DNA from: Nitrosarchaeum sp.
Lineage (GTDB): Archaea > Thermoproteota > Nitrososphaeria > Nitrososphaerales > Nitrosopumilaceae
Assembly (NCBI GenBank): GCA_036984365.1
Contig: BQXB01000003.1
Coordinates: forward strand, 1 to 40,000
Direction of reading: 5' to 3'
DNA: 40,000 bases
Part shown: one piece after another, positions 1 through 40,000 of the stretch
How the letters are laid out: each line of letters begins with the position of its first letter
How positions within the stretch are numbered: position 1 is the stretch's first letter
Made by a program: the position numbers and the translations under genes
The notes under the pieces: model-generated
What the model was told of the DNA's origin: nothing
What the model saw: only the letters and a program-made list of their open reading frames with translations
The model's database searches: none

Positions 1-242
1 TTGATCATCCTTATCCTGTGTGCTATTGTTTGCCTTATCTTGCCAGAGTCTGATTTTATTGTGACTACAATGTCATATACGCCAAGTACTTCCTTGACCT
101 CAGTTACCATTGGAATTGTTCTTAATTCATCAGCTACATGACGAACCATGTTGCTATCACAGCTAATCAATACAAAACTAGGACTCAATTCTGCATGGTG
201 AAATTCGTCTGTCTTTATCTTGGGTTTAAATGATAATGCCAT
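1..242 (-). CDS. Lrp/AsnC-type ligand-binding (RAM-like) domain protein; C-terminus runs off the left window edge
   Basis: Absent from the ORF track because it is open at the window edge. Reverse-strand ATG at 242..240 gives MALSFKPKIKTDEFHHAELSPSFVLISCDSNMVRHVADELRTIPMVTEVKEVLGVYDIVVTIKSD... This matches the FVLI...V-x-G-x-YD-hydrophobic pattern of AsnC-type effector domains. Confidence 0.45.
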   Translation of the reverse strand, partial: MALSFKPKIKTDEFHHAELSPSFVLISCDSNMVRHVADELRTIPMVTEVKEVLGVYDIVVTIKSDSGKIRQTIAHRIRMI

Positions 243-361
243 TCTGTTTTCTGTTGTGCAAAACCACGATATCTGCGTGACCTATAGAGATTATATCAAC
301 AACCAAGAATACGTAAAACTATCAAGATATTATGAAACGTGAAGTGGTGTTATGAAGGGAA

Positions 362-655
362 TTAGTTGAAACCTTCTGGAGGTTTTTGAACAAACACATT
401 GCAAACAAGCGCATCCATCTTGGAATCTCTATATTGCACATTACATGATACAAATTTTCCAGTTAATGCCATCTCTAAATCTGTCTTTGTTGTCTCGTGA
501 TATTCCGGTTCATCTGGGTTGTCAATTTTTGCAATGATGATTCTTTCTGTTTTAGAATACTCATCTTTGTTGTCTTTTCGAAAATGTGTTACTAGCATTT
601 CAAATGTATTATTTGACAAGCAGCCAATTACTGGCCCTCCAATTCCGTCTCCCAT
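362..655 (-). CDS. hypothetical protein (97 aa)
   Basis: Clean ORF in the track with normal amino-acid composition. No motif recognised. Confidence 0.4.
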   Translation of the reverse strand: MGDGIGGPVIGCLSNNTFEMLVTHFRKDNKDEYSKTERIIIAKIDNPDEPEYHETTKTDLEMALTGKFVSCNVQYRDSKMDALVCNVFVQKPPEGFN

Positions 656-682
656 TAATTTGTAAACATTTTTGCAATATAA

Positions 683-1510
683 TTACTTGATGGCAATATT
701 GAGTGCAAATTCTGGCACCAAGTTTTTTTGTTTTGCCATCTCAAAGAGTTTTTTTATTGACTGTTCTCCTTTATCTCCCATATTTACGGTAACTCTGTTT
801 ACATACATTTTTACAAATTTTTCAATTAATTCTCTTGATTTTCCTCTACTGTATTGCATCGAATAATCTAATGCAGCATCAAAATTATCCAATCCATGCT
901 GAATTGATTCTTGCAAAAACTTATCAAATTTGTGAATTGCATCCATTCCTAAACTTGTCTTCATAACGTTAATCCCTAATGGGACTGGCAGTCCTCTTGT
1001 TTCTTTGTCCCACCACTCCCCAACGTCCATAATTTTGATATTTCCTTCTTGTTGGTATGATAATTGAGTTTCATGAATAACTAATCCCGCATCTACCTTG
1101 CCATTTCTTACCGCTTCTGGAATATCGCTAAAATTCATTTCAACATAATCAAATTTACCTATCATTAGCTGAAGCAATAAAAACGCCGATGTCATTTTTC
1201 CAGGTATTGCAATTTTACATTTTTTAATTTCGTCTAAGGTCATCTGTTTTTTTGCAGTAACAATTGGACCGTAACCTATTCCAAAACTTCCACCACTTCT
1301 CAAAATAGTATATCCTGGAATGTAAGCACATGCATGAACAGATACTGCAGTTACATCTAACTCTGGATTTGTAGCTTTTCTGTTTAGCTTTTCAATGTCT
1401 TCGATCACATGTTTTACTGTAAACCCTGGTGATGTTACTTTTCCTGTAAACATCCCATAAAACATGAACGCATCATCTGAATCTGGAGTGTGTCCTACAG
1501 AAATTTCCAC
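683..1510 (-). CDS. mqnD: MqnA/MqnD-family menaquinone (futalosine pathway) enzyme, MqnD-like
   Basis: GTG start. Motifs VGHTPDSDDAFMFYG, LRSGGSFGIGYGPIV, IAIPGKMTSAFLLLQL, VDAGLVIHETQLSY and WWDKETRGLPVPLG match the periplasmic-binding-fold MqnA/MqnD family. The N-terminal D-x-D-D-A-F-x-F-Y favours MqnD over MqnA. Confidence 0.65.
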   Translation of the reverse strand: MEISVGHTPDSDDAFMFYGMFTGKVTSPGFTVKHVIEDIEKLNRKATNPELDVTAVSVHACAYIPGYTILRSGGSFGIGYGPIVTAKKQMTLDEIKKCKIAIPGKMTSAFLLLQLMIGKFDYVEMNFSDIPEAVRNGKVDAGLVIHETQLSYQQEGNIKIMDVGEWWDKETRGLPVPLGINVMKTSLGMDAIHKFDKFLQESIQHGLDNFDAALDYSMQYSRGKSRELIEKFVKMYVNRVTVNMGDKGEQSIKKLFEMAKQKNLVPEFALNIAIK

Positions 1511-1588
1511 ATTATATTATTTAATACTCGTTATAAAAATCAAAACTAGACCGTTTTTCTAATATGTGACAATTGTTTTATTATTTTT

Positions 1589-2497
1589 ATGAAAACTATT
1601 GAAGCATATGAAAAAGATATTTTTAATCAACTAGAGTTTTTAGATTCATTTTGCCCACAAAAACCTCTTTCTAAAACACAACAAAAAAATGTCATATTCT
1701 CTGGCACTGGCGATTCATTCGTGTCTGCTATTCTAGCTGAAGTATTTTCTAACTATCAAGTAAAATCAATTGATCCACTTGATTTGCTCAAAAATAAAAC
1801 TCTTGCAAAAAATAAAACGGTCTATTTTGTTTCAGTATCTGGAAATACAATTTCTAACATCAAAGCTGCAAAAACATCTAAAAATTCAATCGCTATCACC
1901 TCAAAACCACAAAGTCGACTGGCAAAAGCATGCGATGATTCTATAATTATGAAATCTCTTACATCTGATGTATTTACTGCAGGGAGCATCACGTTTTTAG
2001 AAAGTGCCTTGATATGCATCTCTCTAGTTACTTCGGTATCGATTTCAAAAAACTCCCAGATCTTCAAAAAGGCATTATCTGATGCAAAAAAATCAAAACT
2101 CGGAGAACGAATTTTTGTTCTAGGTTCCATGCATACATATCCGATAGCAATGTACTGCGCTGCAAAATTTTATGAACTATTGGGATATGATGTTCATTTT
2201 CAGAGAATAGAGCAGTTTTCACATATGGAGTTATTTTCTATTAAAAAAGATGATACAGTGCTAATTTTTGAAGAAAAAAATTCTCATAACAAACAACTTG
2301 TAAAAAATTTGAAAAGTGTTGGATTAAATGTAATTCATCCTACATTTGAATCAAAAAACAAAATCTCTCAGTTTCTTTACTATGTGTATCTATCACAATT
2401 ATTTCCTCTCTTTGAAGCTAAAAAAAGAGGAAAAAAAGAATGTCATTTTATTTTATCAAAAAAATTTCGTAATGCAAGTAATCAGATGATCTACTGA
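1589..2497 (+). CDS. SIS (sugar isomerase) domain protein
   Basis: VIFSGTGDSFVSA ... VYFVSVSGNTISNIKAAK ... AITSKPQSRLAKACD is the typical SIS phosphosugar-binding pattern. Confidence 0.55.
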   Translation: MKTIEAYEKDIFNQLEFLDSFCPQKPLSKTQQKNVIFSGTGDSFVSAILAEVFSNYQVKSIDPLDLLKNKTLAKNKTVYFVSVSGNTISNIKAAKTSKNSIAITSKPQSRLAKACDDSIIMKSLTSDVFTAGSITFLESALICISLVTSVSISKNSQIFKKALSDAKKSKLGERIFVLGSMHTYPIAMYCAAKFYELLGYDVHFQRIEQFSHMELFSIKKDDTVLIFEEKNSHNKQLVKNLKSVGLNVIHPTFESKNKISQFLYYVYLSQLFPLFEAKKRGKKECHFILSKKFRNASNQMIY

Positions 2498-2720
2498 CCT
2501 TTTTTGTTCATGAAATTTGTTCTCTATTGACATGTGTTTTTTTGTTATTACGTGCTTCTACACATATTTGCATTCAGACATAATCGTTTGAGACAACAAT
2601 TATTATCTTGCAAAATATGAATTTTTGAACTTAATTTTGTTAACTAATTTCTAACAAAATAATGTTCACTACAAACTCTTTATTTCAAAATACTTAAGTT
2701 AATGGATTATTTAGAAAATT

Positions 2721-3086
2721 ATGGATCTTGATAAATTATTCAGAGATGTGATGAGGATAGACCCTACTATTCGTTACGCGGCGATTCAAAATAATGCAGG
2801 CGCAAAGATTGCGGGAGGCTTTAGAGAAAATATCGCTCCTCTACTCAATGAAGAAGAACTTAGAATGATGCATTACTATGCAAATCAAAGATGGCATACT
2901 AGGAAAAACATCGAGCATAAACTAGGTAAGACCAAATATGCAATGGCAGAATATGATAAATTAAAACGAATTTCATTTCCTATTGAAAATGATCATCTGT
3001 TATTACTTACAACTGAAATTAATACAGACCACACAAGAGTCATTAATGCAGTTCTTGAGTTGATACATAATATCTCAAAAGATTGA
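2721..3086 (+). CDS. hypothetical protein; same family by eye as the ORF at 25683..26096
   Basis: The ORF is collinear with the 137-aa ORF in element 3: AAIQNNAGAKIAGGF..LNEEELRMM.. versus VAIINKNGRIVESKF..LSENQLEMI.., and LLLLTTEINTD versus LLVISNANVD. Confidence 0.45.
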   Translation: MDLDKLFRDVMRIDPTIRYAAIQNNAGAKIAGGFRENIAPLLNEEELRMMHYYANQRWHTRKNIEHKLGKTKYAMAEYDKLKRISFPIENDHLLLLTTEINTDHTRVINAVLELIHNISKD

Positions 3087-3362
3087 CTCTTTTCAACTTC
3101 ACCCGATATGATTACACTGTCTAAACAGAATCTGGAAATTAGATCTAAAATCAGGTTAAAGCCAAAATGGAATGTAAAAGAATTGGGTTTGCATCATTCT
3201 GATCATATCTTATGAAAATATACTCAAGGTGTATGAAACTATGATCTCTAGGATCAAAAATTAGGGAAATACAAACTTGTAAAATAAAAGGAATAACTAT
3301 TCCTATTATTGCATAATCTCGGTTAATATAGATTTATTAGCTGAATAATTGGTTTTGCGAAT

Positions 3363-5555
3363 ATGGCAAAATTCAAGTCAACGACTGAAGTTATGAAGAT
3401 AATCAAAAACAAAGAACAAATTCGCAACTTTAGTGTAATTGCTCACGTTGATCACGGCAAAACTACTATGAGTGATAGTTTATTGGCAGCATCTGGAATT
3501 ATTGCCCCATCTGCAGCTGGAAAAGCATTGGCAATGGATTTTGATAAAGAAGAACAAGAAAGAGGAATTACAATTTATCAAGCAAACGTAACGTTGCACT
3601 TTACAAAAAACAATAAAGAATATGTCATTAACATGATTGATACCCCTGGTCACGTAGATTTCAGTGGAAGGGTAATTCGCAGTCTTAGAGCAATTGACGG
3701 TGCAACTGTTGTATGTGATGCAGTTGAAGGGATTATGACTCAGACCGAAACTGTGACAAGAATGGCACTAGAAGAAAGAGTAAGGCCTGTTTTGTTTATC
3801 AATAAAGTTGATAGATTGATCAAAGAACTCCGTTTAACTCCCGAAAAAATGCAGGAAACACTTGCAGGTGTAGTGTCTAGCTTTAATCAACTAGTTGACA
3901 CTTATGCTGAACCTGAATACAAAGACAAATGGAAAGTATCGATTCAAGACGGTAGTGTCACATTTGGCTCTGCCAAAGACAAGTGGGCATTTAACATAGA
4001 TACTATGAAAGAAAAAGGAATTACATTCAAAGACGTTATTGATGCTTATAAAAATGAAAAAGTAGAAGACTTGGTAGCAAGAGTTCCCTTGGCTGACGCG
4101 GTACTTGGAATGGTAGTAAAACACGTTCCTCCTCCAAACGTTGCCCAAAAGTATAGAATTCCTCAAATTTGGAAGGGAGACCTTGATTCTGATATAGGAA
4201 AGGCACTCTTGGCATGCAGTGACGATGGACCAACAATTATGATGGTAGTCAATATGGTTTTAGATCCAGCGGCGGGGCCTGTTGCAATTGGTAGATTATT
4301 TTCTGGAACAATAAAGGACGGACAAACAGTTAACATCATTGATGCTAAAAGAGAAGGAAGAGTTCAGTCTGTAAACTTTTTCATGGGTAACCAAAGAGAA
4401 CAAGTTGGCGAATTAGGTGCAGGAAACATTCCTGCATTATTGGGATTAACTGAAGCAAGAGCGGGAAATACAATTGCATCTGTCAAAGGAATTCCAATGT
4501 TTGAAGGAGTCAAATATGTTTCAGAACCTGTCGTTCAAGTTGCAATAGAGCCAAAACATCCTAAAGATTTACCAAAACTTGTAGAGGTTCTCAAGCAATT
4601 GACAATTGAAGATCCTAACCTTGTAGTAAAAATCGACGAAGAATCTGGCGAAACACTCGTAGCTGGAATGGGTGTGTTGCACCTTGATGTAGCTACTCAT
4701 AGAATTCAAGATGCTAAAGTAGAAATTATTACATCTGAACCGCTTATCAATTACAGAGAAACTGTCAAAGGTACATGTGAGCCAGTCATGTCAAAATCTC
4801 CAAACAGACACAACAAGATTTTCATGAAAGTCGAACCATTAGAGCCAGCAATTGCGCACATGCTTAGAACCGGTGAAATCAGCGACATGAAAGACAAAAA
4901 GGTTGTAGCTGATCTTCTCAAAGGCGCTGGATGGGATACTGATACAATTAAGAGAATTATGAAACTAGACCCACGTGGAAACGTAATGATTAACGGAACA
5001 AAGGGTGTTCAGTTTATCCAGGAATCAACTGACTCTATTAACTCTGGATTTGAGGAAGTCATGAAAGAGGGGCCGCTCTGTAAAGAGCAGATGAGGGACT
5101 GTAAATTCATCTTTACTCACTTTGTACCTCATGAGGATACAGCGCACAGAGGCTTGTCTCAACTAGGACCTGCATCAAGGCGTGCCTGCATGGGCGCATT
5201 ACTTACTGCCGGAACTACGATTTTAGAGCCAATGCTTGCAATTGAGGTTAGAGTTCCAACTGATTTGGTAGGAAACGTAGCTACCGTACTTTCTGGTAAA
5301 CGTGGTAAGGTACTTGACATGCAGCAAAAAGGCGCTGCAAGTATTATTGTTGGCGAAATTCCAGCTTCTGAGACGTTTACCCTATCTGAAGCAATGAGAG
5401 GGCAAACAGCTGGACGTGCAACATGGAATACGTCATTTAAGGCATGGACTGAACTCCCAAAGTCTATTGCTGTTACCGCAATTGCGGAAATTAGAAAAAG
5501 AAAAGGTTTGGCACCAGTACCGCCTGGAATCGAAGAATATATCGACAGAGAGTAA
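3363..5555 (+). CDS. fusA: archaeal translation elongation factor 2 (aEF-2), translational GTPase
   Basis: G1 AHVDHGKTT, G3 DTPGHVDF and G4 NKVDR motifs, 730 aa, and an EF-2-type C-terminal half (HRGLSQLGPASRRA, RGQTAG). The last four codons plus the stop lie inside the repeated insertion target. Confidence 0.97.
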   Translation: MAKFKSTTEVMKIIKNKEQIRNFSVIAHVDHGKTTMSDSLLAASGIIAPSAAGKALAMDFDKEEQERGITIYQANVTLHFTKNNKEYVINMIDTPGHVDFSGRVIRSLRAIDGATVVCDAVEGIMTQTETVTRMALEERVRPVLFINKVDRLIKELRLTPEKMQETLAGVVSSFNQLVDTYAEPEYKDKWKVSIQDGSVTFGSAKDKWAFNIDTMKEKGITFKDVIDAYKNEKVEDLVARVPLADAVLGMVVKHVPPPNVAQKYRIPQIWKGDLDSDIGKALLACSDDGPTIMMVVNMVLDPAAGPVAIGRLFSGTIKDGQTVNIIDAKREGRVQSVNFFMGNQREQVGELGAGNIPALLGLTEARAGNTIASVKGIPMFEGVKYVSEPVVQVAIEPKHPKDLPKLVEVLKQLTIEDPNLVVKIDEESGETLVAGMGVLHLDVATHRIQDAKVEIITSEPLINYRETVKGTCEPVMSKSPNRHNKIFMKVEPLEPAIAHMLRTGEISDMKDKKVVADLLKGAGWDTDTIKRIMKLDPRGNVMINGTKGVQFIQESTDSINSGFEEVMKEGPLCKEQMRDCKFIFTHFVPHEDTAHRGLSQLGPASRRACMGALLTAGTTILEPMLAIEVRVPTDLVGNVATVLSGKRGKVLDMQQKGAASIIVGEIPASETFTLSEAMRGQTAGRATWNTSFKAWTELPKSIAVTAIAEIRKRKGLAPVPPGIEEYIDRE

Positions 5556-5558
5556 AAA
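5541..5558. repeat. Target copy a (native aEF-2 3' end): ATCGACAGAGAGTAAAAA
   Basis: The exact 18-mer recurs at 11037..11054 and 21940..21957, and with one mismatch at 26927..26944. It encodes I-D-R-E-stop. The true duplicated target may be only ATCGACAGAGAGT (13 nt) if the A5 belongs to the element termini. Confidence 0.9.
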
Positions 5559-5597
5559 TAGAATCCCCCCTTTGTAGGCACGATTTTGTGCTATGTT
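5559..5597. repeat. Casposon 1 left TIR: TAGAATCCCCCCTTTGTAGGCACGATTTTGTGCTATGTT
   Basis: Exact reverse complement of 10993..11031, checked base by base. Confidence 0.92.
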
Positions 5598-5672
5598 TTT
5601 GATTGACTAGATAATTACTCACGTTATGATTTGTTGGAAAATACTTAAGATCATTACTTTGGTCATTATCAT

Positions 5673-5939
5673 ATGGCAAACTTAGGAGTAATTTTGGCAG
5701 GATTGATTTTGTTTGGCATTGCATTCGTTGGATACACTTATCCAATATCCGATAATGGGTATACCATTCCACAATATGATCAACTTTGTGATTCTGGAGT
5801 AGGACAACTAGGACAATTGTTTAACAGGAACACACAACAAGATTGTGGATTAGCAAATACGTTGTTACTTGGAATTTATGGTATTGGATTGATTGGATTG
5901 ATACTTTTCATCGTTGGTCTAGTTGTTCCCAAAAGATGA
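5673..5939 (+). CDS. small membrane protein (88 aa, two hydrophobic segments), overlapping cas1
   Basis: Hydrophobic stretches LGVILAGLILFGIAFVGY and LLLGIYGIGLIGLILFIVGLVV. Its TGA stop overlaps the cas1 ATG (ATGA at 5936..5939). Confidence 0.55.
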   Translation: MANLGVILAGLILFGIAFVGYTYPISDNGYTIPQYDQLCDSGVGQLGQLFNRNTQQDCGLANTLLLGIYGIGLIGLILFIVGLVVPKR

Positions 5940-6961
5940 CATTAAAAGGAAAACAAAACCATTACAACGTAAAATTTCTCAAAGGCTACGGATTTTCAAT
6001 CAAGGTAAAAGATTCCAAGATTGTTCTCACCAATACAGCAGATCCATTCTCAAAACCAGAAAGAGAAGAATGGTACATCGACAACATGCCATATGAAAAA
6101 ATAGTTCTTTGTGGCAAAGGATACATTTCTACTGAGGCACTGAGTTTACTGTCCAATAATAGCAGAAATATTATTTTGCTAGATACATTTGGAAAACCAG
6201 TAACATACCTAAATCCTATAAGAGAATCACAGACAGCCACTTTATACAGAATGATGCAATATGATACATTTCGTGATGAATCAAAAAAAGATTATCTTGT
6301 AAAACAAATCATTTTTGCAAAGAAAAAATCTCAACTACAGTTGCTCCAGAAAATAGGAAGCTCTGTTGACACATTACCTGATGAGGAGGCACATGCAAGT
6401 ATGATCTATTTTTCTGAATATGCAAAATTTATTCCTAAGCGATTTGGATTTAGTTCCAGAAATCAGTCTTTTAGCGGTGCCTCAAAAAGTAATGCCAAAG
6501 ACATCATAAATGCCCTGTTAAACTATGGCTATGCAGTACTAGCAGGTGAAATCTCAAAATTTGTCAACGGTGTAGGATTGGATGCATACTATGGATTTAT
6601 GCACAAGAATCACGGCAATTCCCAATCACTAGTGTATGATTTGATAGAGCCATTTAGGTGGATGGTAGATTATGCAGTGTTTAGTCTTGCCAATAGTGTA
6701 AGCACAAAGCAGAAAATCTACCTCAAAGACTATGCGCATAACAGAGAAGGAGATGTAATTTTGGATTACTCTCTTACCAGACGATTCTTGGAAAGATTGG
6801 AGCGAGTATTTCAAAAAGAGAGACCTTACCGATTAAAGCATGGTAGAAAACGATCTGATGGTCTTTCTATGTGTCAGGAGATTACTATTGTGAAAATAAC
6901 CGTGCAAGATCTTGCAGACTATTGCTGTTACTCCAAGAGTTTTCTTGAAGATAACCGTTAG
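5936..6961 (+). CDS. cas1: Cas1-family casposase (casposon integrase)
   Basis: NALLNYGYAVLAGE...GLDAYYGFMHK...LVYDLIEPFRWMVD is the Cas1 catalytic-core pattern. The start is set at ATG 5936 (MTLKGKQNHYNVKFLKGYG), identical in its first 19 aa to the casposon 2 Cas1. The track's upstream extension from 5843 overlaps the membrane ORF. Confidence 0.92.
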   Translation: MTLKGKQNHYNVKFLKGYGFSIKVKDSKIVLTNTADPFSKPEREEWYIDNMPYEKIVLCGKGYISTEALSLLSNNSRNIILLDTFGKPVTYLNPIRESQTATLYRMMQYDTFRDESKKDYLVKQIIFAKKKSQLQLLQKIGSSVDTLPDEEAHASMIYFSEYAKFIPKRFGFSSRNQSFSGASKSNAKDIINALLNYGYAVLAGEISKFVNGVGLDAYYGFMHKNHGNSQSLVYDLIEPFRWMVDYAVFSLANSVSTKQKIYLKDYAHNREGDVILDYSLTRRFLERLERVFQKERPYRLKHGRKRSDGLSMCQEITIVKITVQDLADYCCYSKSFLEDNR

Positions 6962-7169
6962 TCTTTCTCTTTCTTACTCTCCATAGTGCCCTGTTTGCAG
7001 TTGTTTCTCCATAGTTTTGTCGTAAATTTTTCATTAGAATGGTTCTGACTCTGCCAAATCGCTCAATGTCTTTGATAATTTGCTCTTCACATGCTAAATT
7101 ACCGTCAATAGTTCCTGTTTCTTCTTTTAGATTCTCTTCTTCTCTTTTACTGTCCCAGAATTTTATCAT
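6885..7169 (-). CDS. hypothetical protein (94 aa), specific to casposon 1
   Basis: ORF only. Its 3' end overlaps the cas1 3' end by about 77 nt. No motif recognised. Confidence 0.3.
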   Translation of the reverse strand: MIKFWDSKREEENLKEETGTIDGNLACEEQIIKDIERFGRVRTILMKNLRQNYGETTANRALWRVRKRKTNGYLQENSWSNSNSLQDLARLFSQ

Positions 7170-7202
7170 TGGAATATAGTGCGTGAATGTTGTATTTGAT
7201 CT

Positions 7203-7604
7203 TTAACTTTTAGGTCTGCCACGTTTTCTTATGATTTTAGGTCTGCCTAGTTTTCCTTTTTTCTCAAATTCTTTAATTTCAGTTTGCATTATGCCAAAAA
7301 AATTCTCAAATTCTTTGAATTCTTCTTTGGAATATTTTCTTTCAAGTTTTAAAAATAAACGTTCAATCTTTTTTTGATATTCAAGACTGTTAAACATTTT
7401 TTTTAATTCTGTGAAAAATTCATGTAGTATTGGATATGATTTTGGAGTAAGTCTGTACTTGCTTCTTTCTACTGGAACTAGTATGCTGATTGCTTCTTTC
7501 ACTAGTTGACTTTTTGTTGTTTTTTTCTTTTTCAGATATTCATCAATTATCTTTCCTTGCTCTTGTGAAAATGTAGCACTAACATGATATCTTAATTTAC
7601 GCAT
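7203..7604 (-). CDS. ribbon-helix-helix (CopG/Arc-like) DNA-binding protein
   Basis: Start taken at the internal ATG (MRKLRYHVSATFSQEQGKIIDEYLKKKKTTKSQLVKEAISIL), which gives a beta-strand, helix, turn, helix RHH pattern. The track's N-terminal extension to 7751 is hydrophobic junk that overlaps the divergent gene. Confidence 0.5.
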   Translation of the reverse strand: MRKLRYHVSATFSQEQGKIIDEYLKKKKTTKSQLVKEAISILVPVERSKYRLTPKSYPILHEFFTELKKMFNSLEYQKKIERLFLKLERKYSKEEFKEFENFFGIMQTEIKEFEKKGKLGRPKIIRKRGRPKS

Positions 7605-7653
7605 GAAATGTGTATACAGATTTTGATATTTATTTTTGTAAGTATGTCTATAT

Positions 7654-7857
7654 GTGAAAAACAAAATACCAATCAAGACCCTTGAGTTAGGCACAAGAAA
7701 AATCAGTAACATGAATTTTTCAAAGATTGTTACTCTGCCTAAGCCATTCACCCAAAACTATCTGGATGAGAACATGGAAGTTTCAATGTCCTTGTCTCAT
7801 GACGGGAAATTGACACTAACCCCAGTCAAAAAGTTAGAGGAGGTGAAAAAGAAGTGA
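7654..7857 (+). CDS. AbrB/SpoVT-like small DNA-binding protein, first gene of the polB operon
   Basis: IVTLPKPFTQNYL...EVSMSLSHDGKLTLTPV resembles the swapped-hairpin pattern. The positional counterpart in casposon 2 is 17112..17393. GTG start is uncertain. Confidence 0.4.
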   Translation: MKNKIPIKTLELGTRKISNMNFSKIVTLPKPFTQNYLDENMEVSMSLSHDGKLTLTPVKKLEEVKKK

Positions 7858-8210
7858 TGAAAGAGAAAAGATGGTCACCATTTCTCAGTTGGAGTAGTTA
7901 CAAATCTCAAAATTCCAAAAAGCCCGACGTGTTAGACTTGCAGGTTTCAGAACTAGAGTTGTTTTCTACTGCCTACTCTGTAAATGCAAAGGTCAACCAT
8001 AAAGATTCCGATGGAAGATGGTACGAAAGAATTCTTCCCGTTGGATATCACGAATCAATCAACAAAGATTTGCTAAGGCAATGGGAAGAAGCATTTCACA
8101 ACGGATGGATTAGATTGAACAGCCACATCAGAATCAAGACGTGGCTTGAAACATCAAAGAAGCACAAAGACAGATTGATTAGAAGATACATGCTAATCGT
8201 ATTGGATTAG
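7854..8210 (+). CDS. conserved casposon protein (118 aa)
   Basis: Homolog of 16783..17115 by eye: PFLSWSSYKS versus PFLKWGDYKS, and IRIKTWLETSKK versus LQIKTWLRQSSK. Same operon position. 4-nt overlap with the upstream gene. Confidence 0.6.
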   Translation: MMKEKRWSPFLSWSSYKSQNSKKPDVLDLQVSELELFSTAYSVNAKVNHKDSDGRWYERILPVGYHESINKDLLRQWEEAFHNGWIRLNSHIRIKTWLETSKKHKDRLIRRYMLIVLD

Positions 8211-8243
8211 CAAAAATCTTTTTTTTCTTTTTTATGATGAAAC

Positions 8244-8564
8244 ATGTCCACTGAAGACAAAAGAAGCAAACTGCTAGAGCAACTTGATGCACTAAAGATA
8301 TTCCCAAACAACAAACTAGTAAGACAACTTCGCAATCAACTAAAAACAAAACTGGAAAAACTAGAAACAACATCTGCACCATTTCCAAAAAATCCAAACA
8401 TTTCTAGATCTGGCAAATTAAAGAGATATCATAATTATTTGAGACAAATCAGAAACAACTTTCCAGAATACTCTTACAAGCAAATAAGACAGCAGTTTGC
8501 AAGAAGAAAAAAACAGCAAGACGCTTCAATTCCTGATGCGGTATGGCAGAATCCATCCCCGTAA
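8244..8564 (+). CDS. conserved casposon protein (106 aa) ending ...AVWQNPSP; overlaps the polB start
   Basis: Homolog of 16421..16756, which ends ...VIWQNPSA. N-terminal coiled-coil-like region and basic middle part. 22-nt overlap with polB in both casposons. Confidence 0.6.
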   Translation: MSTEDKRSKLLEQLDALKIFPNNKLVRQLRNQLKTKLEKLETTSAPFPKNPNISRSGKLKRYHNYLRQIRNNFPEYSYKQIRQQFARRKKQQDASIPDAVWQNPSP

Positions 8565-10318
8565 CCAATTACAATACTCTGTCAAAGTTATACACAAAGA
8601 AAAAACAAAACAGAGATCCTGCACAATCAGAACTAAGAGAAATTCATGCGCTGGATACAGAGACATGGAAGGGAGATATCTTTCTAATTGCTGATTCTAG
8701 TGGTCGATATATTGATAAAATTACGCCTGAAAACGTGATGGAATGGCTGTTTTTTAAAAAATACGAGGGTTCTTGGTGCTTTTTTTACAATTTATCATAT
8801 GATGCTGAAGTTATTTTGAAACTGCTTGGAAAAGAACTTGACAGATACAAAAGAACTGGCAAGCTTGAGTTTAAGTTTGGAAAATACAGAATTGTCTACT
8901 ATCCAGAAAAATGCCTCAAGATCACAGCAGGTCACCATTCTGTTATCTTTTATGACATTGCTCAATTTTACCATTCTGGTTTGGTTGATGCATATCAAAA
9001 CAATATTGGAAAACTACCAAAAGAATATCTGGAATTTAAAAAAATTAATGATCAATTCTCACCAACATACTATAGAAGAAATACAAATGCTGTAAGGAAT
9101 TATTGTATTTCAGATTGTAAATACACTAAACAACTGGCACAACACTGGATCAAACTATTTCATGAGGCGTTTTCATTTTATCCTGCAAAGTGGTTGTCCT
9201 CTGGATACTTGGCAGAAAAAGTTTTGATAAACAATAACATAGACATTCCAAAGTTTGATTCCATTCCATATGAGATTCAAGAGATGGCATATCGCAGTTA
9301 TTATGGTGGGAGATTTGAGATTCTAAAACGTGGATTTGTTGGTGAGGCATATCTTTATGACATCAATTCAGCATATCCATATGCAATAACTCAGATTCCA
9401 GATTTATCTGATGGGATATGGATTAAAAGAAAAACAATTCACAAAAACGCAAAAGTTGGATTCTTTAGGATCAGAGCAAAGATTCCAGACTGCAAGTATA
9501 TCCCACCATTTCCATTTAGAACAAAGCATGATATTGTTTTTCCCTCTGGAGAGTTTGAGACATATGTCACACTGCAAGAACTGCTAGTCTGTGAAAAGTC
9601 CTTTTACAAAATTCTTGAAGGATACCAGTTTATCCCAAACTCTGAAATTTATCCATATGCAGATTTTATTTCAAAACTATATCAGAAAAGACTGGAACTA
9701 AAACAGCAAAACAATCCGTTACAGTTGCCAATCAAAATAATTCTGAATTCTATTTATGGCAAGACTGGACAAAGTGTTAATCATAAAATAGGAAACATGT
9801 TCAATCCTGTAATTTTTGCATTTATCACTGGATTTGTGCGTGCCCAACTCTATAGTTTTGTTAAAAAATATGGTTTAGAAAAAGAAGTTGTGTTTTTTGC
9901 AACGGATTCCATATGTACCAGAAAGAAATTAGATATCAATTCTACTGTCTTAGGAGAGTTTTCCTTTGATGGAATGGATGATGATGTCTTTGTGTTGCAG
10001 AATGGTTTCTATCGATTTAATGGAAAATGGAAACAACGTGGATTAGGCAAGTTGGGAACTAGAGAAATAGAACATCTAGACACATTTGAAAAGAATGGGA
10101 GATTGTACTATAGTTTTGTTGTAAACAGAAACAACAGACTACGATCTTCTATTTTACAAAATAAAATTAGCGATATTGGAAAGATAAAACCAGAGACTAG
10201 GGAGTTTAATCTCAATGCAGACAGGAAGAGGTTTTGGTTGGGGAGGATTGAGAGTATGGATGATAAGATAATGAATGAGTCAATACCGATATGTTTTAAT
10301 CATTTTAAAATTAAATGA
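8543..10318 (+). CDS. polB: protein-primed family B DNA polymerase (pPolB)
   Basis: ExoI HALDTET, ExoII YNLSYDAEV, motif A DINSAYPYA, motif B KIILNSIYGKTGQ, motif C FFATDSI. Confidence 0.9.
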   Translation: MAESIPVTNYNTLSKLYTKKKQNRDPAQSELREIHALDTETWKGDIFLIADSSGRYIDKITPENVMEWLFFKKYEGSWCFFYNLSYDAEVILKLLGKELDRYKRTGKLEFKFGKYRIVYYPEKCLKITAGHHSVIFYDIAQFYHSGLVDAYQNNIGKLPKEYLEFKKINDQFSPTYYRRNTNAVRNYCISDCKYTKQLAQHWIKLFHEAFSFYPAKWLSSGYLAEKVLINNNIDIPKFDSIPYEIQEMAYRSYYGGRFEILKRGFVGEAYLYDINSAYPYAITQIPDLSDGIWIKRKTIHKNAKVGFFRIRAKIPDCKYIPPFPFRTKHDIVFPSGEFETYVTLQELLVCEKSFYKILEGYQFIPNSEIYPYADFISKLYQKRLELKQQNNPLQLPIKIILNSIYGKTGQSVNHKIGNMFNPVIFAFITGFVRAQLYSFVKKYGLEKEVVFFATDSICTRKKLDINSTVLGEFSFDGMDDDVFVLQNGFYRFNGKWKQRGLGKLGTREIEHLDTFEKNGRLYYSFVVNRNNRLRSSILQNKISDIGKIKPETREFNLNADRKRFWLGRIESMDDKIMNESIPICFNHFKIK

Positions 10319-10328
10319 TGTTTTAAAA

Positions 10329-10592
10329 TTAAGAATCAGGTTTTAACGTAATATAACCATGGCAATTTTTTGTGTAGATATCTTTACTCAAGCTTAAATT
10401 AAGCAATGTTACTTTTTCAAATGTAACTCCAAATTTATAGGGATTCATTAATTTTAATTTGTCAAAAGATCGTTTTATTTCTTCAAAATCTTCCTCTTTA
10501 ATATCAACAATATTGATTGAAATCGCTCCATTTTGAATATTCATATTAAGTGTACATTTTGATAGAAATGCAAAATCTCCTAATATTTCCAT
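10329..10592 (-). CDS. hypothetical protein (87 aa)
   Basis: ORF only. Confidence 0.35.
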   Translation of the reverse strand: MEILGDFAFLSKCTLNMNIQNGAISINIVDIKEEDFEEIKRSFDKLKLMNPYKFGVTFEKVTLLNLSLSKDIYTKNCHGYITLKPDS

Positions 10593-10609
10593 AGTTATAA
10601 TATTGAATT

Positions 10610-10999
10610 ATGTTTTATATATTAACACAGGATAAGAAAATTGAATTTATGGTATTGGAAAATTTGTCAGATCTTGGAATCGTAATAGAAATCTCAGGAT
10701 TTGTTTTATTGTTATTCTTTTGGAAAATTCCTACCTACACCGATTTATTTAGATGGCAGAAGTTTCTAATTTTCTTTAAGTTCTTTTTTGGATATGAAAA
10801 AATTGCTAAAATAATTTCAGAAAGTAAAATAATGGATGATGATGATACAATGACTCGATCTACAAGTCTTTCTGTCAGTTCTAATAATTCAATTCCGAGT
10901 GAATTCTTACGCTTTTGGAAAATTATGAAAAAGTTTTCTATTTTGATTGTAATCTTAGGATTAGTTTTACAATTATCCTGTTTGAATTTTCCAACATAG
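10610..10999 (+). CDS. hypothetical membrane protein (129 aa)
   Basis: Three hydrophobic segments (LGIVIEISGFVLLLFFW, FLIFFKFFFG, FSILIVILGLVLQL). The ORF ends inside the right TIR. Confidence 0.4.
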   Translation: MFYILTQDKKIEFMVLENLSDLGIVIEISGFVLLLFFWKIPTYTDLFRWQKFLIFFKFFFGYEKIAKIISESKIMDDDDTMTRSTSLSVSSNNSIPSEFLRFWKIMKKFSILIVILGLVLQLSCLNFPT

Positions 11000-11031
11000 C
11001 ACAAAATCGTGCCTACAAAGGGGGGATTCTA
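10993..11031. repeat. Casposon 1 right TIR
   Basis: AACATAGCACAAAATCGTGCCTACAAAGGGGGGATTCTA is the exact reverse complement of 5559..5597. Confidence 0.92.
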
Positions 11032-11036
11032 TTTTT

Positions 11037-11054
11037 ATCGACAGAGAGTAAAAA
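11037..11054. repeat. Target copy b: ATCGACAGAGAGTAAAAA, junction of casposon 1 and casposon 2
   Basis: Identical to 5541..5558. Preceded by T5, which is absent from the native aEF-2 sequence. Confidence 0.9.
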
Positions 11055-11094
11055 GGCAGTCCCCCCTCTTTACGCACAAAAACATGCGTCTGAC
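11055..11094. repeat. Casposon 2 left TIR: GGCAGTCCCCCCTCTTTACGCACAAAAACATGCGTCTGAC
   Basis: The reverse complement matches 21895..21934 at 38 of 40 positions. Confidence 0.9.
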
Positions 11095-11234
11095 TAAAAT
11101 TATAACGAAATAGGATTTGTTGGAGAATTGTTATAACGAAAGTATGAATTTGTGAATAGTTGAAAATAAATCCATCATTATGAAGAATATTGAAATATAG
11201 TTAAAAATACTTAGAATAAAAGATTAATTATTAA

Positions 11235-12491
11235 ATGACAGAATCTGAAATTTCTCTTGAAAAATTAATACTTTCAATTAAGAACATTGTTGATTTAACA
11301 ATGTTAAATCCTAAAAACTATGATAAATTCCAAATGTCTTCTATCATACACATATACGAAAATAATACTACAATTGCTTTTCCACATTCCACAGATTATT
11401 ATAAATTAGATGTCATTCAATATGTCAGAACTAAATCTAAAACTTGGAATTCCAGACTTTCAGATGAATATATTACAAATGAACTAAAAGAATTGGTATT
11501 AGAATTAAAAATAAATTCTGAAAAATACATGAATATTGGTAGAAATGTAAAAGATTGGATCCAAAAACTCAAAACATCATCAATAACAAATTATAGATTT
11601 ATCTTTCCCGTAAATAACGTCGATTATAGAAAAGACATTGAATTTGATAGAATTAAACTTAAGAAATTAAAATTGGATGTATTGCGTTCTTTTATACCGT
11701 TTCAAGATGCGCTTAATCCAAACGATATTTTTTCAACAGAATCTCAATTTGAAGATCTTGTTAAATTCAATCATACAGAAATTTTTGCTTTCATTGATGT
11801 GCAGGCAAAGGATGAAGATCAAGGTAAAATATTAGCAGAATCCTATCTCAAAAAATTAATTCATGCAATAAAATTATTTAATCCGCCATCAGGTATTTGT
11901 GAAAGAGTATTATATTTTCCTGAAACAAAATTTTCATATTTAGTAGTGGATATGGATACAAAAAATGTTTCATTTCCAATGAAAAATCTTCATCTTAATG
12001 CTCACGTTTGGCCCTATATTGATTATTGGAAACGAATTGAACCTTACTGGCAACAATTATCAAATTTTCTCTTTTCAGATGATCTTACTGAAATTCAATC
12101 ATTAATTCTTACAGCATTATATTGGTATGGTGAAGCAAGCAAAGAAACTGAAGATCAAATTTCAAAATTTCTCAAATATCTATATGGGTTAGAATCCTTG
12201 CTAATTTTTGATAATCAATACGGTAAAAGTGAAAAAATATCCCAAAGATTGGCCACAATTCAGAGTAAAGAAAATCCAGAAGATTTTGATTTTTATTACA
12301 ATCTGATGTTCGATTATTATAAATTTCGTAGCCAAATAGTACATTCTGGTAAATTGATTATTGACGATGAAGACGTTGCTACCACTCACACATGGCTACG
12401 TCATTTGATTTTTGATTATATTCTGTTCTCAAAAAAATATGACAATGTACAGGAATTATTCCAGAAAGAATTTTCAATTAAAATTATTTAA
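11235..12491 (+). CDS. HEPN-like protein (C-terminal Rx4H domain), casposon cargo
   Basis: The C-terminal region LTALYWYGEASKETEDQISKFLKYLYGLESLLI ... YYKFRSQIVHSG carries an R-x4-H motif in the helical context typical of HEPN nuclease families of the abortive-infection type. The N-terminal 280 aa are unassigned. Confidence 0.5.
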   Translation: MTESEISLEKLILSIKNIVDLTMLNPKNYDKFQMSSIIHIYENNTTIAFPHSTDYYKLDVIQYVRTKSKTWNSRLSDEYITNELKELVLELKINSEKYMNIGRNVKDWIQKLKTSSITNYRFIFPVNNVDYRKDIEFDRIKLKKLKLDVLRSFIPFQDALNPNDIFSTESQFEDLVKFNHTEIFAFIDVQAKDEDQGKILAESYLKKLIHAIKLFNPPSGICERVLYFPETKFSYLVVDMDTKNVSFPMKNLHLNAHVWPYIDYWKRIEPYWQQLSNFLFSDDLTEIQSLILTALYWYGEASKETEDQISKFLKYLYGLESLLIFDNQYGKSEKISQRLATIQSKENPEDFDFYYNLMFDYYKFRSQIVHSGKLIIDDEDVATTHTWLRHLIFDYILFSKKYDNVQELFQKEFSIKII

Positions 12492-12560
12492 TAAGCATAA
12501 TATATGATCTGATTTTAGATAGCGTATTCAATTAACTCATAATCCAAACTTTCATCAGAT

Positions 12561-13598
12561 TTATTGAAACTTTAATTCGAGTAATGATTGAATTTCAGTA
12601 GCTATTTTTTTTATTGTGTTTTTTCTTTTTAATAGTTCTATATCTACAAATTCTGATTTGTAGAATTCTCTTCCTTCAGATATTTTCTTAAAAAGACATT
12701 CGAATAACTGAAACCCTGAGCGTTGTTTCCATTGTTTTAAAATTGTATGATAATCATCATCACGTTGTATAGAATGTGCATACATCTTCTCATACAATTG
12801 TTCTGGAGAATCCAGATTTTCAAATAGTAATACTTCTTTAAATTCTTCCACAAAGACATGTAGTGGTTGCCAACTCATATCTGACAGTTTTATCATATCT
12901 TTCTCAAAAAATTCATGTAGTATGAAACAATCTTTGAAAATTTTTCCTAATTCGTGTTGTTTATAGACAAATTCTCGTTCTAATTGTCTTCCCATCATAT
13001 TCCATTTTTTGATCTCACCATCTAATTCTTTTAGACTATCATGGATGGATTTATCCATTTTAAATCTAGAAAAATCATCAATGTCTTCCCAAGGAGTTAC
13101 AAGTTTATTTGTCAAGAAAAAATTTCCATTTTGAATTTGTATTATTGAATTGTATATTGGTCGATATACATTTTGTAACAGCCACAATTTGTCTTCATTT
13201 TTTGTTCTTTTTTTTGGGATACTCTTTAGGTGTTCCCGTATCTGAGAACAAACATCTAAAAAATTGGCTCTTGTGAATTCTTCAACATCTTTACCATAAA
13301 TTAGAAATCCTCTTTTTGCATTTTGTTCAATCAAAGGTATTGTAGGCATAGAAATTCCTTGTGCATAGCCTAATTCTTGATTTACAGATGCTGATGAAAT
13401 AGAGTCGTTTGTAATAATTGCTATCAGATAATCAGAATCATCAAGTTGTTGTATAATTTTATTTGAAATTTCAATATCGTATTTCTTTACTCTTTGAGCG
13501 ATATATGCAGTTTCAATGTCTTCTGATTGCTCTAAGATTTCTTTTAATTTAGTTGCTAGATCTTCATCTGTGATTGGATAACTGATGAATATCTTCAT
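12561..13598 (-). CDS. TIR-like domain protein with an unknown C-terminal domain, casposon cargo
   Basis: N-terminus MKIFISYPITDEDLATKLKEIL...SDYLIAIITNDSISSASVNQELGYAQG fits the TIR / DUF1863-type pattern: FISY strand, acidic helix, S-x-x-V-x-x-E with a conserved Glu. Confidence 0.5.
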   Translation of the reverse strand: MKIFISYPITDEDLATKLKEILEQSEDIETAYIAQRVKKYDIEISNKIIQQLDDSDYLIAIITNDSISSASVNQELGYAQGISMPTIPLIEQNAKRGFLIYGKDVEEFTRANFLDVCSQIREHLKSIPKKRTKNEDKLWLLQNVYRPIYNSIIQIQNGNFFLTNKLVTPWEDIDDFSRFKMDKSIHDSLKELDGEIKKWNMMGRQLEREFVYKQHELGKIFKDCFILHEFFEKDMIKLSDMSWQPLHVFVEEFKEVLLFENLDSPEQLYEKMYAHSIQRDDDYHTILKQWKQRSGFQLFECLFKKISEGREFYKSEFVDIELLKRKNTIKKIATEIQSLLELKFQ

Positions 13599-13762
13599 GT
13601 GAACACTTCACAATTAAACTTGCAGTTAATTAAAGAAATTCATTGAAATTGGCATCGAATTAATCATCTTCCCATCATTGACATCTCTCAAATCCTCAAA
13701 CCACATTCTTTTCCTGTCAGCATTAAAATGTTAGTTTCAAAATGCACTTGCTAACAGAAAAC

Positions 13763-14599
13763 TCATTGCAATGTGTATAAATCCGATTTCTGAATTTTAT
13801 TTACTAAATTAGGTTTATTTTTTTTTGTTATAAAATTCACCCTATCTACAAAATCATTTGAAGACAATGGTGCAATATAGATATTTTCTATTAAACTATC
13901 TATATTCAATTTAACAAATTTTCCATCAGGGGTTAATTCATTAGGATTAACAATCCTTGGTTTTGAAGGATTTGTTTTTTCTCTTTCAATGTCTTTTGTG
14001 CCTAATACTTTTTGCAACTTATTATCTTCAGGTAAGGCAGTAATAAGACGTAATTCTGATTCACATTCAAATGAAATTCGTTTTGTTATAAATCGTTGAT
14101 ATGCATTCCATTCATTCATCCATTCTCTAGAATAATCTGAGTAAATCACACGGCCAATCCAAATCGTGTCATCAGTATTGTCATTAAACGATTCTTTTAT
14201 TTTTCTATAAGTTGATTGAATGGCAATTCCCTCCATATTGGATGTGTATAATTTCCACATAGATGCAGATTCATGATCATTGATATGCCAACAATTTACT
14301 AAAAGCTGATTTTTTAGCATCTCGTATGTGATCTCATCCATTTTTGGTTTGTTTTTGATAAATTTATCAAATTGTTTCTTACTAGCAAACCTGTCTTGTA
14401 TTTCAGAGTAAACCTGTTTTGTATTTTTCTTATTGAATTCTGGGACGGTTCCTTCAAAAGGATCTTCAAAAGAAGTAACTTTAGAAAAATGAAGAGACTC
14501 TTTCTCTAATAGACTCTGGAATTTTTGAATATTCATAAAGCGCCAGATTTTACTATCTAGATTGACGGGAGGCTCAAATATTGGATGAGGTTCATGCAT
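13763..14599 (-). CDS. DUF2971-family protein, casposon cargo
   Basis: N-terminal KIWRFMNIQKFQSLLEKESLHFSKVTSFEDPFEG matches the DUF2971 signature (Y/F-x-s-x-x-x-f-x-x-l-L-x-x-x-x-L-x-f-s-x-x-x-x-f-N/E-D-P-F-E). The gene starts 25 nt downstream of the polB stop on the same strand. Confidence 0.6.
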   Translation of the reverse strand: MHEPHPIFEPPVNLDSKIWRFMNIQKFQSLLEKESLHFSKVTSFEDPFEGTVPEFNKKNTKQVYSEIQDRFASKKQFDKFIKNKPKMDEITYEMLKNQLLVNCWHINDHESASMWKLYTSNMEGIAIQSTYRKIKESFNDNTDDTIWIGRVIYSDYSREWMNEWNAYQRFITKRISFECESELRLITALPEDNKLQKVLGTKDIEREKTNPSKPRIVNPNELTPDGKFVKLNIDSLIENIYIAPLSSNDFVDRVNFITKKNKPNLVNKIQKSDLYTLQ

Positions 14600-14624
14600 A
14601 ATGATTAGATTGAACTAAACTTTA

Positions 14625-16442
14625 TCAAATTTTTGCAGCATCAAACAAAGGCAATGGAAACGGTGATGAAATGTTGTGTTCTTTTAATCTTACATCGGTC
14701 AACCTTCCATGCCATAATCTTCCTCTGTCTCCATTGATGTTCAGTTGTTTAGAAGATGTGTAAAACGAACCAATATTTTCTAGTGTTCCCTTGTTTAGAT
14801 TCTCCTTTAGTGTCCCGACCCGTAGTTTCTCAAATGTATACTTGATTCGTCCTTTGGAATCAATGATTGTTTCTTTGTGGTTAATTGACTCATCGCCAAT
14901 AGAACCAATACCTCGAGACCTTTCCCATACATCATTTTTAGAATAAAATCCACTTTGTAATGCATAGATAGACCCCTCAAAATCAAATGAAAATTCGCCT
15001 AATTCCTTTGAATCTAAATTTAATTTCTTTTTGGAACATATTGAATCAGTATACATCATGATGATGTCATTTTCAATTCCATGTTTAATGATACAAGAAT
15101 ATAGTTTGGCTCGAGCAATTCCTGTAATTGTAGATACTATTACGGGATTGAAGATATTTCCCATCTTGTTATCAGTTGTCTGCCCAGTTTTTCCATAAAT
15201 TGAGTTTAGGATAATCTTGAATGGTTGTTCTAGTGGATTTCCTGCTCTTTTTAGTGCCTGTCTTTGCTCGTACATCTCTGTGATTGGCTTTTTGTATGGA
15301 AAATAGGGATCTGGATCACAATACTGCCAAGAATCTAAAATCTCATACCATGATGAATCCTCACAAGATTGCAGTTCTGCAAGTGTGACAAATGTGATAA
15401 ACTCACCGACTGGGTAAATCAGTTTTGATCTAATCTTGAAAGGAAATGGCGAGATGTGCTGAGCTAACGGAATCTTTGCCTTTATTTTAAAAAATCCAAT
15501 CACTACATCTTTCTGAATTGTCTTTGACTGAATCCATTTTCCCTTTGTTAGTTCTGGAACTAGAGTTAACGCATAAGGATATGCCGAATTTACATCATAG
15601 ATAAAACATGATTTGTTGTATCCTCTTTGTACTAGTTCAATTCGTCCACCGGCATATGCATTCCAAGCAAGCTCTTGTGCTTGTTCTGGAATTTCATCAA
15701 ACTTTGGCAGAATGACTCCTTTGTTGATCAGAATTTTTTCTGCAAGATACCCTGATGAAATCCAGTGACTTGGATAAAACCCAAATGCCTTGTAAAACAT
15801 ATCAATCCAATGTGTAGCTAGTATGGCTGTAAACTTGCAGTCTGAGATGCAATAGTTTCTGATTAATTTTTTATGTCTCTTGTAGTATGGAATGGTAAAA
15901 TCTTTTCTTAAATTTTTCATCTCCAAATATTCTTGAGGTAATTTGCCAATGTTTTTCTGATATGCCTCAGATAGTTTCTTTTGAAAATAAAACTGCGATA
16001 TGTCAAAAAATGTAACCGAGTGTTTGCCCTTACGAATTGATAGTTTCTTTTCTTCGATATAATGAATTGAATAACCTAATAGTTTACAACGAAATCTTTG
16101 TTTAAAGTGCAGTAATTCTTTATTTGATAGATTCATTAGAATCATTTTCAAAATTATTCTTGCATCATAGTGTAGATTCCAGAAAAAACACCACGATGAT
16201 TCATATCTTTTATGAAATAGAAATCTCAGAGTTTTTTCAAGCGTAGTATCCTCAAGATCAATGAAATTTCCATCATTGTCTGCAAGTAATAGCATCTTTC
16301 CATTTGAGGTAGCCTCTATGTCCAGAGCATATATTTTACGCCTATCAGAGGTTGCTTTACGCCTAAACTGAGGTCTTTTTCGTAAATGTTTTAGCGTTCT
16401 ACATCTACTTGTTGGAATCTCTATGCTGACGGGTTTTGCCAT
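14625..16442 (-). CDS. polB: protein-primed family B DNA polymerase (pPolB)
   Basis: ExoI YALDIEAT, ExoII WNLHYDARI, motif A DVNSAYPYA, motif B KIILNSIYGKTGQ, motif C MYTDSICS. Confidence 0.9.
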   Translation of the reverse strand: MAKPVSIEIPTSRCRTLKHLRKRPQFRRKATSDRRKIYALDIEATSNGKMLLLADNDGNFIDLEDTTLEKTLRFLFHKRYESSWCFFWNLHYDARIILKMILMNLSNKELLHFKQRFRCKLLGYSIHYIEEKKLSIRKGKHSVTFFDISQFYFQKKLSEAYQKNIGKLPQEYLEMKNLRKDFTIPYYKRHKKLIRNYCISDCKFTAILATHWIDMFYKAFGFYPSHWISSGYLAEKILINKGVILPKFDEIPEQAQELAWNAYAGGRIELVQRGYNKSCFIYDVNSAYPYALTLVPELTKGKWIQSKTIQKDVVIGFFKIKAKIPLAQHISPFPFKIRSKLIYPVGEFITFVTLAELQSCEDSSWYEILDSWQYCDPDPYFPYKKPITEMYEQRQALKRAGNPLEQPFKIILNSIYGKTGQTTDNKMGNIFNPVIVSTITGIARAKLYSCIIKHGIENDIIMMYTDSICSKKKLNLDSKELGEFSFDFEGSIYALQSGFYSKNDVWERSRGIGSIGDESINHKETIIDSKGRIKYTFEKLRVGTLKENLNKGTLENIGSFYTSSKQLNINGDRGRLWHGRLTDVRLKEHNISSPFPLPLFDAAKI

Positions 16443-16756
16443 ATTACATCATTAATCTCTACATCCTCACCTCTACGTCTTGCAAAGAACTGTGCAAATA
16501 CTTGTTTTAGAGTATATTTTTCTCGTAGTTCTGGATATGTATCATATGTTAGTTTGACATATCTCCAAACATTTTTCATAAAACTAGAACGCTTTTGATT
16601 TGTATTTACAGTTGGTTTTTGTTTTGGTGGTTTTTGTGTCTCTAGTTTTTGTTTTTCTTTTTTTAATCTCTTACATAATGTAATTGCCTCTCTGAATTGT
16701 AAATTCTTTAGCTCTTCAAGCAAAGAGTTAATCTTATCTAGGTCAATTGACTTCAT
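16421..16756 (-). CDS. conserved casposon protein (111 aa) ending ...VIWQNPSA; overlaps the polB start
   Basis: Counterpart of 8244..8564, with the same 22-nt overlap with polB. Confidence 0.6.
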   Translation of the reverse strand: MKSIDLDKINSLLEELKNLQFREAITLCKRLKKEKQKLETQKPPKQKPTVNTNQKRSSFMKNVWRYVKLTYDTYPELREKYTLKQVFAQFFARRRGEDVEINDVIWQNPSA

Positions 16757-16782
16757 AGTTTATCACATCATAAAAAAAGAGA

Positions 16783-17115
16783 TTAGAGGGGTTTCACCTC
16801 AAAATCTCTTAATTCTTTTTCTGGATTTTTGCTGGACTGTCTTAGCCATGTCTTGATTTGCAGTACTGTTCCAGATTGTATTTTTCCAGAATGTAGCAGT
16901 TTGTTGTACTGTCTATACAGTATTTTGTTTGTTGACTTGGCTTTCAATGGAATGTTTACATCCATCATGTCAAGTGTTACCAAGACATTCCAGTCGTATT
17001 GTGTTTCAAATGATTCTGGGTCTACTACTACCACTTGAATTGTGTCAGGACTTTTTGCATCCTTGCTTTTGTAGTCGCCCCACTTCAAAAATGGTGGGAG
17101 AGAGGACTGACTCAA
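16783..17115 (-). CDS. conserved casposon protein (110 aa)
   Basis: Counterpart of 7854..8210 (PFLKWGDYKS, IKTWL). Confidence 0.6.
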   Translation of the reverse strand: MSQSSLPPFLKWGDYKSKDAKSPDTIQVVVVDPESFETQYDWNVLVTLDMMDVNIPLKAKSTNKILYRQYNKLLHSGKIQSGTVLQIKTWLRQSSKNPEKELRDFEVKPL

Positions 17116-17393
17116 TTTTGCTCCTCCTCTTTCTGTGTGTCACAGAATGGGGTTATTCTGATGTATGCGCCATCAGAAGATTTTACAAGTTCCACTCGTG
17201 CTCTAATCTCTGCGTTTTGTGAAACATCACAACCGCAGTTTTTTAGAGCGTCCTTGTCAAGAGTGATTACCCTTGAGTAGTTTTGCCGTGGAACTCGTTT
17301 TTCTCCGAAATCAATTGTTGTTTCGGATTGACTTTTGTTTGATTTTTGATTTGTCATTACATGACTTACGTCATACTGATATACTCGTTTCAC
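17112..17393 (-). CDS. AbrB/SpoVT-like small protein, first gene of the polB operon
   Basis: YSRVITLDKDALKNCG...VELVKSSDGAYIRITPF. Positional counterpart of 7654..7857, with a 4-nt overlap with the next gene. Confidence 0.4.
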   Translation of the reverse strand: MKRVYQYDVSHVMTNQKSNKSQSETTIDFGEKRVPRQNYSRVITLDKDALKNCGCDVSQNAEIRARVELVKSSDGAYIRITPFCDTQKEEEQN

Positions 17394-17411
17394 TAATCTG
17401 TAACGTTACAG

Positions 17412-18092
17412 TTGACCGTTTCAAAATCACGCCTAAATATGCATGAAAGAGAGATAATTACGGCTATAGAAAAAGCTGGATTTGAGGGTATCAATGTACG
17501 AGGATTAGTTCGTGCCGGACTTAGTCCAAGCACATTATTGAAATATCTCCCAATACTAGAAAATGAAAAAAAATTAGTGTACCATGAAAAAATAAAAAAT
17601 AGTGATATTTACAAAATCCGTACAGGAAATGAAATTACATATGAAGAATCTAAACTGCTTCTTAATCGTGGGTTAGATGAGATTAGTGATGTTCTTACTA
17701 AAGCGGTAGAGTATTCACAAAAATGGGGGATTGCTGAACAGTTAGAAGTTTATCAACATGCAGTAAATGTGATAACATTAATGAAATACATTAAACAATT
17801 TGGCGAAGAGATGATGGATATTGATAAAGATGCAATTCCAAATGACATTAATGATTATGTTAAGAGATTGGATGAACTATCTAAAACTCTAAATAAAAAA
17901 ATTAATCTATTTCTTTCTCCATTAGTAATGGTTCAACTTGAAAATACCATGTCTGAATCATTAGAATATCTTGAAGCAGTTGCAAAGAAAAAGAAAAGAA
18001 AAGGAAGGAAATCAAAACATATTCAAAAGATTGAACCTGAATTAGCTAAAACTTTTAGTGAACTTTTAGAATTAAATAAATTAGAAAAATAA
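17412..18092 (+). CDS. winged-helix DNA-binding protein (real start possibly ATG 17439)
   Basis: EREIITAIEKAGFEGINVRGLVRAGLSPSTLLKYLPILENEKKLVYHEK fits a wHTH. It is divergent from the polB operon, in the position held by an RHH gene in casposon 1. Confidence 0.45.
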   Translation: MTVSKSRLNMHEREIITAIEKAGFEGINVRGLVRAGLSPSTLLKYLPILENEKKLVYHEKIKNSDIYKIRTGNEITYEESKLLLNRGLDEISDVLTKAVEYSQKWGIAEQLEVYQHAVNVITLMKYIKQFGEEMMDIDKDAIPNDINDYVKRLDELSKTLNKKINLFLSPLVMVQLENTMSESLEYLEAVAKKKKRKGRKSKHIQKIEPELAKTFSELLELNKLEK

Positions 18093-18127
18093 ATAACACC
18101 ACAATTTAGCATGTATTTTTAATTATA

Positions 18128-18169
18128 TTACATACACATTACATACACATTACATACACATTAGATACC
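18128..18169. repeat. 11-bp iterons: TTACATACACA x3 perfect plus a degenerate fourth unit (TTAGATACC)
   Basis: Read directly at 18128-18138, 18139-18149 and 18150-18160, with the degenerate unit at 18161-18169. They lie about 50 nt upstream of the RHH gene. Confidence 0.85.
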
Positions 18170-18219
18170 TGTATTACACTAGTAACGTCTATAATTTATT
18201 TACAACTTGTGTATACAAC

Positions 18220-18501
18220 ATGTATACAAAACGTGATACAATGACCAAAGATAAAATTATTCACACAAGAATTGATGATCAGACACATCAAAAACTGTTA
18301 GAGAAATGCAATGAACTTGGTTGTAGTATTTCAGATTATTTTTTGTCGATTCTTGATAACTCATTAGATGAAGTATACGAAGAAAAACAACCTTTGCATG
18401 ATTTGAGATTAGACTATGGAACAATTACAGATAATCAAGGAGCGGTAATTGGGTATCTACAAGGCTTTCCCAGACCACAAATTTCATACAAAAATGAATA
18501 A
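18220..18501 (+). CDS. ribbon-helix-helix protein (93 aa)
   Basis: KIIHTRIDDQTHQKLLEKCNELGCSISDYFLSIL is an RHH pattern. Two TGTATACA palindromes (18210..18217 and 18221..18228) straddle its start codon. Confidence 0.5.
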   Translation: MYTKRDTMTKDKIIHTRIDDQTHQKLLEKCNELGCSISDYFLSILDNSLDEVYEEKQPLHDLRLDYGTITDNQGAVIGYLQGFPRPQISYKNE

Positions 18502-18659
18502 GGCTCAATTTTACGTACGATTTTATGATAAATGTCCTTACTGTGAAAGGAAGTTTAGAAAATCAAAGTATTCAGGTAATTCAAAACTAGTCAAGAAATG
18601 GTTGGATAGTGGGTTTGGTTGATAGAATTTGTAAATATATGACATCATATTCATGATAA

Positions 18660-19945
18660 TTAACAGTCATCATTGAGTTCAGAGTTGATTCTCCATATAT
18701 TGTGTGGACGAATATTCTTTTTGTGCATTTCAATAAATTTTACTTTTAACTTATTCCATAAAATTTGAATTACAATATCTAATTTTTCTGCATATTTTGT
18801 TATATCGTCTTTTTCTAATTTTTTAGCAATTTCTCTTAATCTTTTGCGTCTTGAATCAGGAGGCGGATGTGTTCCTAATGGGCCATCGCTTCTACCTCCT
18901 CTCCAGTAAAAGTGATCATGTCCATTTTCTAGAATGCACAAACTTCTTTGAACAATTTCAAACCCTGTCAAGATTAATTCTGTTCCCCAATAACTTTTCA
19001 CTGCATTGTACCTATTAGATAAAGCACCTAATGCAAAAATTAATCCACCATAATCTGCCTCATACTCTCTTTGCCAATCATAAATCATTTTTTTTGCGTC
19101 TGATTTTGAAATTGATACCAATTTCGTTTCATTATCACCTACATGTCCAAAAAATTTATGAGCGTATTCGTGACCCAAGATAAATAATTCCATACCATTT
19201 CTCAAATTTTCTACAGATATCTCATATCTTGGATCAATGAGATATTGTTTGGCAAGACTGGGTTTGCCCTTTACAATATATGATGTAAAAAGATCTTCAA
19301 AACTTTCAAAGATCTGTGGATTGTTTTCAATTGTTTCTTTGATATTTTTTCATCTATTGAAAAAAAACTGTAACCTATTGGCGGAATTTTTTTTCCGTCT
19401 CTTTCGGTTATAATTTCATCTCTCATATAGGGAAAGGATAATGCAATAATTTTACTAAATAAATTACAAAAATTAAAAATTTCATCTTGAAAAATTATTA
19501 GATATTCTTTTGTTGATGAAAAATATCTTATTTGTGCATTTACTTCCCCGGTAGGCAATGTTCCGATATATGGGGGATTTTCAAAAACGTCTGAATCCTT
19601 TAAACTTAATTCCACTCCATGCGTTTTAATTTTAATATTTTCTGCTCCTTCTTGTAATTGTTCATTCAAATCATGAAGAATACTAATCAATATTGGATTT
19701 TCGTACGCTGTGGAGTGCTGTGTTTCAATTAATTGATTGTAACATTCTTCTGTGTTTTTTTTGTAAAATGATTTTTCTTTTTTGGATAATTCTTTACCAT
19801 ATTTTTTTAGAAATTCCTTACATAACTTTCTTGAAACTCTTTTAAGTTCTGTTTTTACTTTTCTTTGGTATTTTTTTTCATCACCAATTATTTTTTTTTG
19901 ACGGCATTCGAGATATTCTATTGCTTTGCTTGATTCTTCAGTCAT
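18660..19945 (-). pseudogene. HExxH zinc metalloprotease split by a frameshift (224-aa N-part plus 181-aa C-part)
   Basis: The C-part has FILGHEYAHKFFGH and a downstream REYEADYGG. Its reading frame stays open upstream to 19349 (KNIKETIENNPQIFESFEDLFTSYIVKGKPSLAKQYLIDPRYEISVEN...). It overlaps the tail of the 224-aa ORF, which stops at 19271. The overlap begins at a T6/A6 run (19345..19350). Confidence 0.55.
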
Positions 19946-20019
19946 ATTTTCTAATACATGTAATGAACTACAGTCTTTTTAATTTAGCAAGATAGATTTT
20001 GAAAAACAGGCACAAGAAA

Positions 20020-21090
20020 TTAGATGATGAAATTACTTGACTTTCCAAGACAAAATCCAATTAAATTCTGAACTGCAATCTTTGCAATAGTAATTTCTTG
20101 AACATTTTTCAACCCGTCTTTTGTCTTTGCACCATGTCTAAAGAAATATTTTCTATCTTGCTGAAATGTTCTTTCCAATAATTCTAAAAATTTCCTGATC
20201 AAATTATACTCCATAATTATAATGCCATCTCTAGTATGAGTAAATTCATCCAGTCTGATTCTCTGCTTATGGTCTTTGATGTTAGATATCTTGAATACTG
20301 TATAATCAACTAGCCATCTAAACGGCTCCATCATGTCATAGACTAACGGCTGAAATCCAGTGTGCTGTTTATGATAAAACCCATAGTATGCATCAAGCCC
20401 AAATCCGTTGATAAACTTGGAAATCTCTCCACCTAGTACTGCATAGCCATAATTCAGCAAGGCATTGATGATATCAGTTGCCTTGTTTTTTGCCAGTCCT
20501 ATATATGATGGGTTTCTAGATGAAAACTCGTATCTTTCTGGAATTAGTTTTGCAAATGCTCTAAAGTAGATATGAGCTGTCTTTGACTCATTACTGATTG
20601 GGGAATTATTGTTTAGATTAGTTAGATGTGCCTCTAGTTTTTCTATAGCATCTATCACTTCGCTTCGCTCAGTAGTTTTGAGGAATCTGATTTGAGATTC
20701 TAGTTTTGCCTTTACAATTTTTCTCTGAAGATATTGGCATTTCTCTTTATCTCGAAATGTATCGTACTGAGCAATTCTGTTTTTAGTTGCAGTTAGTGAC
20801 TCCATTACTGGATTCAGATAAGTAACAGGTTTTCCATGATGGTCTAGTAAAATGACATTTCGATTATTCTCAGATAACAATGCCAAAGCATCAGTAGAGA
20901 TGTATCCTTTACCTTGCAGAACTATTTTTTCATATGGCATGCTTTTGATGTACCATTCTTCTATAGAACAATCTGAAAAAGGATCATGACAGTCTTTGAG
21001 AATTATTTTTGAATCTTTGACAGAGATAGAGTGACCGTAGCCTTTTAGGAATTTTACGTTGTAATGATTTTGTTTTCCTTTTAGAGTCAT
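20020..21090 (-). CDS. cas1: Cas1-family casposase
   Basis: NALLNYGYAVLGGE...GLDAYYGFYHK...LVYDMMEPFRWLVD. About three-quarters identical to the casposon 1 Cas1 over the first 94 aa by eye (21 differences), with synonymous differences at the DNA level. Confidence 0.92.
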   Translation of the reverse strand: MTLKGKQNHYNVKFLKGYGHSISVKDSKIILKDCHDPFSDCSIEEWYIKSMPYEKIVLQGKGYISTDALALLSENNRNVILLDHHGKPVTYLNPVMESLTATKNRIAQYDTFRDKEKCQYLQRKIVKAKLESQIRFLKTTERSEVIDAIEKLEAHLTNLNNNSPISNESKTAHIYFRAFAKLIPERYEFSSRNPSYIGLAKNKATDIINALLNYGYAVLGGEISKFINGFGLDAYYGFYHKQHTGFQPLVYDMMEPFRWLVDYTVFKISNIKDHKQRIRLDEFTHTRDGIIIMEYNLIRKFLELLERTFQQDRKYFFRHGAKTKDGLKNVQEITIAKIAVQNLIGFCLGKSSNFII

Positions 21091-21136
21091 ATGAGATTGC
21101 AGATATTCAAAATTAGAGTTTTGTATCTATTGTTTA

Positions 21137-21829
21137 TCATAATGCCCATCCACGTTCTTTAAGATTAATCGCACTTGCAGGATCAACACATACTAAATTT
21201 GAATAATCATGTTTGATCAATAATCTCAATGAATCATTTTTACATCTACCATTTTCATTAATGGCTTTACTATATTGATCTACAACAGATAGACCACCCA
21301 TTCCAAATCCTGAAGGACCTTCAAACATGTGAGTTATTTTATAATATTGTCTTGTATATTGTCCTGAATTATTGAATTGAATTGGAAATTTAATGTAAAA
21401 TGGATTTTCAACATCCACTACAAAATCGTACGAGTCTCCAATCAAACTTTGTTTGTAAAACGCTTCATTTTGAGCAGGAATGCTTTGAGCAAATTTCTGA
21501 TGCTCAGCATCAGTTACATTGTCACCCATTGGTGGGTGTATCATTTTATCCCCCATCTGAATGGCATAGCCTACTGTTGCATTAACATCAGTTGCGTTTC
21601 TTAGATCCTTTGCTTGAAAATCCACTTTTTGTATAATCTGATATTCCGTTCCTACTAGCAGTATTGAAATTTGTTTCATGTCATATGTAAAAATTCCATA
21701 TTCGGTTCTATTGTCGATCCCAAAGTCAGAGAAAGAAAAATCAGTTAACGGGATTACTGTTTGTGCATCTGCATAAGCAAGACAAGATATTGCAAAAAAC
21801 ACGATTACGATAAAACCAAAAATTCTCAC
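21137..21829 (-). CDS. secreted protein (230 aa) with a C-terminal C-x-x-P-x-S-x3-L-x-ERGWA motif
   Basis: GTG start and signal-like N-terminus MRIFGFIVIVFFAISCLAYADAQ. The C-terminus LVCVDPASAINLKERGWAL is shared with the host-like ORF 32060..33997. Confidence 0.6.
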   Translation of the reverse strand: MRIFGFIVIVFFAISCLAYADAQTVIPLTDFSFSDFGIDNRTEYGIFTYDMKQISILLVGTEYQIIQKVDFQAKDLRNATDVNATVGYAIQMGDKMIHPPMGDNVTDAEHQKFAQSIPAQNEAFYKQSLIGDSYDFVVDVENPFYIKFPIQFNNSGQYTRQYYKITHMFEGPSGFGMGGLSVVDQYSKAINENGRCKNDSLRLLIKHDYSNLVCVDPASAINLKERGWAL

Positions 21830-21894
21830 AAAATAATTTTAGAATTTCTAATCTTTAAATAATTTCCAACAAACCAACTCACATCATTACGTTA

Positions 21895-21934
21895 GTCAGA
21901 CGCATGTTTTTGTTCCTAAAGAGGGGGGACTGCC
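21895..21934. repeat. Casposon 2 right TIR
   Basis: GTCAGACGCATGTTTTTGTTCCTAAAGAGGGGGGACTGCC matches the reverse complement of 11055..11094 at 38 of 40 positions. Confidence 0.9.
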
Positions 21935-21939
21935 TTTTT

Positions 21940-21957
21940 ATCGACAGAGAGTAAAAA
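21940..21957. repeat. Target copy c: ATCGACAGAGAGTAAAAA, junction of casposon 2 and element 3
   Basis: Identical to copies a and b. Preceded by T5. Confidence 0.9.
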
Positions 21958-22626
21958 TAGAATCCCCCCTTTTGTGAGTAAAAACAGACAGGTACTAGAA
22001 AAGATATCTGACGATTATTTTTTGGAGATTCCTTAAGATCATGACGACAGTTATGATTTCTCAATGACTAAAGCAAAAGCAACTCAACTTGCAAAAACAC
22101 GAATCAAATCAAATGCCATATATCTCAGGGGCATAGAAAAATACGAAAAAGAAAATCCAAACCATTCTGAAAATCAACTCGGTGCAAAAATATCCAAACT
22201 TGTGATAAAAATGATTTTTGAGTTATAATAGAATGAATTATTGTGAAATAAAAATAAAAAATTGTAATAAAAATCTGTGAAAATCACAGTATTACATTGC
22301 TGGCCAAATACCGAATTTAGTTTTCTTGTATATTATTTTCATTTTTTCACCTCACTGTTCTTCAAAGAATATCCAAGAAAGACCGATTACATCCATCGCA
22401 GTATTGATTGGAAGGAGGCTATTGCCCTTACTTCCAACCATGACAGATGACACTTTTGGACTTTGGATTGACTTGCACTGGACTGCTTGCATGCTATACT
22501 ATGTGGATAGAATTATTTGTTCATGACTTCAAGTCTGTGGCATGCCTTATTCTCTGTAGACAAAAAGGGCAAAACCGATTTGTTCAGGAAAAGATGTTGT
22601 CGTAGTGCCTAAGATTTATAAAAAAT

Positions 22627-23304
22627 TCAAAAACTATTTCTGCTCTTCATAATTTTCTCAAAAGCGATTTTGACTGAGATGAACATTTTTTCTGCATATT
22701 TTGATTCATTGGGATTTTTGTCAGAATGCCACTTTAAGACTAGACGCCTGTACGCCTCTTTGATCTCTTTATCAGATGAATTTTGTGAAACTTCAAGCAA
22801 GTTATAGTGTATTGCAAGATCTGACTCGTCCTCAAAAGTTTGCTGAGTTTTTTGATAGGTTTTTTTGTATTTGTTTTATCTTCTATGAAAAAATTCTCTT
22901 TTAAATAATGACTCAATGTATTGCTTATGTTTTTGGGATTCAGCTGAGGAAATTTCTGACCAATGTGCCTGCTCAAACTCTTGAATTATTTCATCAAATT
23001 CTTTATCTGATATCCTAGATTGATTTGTTTGGAAACTCTCCTCTTGAGGAACATAGTCTTGTCGGTTTCTAAAATTCCTAAAATAACTCATAAATGATTT
23101 CTGCTTTACAATTCTACTTTTTGCCATACAATCTCTGCAAGTAAACTCTGGGGTTTTCAGGATTTCTCCACAAGTCAATTCTGCTAAAAATTCCTTTGCA
23201 CTTGGAGCATTTATTGGAGCTAGTATCTGAGTCGTTTTTTTATTCTCTTTTAGATCCATGTCGTGAATTTCATGTTTGATTCCAATATCTTGTTCATTGC
23301 GCAT
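22627..23304 (-). pseudogene. Cys-rich N-terminal region plus C-terminal J-domain (HSD variant of HPD), interrupted by an in-frame TAA
   Basis: The 142-aa ORF stops at TAA 22876..22878. The same frame continues NKYKKTYQKTQQTFEDESDLAIHYNLLEVSQNSSDKEIKEAYRRLVLKWHSDKNPNESKYAEKMFISVKIAFEKIMKSRNSF to a stop at 22627..22629. This is a textbook J-domain helix I-III pattern with no start codon of its own. Confidence 0.55.
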
Positions 23305-23552
23305 CGTGGATAGTTACATGGGTTCTTTATGGGTTTGTTTTCAATACCCTCAATTTCGTGAATAATTCCTTGTCTGTTTAGAGAACATTTTCCATCATCG
23401 CATAATCTAATTCCAAATAGACGCGCTAAAAATTGTAAACTTAACACTTTTGAAACTTATTTTCCTAAATCCTTGGTTTTTAGAATATTTGATTCTGATC
23501 CCCTAGACTGGATAATGATAAAGATGAAATTGGCTATGAATCTTAAATTATT

Positions 23553-24212
23553 TTAATTTAGGAATATTTTATGAATGCTTTCTTTTGAAATATGTAATTT
23601 GTAGATATCGTCGTTTTTTAAAACAAATATTTTATCATGCATCAAAAATAACTCGATCATATCTGTGATATCTGAATTCATTAAATCACTTGCTTTGTAT
23701 GGGCAAAACATCAAACCTGGCAATCTTGCCTCATCATATGTCTTTTCAAGCTCCATGACATATGCAAATGAATTATTTGCAACGTCTGTAATTACAAAGT
23801 CAACACAACAAAGTGGTTTTTTTGTCGATGCTTTGGCAATGTTTTGAATTACTTGGCCGCAATATCTTGACGCATTAGTTCCATGAGGATTGTATGGTTT
23901 AACAGTTCCATTATGCCAATCAAGTTTGGATAACAATTTTTCTGCATGATGTTTTGGTGGTGCAGCAAATGACTTGAACCATTCTGTATTGTTTGTCATC
24001 TTGTCTAATGACTTAAGAAAGTTATTCATTGACTTTTCATCTGAATAAATTAGCAAATCGTGCACGTGTGGAACATGTATTTTTTTATCTAGCCATTGTT
24101 CCACGGCATCTTTTATTATTGAATTAATTGAAACTCCCATTTGGTCTGCTTTTTTTCCAAGATGCGAGTGAGTATCATCATCAAAACCTCTAACTAGAAT
24201 GTCTTTTGTCAA
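23553..24212 (-). CDS. RHH-domain regulator with a C-terminal sensor-like domain (possibly MEDS-like)
   Basis: TTG start. N-terminal ILVRGFDDDTHSHLGKKADQMGVSINSIIKDAVEQWL is RHH. The C-terminal HDLLIYSDEK...MFCPYKASDL...LMHDKIF is reminiscent of MEDS domains, at low confidence. Confidence 0.5.
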   Translation of the reverse strand: MTKDILVRGFDDDTHSHLGKKADQMGVSINSIIKDAVEQWLDKKIHVPHVHDLLIYSDEKSMNNFLKSLDKMTNNTEWFKSFAAPPKHHAEKLLSKLDWHNGTVKPYNPHGTNASRYCGQVIQNIAKASTKKPLCCVDFVITDVANNSFAYVMELEKTYDEARLPGLMFCPYKASDLMNSDITDMIELFLMHDKIFVLKNDDIYKLHISKESIHKIFLN

Positions 24213-24245
24213 TGATATCGTTTGTTATTATATCTATATAAATTA

Positions 24246-24261
24246 TGATATCATGATATCA
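24246..24261. promoter_or_regulatory. Perfect 16-bp palindrome TGATATCATGATATCA (candidate operator)
   Basis: Self-complementary as read. It lies in the 91-bp divergent intergenic region between the RHH regulator and the OsmC-like gene. Confidence 0.5.
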
Positions 24262-24282
24262 AAAATAATAATATTAATATAA

Positions 24283-24298
24283 CGATATCATGATATCA
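24283..24298. promoter_or_regulatory. Second copy of the palindrome, CGATATCATGATATCA (15 of 16)
   Basis: Lies 37 bp from the first copy and ends 5 nt before the OsmC-like ATG. A half-site TGATATCG sits at 24213..24220, next to the regulator start codon. Confidence 0.5.
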
Positions 24299-24303
24299 TA
24301 TTC

Positions 24304-24870
24304 ATGAATACCCAACAAATACAAAAAAACATTGTCAATGGTGTTGATGTTTCAAAATTGACTCAAACCATTGATGATCTAACACAAAAACCAGACCTGG
24401 CTCAATTCCATTTTTGTGCAAGAAATAGCTGGATCAATGGAGGAAAAAACCGTACAACCGTAAATGGGTTTTACGGAGTAGGAAAGACACATGTTCGAAG
24501 CAAGCCTTTTGTCTTTACAAAAGATGAACCACCTGTACTGCTAGGAACTGATCAGGGTGCAAATCCTGTGGAATATGCACTGACTGCACTTGCAGGATGT
24601 GTTACGACCACCTTGGTATACTATGCATCTGCAATGAATGTCAAGATCAATAAGGTTGAGACTGTCCTTGAGGGCGATATTGACTTGAGAGGTCTGCTGA
24701 ACATCGATGAGAATGTAAATGCAGGATACAAAAGCATTCAAGTCAAATTCAATATAGATTCTGATGCTTCACGAGAAACATTGCAGAAACTAATTGAAAT
24801 TGCCAGAAAACATTCCCCTGTGGCAAACACAATCACCAATGCCACCCCCATTAATCTTAGTTTGGCCTAA
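24304..24870 (+). CDS. OsmC/Ohr-family protein (peroxiredoxin-like)
   Basis: GANPVEYALTALAGCVTTTLVYYA...KFNIDSDASRETLQKLIEIARKHSPVANT is the OsmC-fold pattern with the conserved Cys. Confidence 0.7.
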   Translation: MNTQQIQKNIVNGVDVSKLTQTIDDLTQKPDLAQFHFCARNSWINGGKNRTTVNGFYGVGKTHVRSKPFVFTKDEPPVLLGTDQGANPVEYALTALAGCVTTTLVYYASAMNVKINKVETVLEGDIDLRGLLNIDENVNAGYKSIQVKFNIDSDASRETLQKLIEIARKHSPVANTITNATPINLSLA

Positions 24871-25513
24871 GCCATACTATTTTTTATTTTTATAAACTTT
24901 CTAAATCCTTAAGTTATCACAAACATCATTTCATCAGATATGGATAAATGGGATTCTGATGCAGATGATTGGAGAGATTGGAAAATATGATAATAAATAT
25001 TCTAGAACGTTTCGTTGTAAAAAATATAGAAATCCATACAAGAAAAAACTGACAAAAAAGACAGTACTTGAAACTGCAGACAAAATTCAAGAAACAGCAT
25101 CAGAAATAACAAAAAGATAGAAGAGGATCAAATTCAGCGTGAAAAAGAAAAACAGCTGATAAAAAATACCTGAAGACATTGGAGCACAAATTTATCTGCT
25201 GTTCAACAAGGTAACCCCCAAGGAACTACTCCACTTGTCTGTAATCCAACCATTGCAAAATCATCTGTTAATCATAACAATGACATGACAAACAGCAATT
25301 ATTTCTATTATTGATCTTATGGTTATCACATAGAACCAATAATTGGAATTGTTGCAAGTAGTTTAGCTTTCATTGCATTTAAAAAAAGCAAATGACTCTT
25401 AAATGCCAAAAAATCATTACAATATAAAATTCCTAAAAGTAAATGGTCCCTCCATTTCTGTTGGAAATTTCAAAACTAAATTTAGATATATTACATAAAT
25501 ATCATGCAGCCAA

Positions 25514-25681
25514 TCCATTGCATTTGAGTGATTTTGTATTAATGTTACAGTCAAGATGAAATTGTAGATCAGAAATACGATTGCACTTGGAGCATGAATA
25601 CTGTACGGGGTTCCTGCATTTATCACACACGGCATATTCTACAAGTATGTTGCCGCAACTTCTGCAGCTTTCATCAGGCAT
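25514..25681 (-). CDS. small zinc-ribbon protein (55 aa), below the ORF-track size cutoff
   Basis: My own translation is MPDESCRSCGNILVEYAVCDKCRNPVQYSCSKCNRISDLQFHLDCNINTKSLKCNGLAA, with three CxxC pairs. The ATG lies 1 nt after the stop of the upstream ORF 25683..26096. Confidence 0.4.
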
Positions 25682-25682
25682 G

Positions 25683-26096
25683 TTATACCACTATCACATT
25701 GGAGATTGGAGTCTGAAATTCTGATACCAGAGACGACATGTTGGTTGAGAACTGTTTTACATCTACGTTGGCATTGGAAATAACCAACAAGACTTCTTCA
25801 TCGAGATTACAAACAAACTCTACGTGCGATTCTCGTATAGTTACTGTCTGGTGAAAAGAGCTTAGACTTTGATCGAATTCTTTTATCATGGATGTTTGCA
25901 ACGAACGCTGCATTGCAATCATTTCTAATTGATTCTCCGACAGGCAGCTCAAAGCCGTATCTTTGCCAAATTTACTTTCTACAATTCTTCCATTCTTGTT
26001 TATTATTGCAACAAGATCAACATCTTTGCTCATCAGATGTATAGCATCACATAATTCAGATTTTTTGATAAATCTTAACACATTATTTGTTTTCAT
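25683..26096 (-). CDS. hypothetical protein; same family as 2721..3086
   Basis: Collinear similarity by eye to the 121-aa ORF in the left flank. Confidence 0.45.
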   Translation of the reverse strand: MKTNNVLRFIKKSELCDAIHLMSKDVDLVAIINKNGRIVESKFGKDTALSCLSENQLEMIAMQRSLQTSMIKEFDQSLSSFHQTVTIRESHVEFVCNLDEEVLLVISNANVDVKQFSTNMSSLVSEFQTPISNVIVV

Positions 26097-26185
26097 GCTT
26101 TGTCTTGTCTATTGAGATATTTAGGCAACCTGTTAACTTTGTTAACAAAAATAATGCTTAATATTCAGCCTGACATCACTCCGGT

Positions 26186-26698
26186 ATGGGAAATCCTTTA
26201 GGTTTTAGATTACGTGATGAAGACCAAGAGGAATTTTTAAAAATTGTCGATCAAGAAGGAGTATCCGTGTCATCACTTACAGCAAAGATCATTCATGACT
26301 GGTTGAGATTTAGAAGATCAAAACAGCACAGAGGAGATATCACACTTGCAAGTAAAATTCTAAAAAGCAGGCACAATGCAATACAGAAAAAAATGATTCC
26401 CAAGTTAGTAAAAGATGATTCAAAATATATTCTCTCTGAAATGCAGTTTCAGGTAGACAATCTGGATTTTAAAGAATTAACCAAAAGAATCACAGAGTGG
26501 AACAAAGAAAACGGATTGGTGTTTGTAACGAGAAATAGGACGGGCAGCACTGTATTCATGCAAAAACATGATCTTGGCATAGTTTGGTCTGAGATTCAAT
26601 GCAAAATGTATTGCATGATGTACGAATGTATAGGAGAAACAGTACTATCTAAAAAATTTGAGAGAAACTTGTTTAGTTTTGAGATTGTATCTCATTAA
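26186..26698 (+). CDS. RHH-domain regulator (170 aa)
   Basis: LGFRLRDEDQEEFLKIVDQEGVSVSSLTAKIIHDWL is an RHH pattern similar to the N-terminus of 23553..24212. Confidence 0.5.
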   Translation: MGNPLGFRLRDEDQEEFLKIVDQEGVSVSSLTAKIIHDWLRFRRSKQHRGDITLASKILKSRHNAIQKKMIPKLVKDDSKYILSEMQFQVDNLDFKELTKRITEWNKENGLVFVTRNRTGSTVFMQKHDLGIVWSEIQCKMYCMMYECIGETVLSKKFERNLFSFEIVSH

Positions 26699-26926
26699 TC
26701 TTCTTTTTAACATGAAAAGAATCTTTTTCTTATCGACACTGATAAAAAATGAATTTTTACTAAATATGATGCATTACAGATTTTTGGCTTAGAAGAGAGC
26801 CAAATTAGAATTTGAGCGTACTAATTTTAGTTATGACATAGTATGGACAAACTTACGCACAAAAAGTGGGAATGTACTATCGATTTATTACAAAAATGAT
26901 TTGAAATAGAGGAATATTTCCTTTTT

Positions 26927-26944
26927 ATCGACAGAGAATAAAAA
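26927..26944. repeat. Target copy d (distal, probably the ancestral aEF-2 3' end): ATCGACAGAGAATAAAAA
   Basis: 17 of 18 identical to copies a-c. The G-to-A difference at 26938 is synonymous (GAG to GAA, both Glu), so the copy still reads I-D-R-E-stop. Confidence 0.8.
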
Positions 26945-27014
26945 AGCGTCCATTTTTTCAAATGTATCAAATCCTCAGTAATTATTATATCCTATAACAC
27001 AAAAGTTTCGACAT

Positions 27015-28073
27015 ATGAAAAAGGCAAAACAGATGTTTATGATGTCAATTTTATCTTTCACCATAATACTGAGTATGGCTAGTCTATTTGGTGATAATCT
27101 TTTAGATATTCATATTAATTCTGTGTATGCAGATGATGATTCATCAGACAAACAGGAAGACAAGGATGACAAGACGATACGACTTGAAGTGATTTTTACA
27201 GATAAGAACACTGTAATCGAATATGGCGTTGATGGTAAATGGGCAAGATATGAGATGAGCAGCTATGATCTTGATGTTATCGTACCAAAAATGCAGGAAC
27301 TTACTGGATTTTCAGAAGAACAAATTAGAGCCAACATTACTGTAATAGATAACCGTTCAGACAATGATGATTCATCAGACAAACAGGAAGGCAAAATCAA
27401 GATTTGTCATATTGCTCCAGGAAACTCAAAGGAAAATACTATTACCATAAACAAATCTAGCTTGAATGAACACATATCGCACGGTGATTATGAAGGCGAA
27501 TGCAAAAATTCTCGTGATTTAACTGATAAAAAAGATTTTCAATCTGTGAAGGATTCCATCATTGAACGACTTGAAAAGAGAATTGACCATCTTGAAGAAC
27601 GGGTATTGTCATTACTAGGAAAGATTGAAACTGGACAGTATTATGGCAACATATCTAATCAGGACGTCACAACAAATTCTTATGATCTCTCATTTGCAGG
27701 TGTTGCCTCATCTATTGTTGATGTTGGAAACACCGAGAACCTTTCTGGAAAAATCATTCTAGAAAACATTAAGACTGGTCCTAAAGTTTCAAAATTTAAA
27801 GTGGTAGATGGAGAAATTACAATAGGTGATGCTACATATGATCTTATGTTTGGAAAAGCTCGTACATCCGGAGCATCCGAATCTATGATTCTCATTGGGG
27901 AAGTAATAGATAGCGAAGGAAATATTGAAACTCTTAGATTTACACTCAAATTCGATAAATCACTTAGTGATATTGAATCAGAGCCTAGTGGAATTACAAC
28001 CCTGCCTAACAGCAAGATATCTCATCAGTGGAATTTGGATGCCACTGGAGAATTTGCAATAATCCATGGATAA
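27015..28073 (+). CDS. secreted acidic-repeat protein (352 aa) with an ICH-x-PGN...HGD-x-x-G-x-C motif
   Basis: N-terminal hydrophobic anchor. Internal repeat DDDSSDKQEDK / NDDSSDKQEGK. KICHIAPGNSKENTITINKSSLNEHISHGDYEGEC resembles a motif recurrent in secreted bacterial proteins. Confidence 0.6.
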   Translation: MKKAKQMFMMSILSFTIILSMASLFGDNLLDIHINSVYADDDSSDKQEDKDDKTIRLEVIFTDKNTVIEYGVDGKWARYEMSSYDLDVIVPKMQELTGFSEEQIRANITVIDNRSDNDDSSDKQEGKIKICHIAPGNSKENTITINKSSLNEHISHGDYEGECKNSRDLTDKKDFQSVKDSIIERLEKRIDHLEERVLSLLGKIETGQYYGNISNQDVTTNSYDLSFAGVASSIVDVGNTENLSGKIILENIKTGPKVSKFKVVDGEITIGDATYDLMFGKARTSGASESMILIGEVIDSEGNIETLRFTLKFDKSLSDIESEPSGITTLPNSKISHQWNLDATGEFAIIHG

Positions 28074-28542
28074 TTCCATGGTATAATACAGGAAACTATA
28101 CCTATTGGCTCTTGTTTAATGATGCTTGTTCCAGATTTTAGAAATTCATTTGATCTGATTCCTTCCAAAGCGCTTGATGCACCAGCAAAGAATTGTATGT
28201 TATCTATGCCAAACGGCAATTCGGACGTTTTTGTATATGTTATGGGCTTCCCTTGATTTACTGTTTCTACATAAGGAATTTGGTCTTGGTTTTTTTCAAC
28301 CACTTAATACGAAGTAACAAGGATCGTTCGCCTGGAGTCTGATTAGGCCATTTATCTCAATCAAATGCATCTCTTGCAGAATCAATAGCTTTTTTTGCAT
28401 CCTCTCTTGTCCCTTCAGGAACGTTAAATATTATTGTCCCATTGAAAGGATTTATCACATTTGGTTTATTTTCAGATTCACTATTTTCCCATTTACCATC
28501 AATATACATTTGATAGTTTCCTGTTGTTTTTTGAAAAATCAT
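28025..28542 (-). pseudogene. aldehyde dehydrogenase remnant (N-terminal part only, about 160 aa; in-frame stop, frameshift and 3' truncation)
   Basis: YIDGKWENS...VINPFNGTII..VPEGTREDAKKAIDSARDAFD is followed by an in-frame TGA (28354..28356). The sequence then reads DKWPNQTPGERSLLLRIK, shifts frame near 28300, and continues VEKNQDQIPYVETVNQGKP...FFAGAS...EPIGIVSCIIPWNYPW. ALDH similarity ends there, where the convergent gene ends. Confidence 0.75.
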
Positions 28543-28736
28543 TCATCACCTAATGTGATACTTATTGAAAATCTTAAGGTCATAATAGATATTTTACAAT
28601 TAATGTGCATTGATTAAATTATCTAATTTCAAATTATAATCATGTTGCATGATTATCAAAATTGATTTGAATTCAAAATATTGATCTCTTCTATGTCTTT
28701 CCGCTATCTTTGCACTTTTACCTATTGTCCTATTTT

Positions 28737-29945
28737 CTAATTTTTTTCTTTAAATGAATTTCTTAACAATATTGGTGCGATGAAGATTGTTGCCAAAATC
28801 ACAAAGACGATAGTAGAGTAAATTTCATCTGAGAATATTTCAAAGGCTAAACCTATTCCTGCCACAACAAATGCTACCTCTCCCCTTGCAACCATCCCAA
28901 ATCCTATGCGAAATCCGTTCTTATTTTTTAACAAGAGAGCAGCAGGTAATCCACAACCCAGAATTTTAGAAAATACTGCAACCCCAAAAATCACTGCAAA
29001 TAAAGTCCAGTTAATTGATGAGATTTGTGTAATGTCTACATGAGATCCTATTATAGCAAAAAACAATGGAGATACAATTACTTTTAATCTACCTACAAAT
29101 TCTCGTACTTGTACTGCTAGTTTTGATCCTGCAAGACCCATGCCTGCAGCAAAAGCACCTACGATAGGGTTTAATCCGACACTTGCGGCAATAGCACCTA
29201 ATCCAAAGGCAGAACCTAATGCAATGCCTTGTCTTATGCCACGAGCTTCAAGAGTTGATGGATGTGTTTTTGCAATAACATGCACAATCTTTGGCAAAAG
29301 ATAAACTGCACCAAGCAAAATCAAAAACCAAAATCCAACCTCAGTTATGGTAGTTATTACAACTGATTCTACTGTTGGAATTGTTTTTAGAGTTACTATG
29401 GAAATCACTACAGAAAGAATCGCCAGACCTAAAACATCGTCTAATACCGCAGCATTCACCAAAATATTTCCTTCTTTGGTTTTATCTTTTCCCAATTCTT
29501 CTAAAATTACAACTGAGACTGCGATGCTTGTTGCACTTAATGTTGCCCCAATTATTATTGCAACTGTCCAATCAAAGCCCATCTGGAGTACAATAAAATA
29601 TCCTATTGTCAGAGGGATAATCACGCCACATATTCCAATTATTGCAGCATTCGGACCTGCCTTGATTAAATCATGAAATGTAAAATGTAAACCAGCTGAA
29701 AACAAAATGATAATTCCTGAAATTTGCCATAACGCAATCATAACTTCATTTAGTTCTACGATGGGTTTATCAAAAATAGGAAGTATACCACCAAGAGCAG
29801 TTGGACCTAGAACAATTCCAGCAAAAACAAATCCGATAATTTCTGGTATTTTAAAATGAGAACATAACCTTCCCAATAGTAATGCGGGTAAAACTAAAAA
29901 CAAAACCCCTATAATTGTTGGAACTACATCAAATTCTGAAATCAT
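28737..29945 (-). CDS. monovalent cation:proton antiporter (CPA2 / Na+/H+ exchanger family), membrane domain only
   Basis: About 11-12 hydrophobic segments. The N-terminal LLLGRLCSHFKIPEIIGFVFAGIVLGPTALG is typical of Kef/NapA-type exchangers. Confidence 0.75.
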   Translation of the reverse strand: MISEFDVVPTIIGVLFLVLPALLLGRLCSHFKIPEIIGFVFAGIVLGPTALGGILPIFDKPIVELNEVMIALWQISGIIILFSAGLHFTFHDLIKAGPNAAIIGICGVIIPLTIGYFIVLQMGFDWTVAIIIGATLSATSIAVSVVILEELGKDKTKEGNILVNAAVLDDVLGLAILSVVISIVTLKTIPTVESVVITTITEVGFWFLILLGAVYLLPKIVHVIAKTHPSTLEARGIRQGIALGSAFGLGAIAASVGLNPIVGAFAAGMGLAGSKLAVQVREFVGRLKVIVSPLFFAIIGSHVDITQISSINWTLFAVIFGVAVFSKILGCGLPAALLLKNKNGFRIGFGMVARGEVAFVVAGIGLAFEIFSDEIYSTIVFVILATIFIAPILLRNSFKEKN

Positions 29946-30306
29946 TTACTGAATTTTTGTAAATAATTTTATAATAAAACTCTGATTCTAATTTGCAGTG
30001 ATGAAAATCATTGTCATGCCTATTTGCATCCAATTTTATGCCCAAAATGATAGATTAGTTCCTTTGGAGTTGAATTTAGTAGAACTGTTAAATTTCCAAA
30101 ATCAGTTCAATATCTCTGCCTCTAGCTATATTCCAGGCATATGTGTTTAGGAGTATGATATGGAACTTATCGTTACCACCTACTGCAAATTCATGTACCT
30201 GTAAAACAATTCCTTGAATATCTGCGCTGATACCATAAATTATTAGAATTTATGAACATATCCAAGGAATTTCATTAAATAATGTTTTTTGCTATCTTTA
30301 TCATAA

Positions 30307-30340
30307 TTGTAGCATTATCTTGATTGTAGCATTATCTTGA
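30307..30340. repeat. 17-bp perfect tandem duplication: TTGTAGCATTATCTTGA x2
   Basis: Read directly at 30307-30323 and 30324-30340. Lies about 80 nt upstream of the coiled-coil gene. Confidence 0.85.
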
Positions 30341-30421
30341 TTGGAATCATTTAAAATTTATAAAAATGTAAATTTTCTTTATCTGTTTTTTTATACTTGA
30401 CTATCTATACTCAAAAATGAA

Positions 30422-31783
30422 TTGGTTACTGTTAATACTCCAAAACAATTCACTCGAACTCAAATAATTAGAAAGATTCAGAATCTAATAGATACTGATG
30501 GTGGAGATGTTGGGCGATTATCTTACATTTTAGAATGTATTGCCCAACATAAATCACTTTATCGTTCAGATCAGTTGTATTTAGAAAATAAGGTCAATGT
30601 ACCGTTTATGATCGTAGATGAAGAAAAACCCATAGAACATCCAATCCTTTCAAGAATCCAATCTTTGATTAGTTCAGGATCAGGTGATCCTGGAAGATTG
30701 CAATATATTTACGACAAAATATCCCATAACAAACCCCTCTTTAATTCTGATCAAGCTTATCTTGAATCGAAATTAAAATCAAGTGCAGATAATATCAAAA
30801 ATGACTTGATTAATTTTAAGGAGTCATCTGAAGATAATCCTTTCATAAAATCTGACTCAAATAACAAGATAGTTTTAGAAAATACGCCACATACTACAAA
30901 ACTTCGTGGAGTGATGCCAAAAGGATGGAATCCTCCCGAAAACAAGTCAAATGAATTATCTGGATTATATGAAAAAATGAAAACTGAAGAAGAGATGCTA
31001 GAAGATAATAAAAAAATGCATAATGAATTAGAAATACAACGTTCCAAATTAGCACAAATCATTCTAAACAGAAAAGAGTACGAAAAGCAAGTTTTACTTG
31101 AAAAATCTTTGCTAGATGCACAAATTAAAGAAGAATCTATCAATATTCAGAAACAAACCCAGATATCAGAACAGATTCGTTTACAAAAAGATGAGATAGA
31201 AAAAGTCAAAATGGAGCGAAATGAATTAATGAAGGAAATCTCAATTGAGAAAGATCAGGTATCTAAAGAACTGGAAGAACAAAAAAATCAATTATCGCAG
31301 ATATATCTAGAACAAAAAAAAATTGAAAAACAGGTCAAGCAAGAACAATTATCACTTGCAAAAATGATAGAAGAACAAAAAGCAAAGTTACTTAAACAAT
31401 CTCAAATTACACTGGATATTAAAGACAAACAAATAGATCTAGAAAAAGCTAAACAAGAATACCATGAAATTTTATCCCAAGTAAGTGATGAAAAAAATAA
31501 ACTTTTAGAATCAAAAAAAATGAAAAAATTAATCCAATCCCAAGAAAGAGACTTGGCCAGAGCAATAAAAGCAAGATTGAAAATAGATGATATCGTATCT
31601 AAAGAAAAAGAAAAAATTTTAATTAAAACAAAAGAAGAACAAGAAAAACTGCAACTTCAAAGTATGTTGGCAAAACAAATCCTAGACGAAAAAAACACAT
31701 TGGATGAAATAAAACAAAAACGAAAAGAGATTGAAATTGAAATACAAAAATTAAAAAAACAACAACAAGAACTTGAAAATTAG
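30422..31783 (+). CDS. long coiled-coil protein with a duplicated N-terminal motif
   Basis: TTG start is uncertain. Repeats GGDVGRLSYILECIAQHKSLYRSDQLYLENKV and SGDPGRLQYIYDKISHNKPLFNSDQAYLESKL. The C-terminal 270 aa are K/E/Q-rich heptad-like sequence. Confidence 0.6.
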   Translation: MVTVNTPKQFTRTQIIRKIQNLIDTDGGDVGRLSYILECIAQHKSLYRSDQLYLENKVNVPFMIVDEEKPIEHPILSRIQSLISSGSGDPGRLQYIYDKISHNKPLFNSDQAYLESKLKSSADNIKNDLINFKESSEDNPFIKSDSNNKIVLENTPHTTKLRGVMPKGWNPPENKSNELSGLYEKMKTEEEMLEDNKKMHNELEIQRSKLAQIILNRKEYEKQVLLEKSLLDAQIKEESINIQKQTQISEQIRLQKDEIEKVKMERNELMKEISIEKDQVSKELEEQKNQLSQIYLEQKKIEKQVKQEQLSLAKMIEEQKAKLLKQSQITLDIKDKQIDLEKAKQEYHEILSQVSDEKNKLLESKKMKKLIQSQERDLARAIKARLKIDDIVSKEKEKILIKTKEEQEKLQLQSMLAKQILDEKNTLDEIKQKRKEIEIEIQKLKKQQQELEN

Positions 31784-32059
31784 TTTTTTTATAGAAATTA
31801 CCTGTCTCTTTAGGGATTTTATGTTGTAATGATTTTCTGTTCTTTTAACGTCAATTAATCAAATCAATCCTAAATATTTCTAACATCACAGTAAATTCTT
31901 GCCAAATTGCGGAAAACTACATTGCAATGATTAAAAAAAATAGCATGATTGAGATGGATGATCTATTCTTCGCAATTTGAAACAAATAATCTTACCTCTA
32001 TCATACTATACCGCAGACGAGATAAATTATTAAATTATAACATTCTAGAATGTATTGTT

Positions 32060-33997
32060 ATGAAGTTAGGTTTTGTATTTCTGTCAGTTGTACTGATGTC
32101 TTTTTCTAGCATATTGCAAGTTCATGCCGAATCTGGTTCCATTACTATACAAGAATGGGACATTCCGACTCTTGATTCTGCTCCACATGATATTGTTGTT
32201 GGCACAAATGGCACGATATGGTTTACTGAAATCAACACAAACAAGATTGGAATGTTCAATCCTGAAACTGAGGAATTCAACGAATATGAAATACCAACAC
32301 CGTCCTCACGACCTCATGGCCTTGTAACTGATGAATCAGGAAATGTATGGTTTACAGAAGTTGGCGCAGGAAAGATAGGAAAACTTGACATACAAACTAA
32401 AACCATAACCGAGTACCAAACTCCCACTCTAAATTCAGGGCCACACACTCCGATATTTTCTGATCAAAACACGTTGTGGTTTACAGAACAATCAGCATCT
32501 CAAATTGGCAAACTAAACATCAATACTGGTAATATTGAAGAATTCAAAACTATCACTCAATCTGCAAATCCTTATGGGATAATCACAGATGATGGCGGTA
32601 ATGCATGGTTTGCAGAGCTTAATGGACACCATGTAGGAAGAGTAGATGCAGTAACCGGAAACGTTACAGAATATCCTCTTCCAACTGAGAACAGCGGTCC
32701 ACGAAGAATCGCGATTGACAGTAATGGTATTATGTGGATAACGCAGTACAATGTAGGAAAGATAGCAAGTTTTGATCCAACTACAAATGAGATCATAGAG
32801 TATGATACCAGTTCTAAGTCTTCAGGGCCTTATGCAATTTGGGTAGACTCACATGACAATGTGTGGTTTAGTATGACTGGAATCTACAAGATGGGACATC
32901 TTGATCAGACCACCCAAAAAATTGAGGAGTATGATATGCCCTCTCCGCAAACTCACATCAAGTTTATTCACTCAGATGATAACGGCAACATCTGGTTTCC
33001 AAACTATAACAACAACAAGATTGGCGTGATAATGGTTGATACAATACCAAAGTCAACAGACATGCACGACCATCAAGATATGTCCGAATCTCAAGGCATT
33101 GCACACTTTCCACCCCCACTAAAGCAGATTCAAGATGGAGTCAAGCCTACCAGTGTGACTTGTACTGAAGGGCTGGAGCTAGTACTGAAATTCTCAAATG
33201 GTAGTCCTGCATGTATAAAGCCGACATCTACTGAGAAATTGATTGAACGCGGATGGGCAATGCATGTGCTGCCAGACTATAAGAGAAGTGAAAACAACAA
33301 CTCGGAGATATTTACAACTGGAGAATTCGACGTTCAGACAGAAAACGTAAGCTATTTTAAAAACTCCCAAGGATACCTGGCAAAACCTAGTGTCAGTGGA
33401 GAGTATCCTGGAATAATAATGATTCATGAATTCTGGGGATTAAATGACAACATAAAACAGATGGCTGAAAAATTAGCATCTCACGGGTATGTTGTCTTTG
33501 CAGTTGACTTGTATGACGGCAAAGTAGGAACAACAGCTGATGAGGCTCGACAACTGAGAAGCTCCTTTGAACAGTCTCAGTGGACAGAAAACATGAATAC
33601 TGCAGTGTCATATATCGAAGAGAAGTATTCTCCATCAAGTATGGGTTCAATAGGTTGGTGTTTTGGAGGAGGGCAGTCCCTTAATCTGGCACTAAACAAT
33701 GAAGACATGGATGCAACTGTCATCTATTATGGCCAGCTGGTAACAGACGCTGAAGAATTATCACAAATAAACTGGCCAGTATTGGGGATTTTTGCAGAGC
33801 TTGATTCAGGAATACCGCCTGCTACGGTCAACCAATTTGAATCTGCATTAAATAACGCTGGGATAGAAAACGACATCCATATTTATCCTGGAGTAAACCA
33901 CGCATTTGCAAATCCTTCTGGTGACAGATACGCACCAGATGAATCAAAGGACGCATGGCAAAAGACACTGGAATTTTTTAAAAATAACCTGAATTAA
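32060..33997 (+). CDS. secreted fusion: Vgb (streptogramin-lyase)-like beta-propeller repeats plus dienelactone hydrolase domain
   Basis: Start set at MKLGFVFLSVVLMSFSSILQVHA (signal peptide). At least 6 repeats of GP-H-x-hydrophobic-x4-G-x-hydrophobic-WFTE-x5-IGK. The C-terminal PGIIMIHEFWGLNDNIKQMAEKLASHGYVVFAVDLYDG...GWCFGG...H is the DLH pattern. The linker carries CIKPTSTEKLIERGWA. Confidence 0.75.
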   Translation: MKLGFVFLSVVLMSFSSILQVHAESGSITIQEWDIPTLDSAPHDIVVGTNGTIWFTEINTNKIGMFNPETEEFNEYEIPTPSSRPHGLVTDESGNVWFTEVGAGKIGKLDIQTKTITEYQTPTLNSGPHTPIFSDQNTLWFTEQSASQIGKLNINTGNIEEFKTITQSANPYGIITDDGGNAWFAELNGHHVGRVDAVTGNVTEYPLPTENSGPRRIAIDSNGIMWITQYNVGKIASFDPTTNEIIEYDTSSKSSGPYAIWVDSHDNVWFSMTGIYKMGHLDQTTQKIEEYDMPSPQTHIKFIHSDDNGNIWFPNYNNNKIGVIMVDTIPKSTDMHDHQDMSESQGIAHFPPPLKQIQDGVKPTSVTCTEGLELVLKFSNGSPACIKPTSTEKLIERGWAMHVLPDYKRSENNNSEIFTTGEFDVQTENVSYFKNSQGYLAKPSVSGEYPGIIMIHEFWGLNDNIKQMAEKLASHGYVVFAVDLYDGKVGTTADEARQLRSSFEQSQWTENMNTAVSYIEEKYSPSSMGSIGWCFGGGQSLNLALNNEDMDATVIYYGQLVTDAEELSQINWPVLGIFAELDSGIPPATVNQFESALNNAGIENDIHIYPGVNHAFANPSGDRYAPDESKDAWQKTLEFFKNNLN

Positions 33998-34348
33998 TAA
34001 TTTTTGATTCTTTTTTATGTTTTAGATAAAATTAATTCAAGCAGAAAGAACTAAAGCAGAATCAAAGTTGATTTTTGTTTTGCATTTTTATTTCTACAAC
34101 TCTTCTTTTTTATCGTCCCATAAATGTTACATCTGAACATATTTCTGTTGATAATTATTTTTTAATTCAAGTCATCTACTCCTGTTTCTTAAATTGATCA
34201 GTTACTATTTTGTCATAGATCTGTTCTGGAAAATTTTTTATCATTTGAAATTTCTTCTAATGACAAGTTTCTTTTTAAATTATGTCTCGTCATACAATTT
34301 GATTCAATAACCCACAAAGACTAAATCCTTGGATGAGAAAAAAATACA

Positions 34349-35011
34349 TTGTCAAACACTGAAGAGGTAAAAAAACAACGGTTTCAGTTTATTCATAAAC
34401 TTTGGCAAATCACTAGTGGAGATCAAAGTAAAAGAGTGCTAGTGCGGCAAATCGCAGAACCATTAAGATTAAATGAAAATGATGCTCGAATCATTGTTCA
34501 ATATCTAAGTGGAGAAGGATTATTAGAAATTACATCTCACGGTTTTAACGTTCCAAGCTATCTCGATGCTAGTCTGTATATCAAACATAAAGGCGTTATA
34601 GAAGTTGAACAAGCCATCTCAGAACCTGAATCTCCTACAACTCATTTTCCTGCAAGCGTTGTAAATTACATCAATGTTGGAACTATGACTAATTCTAACA
34701 TTGCTCAAGCAAGCTCAGATGCCAACCAAACAATCACGATAACCCCTGATATCAAACACAACATTTCAGAAATAATCGATATGCTAAAAGAATTTCTAAA
34801 TAAGCAGGAATTGCAACAAGAAAAAAGAGATGAGCTTAGATCCGATATTTCAACAATTGCAAGCCAACTTGATTCTCCAAAACCAAAAGCAGGAATACTA
34901 TCTGCAAGTCTTTCTTCTGCAAAAAGCATTTTAGAAAGTGCATCTACAATAGCTGTGACTGTTGCACCCGTAGTGGCACAGATTAGTAGCGTACTTGCTA
35001 TGATTAGATGA
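34349..35011 (+). CDS. hypothetical protein (220 aa)
   Basis: ORF with a TTG start. N-terminal part is possibly wHTH-like, and the C-terminal part is helical and Ser/Ala-rich. No firm motif. Confidence 0.4.
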   Translation: MSNTEEVKKQRFQFIHKLWQITSGDQSKRVLVRQIAEPLRLNENDARIIVQYLSGEGLLEITSHGFNVPSYLDASLYIKHKGVIEVEQAISEPESPTTHFPASVVNYINVGTMTNSNIAQASSDANQTITITPDIKHNISEIIDMLKEFLNKQELQQEKRDELRSDISTIASQLDSPKPKAGILSASLSSAKSILESASTIAVTVAPVVAQISSVLAMIR

Positions 35012-35314
35012 TATTTTTGGTTTGTTTTTTTGCGACAAGTTCATCTTAAAACGATGAATATGAAAAAGAATGATGAGACATATTTACCAATCAAGATGCC
35101 TAAATTTTATCTATGGTAAAACATGACTAGCCACAAAATACGAATCATATAATTCTGTGATTTTTGCCTTGTTGTAGGTTCTACTTGCGCACAATTGTGT
35201 AAATTTATCAATAAAAATGACTTGTATTTGCTGTAATTCATCTTTTTTCCATGTTGTAAAATTTTGCAAGACAAAATCAAGTGATAGATTAACAGTTTTA
35301 AATTACCCTGTTCA

Positions 35315-35572
35315 TTGTATTACATGAGCGCACATAGTGAACGTGCTAAAAGTGGAACCAGATCGCAGATAAGTGCGCAAATTCGTTTTCTACAAACAAA
35401 TATCACAGTAAAGAAAAAAGAGCTTGCAAAAGCGATGGAATTTAAGAAATACAACCTTCCTGGATTTGAAACTCAAATTACAAGAATAAAACAAGGCATT
35501 GCAAAGGCTGAAAAAGACTTGGCAGTGTTTGAGAAACGAAAAGAAAAACTCATAGAAGATGGTCTAATCTAA
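35315..35572 (+). CDS. hypothetical basic helical protein (85 aa)
   Basis: ORF only. Confidence 0.35.
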   Translation: MYYMSAHSERAKSGTRSQISAQIRFLQTNITVKKKELAKAMEFKKYNLPGFETQITRIKQGIAKAEKDLAVFEKRKEKLIEDGLI

Positions 35573-35581
35573 CAATTTAAC

Positions 35582-36376
35582 ATGTTTGACATGATAAAAA
35601 AAGAACAAACTGTCAACAAGTATGTTTTGATTCTATCGATTGCATTGATTTCATTTGGATCTTTTAATGCAGCCAATAATGTTTTTGCCCAATCTCCTAC
35701 TGAATCTCCTGTAAAATGTGTGGATGCAAATGGAAATGAAGTATACTGTGCAGACCCGATGAATTTGCTAATGCTAAATATTTTAGAACAGCTTCTCTCA
35801 ACTGTTGGACCTATCGTGGCAGGAGCTGTGACAATGGGGATTAGTTTTGCAAGAAAGAAGGGGTTACAGATAAGTGCCGAGGCCGAAGAATATTTTGTAA
35901 ATTCTGCAAAGTCATTTGTAGACAACCAAAGCAGGTATGTATTCAAACAATTTATGGAAAACCCAGAGTATAGAGAACAGCTTGCAAATGGAAAAATGCC
36001 TCAAAAGTTAGGAAAAGAGATATTCCAAAACGTAAAGTCACAGCTTTTGGTTGAAATCAAGTCTGACGAATTTACAAAGAAGGCACGAAACATGTTAGCT
36101 GAAAACATTGATTCATTAATTGAGAGAACTCTGTCTGAAAGTAAAAAAGAACTGGCACAAAGGGCAAGAAACCTGCTTGTGGAATCCGTACCACTAGCAG
36201 TAGATTCTGCCTTACTATATGTGGAAAATCAGGAGATTGATGATGAACAAAAAAAAGAAATTGTTCAAAAAGCCATAAACATGGTCGCAAAACACTTTGA
36301 TGCGGAATACATCATCATGTCTACTGCCAGTGCAAAAATGTACATAGAGGCAGAACTCAAAAAGAGATTGAAATAA
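35582..36376 (+). CDS. hypothetical membrane/secreted protein (264 aa)
   Basis: N-terminal hydrophobic segment YVLILSIALISFGSFNAANNVFA and a second hydrophobic stretch. The remainder is helical. Confidence 0.5.
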   Translation: MFDMIKKEQTVNKYVLILSIALISFGSFNAANNVFAQSPTESPVKCVDANGNEVYCADPMNLLMLNILEQLLSTVGPIVAGAVTMGISFARKKGLQISAEAEEYFVNSAKSFVDNQSRYVFKQFMENPEYREQLANGKMPQKLGKEIFQNVKSQLLVEIKSDEFTKKARNMLAENIDSLIERTLSESKKELAQRARNLLVESVPLAVDSALLYVENQEIDDEQKKEIVQKAINMVAKHFDAEYIIMSTASAKMYIEAELKKRLK

Positions 36377-36528
36377 TTCTGAGAATCTCAGAATGTACAT
36401 GCAATATGAGTAAGACACATTTCTAAGATCTGCTTTAATTAAATTTGTTCTCCATTTTCAATAAAAATAACACTGTTTTTAATAAAATTCTGTTTTATAC
36501 TTATTTAATACATCTGTTTAATTGATTT

Positions 36529-36963
36529 ATGGCAGGTTTGGATAATCCAATAACAAATTTCCAGTTTATAGTTAGTTTTGGAGGTGAAACTACTACTTTT
36601 CAAGAGGTAGTTCTTCCCGAATCTGAAATTGAAGTTATAGAGTACAGAGACGGCTCGGATGTTTCATCAGGTGTAAGAAAAATTCCTGGACTCATAAAAT
36701 ACTCAAATCTGATATTAAAACGTGGTCTGACAAAGTCTCCTGAACTATACGAATGGTTCAAGCAAACCAAACAGGGATCTCTTGAACGAAGAAACATCAC
36801 AATCAGTATTCTAAATAAAGAAAGAGAACCGTTTGCAACCTGGAAATTAACAAATTGTTGGCCTACAAAATATAGTGGTTCAACATTAAATGCCAAAGGA
36901 AATCAAATTGTAATAGAAACATTAGAAATTGTAGTTGAAGATGTTGACTTGGAACTAAAATAG
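36529..36963 (+). CDS. phage / contractile-injection-system tail-tube-like protein (T4 gp19 / Afp1-like family)
   Basis: FQFIVSFGG...FQEVVLPESEIEVIEYRDGSD...RKIPGLIKYSNLILKRGLTKSPELYEWF...WKLTNCWPTKYSGSTLNAKGNQIVIETLEIV matches the conserved phage tail region protein pattern. Confidence 0.7.
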   Translation: MAGLDNPITNFQFIVSFGGETTTFQEVVLPESEIEVIEYRDGSDVSSGVRKIPGLIKYSNLILKRGLTKSPELYEWFKQTKQGSLERRNITISILNKEREPFATWKLTNCWPTKYSGSTLNAKGNQIVIETLEIVVEDVDLELK

Positions 36964-36978
36964 ATTCTTTGTTTTTAA

Positions 36979-37413
36979 TCAGATAGTTTCTTTATCGTGA
37001 TAAATTTCTACAAAATCTTTGTATATTGACAAATCATGTTGTATTGATTTTTGAAATACTTCTTTTAATTCATTTCTGAAAAAAATAATTGTTTTTATCT
37101 GCATTGGCTGCTTACTTGCTAAATAAAATTGAAACAAATCTACAAACATTTTGATTTTCTTTCCCGGAGGTAAAAATTTCAATTGTTGAAAAATTCTAAG
37201 CGAAGAAATGTTTTTTGTTTTTTGCATTCCTGATATCTTCTTGTTGAATTTAACTAATGTATCATATGCTGGATCATTTCCTATGTTTTCAATTACAATG
37301 AAAAGCATACCGTCTTTGCATTCAAAGTCTACTATTACATTTGGATTTTTTCTTCGAAGCATTTTTTCTGATTTTAGGTTTTTTGTTTTGGTCGTGGATT
37401 TTTTGATTGTCAT
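36979..37413 (-). CDS. hypothetical protein (144 aa) downstream of the second tube-like gene
   Basis: ORF only. It starts 12 nt after the upstream gene's stop on the same strand. Confidence 0.4.
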   Translation of the reverse strand: MTIKKSTTKTKNLKSEKMLRRKNPNVIVDFECKDGMLFIVIENIGNDPAYDTLVKFNKKISGMQKTKNISSLRIFQQLKFLPPGKKIKMFVDLFQFYLASKQPMQIKTIIFFRNELKEVFQKSIQHDLSIYKDFVEIYHDKETI

Positions 37414-37425
37414 TTTGAAGAAAAA

Positions 37426-37932
37426 TTATAGTTCGGAAGGCTCTTTTACGGATAAATCCCTTTCCCACCCTTCATTTTCTAGAGTGATTCTCTCAATTGC
37501 AACTGCAAAAGAATTGGCATCAAGTTCTGGCAATGCAACATATTCTGAAATCCAGCATCTGCGAATTAGATATGAAATTACTAACATTCCTGCTTCGTTA
37601 AACATTTCAAGAACAACATCTCTGCGAAAATTTTTCAAGGACATTTCGGAGCCTTTATTTCCACTAATATTGAAAACTTGATTTGCCCAATTTTCAAATT
37701 CTGTATCATGAGTAATTCCACGCTCTAATGTAATAGGACCATATTTTGTAAATCCAGGCATTTTTTGTATGTTGTTGGAGTTTGCACCATCTCTATACTC
37801 TATAACTTCTGTGTTTCTTTTTAGTGGTGATATTTTTGAAATTCCTGCAACATACTTTCCATTCCACTTTATTCTAAATTTGAAGTTCTTGTAAGGGTCT
37901 GTTCTATGAGTATTTACTGTAAATGTTGGCAC
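37426..37932 (-). CDS. phage / contractile-injection-system tail-tube-like protein, second paralog
   Basis: RTDPYKNFKFRIKWNGKYVAGISKISPLKRNTEVIEYRDGANSNNIQKMPGFTKYGPITLERGITHDTEFENW...VAIERITLENEGWERD is the same family signature. Confidence 0.7.
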   Translation of the reverse strand: MPTFTVNTHRTDPYKNFKFRIKWNGKYVAGISKISPLKRNTEVIEYRDGANSNNIQKMPGFTKYGPITLERGITHDTEFENWANQVFNISGNKGSEMSLKNFRRDVVLEMFNEAGMLVISYLIRRCWISEYVALPELDANSFAVAIERITLENEGWERDLSVKEPSEL

Positions 37933-38067
37933 AATTCTATGTCATGCTTGAAGATAATATGTTTTGCTAAGATTTCTCTTGGATGCATTTGCAAATTTTT
38001 TATTATTTTTTTTCGATTGGTTTTAATCAATATGGCATTCTTCTAATTTTATCGATTACAATCATTT

Positions 38068-39438
38068 CTATTTTTTTGTAAAGTTAATTTGAAAGCCCTC
38101 TGGAGTAATACATGAAAAATAATTATGTGAGAAATTTTGAACTATCATTGCATAGTTCCAAGGCAATGCCCCATTTAGAACACCATTTATGCTAAGAACT
38201 TGAGTTTGTGAATCAAATACCCAATATCCTGTAATGAACATTCGTTGATTCAATGCTTGCTCAAATAAATCAATAGAAACTGTTCCGTCTGAATAAAATT
38301 CTACTTGTCCCATGCTGCCTGTAGAAGTATTTGATACGAAACTCCAATTCCCATCGGGAGTAAAGATATTGTTTTTTAGGCTATTTCCATTCTCAATATG
38401 TGAAAACAAATCTGATTTTAGCATGCTTTTCTCCCAAGTTTGATCTTCTTTGTCATGCCTTGATTCTTTTATTTCTCGAATTTTTTCTGATTGCTTTTTT
38501 GGCGATTTTTCTTTTGATCGATCTAAGAATTTTTGAAATTTTTCTTCCCATTTCTTGTCTAATTCCATCTTGTGCTTCTCAAGCTCTGTTCTCAAGTCAA
38601 TATTATTCATTCCTGTTGTATCAGTTGTTACAAAGTTAGGGTAGCTTGCTATTATGATATCTCCTATACCTTCCATTTTTCTTATTGGTTCTTGTTTTGG
38701 TCTTTTTTCTGTAGGGAGATTCATTAAAGAATCATACACATAATTAGAAATTGATTCTGGTGTGACATTGCCAAATTTGTCGACTGATTTACCTTCTGCA
38801 CCTTTTAATCCTTCTAGAAAATAGAATGTAAAAATACTATGCCCCTTTTCTTTTGAGCCATATGCTTCTTGATAACCAGAGCTTGCAGATAATAAACATC
38901 TCCCTTTGCCTGAACACTCAAGAATTTTTTCAGACTGTTTTTTTATTTGAGAGTTGGCGCTCTTTGCAATACTATCTTCGCCTCCCTTAGAAATTCTTGC
39001 TCTTCCACTAAAACAAGAATCTAATACAACAATGGATTTCTTTGATGAACTTCGTCCCACAATTGTAGTCAAATCTTCAAATGAGAGACCTCTCTTAATT
39101 GGAACATCAGGATCAATTTCTGTCGATGCAAGATACACATTTCCATCAGAATCAGGAACTCCATGCCCTGAATAATAAAACAAAAGTGTGTCATTAGTTT
39201 TAATATCATTATTGATGAAAAAATCCGTTACTGTATCCCTAATGTTTTGTGCGGAGACATTTCCTATTAGCTGATTTTCTCCATGCATTTCAAATCCAAG
39301 AGATTTGAGGGTTTTGTGTACTTCTTTACCATCTTTTTCACAAAAATCTAAATCATGCAGATCTTTATTTTGATAGCTTGCAACAGCTATGACTAAAGCC
39401 TTCTTTTGAGACATTTGATATGTGTCTTTATTAGACAA
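38068..39438 (-). CDS. caspase-like (peptidase C14) protease with an unknown C-terminal domain
   Basis: KKALVIAVASYQN..L....DGKEV...LKSLGF, followed by LFYYSGHG (catalytic His) and IVVLDSCFSG (catalytic Cys). Confidence 0.75.
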   Translation of the reverse strand: MSNKDTYQMSQKKALVIAVASYQNKDLHDLDFCEKDGKEVHKTLKSLGFEMHGENQLIGNVSAQNIRDTVTDFFINNDIKTNDTLLFYYSGHGVPDSDGNVYLASTEIDPDVPIKRGLSFEDLTTIVGRSSSKKSIVVLDSCFSGRARISKGGEDSIAKSANSQIKKQSEKILECSGKGRCLLSASSGYQEAYGSKEKGHSIFTFYFLEGLKGAEGKSVDKFGNVTPESISNYVYDSLMNLPTEKRPKQEPIRKMEGIGDIIIASYPNFVTTDTTGMNNIDLRTELEKHKMELDKKWEEKFQKFLDRSKEKSPKKQSEKIREIKESRHDKEDQTWEKSMLKSDLFSHIENGNSLKNNIFTPDGNWSFVSNTSTGSMGQVEFYSDGTVSIDLFEQALNQRMFITGYWVFDSQTQVLSINGVLNGALPWNYAMIVQNFSHNYFSCITPEGFQINFTKK

Positions 39439-39552
39439 TTCAAATTTTCTTTGTTCCAGTTTTCAATAAAGATTACGCGTATCACTAGTTTTAGAATTTT
39501 AAAGGATATACGCAGTAAAAATACATAAAAATCATCTGAAACTAGAACTGAT

Positions 39553-39822
39553 ATGAATACAAAACAAGATGTTCAATTATACTTTGCAGAGGAAGGAACA
39601 TCTTCAAGCACAGAAGATTACGTAAGCAAAGGAATAGATGATAAGTTTAAGGGATTTTCCACATCTATTGACAAAGTTATTGGTTGGTTTGATAAATATC
39701 AAGTACAATCAATTGAACTTTGGATTCAAGCTGCAGCAGAGACTGGAGGTATTCTCAAACTCCTAGTTAGTGCCAAGGGAGAAGGAGGAATGAAAATTAC
39801 TCTAGTTCCAAAAACACAATAA
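39553..39822 (+). CDS. trypco2-like small protein (89 aa), divergent from the caspase gene
   Basis: The C-terminal VQSIELWIQAAAETGGILKLLVSAKGEGGMKITLVPK resembles the trypco2 (trypsin-co-occurring domain 2) pattern: E-hydrophobic-E-F-x-V..., then a Gly-rich stretch, then a final K-hydrophobic-T-L-x-hydrophobic-x-P. Confidence 0.45.
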   Translation: MNTKQDVQLYFAEEGTSSSTEDYVSKGIDDKFKGFSTSIDKVIGWFDKYQVQSIELWIQAAAETGGILKLLVSAKGEGGMKITLVPKTQ

Positions 39823-40000
39823 CTTTCTATTATTTTTTTGATCTTAGTTTTTTTTCTTGTAGGGATAACTTATTCTGAAAAATAATGATTATGCATAACT
39901 TGAAACAAAGAATTTGTAATTTTAAAATAATGAAATTACAAGAGATCATAACAATTATGTTTACACGATGACATGATTATTAGAATTTTTTCTACAAATG

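What the first reader, a model, noticed from the sequence alone, without database searches (positions are those of the whole stretch)
5541..26944. Three insertions stacked in the aEF-2 3' end, delimited by four copies of the gene's last codons
ATCGACAGAGAGTAAAAA occurs at 5541, 11037 and 21940 (identical) and at 26927 (one synonymous mismatch). Each interval between copies is bounded by element termini. The termini are perfect 39-bp TIRs for element 1, 38/40 TIRs for element 2, and a casposon-1-like left end for element 3. As I recall from the original casposon description (Krupovic, Koonin and colleagues, 2014), thaumarchaeal family-1 casposons target the aEF-2 3' end, so single insertions here are known biology. 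A three-deep array with two different intact casposons in opposite orientation is a more unusual configuration. It suggests repeated re-use of the regenerated target. The mismatch only in the distal copy suggests that element 3 arrived first. Every C6/G6 run I could find in the window (5565, 11020, 11061, 21923, 21964) sits in an element terminus.
Basis: partly seen in the sequence, partly recalled or inferred. Interest (0 to 1): 0.75.

Follow-up and report, generated by a model that had tools for sequence, protein, structure and literature searches.

The report
Stacked casposons behind the aEF-2 gene
Two intact self-replicating Cas1 transposons (casposons) and one decayed remnant sit head-to-tail behind an essential translation gene of an ammonia-oxidising archaeon. 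Each is separated from the next by a copy of the gene's last 13 bases. This is a real but already described kind of arrangement.

Summary
ATCGACAGAGAGTAAAAA occurs only at 5541, 11037 and 21940 (exact) and at 26927 (one mismatch, GAG to GAA). All C6/G6 runs lie in element ends.

- Element 1 (5554-11036) is a family-1 casposon with Cas1, protein-primed PolB and perfect TIRs.
- Element 2 (11050-21939) is also a family-1 casposon, with TIRs matching at 38/40. It is inverted and clearly different from element 1 (Cas1 59%, PolB 47% identity).
- Element 3 (21953-26926) has a genuine casposon left end only. It has no Cas1 or PolB, a 5' Cas1 stub and no recognisable right TIR. It is a decayed mosaic.

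By published biochemistry the true duplication is probably 13 bp (ATCGACAGAGAGT). The A5/T5 runs belong to the element ends. All four copies keep the bases that the N. koreensis casposase needs, so each insertion regenerates usable targets.

The novelty is overstated. Tandem family-1 casposons in ef-2 were published in 2019 (Ca. Nitrosopumilus adriaticus NF5). My metagenome scan found 66 right-end/TSD/left-end junctions, 64 of them between different tip types. One contig is at least three deep with the same E1-like/E2-like layout.

Verdict: new member of a known kind, modest interest.

The parts
3363..5555 (+). aEF-2 gene (730 aa), intact. Its last 13 coding bases plus stop codon form the integration target.
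   Evidence: Pfam GTP_EFTU, EFG_III, EFG_IV and EFG_C domains. Residues 1-730 align to relatives at up to 99% identity.
5541..5553 (+). Target copy 1 (ATCGACAGAGAGT), inside aEF-2. Native leader is TAT. The stop codon TAA is completed by the A5 that follows.
5554..11036 (+). Element 1: an intact family-1 casposon of 5483 bp. TIRs at 5554-5597 and 10993-11036 are perfect.
   Evidence: Inverted repeat I7. TIR counts. Terminus profile E = 3e-10 at both ends.
5936..6961 (+). Element 1 casposase (Cas1 homologue, 341 aa from the ATG at 5936).
   Evidence: Pfam Cas_Cas1 E = 1e-44. Best solved structure is the M. mazei casposase 6OPM, E = 3e-29. R113, K117, K184, Y197 and Y234 are invariant in the alignment.
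7854..8564 (+). Element 1: two small conserved casposon genes immediately upstream of PolB (7854-8210 and 8244-8564).
   Evidence: 33-35% identity to the element 2 ORFs at 16783-17115 and 16421-16756.
8543..10318 (+). Element 1 protein-primed-type family B DNA polymerase (591 aa).
   Evidence: Pfam DNA_pol_B_2 E = 8e-29. 80% identity to the PolB in L110.
11037..11049 (+). Target copy 2, between the T5 of the element 1 right end and the A5 of the element 2 left end.
11050..21939 (-). Element 2: an intact family-1 casposon of 10890 bp, with its genes in the opposite orientation to element 1. TIRs match at 38/40.
   Evidence: Inverted repeat I4. TIR counts. Terminus profile E about 1e-7.
11235..14599 (.). 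Element 2 cargo block. It holds a 418-aa ORF of unknown function (11235-12491, +), a TIR-domain protein (12561-13598, -), a PolB C-terminal fragment (13632-13727, -) and a PDC-S31 candidate defence protein (13763-14599, -).
   Evidence: Pfam TIR_2 E = 1e-9. PADLOC weak ThsB-like hit and PDC-S31 E = 5e-20. phrog_34615. PolB fragment.
14625..16442 (-). Element 2 protein-primed-type PolB (605 aa).
   Evidence: Pfam DNA_pol_B_2 E = 5e-20. 47% identity to the element 1 PolB.
20020..21090 (-). Element 2 casposase (356 aa).
   Evidence: Pfam Cas_Cas1 E = 8e-50. 59% identity to the element 1 Cas1.
21940..21952 (+). Target copy 3, between the element 2 right end and the element 3 left end.
21953..26926 (+). 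Element 3: a decayed casposon-derived mosaic of 4974 bp. It has a genuine left terminus (21953-21993) and subterminal region, no Cas1 or PolB gene, and no recognisable right TIR.
   Evidence: Terminus profile hits only the left end, E = 9e-7. Left-end alignment. Pfam. TIR test gives 9/20.
24304..24870 (+). OsmC-like gene inside element 3. In relative L014 its 3' end is fused to a truncated Cas1.
   Evidence: Pfam OsmC E = 4e-22. L014 match at 84-92% identity.
25391..25488 (+). Cas1 5' stub (about 22-30 codons) inside element 3.
   Evidence: 66 nt at 77% identity to the start of the element 2 cas1 (I6). tblastn E = 0.008. blastn to L013 and L110 at 78-79%.
26710..26775 (+). Possible eroded older junction (AAAAGAATCTTTTTCTT / ATCGACACTGATA / AAAAATGAATTTTTAC). 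Not statistically significant.
   Evidence: Repeat family D1. Junction profile E = 0.39. Sequence read directly.
26927..26939 (+). Target copy 4 (ATCGACAGAGAAT), the distal boundary. It is preceded by T5 and followed by AAAAAAGCG.
   Evidence: The GAA allele is also found in 12 of the 17 closest relatives.
26940..30280 (.). Variable stretch (ORF at 27015-28073 and a Na+/H+ exchanger at 28737-29945) that is not shared with close relatives. Conserved synteny resumes near 30280. It may be older island material.
   Evidence: tblastx and blastn against 80 aEF-2 loci. Pfam.

Best explanation
This is a tandem array of family-1 casposons at their known chromosomal target, the 3' end of aEF-2, in a Nitrosarchaeum-like archaeon.

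Mechanism. Each casposon's Cas1-type integrase (casposase) attacks both borders of a 13-bp segment, ATCGACAGAGAGT. This segment is the last four codons of aEF-2 plus the T of the stop codon. Gap repair then duplicates the segment.

The element ends are AAAAA...TTTTT. The left A5 restores the TAA stop codon and the AAA flank of the gene-proximal copy. The right T5 provides a TTT 'leader' for the distal copy. Every insertion therefore leaves aEF-2 intact and creates a second competent target. Nothing prevents another casposon from landing next to the first.

Likely history. At least three insertions followed one another. An old one is now the decayed mosaic element 3, whose distal target copy still carries what is probably the ancestral GAA allele. 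The two later ones are the unrelated, apparently intact elements 2 and 1.

What is shown: the anatomy, the gene content, the distinctness of elements 1 and 2, variable occupancy in relatives, and the frequency of such junctions in nature.

What is inferred: the 13-bp cut sites, the competence of each copy as a target, and the order of insertion.
For: - Four target copies sit exactly at the element boundaries and nowhere else in the window.
- Elements 1 and 2 each have Cas1, protein-primed-type PolB, two homologous small genes upstream of PolB, and TIRs.
- Elements 1 and 2 are only 59% (Cas1) and 47% (PolB) identical, so they are not a duplication.
- Both casposases are full length and keep the residues that matter in the N. 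koreensis enzyme.
- aEF-2 is the published target of family-1 casposons (PMC4046053; PMC4779613).
- Tandem family-1 casposons in ef-2 are published (PMC6563490).
- For the N. koreensis casposase, the experimental TSD is the homologous 13-mer ATTGATAAAGAGT. It needs T at position -1, A1, A11, T13 and a downstream AAA (PMC8464041). All four window copies satisfy these rules.
- Occupancy varies among relatives. Of 70 informative species-representative loci, 21 have a casposon terminus directly after the stop codon, and the others do not (for example L005, L004, L047, L050). The closest relative with a long contig (L003, 98% aEF-2 identity) carries a different, inverted element.
- 66 right-end/TSD/left-end junctions were found in metagenomes, 64 of them with different tips on the two sides.
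- L110 is at least three deep.
- Internal target copies always carry the resident gene's own allele (window AGA; L110 AAA; L108 GAC). This argues for insertion in situ.
Against: - No integration or excision was observed here. The cut sites are extrapolated from a different casposase whose 'ruler' motif ATAA is ACAG in this window.
- Element 3 has no right TIR even though the adjacent T5, target copy and A5 are almost perfectly preserved. Simple neutral decay does not explain this contrast well.
- No relative offers a clean empty site with the same downstream flank. The region between aEF-2 and the conserved gene at 30422 is rearranged in every relative examined.
- The E1-like then E2-like order recurs in L110. 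This leaves some room for inheritance or transfer of a pre-formed array.
Confidence: 0.87

Rival explanations
1. The array is an old, vertically inherited fossil rather than the product of repeated recent target re-use. It could also have arrived as a single composite unit running from the element 1 left end to the element 2 right end.
For: - A metagenome contig from a different genus-level host (L110) has the same layout: an E1-like element (PolB 80%), then an E2-like inverted element (PolB 65%, Cas1 63%), then a third element.
- ATTCTA-type right ends followed by (A/G)GCAGT-type left ends also occur in L140 and L145.
- Most species representatives carry only decayed remnants at this site.
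Against: - The internal target copies match the resident aEF-2 allele in each host: AGA in all window copies and AAA in both L110 junctions. Under vertical inheritance this would need parallel changes in several non-coding copies.
- Element 1 has perfect 44-bp TIRs, and the middle element of L110 has identical ends over about 55 nt.
- The closest relative (L003) has a different first element. L101, which has the identical 13-mer, has an E1-like element distal to another element.
Confidence: 0.08
2. The array is an assembly artefact. Different strains each carry one casposon at the same site, and the assembler chained them through the shared target and TIR tips.
For: - Many MAG contigs, and the one Logan contig with the identical aEF-2, stop within a few bases of the aEF-2 stop codon or in the C-run (L001, L002, L007, L015, L035, L049). 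This shows that the site breaks assemblies.
- The left junctions of elements 1 and 3 are identical for about 38 nt (5540-5577 versus 21939-21976).
Against: - The element 1/element 2 and element 2/element 3 junctions share only the 23-nt T5+TSD+A5 with other junctions. That is too short to mis-join at normal k-mer sizes.
- The same type of heterologous junction was assembled independently in 67 metagenome contigs.
- Tandem insertion is documented in a complete genome (PMC6563490).
Confidence: 0.03
3. Element 3 is not a decayed casposon. It is a different kind of insert: a non-autonomous element, or arbitrary DNA integrated by a casposase with only one canonical end.
For: - Element 3 has a canonical left end and intact flanking target copies, but no TIR partner.
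- The N. koreensis casposase integrates many DNAs that lack the TIR motif (PMC8464041).
Against: - Element 3 contains a Cas1 5' stub, and it contains host-like fragments (a J-domain piece) and an intact host-like OsmC gene, which are typical of decay and rearrangement.
- L014 shows the same OsmC sequence fused to a truncated Cas1, which is evidence of deletion in a formerly complete element.
- The right tip (GGAAATATTCCTCT) can be read as an eroded GGCAGTCCCCCCTCT.
Confidence: 0.1

Closest known systems
NitNF5-C1 / NitNF5-C2, two family-1 casposons in tandem in the ef-2 gene of Ca. Nitrosopumilus adriaticus NF5 (Krupovic et al. 2019, PMC6563490)
   Same: Same family, same target gene and same architecture: TSD, element, TSD, element, TSD, with two different casposons. 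The paper explicitly interprets this as re-use of the integration site.
   Different: The window comes from a Nitrosarchaeum-like host. It has two intact elements in opposite orientation plus a third decayed unit, giving four target copies. The cargo is different (a TIR-domain protein and a PDC-S31-like gene).
NitAR1-C1 of Ca. Nitrosopumilus koreensis AR1 and its casposase (Krupovic 2014, PMC4046053; Wang et al. 2021, PMC8464041)
   Same: Homologous target (ATTGATAAAGAGT versus ATCGACAGAGAGT), the TTCTA motif at the TIR tip, A5/T-rich flanks, an HTH-less Cas1, and conservation of the residues tested by mutagenesis.
   Different: NitAR1-C1 is a single insertion. The native leader is TTT there and TAT here. 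The ruler motif ATAA is ACAG here. No biochemistry exists for the window's enzymes.
Tandem family-2 casposons in Methanosarcina spp. and Methanococcoides burtonii (Krupovic 2014, 2016)
   Same: [quoted passage not shown] One copy is often inactivated.
   Different: A different casposon family with a non-protein-primed PolB and an HTH-bearing Cas1. The targets are tRNA-Leu genes or intergenic sites. The neighbouring elements are closely related copies rather than distinct elements.
Tn7 at attTn7 downstream of glmS
   Same: The transposon recognises the 3' end of an essential conserved gene and inserts so that the gene stays intact. Islands of stacked, partly inactivated elements can form.
   Different: The transposase (TnsABCD) is unrelated. 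Tn7 has target immunity, which makes stacking rare.
CRISPR array (repeat and spacer integration by Cas1-Cas2)
   Same: A Cas1-family integrase makes staggered attacks on both borders of a short repeat next to a T-rich leader, so the repeat is duplicated at each insertion.
   Different: Here the inserted DNA is a whole 5-11 kb transposon. There is no Cas2, no crRNA and no interference function. Polarity of insertion is not shown.

Membership tests
Family-1 casposon (elements 1 and 2) | Encodes a Cas1-family casposase without the C-terminal HTH domain. | tested here: met
   Pfam finds Cas_Cas1 only. The proteins are 341 and 356 aa, against 431 aa for the HTH-bearing M. mazei casposase 6OPM. The match to 6OPM ends at residue 295 of 6OPM.
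Family-1 casposon (elements 1 and 2) | Encodes a protein-primed-type family B DNA polymerase. | tested here: met
   PF03175 DNA_pol_B_2 (organellar and viral type), E = 8e-29 and 5e-20.
Family-1 casposon (elements 1 and 2) | Three or four small uncharacterised genes conserved immediately upstream of pPolB. | tested here: met
   Two such genes are detectably homologous between elements 1 and 2: 7854-8210 with 16783-17115, and 8244-8564 with 16421-16756. L110 has ORFs in the same positions.
Family-1 casposon (elements 1 and 2) | Terminal inverted repeats flanked by a target-site duplication at the aEF-2 3' end. | tested here: met
   Element 1 TIRs 39/39, element 2 TIRs 38/40. The 13-mer flanks both elements.
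Family-1 casposon (elements 1 and 2) | Cas1 falls in the family-1 clade of the Cas1 tree. | not tested
   No tree was built. Indirect support only: 60-64% identity to the Cas1 of thaumarchaeal casposons on metagenome contigs, and conservation of the residues numbered as in the N. koreensis enzyme.
Family-1 casposon (elements 1 and 2) | Demonstrated mobility (integration or excision). | not testable with these tools
   Only comparative evidence is available: variable occupancy and heterologous junctions.
Family-1 casposon (element 3) | Cas1, pPolB and paired TIRs. | tested here: not met
   No Cas1 or PolB gene is present, only a 22-30 codon Cas1 stub. The left terminus is genuine. The right terminus is not recognisable. 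Element 3 is best called a casposon-derived remnant.
Tandem casposon array | Neighbouring elements separated only by a single shared copy of the target. | tested here: met
   Junctions at 11020-11066 and 21923-21969 read right end, T5, 13-mer, A5, left end, with nothing else between.

The most novel reading that the evidence does not exclude
Casposon arrays at aEF-2 may grow in a polarised, chronological way, like CRISPR arrays. In the window, integrity falls with distance from the gene: element 1 has perfect TIRs, element 2 has 38/40, and element 3 is decayed and carries the older GAA allele at its distal copy.

The element's own T5 end manufactures the TTT leader that the casposase needs. 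Such arrays would then be a living analogue of the proposed proto-CRISPR stage: a 13-bp repeat, a T-rich leader, and Cas1-inserted DNA.

My data neither establish nor exclude polarity. In other contigs both proximal and distal neighbours can be the decayed one.
Probability: 0.15. Interest if true: 0.65.

Novelty: new member of a known kind. Interest (0 to 1): 0.3.

Why it matters
This is a clean, fully bounded example of serial casposon integration, with two apparently functional but different family-1 elements side by side. That makes it a convenient natural substrate set for testing three questions:
- how family-1 casposases choose among regenerated targets;
- whether they cross-mobilise each other's ends;
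- whether arrays grow directionally.

These questions bear on the casposon-to-CRISPR origin scenario.

The survey done here also suggests that the aEF-2 3' end is a general casposon landing pad and graveyard in Nitrosopumilaceae. About 30% of species representatives carry a terminus there, mostly with remnants only. Stacking of unrelated elements appears to be the rule in environmental populations.

The arrangement itself is not a new kind of biology.

Tried and rejected
- **Segmental duplication.** Rejected: elements 1 and 2 share only 59% (Cas1) and 47% (PolB) protein identity.
- **tRNA target.** There are no tRNA genes in the window.
- **Source genome.** Exact-protein look-up found aEF-2 only on one 5.3-kb Logan contig that ends in the element 1 terminus. 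The element 2 Cas1 is not on record.
- **Further target copies in 80 related aEF-2 loci.** None within 10 kb at up to 3 mismatches, and no right-end junctions there. Those loci hold mostly one-ended remnants.
- **Right end of element 3.** A terminus profile and a junction profile gave no significant match beyond T5 plus 'TCC'.
- **Candidate extra junctions.** 26727-26751 (E = 0.39), 22547-22571 on the minus strand (E = 0.59) and 38828-38851 (E = 0.02) are not significant. They are reported only as leads.
- **Function of unknown ORFs.** NCBIfam and PHROGs gave no functional names for the unknown ORFs of elements 2 and 3, apart from a WING-49 domain and phrog_34615.
- **Supplements.** The supplementary tables of the 2016 casposon paper are not held. 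I could not check whether NitAR-C1, -C2 and -C3 are adjacent.
- **Clean empty site.** No relative has an empty site with the same downstream flank. The region between aEF-2 and the gene at 30422 is rearranged in all relatives.

Full report
**Observation**

The 18-mer ATCGACAGAGAGTAAAAA occurs four times in the window and nowhere else, even at 3 mismatches. The copies at 5541, 11037 and 21940 are exact. The copy at 26927 has one mismatch, GAG to GAA, which is synonymous in the aEF-2 frame. Shuffles give 0 to 0.11 expected matches.

The first copy is the end of a 730-aa ORF (3363-5555). This ORF is aEF-2 by Pfam and is 99% identical over its full length to Nitrosopumilaceae homologues. All five C6/G6 runs of the window lie 6 nt inside the A5/T5 runs that flank these copies.

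**What the units are**

- **Element 1 (5554-11036)** encodes a small membrane protein, a Cas1 homologue (5936-6961), two small conserved genes and a protein-primed-type PolB (8543-10318), all on the plus strand.
- **Element 2 (11050-21939)** encodes the same core on the minus strand: PolB at 14625-16442, small genes at 16421-17115 and Cas1 at 20020-21090. It also has about 3.4 kb of cargo next to its left end.
- The two cores are homologous but distant: Cas1 59%, PolB 47% and the small genes 33-35%. They are different casposons, not a duplication.
- Both casposases are full length. Their best solved relative is the M. mazei casposase 6OPM. They keep R113, K117, K184, Y197 and Y234, the residues whose mutation impaired the N. 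koreensis enzyme (PMC8464041).
- **Element 3 (21953-26926)** differs from the other two. Its left 40 nt match a terminus profile (E = 9e-7). Its subterminal 100 nt align with the left ends of element 1 and of L033. It has no Cas1 or PolB gene, and its two ends do not pair (9/20).
- Element 3 contains an intact OsmC-like gene, two ribbon-helix-helix-like ORFs, a J-domain fragment, and a Cas1 5' stub at about 25391-25488. The stub lies 3.4 kb from the left end instead of the usual 0.4 kb.
- In relative L014 the same OsmC 3' end is fused directly to a truncated Cas1. Element 3 is therefore a decayed, rearranged casposon remnant. It may combine more than one element; a possible eroded junction at 26710-26775 is not significant (E = 0.39).

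**Mechanism**

Family-1 casposons are known to target the aEF-2 3' end (PMC4046053; PMC4779613).

For the N. koreensis AR1 casposase, the apparent 22-bp duplication was shown in vitro to be a 13-bp TSD, ATTGATAAAGAGT. It needs T at leader position -1 (minimal leader TTT), A1, A11, T13 and AAA just downstream (PMC8464041).

The window's repeat is the homologous 13-mer ATCGACAGAGAGT. The A5 after it and the T5 before the internal copies are best read as the element tips, AAAAATAGAAT...ATTCTATTTTT. On this reading:
- the left tip restores the TAA stop codon and the AAA flank;
- the right tip supplies a TTT leader to the distal copy.

All four copies (leaders TAT, TTT, TTT, TTT) satisfy every published requirement. 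Each insertion therefore regenerates two usable targets, which explains stacking. This step is inferred by analogy. The ruler motif ATAA of N. koreensis is ACAG here.

**Order of insertion**

Any copy could be a target, so position alone does not give the order. Three points favour element 3 as the oldest:
- it is decayed;
- its distal copy carries GAA;
- GAA is the allele in 12 of the 17 closest relatives.

The distal copy therefore probably preserves the aEF-2 terminus as it was before the gene changed to GAG. Elements 1 and 2 then inserted into GAG copies.

**Comparison with relatives**

The host is Nitrosarchaeum-like. Among 70 informative species-representative loci:
- 21 have a casposon terminus immediately after the aEF-2 stop codon;
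- only one of those 21 (L003) retains a full-length core gene within 10 kb (plus L018, not counted among the 70, where aEF-2 is fused to a casposon ORF);
- 11 have only Cas1 or PolB fragments, and 9 have none;
- the remaining loci show no terminus.

The closest relative with a long contig (L003, 98% aEF-2 identity) has a different, inverted first element. Conserved synteny with relatives resumes only near 30280.

**How unusual is stacking?**

A pattern for right end, T5, 13-mer, A5, left end found 67 metagenome contigs. In 64 of 66 junctions, the tips on the two sides differ.

- L110 (Ga0224506_10000056) has two junctions 8.2 kb apart. It carries an E1-like element (PolB 80%), an inverted E2-like element (PolB 65%, Cas1 63%, ends identical over about 55 nt) and the left end of a third type.
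- L095 and L108 show aEF-2, a casposon, a junction and then a next element. Their internal target copies carry the host's own allele.
- L101 has the window's exact 13-mer but places an E1-like element distal to another element.

Published work already shows two different family-1 casposons in tandem in ef-2 of Ca. N. adriaticus NF5 and interprets this as site re-use (PMC6563490). Three distinct family-1 casposons are also reported in Nitrosopumilus sp. AR.

**Rivals**

- **Vertical inheritance or transfer of a pre-formed array.** The L110 parallel suggests this. It is disfavoured because the internal copies match each host's allele, the TIRs are perfect, and close relatives carry different occupants.
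- **Assembly chimera.** This is unlikely. The junctions share only 23 nt, and equivalent junctions were assembled independently many times.
- **Element 3 as a non-canonical insert.** This remains possible at low probability.

**Verdict**

The arrangement is a further, somewhat deeper instance of a published phenomenon: two intact elements plus at least one remnant, in a new genus. Its novelty is limited to the depth of the array, the opposite orientation of the two intact elements, and the cargo.

Noticed in passing
window 11235-14599 (element 2, next to its left end): The cargo block holds an unknown 418-aa ORF, a TIR-domain protein (weakly ThsB-like) and a PDC-S31 candidate defence protein (also phrog_34615). 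A PolB C-terminal fragment lies between them at 13632-13727. This suggests that element 2 acquired defence-like cargo by recombination with another casposon. The E2-like element in L110 has only one 299-aa ORF in this slot.
   Followed up: partly
L038 12192-13360; L031 at about 8.0 kb (minus strand): L038 has a 1.15-kb mini-casposon with both termini and a Cas1 fragment. Its right end is followed by an inverted copy of the target (ACTCTTTATCAAA, matching the reverse complement of the TSD at 10/13). L031 has an inverted T5, target, A5 and terminus about 1.6 kb downstream of aEF-2. Both fit a flip of the 13-mer by recombination between the inverted tips of two stacked elements.
   Followed up: partly
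L018 12150-12350: In this Nitrosarchaeum MAG the aEF-2 ORF loses its last 12 codons. It runs on into casposon sequence, giving a 782-aa fusion ORF directly followed by a full Cas1. This is either a deletion spanning the target and the left terminus, or a misassembly.
   Followed up: no
L014 4154-4965: A Cas1 gene truncated at about residue 205 is fused in frame to the last 24 codons of an OsmC gene. That stretch is 84-92% identical to window 24796-24915. An OsmC gene is therefore associated with casposon remnants at this site in two lineages.
   Followed up: partly
window 26940-30280: The ORF at 27015-28073 has an internal 31-nt repeat (27133 and 27364). Neither it nor the Na+/H+ exchanger at 28737-29945 has a counterpart downstream of aEF-2 in the closest relatives. 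Distant (26-30%) Na+/H+ exchanger genes follow casposon remnants in L013, L014, L019 and L069. This stretch may be older island material beyond the last target copy.
   Followed up: partly
L001, L002, L007, L015, L035, L049: Several MAG or Logan contigs end within 2-17 nt of the aEF-2 stop codon, some inside the casposon C-run. The site is a systematic assembly breakpoint, so short-read MAGs probably under-report casposon arrays.
   Followed up: no
Cas1 stubs: window 25391-25488; L008, L009, L013, L092, L098, L125, L135, L148: Remnants repeatedly keep only the first 20-40 codons of cas1 next to a terminus. This suggests recurrent internal deletions that spare the ends.
   Followed up: no
window 38828-38851: GTAAAAATACTATGCCCCTTTTCT resembles the end of the target plus a casposon left tip (junction profile E = 0.02). 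It lies inside a 456-aa minus-strand ORF and is probably chance.
   Followed up: no
window 18127-18168, 16615-16671 and 30300-30345: Short tandem repeats: ATTACATACAC three times inside element 2; a 15-nt T-rich periodicity in the ORF at 16421-16756; and a duplicated ATTGTAGCATTATCTTG just upstream of the conserved gene at 30422.
   Followed up: no
window 22627-22800 (minus strand): A 57-aa J-domain-like ORF lies inside element 3, with HSD in place of HPD. Its homologues lie 8-11 kb upstream of aEF-2 in several Nitrosopumilus loci (L033, L034, L045, L059, L063). It looks like a captured host gene fragment.
   Followed up: no

What the first reader, a model, noticed from the sequence alone, without database searches (positions are those of the whole stretch)
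8244..8564. Conserved 22-nt out-of-frame overlap between a WQNPS-tailed small protein and pPolB in both casposons: a terminal-protein candidate?
In casposon 1 the 106-aa ORF ends ...AVWQNPSP-stop, and the polB ATG is embedded in its GTA-TGG codons (ATGGCAGAATCCATCCCCGTAA). In casposon 2 (16421..16756) the 111-aa homolog ends ...VIWQNPSA-stop, with the same arrangement (ATGGCAAAACCCGTCAGCATAG). The rest of the two proteins has diverged strongly, yet the tail, the overlap length and the -1 frame relationship are preserved. Protein-primed polymerases need a priming (terminal) protein, which is usually encoded immediately upstream of or fused to the polymerase. This basic, coiled-coil protein is the positional candidate. 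The conserved overlap implies tight translational coupling, or possibly a low-frequency -1 fusion product.
Basis: partly seen in the sequence, partly recalled or inferred. Interest (0 to 1): 0.6.

Follow-up and report, generated by a model that had tools for sequence, protein, structure and literature searches.

The report
Likely primer protein of archaeal casposons
The small gene overlapping this self-copying transposon's DNA polymerase is probably the protein that starts DNA copying; that guess dates from 2014, but the comparison here adds a predicted complex with the polymerase and points to one near-invariant serine at the protein's end as the likely starting point, which one mutation could test.

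Summary
Observation confirmed. Two tandem family-1 casposons at the aEF-2 3' end each carry a basic, all-helical 106/111-aa gene overlapping pPolB by 22 nt (-1 frame). The terminal-protein (TP) idea is not new: Krupovic 2014 proposed it, and this scan noted it before in other genomes.

The overlap is real but not universal: 97 of 118 junctions keep the 22-nt spacing (94 with ATG), 19 use a plain ATGA overlap, and ATGA occurs in two separate clades. Frameshift fusion is unsupported: stops close the polymerase frame and no slippery site is conserved.

What is conserved is the peptide tail. It persists where it overlaps nothing, and Ser105 is the most conserved residue (228/229, in both TCN and AGY codons).

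A predicted complex with pPolB scores 0.68 (best control 0.01) and touches TPR1; the tail was not placed. The gene upstream models as an OB-fold SSB, giving SSB-TP-Pol order. Polymerase-adjacent genes of His1, His2, an NSV-like virus and a distant casposon also end in Ser, without detectable homology.

Best reading: minimal TP (~0.7), priming through the C-terminal Ser (~0.4). No priming activity was shown.

The parts
8244..8564 (+). Small basic all-helical protein (106 aa, pI 10.5), putative terminal/priming protein of casposon 1
8556..8558 (+). Codon of Ser105, the most conserved residue of the family (228/229) and candidate priming residue
8543..8564 (+). 22-nt overlap: polB start codon inside the Val-Trp codons of the small gene
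8534..8536 (+). TGA in the polB frame three codons before its ATG; closes the frame against a -1 fusion from further upstream
8543..10318 (+). Protein-primed-type PolB of casposon 1 (591 aa); TPR1 present, TPR2 short, motif C without its first Asp
   Evidence: PF03175 E 8e-29
7854..8210 (+). OB-fold protein, putative ssDNA-binding protein (best fold match PRD1 P12)
   Evidence: (Z 6.0, 101 aligned, rmsd 3.7)
7654..7857 (+). AbrB/MazE-like small gene, first gene of the replication block
   Evidence: weak PF04014 hit, E 0.034
5936..6961 (+). Cas1 casposase of casposon 1
   Evidence: PF01867 E 1e-44
5553..5597 (.). Left terminal inverted repeat of casposon 1; supplies the aEF-2 stop codon
10993..11037 (.). 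Right terminal inverted repeat of casposon 1 (45 nt, 100% complementary)
16421..16756 (-). Homologous small protein of casposon 2 (111 aa, pI 9.8); Ser110 codon at 16427-16429
14625..16442 (-). pPolB of casposon 2 (605 aa); same 22-nt overlap, polB frame closed by TAA TGA just upstream
   Evidence: PF03175 E 5e-20
16783..17115 (-). SSB-like homolog in casposon 2 (32% identical to 7854-8210)
17112..17393 (-). Small gene in the position of the AbrB-like gene in casposon 2 (resemblance by eye only; no Pfam hit)
20020..21090 (-). Cas1 casposase of casposon 2
   Evidence: PF01867 E 8e-50
11049..11133 (.). Left terminal inverted repeat of casposon 2 (partner 21856-21940, 80% complementary)
21856..21940 (.). 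Right terminal inverted repeat of casposon 2

Best explanation
The small gene encodes the terminal (primer) protein of family-1 casposons, a minimal ~105-125-aa protein with no detectable sequence likeness to phi29, PRD1 or Bam35 TPs. Proposed mechanism: it is made from the same operon as pPolB as a separate polypeptide (shown: genomic arrangement and selected start codon; inferred: co-translation). Its helices 3-4 (residues 61-91) dock on the polymerase's TPR1 region and C-terminal segment (predicted). Its basic N-terminal hairpin binds DNA at the inverted-repeat ends of the excised element (inferred from charge and analogy). Its short non-basic tail reaches the active site, where the hydroxyl of Ser105 accepts the first nucleotide (inferred from conservation only; ~0.4 overall). 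The OB-fold protein upstream would coat displaced single strands. The overlap is ordinary operon packing whose length can change (22 or 4 nt); it makes no fusion protein.
For: (1) Linkage: every junction found from the small gene leads into pPolB; all 23 pPolB loci with an intact 5' end found from the polymerase have the gene directly upstream; the SSB-like gene was not found in group-B casposons, so only this gene always accompanies pPolB. (2) Complex: ipSAE 0.68, best of 3 controls 0.01; that mark was reached by 58/80 solved complexes and 2/110 mismatched pairs (counts only rough here: own alignments, ligands present); runs agree in at least 39% of contacts; partner pLDDT at least 66. Contacts at polymerase 316-319 align 3-7 residues from phi29 Glu291, a TPR1 residue proposed to salt-bridge TP (weak alignment, prob 5.8%, but motifs A, B and C in register). 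No PDB sequence matches this pPolB profile at E 0.01. (3) Tail selected as peptide: variation in the overlap sits at third positions of the small gene and changes polB residues; the tail persists in 19 junctions where it overlaps nothing. (4) Ser105 in 228/229 sequences, encoded by TCN in 92 and AGY in 26 of 118 junctions. (5) SSB-TP-Pol order as in phi29 and Bam35, whose TP gene overlaps its polymerase by 17 nt. (6) Genes directly upstream of related pPolBs also end in Ser: His1 ORF11 (DIWQKYGSP), His2 ORF15, L154 (YNSPE), L155, distant casposon L205 (RGSP); background for SP in the last 3 residues is 0.46%.
Against: No priming activity or covalent DNA-protein link is shown for any casposon in the papers I could read. 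No sequence or fold match to a proven TP. The complex did not place residues 92-106 with confidence, so Ser105 at the active site is not modelled. Neighbouring genes can pass this test without binding (7 of 44 in the tool's own check), and the phi29 TP-polymerase structure could bias it. The polymerase is atypical: TPR2 about 20 residues shorter than phi29's and first motif-C Asp missing. Ser56 (90%) and Tyr65 (95%) are alternative hydroxyls. The viral C-terminal Ser pattern was noticed after the fact, has exceptions (ABV ORF163, LCBv1, MetSV, Toil, MuffinTheCat) and shows no homology (hhalign 0.3-12%).
Confidence: 0.68

Rival explanations
1. It is a non-priming partner of the polymerase: a processivity or origin-loading subunit, perhaps making up for the short TPR2. 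Priming then comes from the host or from pPolB itself, as in primer-independent piPolB.
For: Explains linkage, basic charge and the predicted complex equally well. TPR2 is short and motif C atypical. The tail was not placed in the active site.
Against: Does not explain why one terminal hydroxyl residue is better conserved than any predicted interface residue and survives a TCN/AGY switch. The polymerase groups with His1/His2 enzymes (PMC4046053), and His2 DNA carries terminal proteins (PMC7221443). No other TP candidate is always present.
Confidence: 0.22
2. It is a TIR-binding factor for excision or integration with Cas1 (or a regulator); it lies next to polB only through operon packing.
For: Strongly basic, helical; present in all family-1 casposons examined.
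Against: Always coupled to polB, never to cas1, which moves around the element. Predicted to bind pPolB. Family-2 casposons have a different conserved gene set (PMC4046053). A Cas1 complex was not modelled.
Confidence: 0.07
3. A programmed -1 frameshift in the overlap makes a TP-pPolB fusion, like the fused TP-pPolB of polintons and linear plasmids.
For: The relation is -1 in all 118 junctions. Casposon 2 has a formal A AAC CCG heptamer.
Against: The polB frame opens only 28 nt before the stop in 67/99 group-A junctions and 7-13 nt before it in 10/19 group-B junctions. Heptamers occur in 7/99 and 1/19 and are non-canonical; casposon 1 has none. polB has its own selected ATG. A shift at that heptamer would bypass the invariant Ser. 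22 and 4 nt are the same frame, so start drift explains the constant -1. No longer homolog was found (weak evidence).
Confidence: 0.03

Closest known systems
Family-1 casposons of Thaumarchaeota (NitAR1-C1, NitSJ-C1, NitNF5-C1/C2; PMC4046053, PMC6563490)
   Same: Cas1 + pPolB + TIRs + target duplication at the aEF-2 3' end, tandem insertion, 3-4 small conserved genes upstream of polB. [quoted passage not shown] Homologs occur in N. sp. SJ and N. sediminis.
   Different: The passages I read do not describe the overlap classes, the invariant C-terminal Ser, the SSB-like fold of the upstream gene or a modelled complex. The paper's figure could not be viewed, so that it means this very gene is inferred from position.
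phi29 terminal protein gp3 with DNA polymerase gp2 (PMC3351185)
   Same: Gene directly upstream of pPolB with SSB further upstream. TP binds TPR1 and thumb and primes with a Ser. Predicted contacts here fall in the TPR1 stretch.
   Different: 266 vs 106 aa; no sequence similarity; Ser232 lies in an internal loop, not at the penultimate position; casposon TPR2 is much shorter.
Tectivirus TPs: PRD1 P8 and Bam35 ORF4
   Same: TP gene abuts (PRD1, 3-nt gap) or overlaps (Bam35, 17 nt) the polymerase gene; Bam35 order is HTH-SSB-x-TP-Pol. The casposon SSB-like protein's best fold match is PRD1 P12.
   Different: 245-259 aa; prime with an internal Tyr (own knowledge and reference titles); no similarity.
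Haloviruses His1 (ORF11) and His2 (ORF15); NSV-like contig L154
   Same: Closest viral pPolBs. Small gene directly upstream (105, 153 and 121 aa) ending in Ser-x or Ser-Pro-x. His2 DNA has terminal proteins.
   Different: No overlap with polB; His proteins are acidic; homology not detectable. I found no paper that identifies these ORFs as the TP.

Membership tests
Family-1 casposon | Cas1 casposase gene inside the element | tested here: met
   PF01867 in both elements
Family-1 casposon | Protein-primed-type PolB | tested here: met
   PF03175; best phage hits His1/His2/ABV
Family-1 casposon | TIRs and target-site duplication, at the aEF-2 3' end | tested here: met
   TIRs 5553-5597/10993-11037 and 11049-11133/21856-21940; duplicated target at 5540, 11036 and 21939
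Family-1 casposon | 3-4 small conserved genes directly upstream of polB | tested here: met
Terminal proteins of protein-primed replication (functional class) | Becomes covalently linked to the first nucleotide / 5' DNA end | not testable with these tools
   needs an in vitro initiation assay
Terminal proteins of protein-primed replication (functional class) | Forms a heterodimer with its cognate pPolB, touching TPR1 | tested here: inconclusive
   prediction only: 0.68 vs control 0.01, contacts at 316-319 in the TPR1 stretch; binding not measured
Terminal proteins of protein-primed replication (functional class) | Conserved Ser/Thr/Tyr to prime | tested here: met
   Ser105 in 228/229; its role and position in the active site are not shown
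Terminal proteins of protein-primed replication (functional class) | Encoded directly upstream of, or fused to, pPolB | tested here: met
   23/23 polymerase-first loci
phi29-type or PRD1/Bam35-type TP protein families | Sequence homology | tested here: not met
   hhalign probability 0.8, 0.1 and 0.2% against single sequences; no Pfam hit, no convincing PHROG hit
phi29-type or PRD1/Bam35-type TP protein families | Shared fold | tested here: inconclusive
   only generic helical-hairpin matches, Z up to 6.4 over residues 1-48; no viral or atlas match
Programmed -1 ribosomal frameshift | Conserved X XXY YYZ heptamer in a stretch open in both frames | tested here: not met
   7/99 and 1/19, non-canonical, none in casposon 1
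Termination-reinitiation coupling | Overlap or gap within about -8 to +10 nt | tested here: inconclusive
   met by the ATGA class (16/19 also have a 4-5-nt SD match); the 22-nt class of this window is outside the range and has no SD
OB-fold SSB (upstream gene 7854-8210) | OB fold like phage SSBs | tested here: inconclusive
   confident model (pLDDT 92.6); top match PRD1 P12, Z 6.0, 101 aligned, rmsd 3.7, list dominated by SSBs, but Z is under 8

The most novel reading that the evidence does not exclude
Family-1 casposons use a previously undescribed minimal terminal protein that primes through a serine at its extreme C-terminus, and the same design is used by the polymerase-adjacent small proteins of archaeal viruses with related pPolBs (His1 ORF11, His2 ORF15, the NSV-like virus, perhaps ABV ORF243). 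That would identify, with their priming residue, terminal proteins that I could not find identified in the literature held.
Probability: 0.3. Interest if true: 0.72.

Novelty: new variant of a known kind. Interest (0 to 1): 0.5.

Why it matters
Casposons are the proposed ancestors of CRISPR adaptation. Their Cas1 integrase has been studied, but their self-replication has, in the papers I could read, never been reconstituted, and the terminal protein has stayed a positional guess since 2014. The evidence here narrows it to a three-protein module (SSB, small TP, pPolB) and one residue (Ser105), so a two-protein labelling assay with one mutant can decide it. A 106-aa primer protein would be well under half the size of the phi29, PRD1 and Bam35 TPs.

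Tried and rejected
Frameshift fusion rejected. Universality of the 22-nt overlap rejected. 'Tail conserved because of the overlap or the polB N-terminus' rejected. The upstream 118-aa protein as TP rejected: OB-like model, and not found in group-B casposons.

Pfam, PHROGs and atlas searches gave no family for the small protein. Fold searches gave only generic hairpins; this absence does not show a new fold. No homolog of the small protein was found in IMG/VR. PMC5665730 and PMC6681747 were not held. No paper naming the His1/His2 TP gene was found. The polymerase tree is a quick tree with long viral branches; I use it only for the well-supported casposon clades.

Full report
1. Observation. The coordinates, tails, 22-nt overlaps and -1 frame are exactly as reported. 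The two small proteins are ordinary homologs over their whole length (35-38% identity), both strongly basic (pI 10.5 and 9.8). They lie in two tandem elements inserted at the 3' end of aEF-2, each with Cas1, a pPolB-type polymerase, terminal inverted repeats and a duplicated target. These are family-1 casposons as defined in PMC4046053 and PMC6563490.

2. Prior knowledge. [quoted passage not shown] The 2019 survey still lists the 3-4 upstream genes as uncharacterised. Earlier notes of this scan saw the same thing in other genomes.

3. How general is the arrangement? I found 234 near homologs, 28 distant representatives and about 120 loci. All scored junctions lead directly into pPolB in the -1 frame. 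Among 118 non-redundant junctions there are two classes. Class A (99): the start lies in the codon before Trp. It is ATG in 95, TTG in 3 and ATA in 1; the overlap is 22 nt in 97, 25 in one and 19 in one. The Val codon there is GTA in 56/57 and the Ile codon ATA in 39/40, against 46% and 23% elsewhere in the gene, so the embedded ATG is under selection. Class B (19): the gene ends CCA TGA in all, giving the common ATGA overlap; in 10 of 19 the polB frame has a stop between -22 and -4, so the upstream position cannot be the start. Class-B elements are true casposons (cas1 in 11 of 12 large loci, TIRs or aEF-2 sites in several). A polymerase-first search of 401 genomes gave 23 loci with an intact polB 5' end (one is this window's); all 23 have the small gene directly upstream. 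On the polymerase tree, ATGA junctions fall in two separate supported clades, one nested among 22-nt elements. The overlap length is therefore labile. Kin are not independent, so these counts show pattern, not significance.

4. No fusion. In both window copies the polB frame is closed three codons before the ATG. It is open for only 28 nt before the stop in 67/99 class-A junctions. Formal slippery heptamers occur in 7/99 and 1/19, are non-canonical and absent from casposon 1. A search for longer homologs found none (weak evidence). Since 22 and 4 differ by 18 nt, a start moving within one frame accounts for the constant -1 relation. Tight coupling is plausible for ATGA: the Trp-Arg codons of class B spell an SD-like GGAG(G), with 16/19 showing a 4-5-nt match. 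It is not established for -22, which lies outside the -8 to +10 range taken as predictive of termination-reinitiation (PMC10666635) and has no SD match.

5. What is conserved is the peptide. In the class-A overlap, first and second codon positions of the small gene are nearly fixed and third positions vary, changing the polB N-terminus freely. In class B the same W-x-N-P-S-P tail is kept although it overlaps nothing. Across 229 distinct sequences Ser105 is the most conserved column (228), ahead of Asn103 (227) and Trp101 (226). Pro104 and Pro106 tolerate change; Ser56 is 90% and Tyr65 95%. Ser105 is TCN in 92 junctions and AGY in 26; the switch needs two base changes, which points to selection for serine itself. 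The tail (92-106) has no basic residue, while the rest of the protein has 23.

6. Structure. The AlphaFold2 model is all-helical: an N-terminal hairpin (3-41), a linker, helices 51-72 and 78-89, a short helix 98-102 and a free NPSP end (pLDDT 91, pTM 0.54). It has no informative fold match. The complex with pPolB (Mg and ATP riding along) scored 0.68 against a best control of 0.01. That mark was reached by 58 of 80 solved complexes and 2 of 110 mismatched pairs, counts that hold only roughly for this job; runs agree in at least 39% of contacts and partner pLDDT is at least 66. Confident contacts join residues 61-91 to polymerase 316-319, 447 and 561-588. In a weak but motif-registered alignment to phi29 polymerase, 316-319 lie 3-7 residues from Glu291 of TPR1, proposed to bind TP Arg158 (PMC3351185). 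The tail was not placed with confidence, so Ser105 at the active site is not shown. A pass could reflect likeness to the solved phi29 complex, although no PDB sequence matches this polymerase profile. The same alignment shows a TPR2 about 20 residues shorter than phi29's, and motif C lacks its first Asp.

7. Neighbours. The 118-aa gene upstream models confidently as a beta-barrel whose best match among 48,161 chains is the PRD1 SSB P12 (Z 6.0, 101 residues, rmsd 3.7), followed by T4-type gp32 and many SSBs; the atlas gave a phi29 SSB lead. Z is modest, so SSB is likely, not certain. The order AbrB-like, SSB, small protein, pPolB parallels phi29 (6-5-4-3-2) and Bam35 (HTH-SSB-x-TP-Pol, with a 17-nt TP/Pol overlap). 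The SSB-like gene was not found in class-B elements, leaving the small protein as the only constant partner of pPolB.

8. Wider pattern (a lead, noticed after the fact). Genes directly upstream of the closest outside pPolBs end in Ser: His1 ORF11 (DIWQKYGSP; four of five homologs alike, one ends in ES), His2 ORF15 (LRSS), the 27.5-kb NSV-like contig L154 (YNSPE; identity inferred from size and polymerase), viral contig L155 (VGS) and a distant casposon, L205 (RGSP, ATGA overlap). Counting exceptions (ABV ORF163, which has a weak Cas4 hit, LCBv1, MetSV, Toil, MuffinTheCat), 5 of 10 have Ser in the last three residues (background 23%, p 0.06) and 3 of 10 have SP there (background 0.46%, p 1e-5). 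Homology is not detectable, so this may be a shared design, remote descent or partly chance.

9. Mechanism and odds. Shown: gene order, separate selected start, tail selection, Ser invariance. Predicted: binding to pPolB at TPR1 and the C-terminal segment; SSB fold of the neighbour. Inferred: DNA-end binding and priming by Ser105. I put terminal protein at 0.68, non-priming polymerase partner at 0.22, Cas1/TIR factor at 0.07 and fusion at 0.03. Given TP, Ser105 as the priming residue is about 0.6.

10. Verdict. A real and general feature of a known element, whose role was guessed in 2014. It works like a terminal protein on present evidence but is not a member of any known TP sequence family. 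The overlap is ordinary. The value lies in the named residue and the three-protein module, which make the open question cheap to test. Interest 0.5.

Noticed in passing
window:21952-21980: After casposon 2 and the third target copy, a sequence matching the start of casposon 1's left TIR begins again: probably the end of a third, decayed element. Weaker target-like copies lie at 26727 and 26922.
   Followed up: no
window:8543-10318 and 14625-16442: Both polymerases lack the first Asp of motif C (ATDS, YTDS) and have a short TPR2. ABV, L155 and L205 also lack that Asp; LCBv1, MetSV and an autolykivirus keep DTDS.
   Followed up: partly
G000 C3:53900-54400, C3:73219-73649, C3:76716-77756, C3:154190-154834, C2:163407-164162: Further polB and cas1 fragments in the same genome, none with the small gene: relics of other casposons.
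   Followed up: no
window:12561-13598(-) and 13763-14599(-): Casposon 2 cargo: a TIR-domain protein (PF13676, E 1e-9) and a protein with a weak DUF2971 hit; possible anti-virus genes.
   Followed up: no
L205 / L240:2764-6054 (G990:C71): Distant archaeal casposon with a divergent 688-aa pPolB, convergent cas1 and an unrelated 121-aa basic upstream gene ending in Ser-Pro; no relative in 97 genomes of that family.
   Followed up: partly
L138:4329-5060, L234:3862-4593, L235:3648-4424: In Acidianus bottle-shaped viruses the gene upstream of pPolB looks Cas4-like, while the gene downstream (ORF243) ends in a conserved acidic tail with a last or penultimate Ser: an alternative TP candidate.
   Followed up: partly
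L164, L166, L168, L169, L171, L177:1306-1701: Actinobacterial tectivirus-like genomes (e.g. WheeHeim gp12, between SSB and pPolB) have unannotated genes ending N-(P/L)-(F/L)-W-Y-(H/S): possible short TPs with a near-terminal Tyr.
   Followed up: no
class-B loci L115-L134: The Gln-to-Arg change in the tail creates an SD-like GGAG(G) 11-12 nt before the ATGA start, suggesting that this tail position was co-opted for translation.
   Followed up: partly
L113/L183 (G674), L200 (G813), L117, L120: Copies with a broken small gene or polB, some at A tracts: decay or assembly errors.
   Followed up: no
window:5553-5560 and 11049-11056: Element ends begin with (T)AAAAA; a terminal run is what sliding-back initiation needs, but the exact end cannot be fixed because the TA is shared with the target duplication.
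   Followed up: no

What the first reader, a model, noticed from the sequence alone, without database searches (positions are those of the whole stretch)
11235..14599. Casposon 2 carries a HEPN-like / TIR-like / DUF2971 cargo block joined to its polB operon
Casposon 2 is about twice the size of casposon 1. Much of the extra DNA lies between the left TIR and polB and holds three genes. The first is a 418-aa protein with a C-terminal Rx4H HEPN-like motif (YYKFRSQIVHSG, preceded by YWYGEASKE...LYGLESL). The second is a 345-aa protein with an N-terminal TIR-like domain (KIFISY...SASVNQELGYA). The third is a DUF2971 protein (SFEDPFEG) that starts only 25 nt after the polB stop on the same strand. 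HEPN and TIR domains are recurrent effectors of prokaryotic antiviral and abortive-infection systems, and DUF2971 is frequent in such neighbourhoods. A self-synthesizing transposon, and a relative of the CRISPR adaptation module, would here be carrying a candidate defence module. The combination does not match a named system that I recognise. It could be a novel archaeal defence or addiction module that also stabilises the element.
Basis: partly seen in the sequence, partly recalled or inferred. Interest (0 to 1): 0.85.

Follow-up and report, generated by a model that had tools for sequence, protein, structure and literature searches.

The report
Casposon carrying three candidate defence genes
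A self-replicating transposon (casposon) in an ammonia-oxidising archaeon carries three unrelated genes that each look like a one-protein, suicide-type antiviral enzyme (an RNA cutter, an NAD+ destroyer, an ADP-ribosylating enzyme), so it is a small mobile "defence island" rather than one new three-part system.

Summary
Three intact ORFs sit at the stated coordinates, between the left terminal repeat and polB of a 10.9-kb family-1 casposon. That casposon lies in tandem with a 5.5-kb one at the 3' end of ef-2 in a Nitrosarchaeum genome.

- **Gene 1 (418 aa).** It belongs to a large family that neither Pfam nor PADLOC recognises. R365 and H370 are invariant in it. A profile of its C-terminal domain matches solved ApeA HEPN proteins (E=1e-6).
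- **Gene 2 (345 aa).** It has a genuine N-terminal TIR domain with an invariant Glu75. Its C-terminal domain is swapped for others among relatives.
- **Gene 3 (278 aa).** It is a DUF2971 protein matching PADLOC PDC-S31. DUF2971 is also the domain of the tested Lactococcus anti-phage gene Aristaios. The model has a DarT-like ADP-ribosyltransferase fold and an invariant ExE motif.

None of the three was found next to another anywhere else. I checked 5 + 4 + 62 independent loci of their homologues and 16 related casposons. Related casposons hold other cargo in the same slot.

The best reading is three independently acquired single-gene abortive-infection candidates, a mini defence island on a casposon, not a novel three-component system. 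No activity has been tested. Interest is moderate.

The parts
3363..5555 (+). ef-2 gene (elongation factor 2). Its 3' end is the casposon integration target.
   Evidence: phmmer against PDB: archaeal EF-2 at E=8e-227. ef-2 is the commonest target of thaumarchaeal casposons according to PMC6563490.
5540..5555 (+). Target-site sequence TATCGACAGAGAGTAA, copy 1 (end of ef-2). Copies 2 and 3 are at 11036-11051 and 21939-21954.
   Evidence: Direct-repeat family D1; sequences read.
5556..11035 (.). Casposon 1, 5.5 kb. Cas1 is 5843..6961 (+) and polB is 8543..10318 (+). The perfect 45-nt terminal inverted repeats are at 5553-5597 and 10993-11037.
   Evidence: Inverted repeat I6. Its polB is 48% identical to the casposon 2 polB.
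11049..11133 (.). Left terminal inverted repeat of casposon 2.
   Evidence: Inverted repeat I4: 85 nt, 80% complementary to 21856-21940. It is 96% identical over 50 nt to the end of the related element L022.
11235..12491 (+). Gene 1: a 418-aa ApeA-like HEPN protein. The HEPN-type all-alpha domain covers residues ~262-418 (nt 12018-12488). The Rx4H codons are R365 at 12327-12329 and H370 at 12342-12344.
   Evidence: R365 and H370 are invariant in 54 sequences that are 15-53% identical to it. The C-terminal profile A6 matches Ec3ApeA at E=1.2e-6 and Ec2ApeA at E=1.7e-5, and the top six PDB hits are all ApeA. In the AF2 model the C-terminal domain is helical with pLDDT 75-93. There is no Pfam, NCBIfam or PADLOC hit. 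Codons were checked.
12561..13598 (-). Gene 2: a 345-aa protein with an N-terminal TIR domain and a C-terminal domain (CTD) of unknown function. The TIR domain is residues ~1-130 (nt 13209-13598), with the Glu75 codon at 13374-13376. The CTD is residues 131-345 (nt 12564-13208).
   Evidence: Pfam TIR_2 E=1.4e-9, 38.9 bits against a cut-off of 28; CAP12-PCTIR_TIR 25.2 bits against 24.7. PADLOC ThsB models at 3e-5. E75, S71, V72, Q74, G77 and A79 are invariant in 31 homologues, and at least four different C-terminal domains follow the same TIR.
13763..14599 (-). Gene 3: a 278-aa DUF2971 / PDC-S31 protein with a predicted DarT-like ADP-ribosyltransferase fold. Key codons are H105 at 14285-14287, Y153 at 14141-14143, E180 at 14060-14062 and E182 at 14054-14056. 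It starts 25 nt after the polB stop.
   Evidence: PADLOC PDC-S31 E=5.2e-20. phrog_34615 E=1.5e-43. Pfam DUF2971 scores only 17.6 bits, below the cut-off of 22. AF2 pLDDT is 89. The top six Foldseek PDB hits are all DarT, with E 0.02-0.37. Y153, E180 and E182 are invariant.
14625..17115 (-). Casposon 2 core operon: orf110 (16783..17115), orf111 (16421..16756) and protein-primed-type polB (14625..16442).
   Evidence: Pfam DNA_pol_B_2 E=4.9e-20. orf110, orf111 and polB are conserved in the same order in 16 related metagenomic loci.
20020..21090 (-). Casposon 2 Cas1 (casposase).
   Evidence: Pfam Cas_Cas1 E=8.2e-50.
21856..21940 (.). Right terminal inverted repeat of casposon 2.
   Evidence: Inverted repeat I4; sequence read.

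Best explanation
Casposon 2 of this Nitrosarchaeum genome uses the variable region between polB and its terminal repeat as a cargo bay. That bay holds three separately acquired, self-contained candidate defence genes of the abortive-infection type.

- **Gene 1** is a compact relative of ApeA. It has an N-terminal/middle region that is inferred to sense infection and a C-terminal HEPN RNase. The RNase probably cuts tRNA or other RNA through R365/H370 when activated.
- **Gene 2** is a TIR enzyme with Glu75 as the likely catalytic residue. It is inferred to degrade NAD+ or convert it into a signal, under the control of its exchangeable C-terminal domain.
- **Gene 3** is a DUF2971 (PDC-S31) DarT-like ADP-ribosyltransferase. 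It is inferred to use NAD+ to ADP-ribosylate DNA or an essential protein through Y153 and E180-x-E182. It is probably co-transcribed with polB.

What is shown here is ORF integrity, domain and family assignments, conservation of catalytic residues, element boundaries, and lack of co-occurrence. What is inferred is enzymatic activity, activation by infection, an antiviral phenotype, and benefit to the host and therefore to the casposon.
For: **Element.** ef-2, three copies of the target sequence, terminal repeats, Cas1 and pPolB are all present.

**Gene 1.**
- An exhaustive profile search finds 1,962 cluster representatives.
- R365 and H370 are the only invariant columns in 54 diverse members and in the 26-sequence C-terminal alignment.
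- The C-terminal profile hits only ApeA at the top of PDB. Ec3ApeA scores 1.2e-6 and Ec2ApeA 1.7e-5, aligning both the '...W.G.A.K...F.K..i.LE.LL' helix and the 'Y..R..I.H.G' motif. The Ec2ApeA entry 9hxe, whose name begins with 'H' (apparently a His variant; the name is truncated), scores lower.
- ApeA is a single-protein abortive-infection RNase that cuts tRNA anticodon loops and is switched on by a ligand pocket (bioRxiv 10.64898/2026.01.26.701840).
- Plasmid relatives are annotated 'HEPN domain-containing protein'.
- Homologues sit beside R-M, GmrSD, SIR2, OLD-TOPRIM and integrase genes.

**Gene 2.**
- TIR_2 is above the Pfam threshold.
- E75 is invariant, and the conserved TIR is followed by a variable C-terminal domain.
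- That C-terminal domain occurs without a TIR in L005 (hmmsearch 1.2e-9).

**Gene 3.**
- It matches PDC-S31 at 5e-20.
- Homologues occur in 60 IMG/VR loci and 226 plasmids.
- The high-confidence model has DarT as its six best PDB matches.
- The ExE and Tyr residues are invariant.
- Literature places DUF2971 in the HYE clade of ADP-ribosyltransferases, DarT-like (PMC12522546). Aristaios, a DUF2971 protein, gives abortive-infection phage resistance as a single gene (PMC11381338).

**Independence of the three genes.**
- No second member of the trio lies within the contig or within 8-10 kb in 5 distinct gene-1 loci, 4 gene-2 loci, and 2 + 60 gene-3 loci.
- None of 16 related casposon loci carries any of them, apart from a 134-aa HEPN-family ORF in L022.
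- The slot after polB holds an unrelated 279-aa ORF in L015, and L018 carries a KAP-NTPase (PDC-S20/QatA-like) instead.
- The cargo block is 28.1% G+C against 32.5% for the rest of the element.
- There is no small partner ORF in the gaps.
- The same element with the same cargo was assembled from two other sequencing runs.
Against: - No activity, expression or phenotype data exist for any of the three proteins or for any close homologue.
- Gene 1 is missed by every curated HEPN or ApeA model tried: Pfam, NCBIfam and PADLOC. Its full-length AF2 model gave no significant Foldseek match, and its N-terminal 90 residues are poorly predicted.
- Gene 3 is below Pfam's DUF2971 cut-off. Its DarT fold matches have E>0.001 and TM scores of only 0.35-0.51.
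- The only tested DUF2971 system is bacterial and distant. I did not compare sequences with it.
- Most context loci are short metagenomic contigs, so the co-occurrence sample for gene 2 is small: four loci, three of them under 2.4 kb.
- Defence is inferred largely from family and neighbourhood.
- No viruses of this host were examined.
Confidence: 0.6

Rival explanations
1. The genes serve the casposon rather than the host. They would act as weapons against competing mobile elements, for example the neighbouring casposon 1 or viruses that use the same cell. Alternatively they would stabilise the element, because losing a tightly regulated toxin is costly.
For: All three are potentially toxic enzymes carried inside a mobile element. 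Gene 3 is fused to the polB operon by a 25-nt gap, so it would be expressed whenever the element replicates. Two casposons compete for the same ef-2 site. In a second locus (L009) the gene-2 homologue lies next to casposon-type ends.
Against: There is no antitoxin or immunity ORF in the gaps, so a classical addiction mechanism is lacking. The same families occur outside mobile elements, for example the gene-3 homologue between the his operon and the HMG-CoA reductase gene in L011. This reading overlaps with defence, since protecting the host also protects the element.
Confidence: 0.2
2. The three genes, or the convergent pair TIR + HEPN, form one signalling system of the Thoeris type. In this model the TIR protein makes an NAD+-derived nucleotide on infection. 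That nucleotide binds a pocket in the ApeA-like protein and switches on its RNase. The DUF2971 enzyme would be a second effector or a modulator.
For: The genes are adjacent inside one element. TIR proteins produce signals in Thoeris (established knowledge). ApeA is activated by small nucleotides bound in a pocket distinct from the active site. Both neighbours of gene 1 use NAD+.
Against: None of the three families was found next to another in any other locus examined. Gene-1 homologues stand alone or beside unrelated defence genes. Gene 1 is on the opposite strand. No ThsA-like partner is present. The 90-aa ORF after the gene-2 homologue in L009 has no Rx4H motif.
Confidence: 0.07
3. The genes are inert passengers: recently captured DNA with no current function in this host, on its way to decay.
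For: The cargo has lower G+C than the core. It is unique to this element among its relatives. Another cargo gene of the same casposon, the M48-like gene, is frameshifted in this assembly. The related element L022 carries only a truncated HEPN ORF and a truncated polB.
Against: All three ORFs are full length and colinear with their homologues. Every family-invariant catalytic residue is retained. The sequences are identical in two further assemblies.
Confidence: 0.08
4. Gene 3, possibly with the others, takes part in casposon replication or transposition. One example would be modifying DNA ends or the terminal protein for the protein-primed polymerase.
For: Gene 3 starts 25 nt after polB on the same strand. 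An ORF of nearly the same size (279 aa) occupies the same position in L015.
Against: The L015 ORF is unrelated in sequence. No other related casposon has a DUF2971 gene. The family is abundant in prophages, plasmids and chromosomes that have no casposon.
Confidence: 0.03

Closest known systems
ApeA (single-protein HEPN abortive-infection system; solved structures 9hxb-9hxm)
   Same: The C-terminal HEPN domain has the same two signature segments and an Rx4H catalytic motif. The profile match is E=1.2e-6 to 6e-3, and ApeA proteins fill the top six PDB hits. Both have a single-gene layout with a non-catalytic N-terminal part. Both occur in defence-island and mobile-element neighbourhoods.
   Different: This protein is 418 aa, against about 590-620 aa for ApeA. 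The HEPN insertions of ApeA are largely absent. Homology of the N-terminal and middle regions is not demonstrable (domain 1 not significant). It is not recognised by PADLOC ApeA models or by Pfam HEPN models. Its host is archaeal. Substrate, ligand and oligomeric state are unknown.
DUF2971 proteins: PADLOC candidate PDC-S31 and the Lactococcus system Aristaios; more distantly the DarT toxin of DarTG
   Same: It matches the PDC-S31 HMM at E=5e-20 over residues 13-205. It has an ART-like fold with DarT as the best structural match. The Tyr and ExE residues are conserved, as described for DUF2971 (PMC12522546). It is a single gene, as Aristaios is (PMC11381338).
   Different: It scores below Pfam's DUF2971 cut-off (17.6 bits against 22). 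I made no direct comparison with the Aristaios sequence. There is no DarG-like antitoxin. Here the gene is joined to a casposon polB operon. The target of modification is unknown.
TIR-domain defence proteins (Thoeris ThsB; CAP12/Pycsar TIR effectors)
   Same: The TIR_2 and CAP12-PCTIR_TIR Pfam models score above threshold, and ThsB models give weak hits. The invariant Glu lies in the 'S.SVNQELG' motif, at the position expected for the catalytic Glu. That positional assignment is an inference from the motif.
   Different: There is no ThsA, cyclase or other partner in the element. The TIR is fused to a 215-residue C-terminal domain with no known family. The close family is small (37 hits) and mainly has the TIR followed by four alternative C-terminal domains.
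Thaumarchaeal family-1 casposons (NitAR1-C1, NitNF5-C1/C2, NitEve-C1; PMC6563490)
   Same: They share Cas1, protein-primed PolB and the conserved upstream small genes, and they integrate at the ef-2 3' end with a target-site duplication. The pair is in tandem, as NitNF5-C1/C2 is. Element-specific cargo includes nucleases: HEPN in NitEve-C1 and OLD in NitNF5-C1 and NitDev-C1.
   Different: The cargo here, an ApeA-like HEPN, a TIR and a DUF2971 ART, is not among the cargo listed in that paper. It is absent from 16 related metagenomic casposons.
Pipolins and other mobile elements acting as defence islands (PMC11551731)
   Same: A PolB-encoding self-replicating element has a conserved core and a variable bay filled with defence genes.
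   Different: That study found casposons poorer in PADLOC-annotated defence genes than pipolins. Two of the three genes here would be missed or left unassigned by such annotation.

Membership tests
HEPN superfamily, ApeA type (gene 1) | Conserved Rx4-6H catalytic motif | tested here: met
   R365-x4-H370 are the only invariant columns in 54 diverse family members and in the 26-sequence C-terminal alignment.
HEPN superfamily, ApeA type (gene 1) | Significant sequence-profile similarity to a structurally proven HEPN domain | tested here: met
   Profile A6 against PDB: Ec3ApeA E=1.2e-6, three Ec2ApeA entries at about 2e-5, and Ec4ApeA at 6e-3. Both motif-bearing helices align.
HEPN superfamily, ApeA type (gene 1) | All-alpha helical-bundle domain | tested here: met
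   In the AF2 model residues 262-418 consist of seven helices with pLDDT 75-93.
HEPN superfamily, ApeA type (gene 1) | Recognised by curated HEPN/ApeA models (Pfam HEPN clan, PADLOC ApeA, NCBIfam) | tested here: not met
   The protein gets no hit. Only 5 of 54 relatives touch HEPN_RiboL-PSP weakly, and none hits PADLOC ApeA.
HEPN superfamily, ApeA type (gene 1) | Fold match to HEPN structures; ApeA-like N-terminal and Mid domains | tested here: inconclusive
HEPN superfamily, ApeA type (gene 1) | RNase activity and antiviral phenotype | not testable with these tools
   Needs biochemistry and genetics.
TIR domain proteins (gene 2) | Match to a TIR profile above the curated threshold | tested here: met
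   TIR_2 scores 38.9 bits against a cut-off of 28, and CAP12-PCTIR_TIR 25.2 against 24.7.
TIR domain proteins (gene 2) | Conserved catalytic glutamate | tested here: met
   E75 is invariant in 31 homologues. That it is the catalytic residue is inferred from the motif.
Thoeris (gene 2 as ThsB) | ThsB-type TIR protein | tested here: inconclusive
   PADLOC ThsB models give E=3e-5 to 2e-3. Pfam ThsB_TIR scores 18.5 bits, below its cut-off of 21.2.
Thoeris (gene 2 as ThsB) | Adjacent ThsA effector (SIR2/SLOG, Macro or TM type) | tested here: not met
   The casposon genes scanned gave no such domain. The precomputed Pfam calls for the element in L088 show none either.
DUF2971 / PDC-S31 / Aristaios (gene 3) | Match to the PADLOC PDC-S31 model | tested here: met
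   PDLC04993 at E=5.2e-20, covering residues 13-205.
DUF2971 / PDC-S31 / Aristaios (gene 3) | Pfam PF11185 at or above the gathering score | tested here: not met
   The score is 17.6 bits against a cut-off of 22. However, homologues 39-44% identical carry PF11185 or are named DUF2971 by their sources.
DUF2971 / PDC-S31 / Aristaios (gene 3) | ADP-ribosyltransferase fold with Tyr and ExE motifs | tested here: inconclusive
   Y153 and E180-x-E182 are invariant, and the model pLDDT is 89. The six best PDB matches are DarT, but with E=0.02-0.37 and TM 0.35-0.51.
DUF2971 / PDC-S31 / Aristaios (gene 3) | Single-gene anti-phage activity | not testable with these tools
   This has been shown only for Lactococcus Aristaios (PMC11381338).
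Family-1 casposon (the carrier) | Cas1 casposase, protein-primed PolB, terminal inverted repeats and target-site duplication at ef-2 | tested here: met
   The conserved orf110-orf111-polB order is seen in 16 related loci.

The most novel reading that the evidence does not exclude
The convergent TIR and ApeA-like HEPN genes are a two-component, Thoeris-like signalling pair carried by a casposon. The TIR protein would turn NAD+ into a small nucleotide on infection, and that nucleotide would activate the compact ApeA-like RNase through a ligand pocket. The polB-linked DUF2971 ADP-ribosyltransferase would be a third NAD+-dependent arm. This would be a new archaeal signalling defence system mobilised by a Cas1 transposon.
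Probability: 0.05. Interest if true: 0.8.

Novelty: new variant of a known kind. Interest (0 to 1): 0.42.

Why it matters
- It extends the rule that mobile elements ferry defence genes to casposons, the Cas1-encoding transposons thought to have seeded CRISPR adaptation. It does so in ammonia-oxidising archaea, whose immune repertoire is poorly known.
- It shows that the region between polB and the terminal repeat is a cargo bay with rapid turnover among related casposons.
- It flags a large family of compact ApeA-like HEPN proteins (at least 1,962 clusters at 50% identity) that current Pfam and PADLOC models miss. Defence-system censuses therefore under-count it.
- It also flags a small archaeal TIR family with exchangeable C-terminal domains. 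That pattern suggests sensor swapping.

None of this overturns current views. The value lies in annotation and in concrete, testable candidates.

Tried and rejected
- **Curated models for gene 1.** Pfam, NCBIfam, PADLOC and PHROG searches on gene 1 and on 54 + 10 + 10 relatives found no curated HEPN model.
- **Full-length profile A2 against PDB.** This gave only a marginal ApeA hit (E=0.02). Trimming to the C-terminal domain was needed to reach significance.
- **Profiles A4 and A5 against PDB sequences.** These gave nothing meaningful.
- **BFVD search of the gene-3 model.** It returned only unnamed phage proteins with E>0.001.
- **Genome-collection scan for gene 1.** It returned a single locus that was already known.
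- **IMG/VR scans for genes 1 and 2.** They gave no relatives, or no usable pattern.
- **Possible TIR + HEPN pairing in L009.** The 90-aa ORF with a weak RnlA_toxin hit has no Rx4H motif and looks like an RnlA N-terminal-type domain, so I rejected the pairing.
- **Possible DUF2971 + TIR pairing in L093.** The 280-aa gene upstream of the TIR homologue is a multi-pass membrane protein, not DUF2971.
- **The same-sized ORF after polB in L015.** It is unrelated to gene 3.
- **Cas1 and PolB fragment matches next to gene-1 homologues (L005, L006/7).** They are short and weak (26 aa and 63 aa), so I did not use them as evidence.
- **Rfam and tRNA scans of the window.** Both were empty.
- **Bacterial promoter/terminator scan.** I did not run it, because the host is an archaeon.

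Full report
**1. What is there**

The window comes from a Nitrosarchaeum genome. Source names for the exact proteins of genes 2 and 3 are YTPLAS73_09580 and YTPLAS73_09590, and the genus belongs to the family Nitrosopumilaceae.

ORF 3363..5555 is elongation factor 2, with E=8e-227 to archaeal EF-2 structures. Its last 16 nt, TATCGACAGAGAGTAA, recur at 11036 and 21939. These three copies bracket two elements:
- Casposon 1 spans about 5556-11035 and has perfect 45-nt terminal inverted repeats.
- Casposon 2 spans about 11052-21938 and has 85-nt terminal repeats that are 80% complementary.

Each element has a Cas1 and a protein-primed-type PolB. The two PolBs are 48% identical.

This is the family-1 thaumarchaeal casposon architecture. 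A tandem arrangement at ef-2 has been described for NitNF5-C1/C2 (PMC6563490). The cargo here differs from the cargo listed in that paper. The same casposon 2 segment, with the same three cargo genes, was assembled independently from two other sequencing runs at 99.96-100% identity.

**2. The observation**

The three ORFs are at the stated coordinates and contain the stated motifs. Gene 3 starts 25 nt after the polB stop.

The gaps between the genes are 100, 69, 164 and 25 nt. No ORF of 30 aa or more lies wholly within them. ORFs of 278-418 codons have a chance probability of at most 2e-10 at this base composition. Gene 1 is on the + strand, convergent with gene 2, so the block is not one operon.

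The block explains roughly half of the size difference between the two casposons. The rest lies between the polB operon and cas1, and between cas1 and the right repeat. The block is 28.1% G+C, against 32.5% for the rest of the element.

**3. Gene 1 (418 aa)**

No Pfam, NCBIfam, PADLOC or PHROG model recognises it. Close homologues are few (20). An exhaustive profile search, however, finds 1,962 cluster representatives. Many are 400-440 aa long and match over most of the profile.

In an alignment of 54 members that are 15-53% identical to the query, the only invariant columns are R365 and H370. W297, G299 and Y362 are nearly invariant. The AF2 model is poor in the first ~90 residues, but residues 262-418 form a confident all-helical domain.

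The full-length profile gave only a marginal ApeA hit (E=0.02), and Foldseek found nothing. A profile restricted to the C-terminal domain (A6) gave significant hits, and all six top PDB matches were ApeA:
- Ec3ApeA at 1.2e-6.
- Three Ec2ApeA entries at about 2e-5.
- A further Ec2ApeA entry (9hxe), whose truncated name begins with 'H' and may be a His variant, at 2.6e-3.
- Ec4ApeA at 6e-3.

Both the helix carrying the '...W.G.A.K...F.K..I.LE.LL' signature and the 'Y..R..I.H.G' motif are aligned.

ApeA is a single-protein abortive-infection system. Its HEPN domain cleaves tRNA anticodon loops and is activated by small nucleotides bound in a separate pocket (bioRxiv 10.64898/2026.01.26.701840).

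Two plasmid-borne relatives are annotated in RefSeq as 'HEPN domain-containing protein'. They match the family profile at 1e-34 and 1.5e-19.

I conclude that gene 1 encodes a compact, distant ApeA-type HEPN protein. Whether its N-terminal and middle parts correspond to ApeA's is undetermined.

**4. Gene 2 (345 aa)**

Residues 3-90 match Pfam TIR_2 at 38.9 bits (cut-off 28) and CAP12-PCTIR_TIR at 25.2 bits (cut-off 24.7). ThsB models match more weakly.

Among 31 homologues the motif S71-V72-x-Q74-E75-x-G77-x-A79 is invariant. E75 is at the place expected for the TIR catalytic glutamate; this assignment is an inference from the motif.

The same TIR is followed by at least four unrelated C-terminal regions in different homologues. 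The C-terminal domain of this protein occurs as a separate TIR-less ORF in locus L005 (hmmsearch E=1.2e-9). A constant enzymatic head with exchangeable tails is the pattern seen in sensor-effector defence proteins (inference). No ThsA-like or cyclase partner is present in the element, so it is not a Thoeris, CBASS or Pycsar system.

**5. Gene 3 (278 aa)**

Pfam DUF2971 is below threshold (17.6 bits against 22). The protein nevertheless matches PADLOC PDC-S31 at 5.2e-20 and phrog_34615 at 1.5e-43. Homologues 39-44% identical carry PF11185 or are named DUF2971 by their sources.

The family is widespread and mobile. A word-indexed search found 551 homologues. It also occurs in 60 IMG/VR viral or proviral loci and 226 plasmids, including haloarchaeal ones.

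The AF2 model is confident, with pLDDT 89 and pTM 0.83. Its six best PDB matches are all DarT, with Tpt1/KptA further down the list. The scores are modest, with E 0.02-0.37 and TM up to 0.51.

D46, E49, N102, W104, E110, S111, S129, Y153, K173, E180, E182 and R184 are invariant, and H105 is nearly so. This fits the published description of DUF2971 as an HYE-clade, DarT-like ADP-ribosyltransferase with a conserved Tyr and ExE (PMC12522546).

A DUF2971 protein named Aristaios confers abortive-infection-type phage resistance as a single gene in Lactococcus (PMC11381338).

**6. One system or three?**

I examined the surroundings of homologues of each gene.

*Gene 1 homologues (five distinct loci, L001-L008).* They lie beside an integrase, IS110 and an R-M system with Vsr. 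Other neighbours are GmrSD with a 2'-5' RNA-ligase-like gene, an OLD-type TOPRIM gene, and a SIR2_2 gene with a second convergent paralogue. One lies at the edge of a metabolic gene cluster.

*Full-length gene 2 homologues (four loci).* Their neighbours are ParB, a membrane protein, a secreted protein and DUF4760.

*Gene 3 homologues.* One lies in a RelA/SpoT + type IIG R-M + OLD island. One lies alone between the his operon and the HMG-CoA reductase gene. Sixty lie in viral contigs.

tblastn and profile searches with all three families across every fetched locus found no case where two of them are neighbours.

Sixteen metagenomic loci with related casposon PolBs (40-84% identity) keep the orf110-orf111-polB core but lack all three genes. 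In their place:
- L015 has an unrelated 279-aa ORF in the same slot, 35 nt after polB and just inside the terminal repeat.
- L013 is another tandem casposon pair, with only 1.7 kb between the two polB genes.
- L018/L019 carry a KAP-family NTPase that matches PDC-S20, QatA and PifA models.
- L022, whose end is 95-96% identical to that of casposon 2, carries a 134-aa ORF of the gene-1 family (GLESIF...YSIRSKFVHGG) next to its other end.

In L009 the 51%-identical gene-2 homologue lies about 0.5 kb from a casposon terminal repeat followed by the ef-2-type target sequence and a degenerate second repeat.

The picture is a hot spot with rapid cargo turnover, in which these three genes are separate acquisitions.

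**7. Mechanism proposed**

The domain assignments are tool results. The rest of this section is inference.

Each gene is a self-contained, normally silent toxin that would be triggered by infection:
- Gene 1 would dimerise through its HEPN domain and cut RNA, probably tRNA as ApeA does.
- Gene 2 would consume or convert NAD+ through its TIR domain, with activation through its C-terminal domain.
- Gene 3 would ADP-ribosylate DNA or an essential protein using NAD+.

Gene 3 is likely transcribed with polB, given the 25-nt gap. Genes 1 and 2 have their own upstream regions, and a TTTAATTAA element lies about 30 nt before the gene 2 start. That promoter reading is not tested.

Carrying such genes would benefit the host and therefore the casposon. 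A role in competition between elements cannot be separated from this with sequence data alone.

**8. Comparison and novelty**

Casposons with element-specific nuclease cargo, including a HEPN nuclease in NitEve-C1 and OLD nucleases, are already described (PMC6563490). PolB-encoding pipolins are known defence islands, and in the same study casposons scored low for PADLOC-annotated defence genes (PMC11551731).

Gene 3 belongs to a catalogued candidate family whose domain has been tested in another organism. Genes 1 and 2 are new variants of known kinds: an ApeA-type HEPN outside current models, and a TIR with a novel exchangeable tail.

No paper in the searchable library links casposons with TIR, DUF2971 or ApeA. 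The finding is real and tidy, but it is incremental rather than categorically new.

**9. Limits**

- No activity data exist for any of the three proteins.
- Several context loci are short contigs.

Noticed in passing
window 21939-21980: The third copy of the ef-2 target sequence is followed by AAATAGAATCCCCCCTTTTGTGAGTA. This matches the start of casposon 1's left repeat, not casposon 2's. It may be a solo remnant of an earlier casposon-1-type element, or a sign of rearrangement in the order of insertion.
   Followed up: partly
window 18660-19945 (-): ORFs 19271..19945 and 18660..19205 are two halves of one 428-aa gene. It has an HExxH motif and a weak Peptidase_M48 match. The gene is intact in an independent assembly (L088 355-1641). 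The window differs from that assembly by 3 substitutions and a 1-nt deletion near 19350. A third assembly (L089) ends exactly at that point. This could be a frameshift, a population variant or an assembly error.
   Followed up: yes
window 18127-18168: An 11-nt tandem repeat, ATTACATACAC, is present in about 4 copies in the intergenic region between orf226 and the 93-aa ribbon-helix-helix-like ORF of casposon 2.
   Followed up: no
window 21137-21829 (-): A 230-aa protein with a hydrophobic N-terminus and a C-terminal WING-49 domain (NCBIfam E=3e-6) lies between cas1 and the right repeat. Its C-terminus resembles that of a 623-aa cargo ORF in the related casposon L018 (33% identity over 46 aa).
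   Followed up: no
L018 3355-4527 (also L019 1865-3037): A related family-1 casposon carries a KAP-family P-loop NTPase between cas1 and polB. It matches the PADLOC models PDC-S20 (5e-27), QatA and PifA. This is another defence-type cargo in a different slot.
   Followed up: partly
L013 4640-20050: A 119-kb metagenome contig holds a second example of two family-1 casposons in tandem. They are head to head with convergent polB genes and share casposon-1 and casposon-2 type repeats.
   Followed up: partly
L015 4331-12267; L022 1471-7286: Two relatives of casposon 2 are inserted next to an isocitrate/isopropylmalate dehydrogenase gene instead of ef-2. L022 has a polB truncated at about 174-197 aa, no detectable Cas1, and three unexamined ORFs (369, 342 and 425 aa). 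It is possibly a non-autonomous derivative.
   Followed up: partly
L006 4939-7555 (= L007): Two paralogues of the gene-1 family lie tail to tail, 439 aa on the + strand and 431 aa on the - strand. They are a few kb from a SIR2_2 gene. Paired family members may work together in some genomes.
   Followed up: no
L005 2942-4450: A homologue of the C-terminal domain of gene 2, without a TIR, is a separate 239-aa ORF. It sits directly downstream of an unannotated 259-aa ORF, 2.8 kb from a gene-1 homologue. It may be a split version with a different effector.
   Followed up: partly
L093 267-2194: A full-length gene-2 homologue is preceded, with a gap of 38 nt on the same strand, by a 280-aa multi-pass membrane protein. 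This may be a two-gene TIR + membrane-effector arrangement in that organism.
   Followed up: no

Follow-up and report, generated by a model that had tools for sequence, protein, structure and literature searches.

The five genes between positions 36529 and 39822 of the window (the whole 40-kb stretch of DNA that was analysed) are, overall, best explained as two unrelated modules. More likely than not, these are independently distributed and simply adjoin in a variable region of this Nitrosarchaeum genome. The first is a cassette of two contractile-tail tube genes (A and C) around a partner gene (B), and the second consists of two genes, for a caspase and a small protein, in an arrangement like that of the EACC1-caspase and Pepco-protease pairs. 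All five open reading frames were recovered where the original prediction had placed them, including those for a 144-aa protein (B) and an 89-aa protein (E). Tube A (36529-36963, plus strand, 144 aa) is a short, divergent tail-tube paralog convergent with the gene for protein B (36979-37413, minus strand, 144 aa). Tube C (37426-37932, minus strand, 168 aa, GTG start) flanks B on the other side, and the two tube genes converge on it. C is located upstream of B on the same strand at a distance of 12 bp, and the two probably form one operon. The caspase-like C14 peptidase is encoded at 38068-39438 (minus strand, 456 aa) and protein E, divergently from it, at 39553-39822 (plus strand, 89 aa).

A comparison of gene neighbourhoods across archaea, which had been proposed along with the original prediction, showed that the caspase-E pair and the tube genes each recur separately. 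We encountered the pair without tubes in L091, L092/L105, L098, L104 and L113-L115, and tube cassettes without a caspase in L003, L004, L089, L090, L120 and L121. Outside the close relatives of this genome, none of the archaeal loci with the pair had tube genes. As each set recurs without the other, we interpret the locus as two juxtaposed modules. Both were found together in the Nitrosarchaeum relatives L001, L002 and L116; their adjacency is seen only among genomes closely related to this one and does not require a functional tie. The earlier suggestion of a protease-based conflict system that had recruited tube proteins therefore does not hold, since the two gene sets are separable across loci. 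In that reading the locus is one integrated system, in which the caspase acts on or with the tubes and all of E, caspase, C, B and A cooperate. In its favour, the window, L001, L002 and L116 have all five genes in one contiguous stretch, caspase, C and B share one strand, and the gap between caspase and C is 135 bp. However, the occurrence of either set alone in multiple loci largely refutes such a system; furthermore, in L116, a close relative, an AsnC-like gene separates C from the caspase, and an AT-rich, TATA-like stretch precedes C. We regard an integrated system as very unlikely.

Both tube assignments were confirmed by profile searches with scores far above the cutoffs. Against PF06841 (cutoff 28.2) tube A reached 142.9 bits (E=6.7e-42) and tube C 133.3 bits (E=6.4e-39), and against TIGR02241 (cutoff 62.4) we observed 136 bits with E=7e-40 for A and E=6e-40 for C. 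The sequences of A and C have the motif EVIEYRDG...PG..KY..I.L.RG in common; at 29% identity over 153 aa they are distant paralogs. Neither tube reached the NCBIfam equivalogs CIS1 (tube, cutoff 220) and CIS5 (tube adaptor, cutoff 260), with 65.4 and 79.6 bits for A and 46.7 and 59.1 bits for C, respectively. The solved structures nearest to A are the AlgoCIS tube 7adz (E=3e-31) and the Anabaena CIS tube 7b5h, and orthologs of A in L003 and L004 show 65-75% identity. Both proteins are thus clear PF06841/TIGR02241 members that match solved inner tubes of extracellular contractile injection systems (eCIS; Afp1/Pvc1/Alg1/All3324). They differ in that genes for a sheath, baseplate, spike, terminator or ATPase are absent from their surroundings, and a β-sandwich partner like B is not known from eCIS loci.

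The gene of tube C descends from the first tube gene of a widespread type of eCIS locus with the order sheath - tube - tube - Pvc16_N - AAA. At the protein level C is 55-67% identical to tubes found across many bacterial phyla and in some archaea, and 69-93% identical to its orthologs in ammonia-oxidising archaea (AOA). Among 84 loci with C homologs, 59 have a sheath gene directly upstream, and Pvc16_N and then an AAA ATPase follow downstream. Canonical tubes share 82% identity among themselves, while identity to canonical tubes is 76% for sheath-less tubes and 61% for the AOA C tubes, a pattern that fits an altered yet still strong constraint. For orthologs from three AOA lineages we detected dN/dS ratios of 0.08-0.16 for A, 0.22-0.25 for B and 0.07-0.18 for C, all at saturating dS values of at least 0.9. 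Purifying selection thus maintains all three genes of the cassette (dN/dS 0.07-0.25). This contradicts the notion that the cassette is a functionless remnant, in the course of decay, of a prophage tail or an eCIS. Such a remnant would account for tube genes being all that is left of a multi-gene machine, and mobile elements (casposons) are also found in this genome region; yet the reading frames are intact, the cassette is conserved across 69-93% protein identity and it includes a dedicated lineage-specific partner, B, with homologs in 109 clusters. We therefore consider a remnant extremely improbable.

The absence of the remaining tail genes was studied with HMMs derived from a set of 59 canonical eCIS loci, for sheath, Pvc16_N, AAA and CIS_tube as well as four further cluster families. 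We scanned the window together with L001-L004, L078, L089-L092, L120 and L121, and tube ORFs were the sole matches. Within the 40-kb window neither the HMMs nor Pfam scans of 20 further ORFs found a sheath, baseplate, terminator or ATPase gene, in agreement with the original prediction, which had seen no sheath, baseplate, spike or AAA+ genes there. No sheath (PF04984/PF17482) lies beside a tube in the window or the scanned loci according to the HMM and to precomputed Pfam lists, and there was no HMM match for the DUF4255/Pvc16_N terminator or the Afp15-like AAA+ ATPase in the window or the AOA loci. The gp25, Baseplate_J, VgrG/gpD and PAAR families are absent among the called genes of the AOA loci and the scanned ORFs of the window, and the HMM of the gpD-like cluster c21 had no match either. 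The original prediction had also raised the possibility that the tube genes are the edge of an archaeal eCIS. The contigs L001 and L002 are identical to the window and reach 2.3 kb past its end, where they encode an astacin peptidase and an acetyltransferase and nothing else. Furthermore, in six related AOA loci (L003, L004, L120 and L121, on contigs of 0.5-2 Mb, and L089 and L090, located via homologs of protein B) tubes are the only eCIS genes within 10 kb on each side. As no other eCIS genes were found beyond the window end or around the related tubes, which lack sheath, baseplate, terminator and ATPase, we rejected the eCIS edge.

The tubes could still belong to a sheath, baseplate and spike whose genes lie in another part of the genome, the cassette then being one separated piece of an eCIS or of a cytoplasmic contractile injection system. 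There is published precedent for split eCIS loci (PMC6899500), and the soil thaumarchaeon Nitrososphaera evergladensis reportedly has a sheath homolog (PMC9230969). C, at 55-67% identity to tubes that sit next to a sheath, could still meet one. However, tubes are the only eCIS genes in the window and near the six AOA tube loci, and eCIS surveys (PMC8213781, PMC6899500) include a single archaeal phylum and mention neither Thaumarchaeota nor Nitroso- taxa. The AOA C tubes are also further from canonical tubes than canonical tubes are from one another, and the make-up of the cassette is variable, which would be odd for fixed parts of a machine: we observed C+B+A in L003, L004 and L116, C+B in L121, C alone in L120 and B+A in L089 and L090. 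A split system is in our view rather unlikely.

Protein B adjoins a tube gene in all contexts that were read (the window, L116, L003, L004, L121, L089 and L090, the last two with A-type tubes) and we conclude that it is a partner of the tube genes specific to Nitrososphaerota. The names given for its homologs are only Nitrosarchaeum, Nitrosopumilus or Nitrososphaerota. B has no family match in Pfam, NCBIfam or PADLOC; a match to phrog_11802, a family of unknown function, was observed with E=1e-6. The structure prediction that had been suggested for this 144-aa protein yielded a β-sandwich of 7 strands and a C-terminal helix (AF2, mean pLDDT 87), preceded by a disordered N-terminal tail (residues 1-24) that is Lys-rich and variable. 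A Foldseek search of the model against the PDB returned generic Ig-like matches only (TM<=0.46), and hhalign showed no relation of B to the tube or CIS_tube families.

Sheath-less tubes are not restricted to AOA. We also found about 20 such loci in bacteria and Bathyarchaeia, frequently with a tube and a PF19266 CIS_tube-like gene as a pair, for which we found no published account. In these pairs a C-type tube is directly followed by a small partner gene (L005, L007, L009, L011, L012, L015, L026 and L036), while in L039 the partner gene precedes the tube. Their partner is itself a tube-fold protein with an FNPE motif, whereas the AOA partner B is an unrelated β-sandwich, and AOA often have tube A as a second tube.

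What tubes without a tail might do can be approached through the known behaviour of the fold, from which we would expect A and C still to assemble into hexameric rings like those of Hcp, or into short stacks of rings that make a tube. Hcp rings are known to take small substrates into the lumen and to stabilise them there. B could, judging by its gene adjacency, be a bound partner or cargo of A and C, perhaps held via its basic tail, and the cassette might then function with no contraction involved, either as a ring-shaped chaperone or carrier or as a small structural assembly. Orphan Hcp and Hcp-effector pairs of type VI secretion systems (T6SS) are comparable in that a tube-fold ring protein is found apart from the machine and beside a small partner. 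Orphan Hcp proteins depend on a T6SS encoded elsewhere, whereas no such machine is evident here within the sequence read; A and C moreover belong to PF06841 and not to the Hcp family, and binding by B is our inference. A tentative reading is that of an autonomous sheath-less machine, in which tubes domesticated in AOA would form rings or short tubes with a dedicated partner and without an injection apparatus. The same tentative reading comprises a parallel domestication as tube and CIS_tube-like pairs in bacteria and Bathyarchaeia.

A role of the cassette in virus-host conflict is plausible. In one version the cassette would be a defence module in which the tubes and B act as an anti-viral decoy, co-assembling with or capping the tail tubes of infecting viruses that have contractile tails or serving as bait for a sensor. 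The variable gene neighbourhoods and the patchy distribution and composition of the cassette would suit a decoy, as would C, which looks horizontally acquired from a bacterial eCIS lineage; here, the caspase-effector pair flanks the cassette and a PDC-M14B-like gene (PADLOC) lies 1.5 kb from it. On the other hand, A, B and C have no PADLOC matches, the neighbours in L003, L120 and L121 are for the most part housekeeping genes, no viral homologs of A or B that could be targets were found in IMG/VR, and the papers that were searched yielded no experimental precedent for a tube decoy. We thus judge a decoy to be unlikely.

For the second module the C14 caspase of the original prediction was borne out. 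The protein matches PF00656 with 69 bits (E=6e-19, cutoff 21.4), and its catalytic dyad is intact, with His92 (SGHG) and Cys142 (DSC) invariant in 7 homologs. It also matches the PADLOC caspase profile with E=1.5e-10. The N-terminal protease is followed by a K/E-rich linker and a conserved β-rich C-terminal domain of ~100 aa, and the C-terminal 190 aa have no Pfam match. This domain is common to L091, L092 and L103, while L106, L107 and L110 have other domains instead; in L107 the C-terminal region consists of pentapeptide-like repeats and a further repeat region. The architecture of the pair is thus a constant small-protein gene next to a caspase whose C-terminal domain varies by locus.

The small divergent protein had been proposed as the partner of the protease, and its neighbourhoods support this: protein E lies beside a caspase in 16 of 25 metagenome loci under strict criteria and in ~21 of 25 overall, either divergently or ahead of the caspase in the same orientation. 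In other loci it adjoins SIR2_2 or PD-(D/E)XK genes. Protein E consists of an N-terminal strand, an acidic linker with an invariant S25-K26, a helix and a C-terminal three-strand region (WIxxxxETGGxxKLxVSAKGEGGxKxTLxPK). We found 12 close homologs in Nitrosarchaeum-like AOA, and a profile search retrieved 190 representatives at E<=1e-3. The profile searches suggested with the original prediction thus supported the tail-tube and caspase assignments, both above the cutoffs, but not the resemblance of the 89-aa protein to trypco2. Protein E itself has no match in Pfam, NCBIfam or PADLOC at E<=1 and no Pepco or Trypco match even at E<=10, and Trypco2 matched none of 11 close homologs and none of 148 family members. 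All that was observed were faint matches below threshold, to Pepco (PF24393) in 3 of the 11 homologs (best E-value 0.018) and 1 of the 148 members (0.0043), and to Trypco1 in 2 of the 148 members (0.0081). EACC1 matched neither protein E nor the 11 homologs or 148 members in Pfam and NCBIfam, in which an EACC1 model may be lacking. The AF2 model of protein E (pLDDT 80) has no fold match in the PDB. Protein E belongs to a family of small proteins that is missing from current profile libraries.

The EACC1-caspase system suits the architecture of the pair at least as well as trypco2. EACC1-caspase two-gene conflict systems (Kaur et al. 2020, PMC7159879) likewise have a constant small-protein gene beside an N-terminal caspase with a variable C-terminal domain, and in several loci of protein E the small gene likewise precedes the caspase in the same orientation. 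The best NCBIfam match of the caspase is NF047832, 'caspase, EACC1-associated type' (110.6 bits, E=7e-32), yet this is below the curated cutoff of 140. Protein E also shares a conserved Gly/Ala-rich segment with EACC1. The differences are that no catalogued family detectably matches protein E, that the AOA genes point away from each other, and that the pair comes from archaea, while most published systems are from actinobacteria. With the Pepco (Trypco1/Trypco2) pore proteins it has in common that a non-enzymatic protein of ~90-120 aa is encoded beside a protease, and that a helix is followed by β-hairpins and a conserved hydrophobic-x-T-L-x-P-K C-terminus. However, the matches of its homologs are far under the gathering scores (best E-values 0.004-0.018), there is almost no removable C-terminal tail and no PDB fold match was found. 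By analogy with the mechanism described for EACC1 and Pepco systems (Evans et al. 2025, bioRxiv 10.1101/2025.11.14.688446), a trigger sensed via the C-terminal domain would lead the caspase to cleave protein E, with the invariant S25-K26 linker and the TLxPK tail as candidate sites. Cleavage would free a β-rich fragment that may oligomerise and damage the membrane.

On the same analogy, the caspase-E pair would extend protease-activated effectors of the EACC1/Pepco type into archaea, via a family that profile libraries miss. Tail-tube proteins are usually understood solely as components of contractile machinery. In the present cassette purifying selection maintains them together with a lineage-specific partner, in ammonia-oxidising archaea for which surveys list no eCIS. 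The genomes of these archaea are small. If the cassette works without a sheath, this would be an unrecognised second career for the tube fold, in a tractable system of two or three genes. Similar sheath-less tube pairs are found in many bacteria. If the autonomous reading is true, the cassette would represent a novel functional class of phage-tail descent, such as a carrier of cargo, a structural element or a device against viruses.

The five ORFs described in the original prediction are all present, and the tube and caspase families were confirmed (PF06841, TIGR02241, PF00656). Tube A (36529-36963, plus strand, 144 aa) matched PF06841 with E=6.7e-42 and tube C (37426-37932, minus strand, 168 aa) with E=6.4e-39, and both matched TIGR02241 at ~1e-40. 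The two are distant paralogs (29% identical) with a common EVIEYRDG...PG..KY motif, and both match solved tubes of extracellular contractile injection systems (eCIS), namely AlgoCIS 7adz, Anabaena 7b5h, Pvc1 and Afp1; NCBI labels them only as 'phage tail protein'. Protein B (36979-37413, minus strand, 144 aa) lies 12 bp downstream of C and is convergent with A. Upstream of this C/B/A cassette we find the C14 caspase (38068-39438, minus strand; PF00656 E=6e-19), whose His92 and Cys142 are invariant in seven homologs, and divergent from the caspase the small protein E (39553-39822, plus strand, 89 aa).

The tubes had been proposed to form the edge of an archaeal eCIS. The 40-kb window contains no sheath, Pvc16_N/DUF4255, Afp15-like ATPase, CIS_tube or gpD-like gene, and a look beyond 40 kb, which had been suggested as a check, gave none either: two contigs identical to the window in this region (L001 and L002) run 2.3 kb past its end and encode an astacin-type metallopeptidase and an acetyltransferase there. 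Ammonia-oxidising archaea (AOA) carry orthologs of tube C on the large contigs L003 (630 kb), L004 (2.0 Mb), L120 (1.98 Mb) and L121 (524 kb), and two more loci, L089 and L090, were reached via distant homologs of B. In the precomputed Pfam lists none of the same tail genes appeared within 10 kb on either side of these AOA loci, and HMMs built from 59 canonical eCIS loci matched only the tube ORFs. An eCIS edge was rejected on the sequence past the window end, the related AOA tube loci and the HMM scans. The leading alternative is a split eCIS whose remaining genes lie elsewhere in the genome. The soil species Nitrososphaera evergladensis is reported to have a sheath homolog (PMC9230969). In the sequence read, which comprises the window, its 2.3-kb continuation and the AOA loci with 10 kb on either side, the tubes are the sole eCIS genes, and we regard a split system as unlikely. 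Surveys of eCIS report one archaeal phylum and do not mention Thaumarchaeota in their text (PMC8213781, PMC6899500). A tRNA-flanked island was also considered and rejected, as the window contains no tRNA genes.

A comparison of the window with L003 and L004 showed that C, B and A alone are conserved and that the flanking genes are wholly different. All three genes occur together in the window, L116, L003 and L004; C and B are found in L121, C without its partners in L120, and B and A in L089, where they share a strand, and in L090, where they converge. B adjoins a tube gene in every context that was read. The dN/dS ratios were 0.07-0.18 for C, 0.08-0.16 for A and 0.22-0.25 for B (dS at least 0.9). 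All three genes are under purifying selection, which excludes a decaying remnant. Near the cassette of L003 there is also an unusual cluster of protease inhibitors (13304-18817), comprising a Kunitz_BPTI-domain protein and a 712-aa serpin-domain protein together with an amoA-like gene.

With tube C as the query and one genome per species we obtained 80 loci at 60-66% identity, and the matches come from many bacterial phyla as well as from Bathyarchaeia, Methanothrix and Nitrososphaeraceae. Clustering of the neighbouring ORFs showed a sheath gene (PF04984/PF17482) immediately upstream of the C-type tube in 59 of 84 loci and left ~20 loci without a sheath; because the sample is skewed to relatives of the AOA query, these fractions are not estimates of prevalence. 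In canonical loci the C-type tube is followed by a second tube paralog, Pvc16_N, an AAA ATPase, a CIS_tube (PF19266) protein and other genes. Tube C is therefore placed in the lineage of first tubes that belongs to a widespread eCIS type. Many of the sheath-less loci are a bare pair of a tube and a CIS_tube-like protein with an FNPE motif, for example in Korobacteraceae, Thiohalophilus, Xenophilus and Bathyarchaeia. Such pairs with a PF19266-type partner were seen in L005, L007, L009, L011, L012, L015, L026, L036 and L039 (~10001-11500 in most), with other eCIS genes absent within 10 kb, and we found no paper describing them. The mean identity was 82% among canonical copies, 76% between sheath-less and canonical copies and 61% between the AOA C and canonical copies. 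Most sheath-less copies branch near the base of a neighbour-joining tree.

For protein B we collected 109 homolog clusters, and the only names given were Nitrosarchaeum, Nitrosopumilus or Nitrososphaerota. Its AF2 model (pLDDT 87) shows a seven-strand β-sandwich, a C-terminal helix and a disordered Lys-rich N-terminal tail of variable length. This tail differs greatly between loci: the L003 protein (10519-11109) carries about seven KPKTRT/KPKTRA repeats, and the L090 protein (10001-10714), which adjoins a Snf7 (CdvB-like) gene, has an N-terminal extension of ~100 aa. Foldseek returned only generic Ig-like folds and hhalign gave no relation to the tube and CIS_tube families (probability <1%), and on these results the reading of B as a divergent member of either was rejected. 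A viral origin of B or A was likewise rejected, as a pattern search with tblastn found no relatives of either in IMG/VR; B matches phrog_11802, a family of unknown function.

We consider it possible, though doubtful, that A and C form rings or tubes with B bound, by analogy with Hcp rings holding small substrates. For this A and C would have kept the capacity of the fold to assemble into rings or tubes, and B would bind to them, perhaps via its basic tail. The assembly may serve as a carrier, a structural element or an anti-viral decoy.

The second proposal had been a protease-based conflict system that recruited the tubes. On other AOA contigs (L091, L092 and L093) close relatives of E, at 65% identity, are divergent neighbours of a 474-476-aa caspase; the surrounding genes are otherwise unrelated and include no tubes. 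Using a degenerate DNA pattern for SAKGEGGxKxTL we retrieved 25 metagenome loci with E. A strong caspase match lay 40-551 bp away in 16 of them, either divergent from E or 3' of it on the same strand; two further loci had a caspase with a short E ORF, and in three GC-rich loci a divergent SGHG/NACYS caspase shares its C-terminal domain with the window protein. E is linked to a caspase. The tube cassette was present in only one of the 25, L116 from a close Nitrosarchaeum relative, where an extra AsnC-like gene separates C from the caspase and the flanking genes differ. The occurrence of the pair without tubes and the intervening gene in L116 speak against recruited tubes, and we found the cassette and the caspase-E pair to be two separable modules. 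Neither of the two interpretations in the original prediction is supported as stated.

Some loci hold further genes beside E. A PD-(D/E)XK nuclease is next to the pair in L103 (73-852) and L109 (2022-2945), and in L108 (1437-2333) the E homolog adjoins a SIR2_2-domain protein, with no caspase seen; these neighbours are typical defence-island genes and fit a defence setting. In the window a 31-nt AT-rich direct repeat (37994-38024 and 39821-39851, 77% identical) brackets the pair almost exactly. The repeat might delimit a two-gene module that was inserted here, but it is probably due to chance or terminator-like T-runs and was therefore not used as evidence.

E had been described as trypco2-like. 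A profile of 11 close homologs retrieved 190 representative proteins (E<=1e-3). Among 148 members scanned there were three marginal matches to Pepco or Trypco1 and none to NCBIfam families, and three of the 11 close homologs reached Pfam Pepco at E of at least 0.018. Neither a profile search of PDB sequences nor Foldseek against PDB folds gave a match. Single-sequence, per-homolog and per-family scans gave E no firm family match, so the trypco2 label is not supported. In the AF2 model (pLDDT 80) a strand at the N-terminus leads into a poorly ordered acidic linker, in which Ser25-Lys26 is invariant, followed by a helix and three strands at the C-terminus.

The best NCBIfam match of the caspase was 'caspase, EACC1-associated type' at 110.6 bits, below the cutoff of 140. 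Its C-terminal region varies by locus, from a conserved β-rich domain of ~100 aa to a long repeat-containing extension in L107, among others. The L107 protein (2345-4243) illustrates this variability; by eye its extension shows pentapeptide-like repeats, a hydrophobic stretch and further repeats. As in the EACC1 system, a constant small component is combined with a caspase of variable C-terminus (PMC7159879). The simplest reading of E, given its architecture and its gene neighbours, is an analogous substrate or effector of the caspase. By analogy with Evans et al. 2025 (bioRxiv 10.1101/2025.11.14.688446), we give about even chances to a mechanism in which a trigger would lead the caspase to cleave E and release a membrane-active fragment.

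Elsewhere in the window two tandem elements with Cas1 and a protein-primed PolB (PF03175) occupy 5540-21980, just after the aEF-2 gene (3363-5555). The first has perfect 45-nt terminal inverted repeats (5553-5597 and 10993-11037); the second, which encodes a TIR-domain protein (12561-13598), has 85-nt repeats at 80% identity (11049-11133 and 21856-21940). Copies of the motif TATCGACAGAGAGTAAAAA lie at 5540, 11036 and 21939, and two near-copies match the 26-nt repeat reference at 73% (26727-26752) and 92% (26922-26947). The elements resemble casposons arranged in tandem at the 3' end of aEF-2, the site of thaumarchaeal family-1 casposons. A 220-aa protein (34349-35011, plus strand), 1.5 kb upstream of tube A, has no Pfam family and matches the PADLOC candidate defence family PDC-M14B in its C-terminal half (E=9e-10). 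A 682-aa fusion (31949-33997, plus strand) joins a Vgb_lyase/SGL-type β-propeller to a dienelactone-hydrolase/PETase-like α/β-hydrolase domain.

Literature searches on sheath-less tube cassettes, AOA tube proteins, orphan tubes, Nitrosopumilus tail proteins and B returned no relevant paper. The original observation was accurate and its overall significance is moderate: the tube cassette is a new version of a family already known, in a setting that lacks an explanation, and the caspase-E pair is a new archaeal version of a recently characterised type of system.
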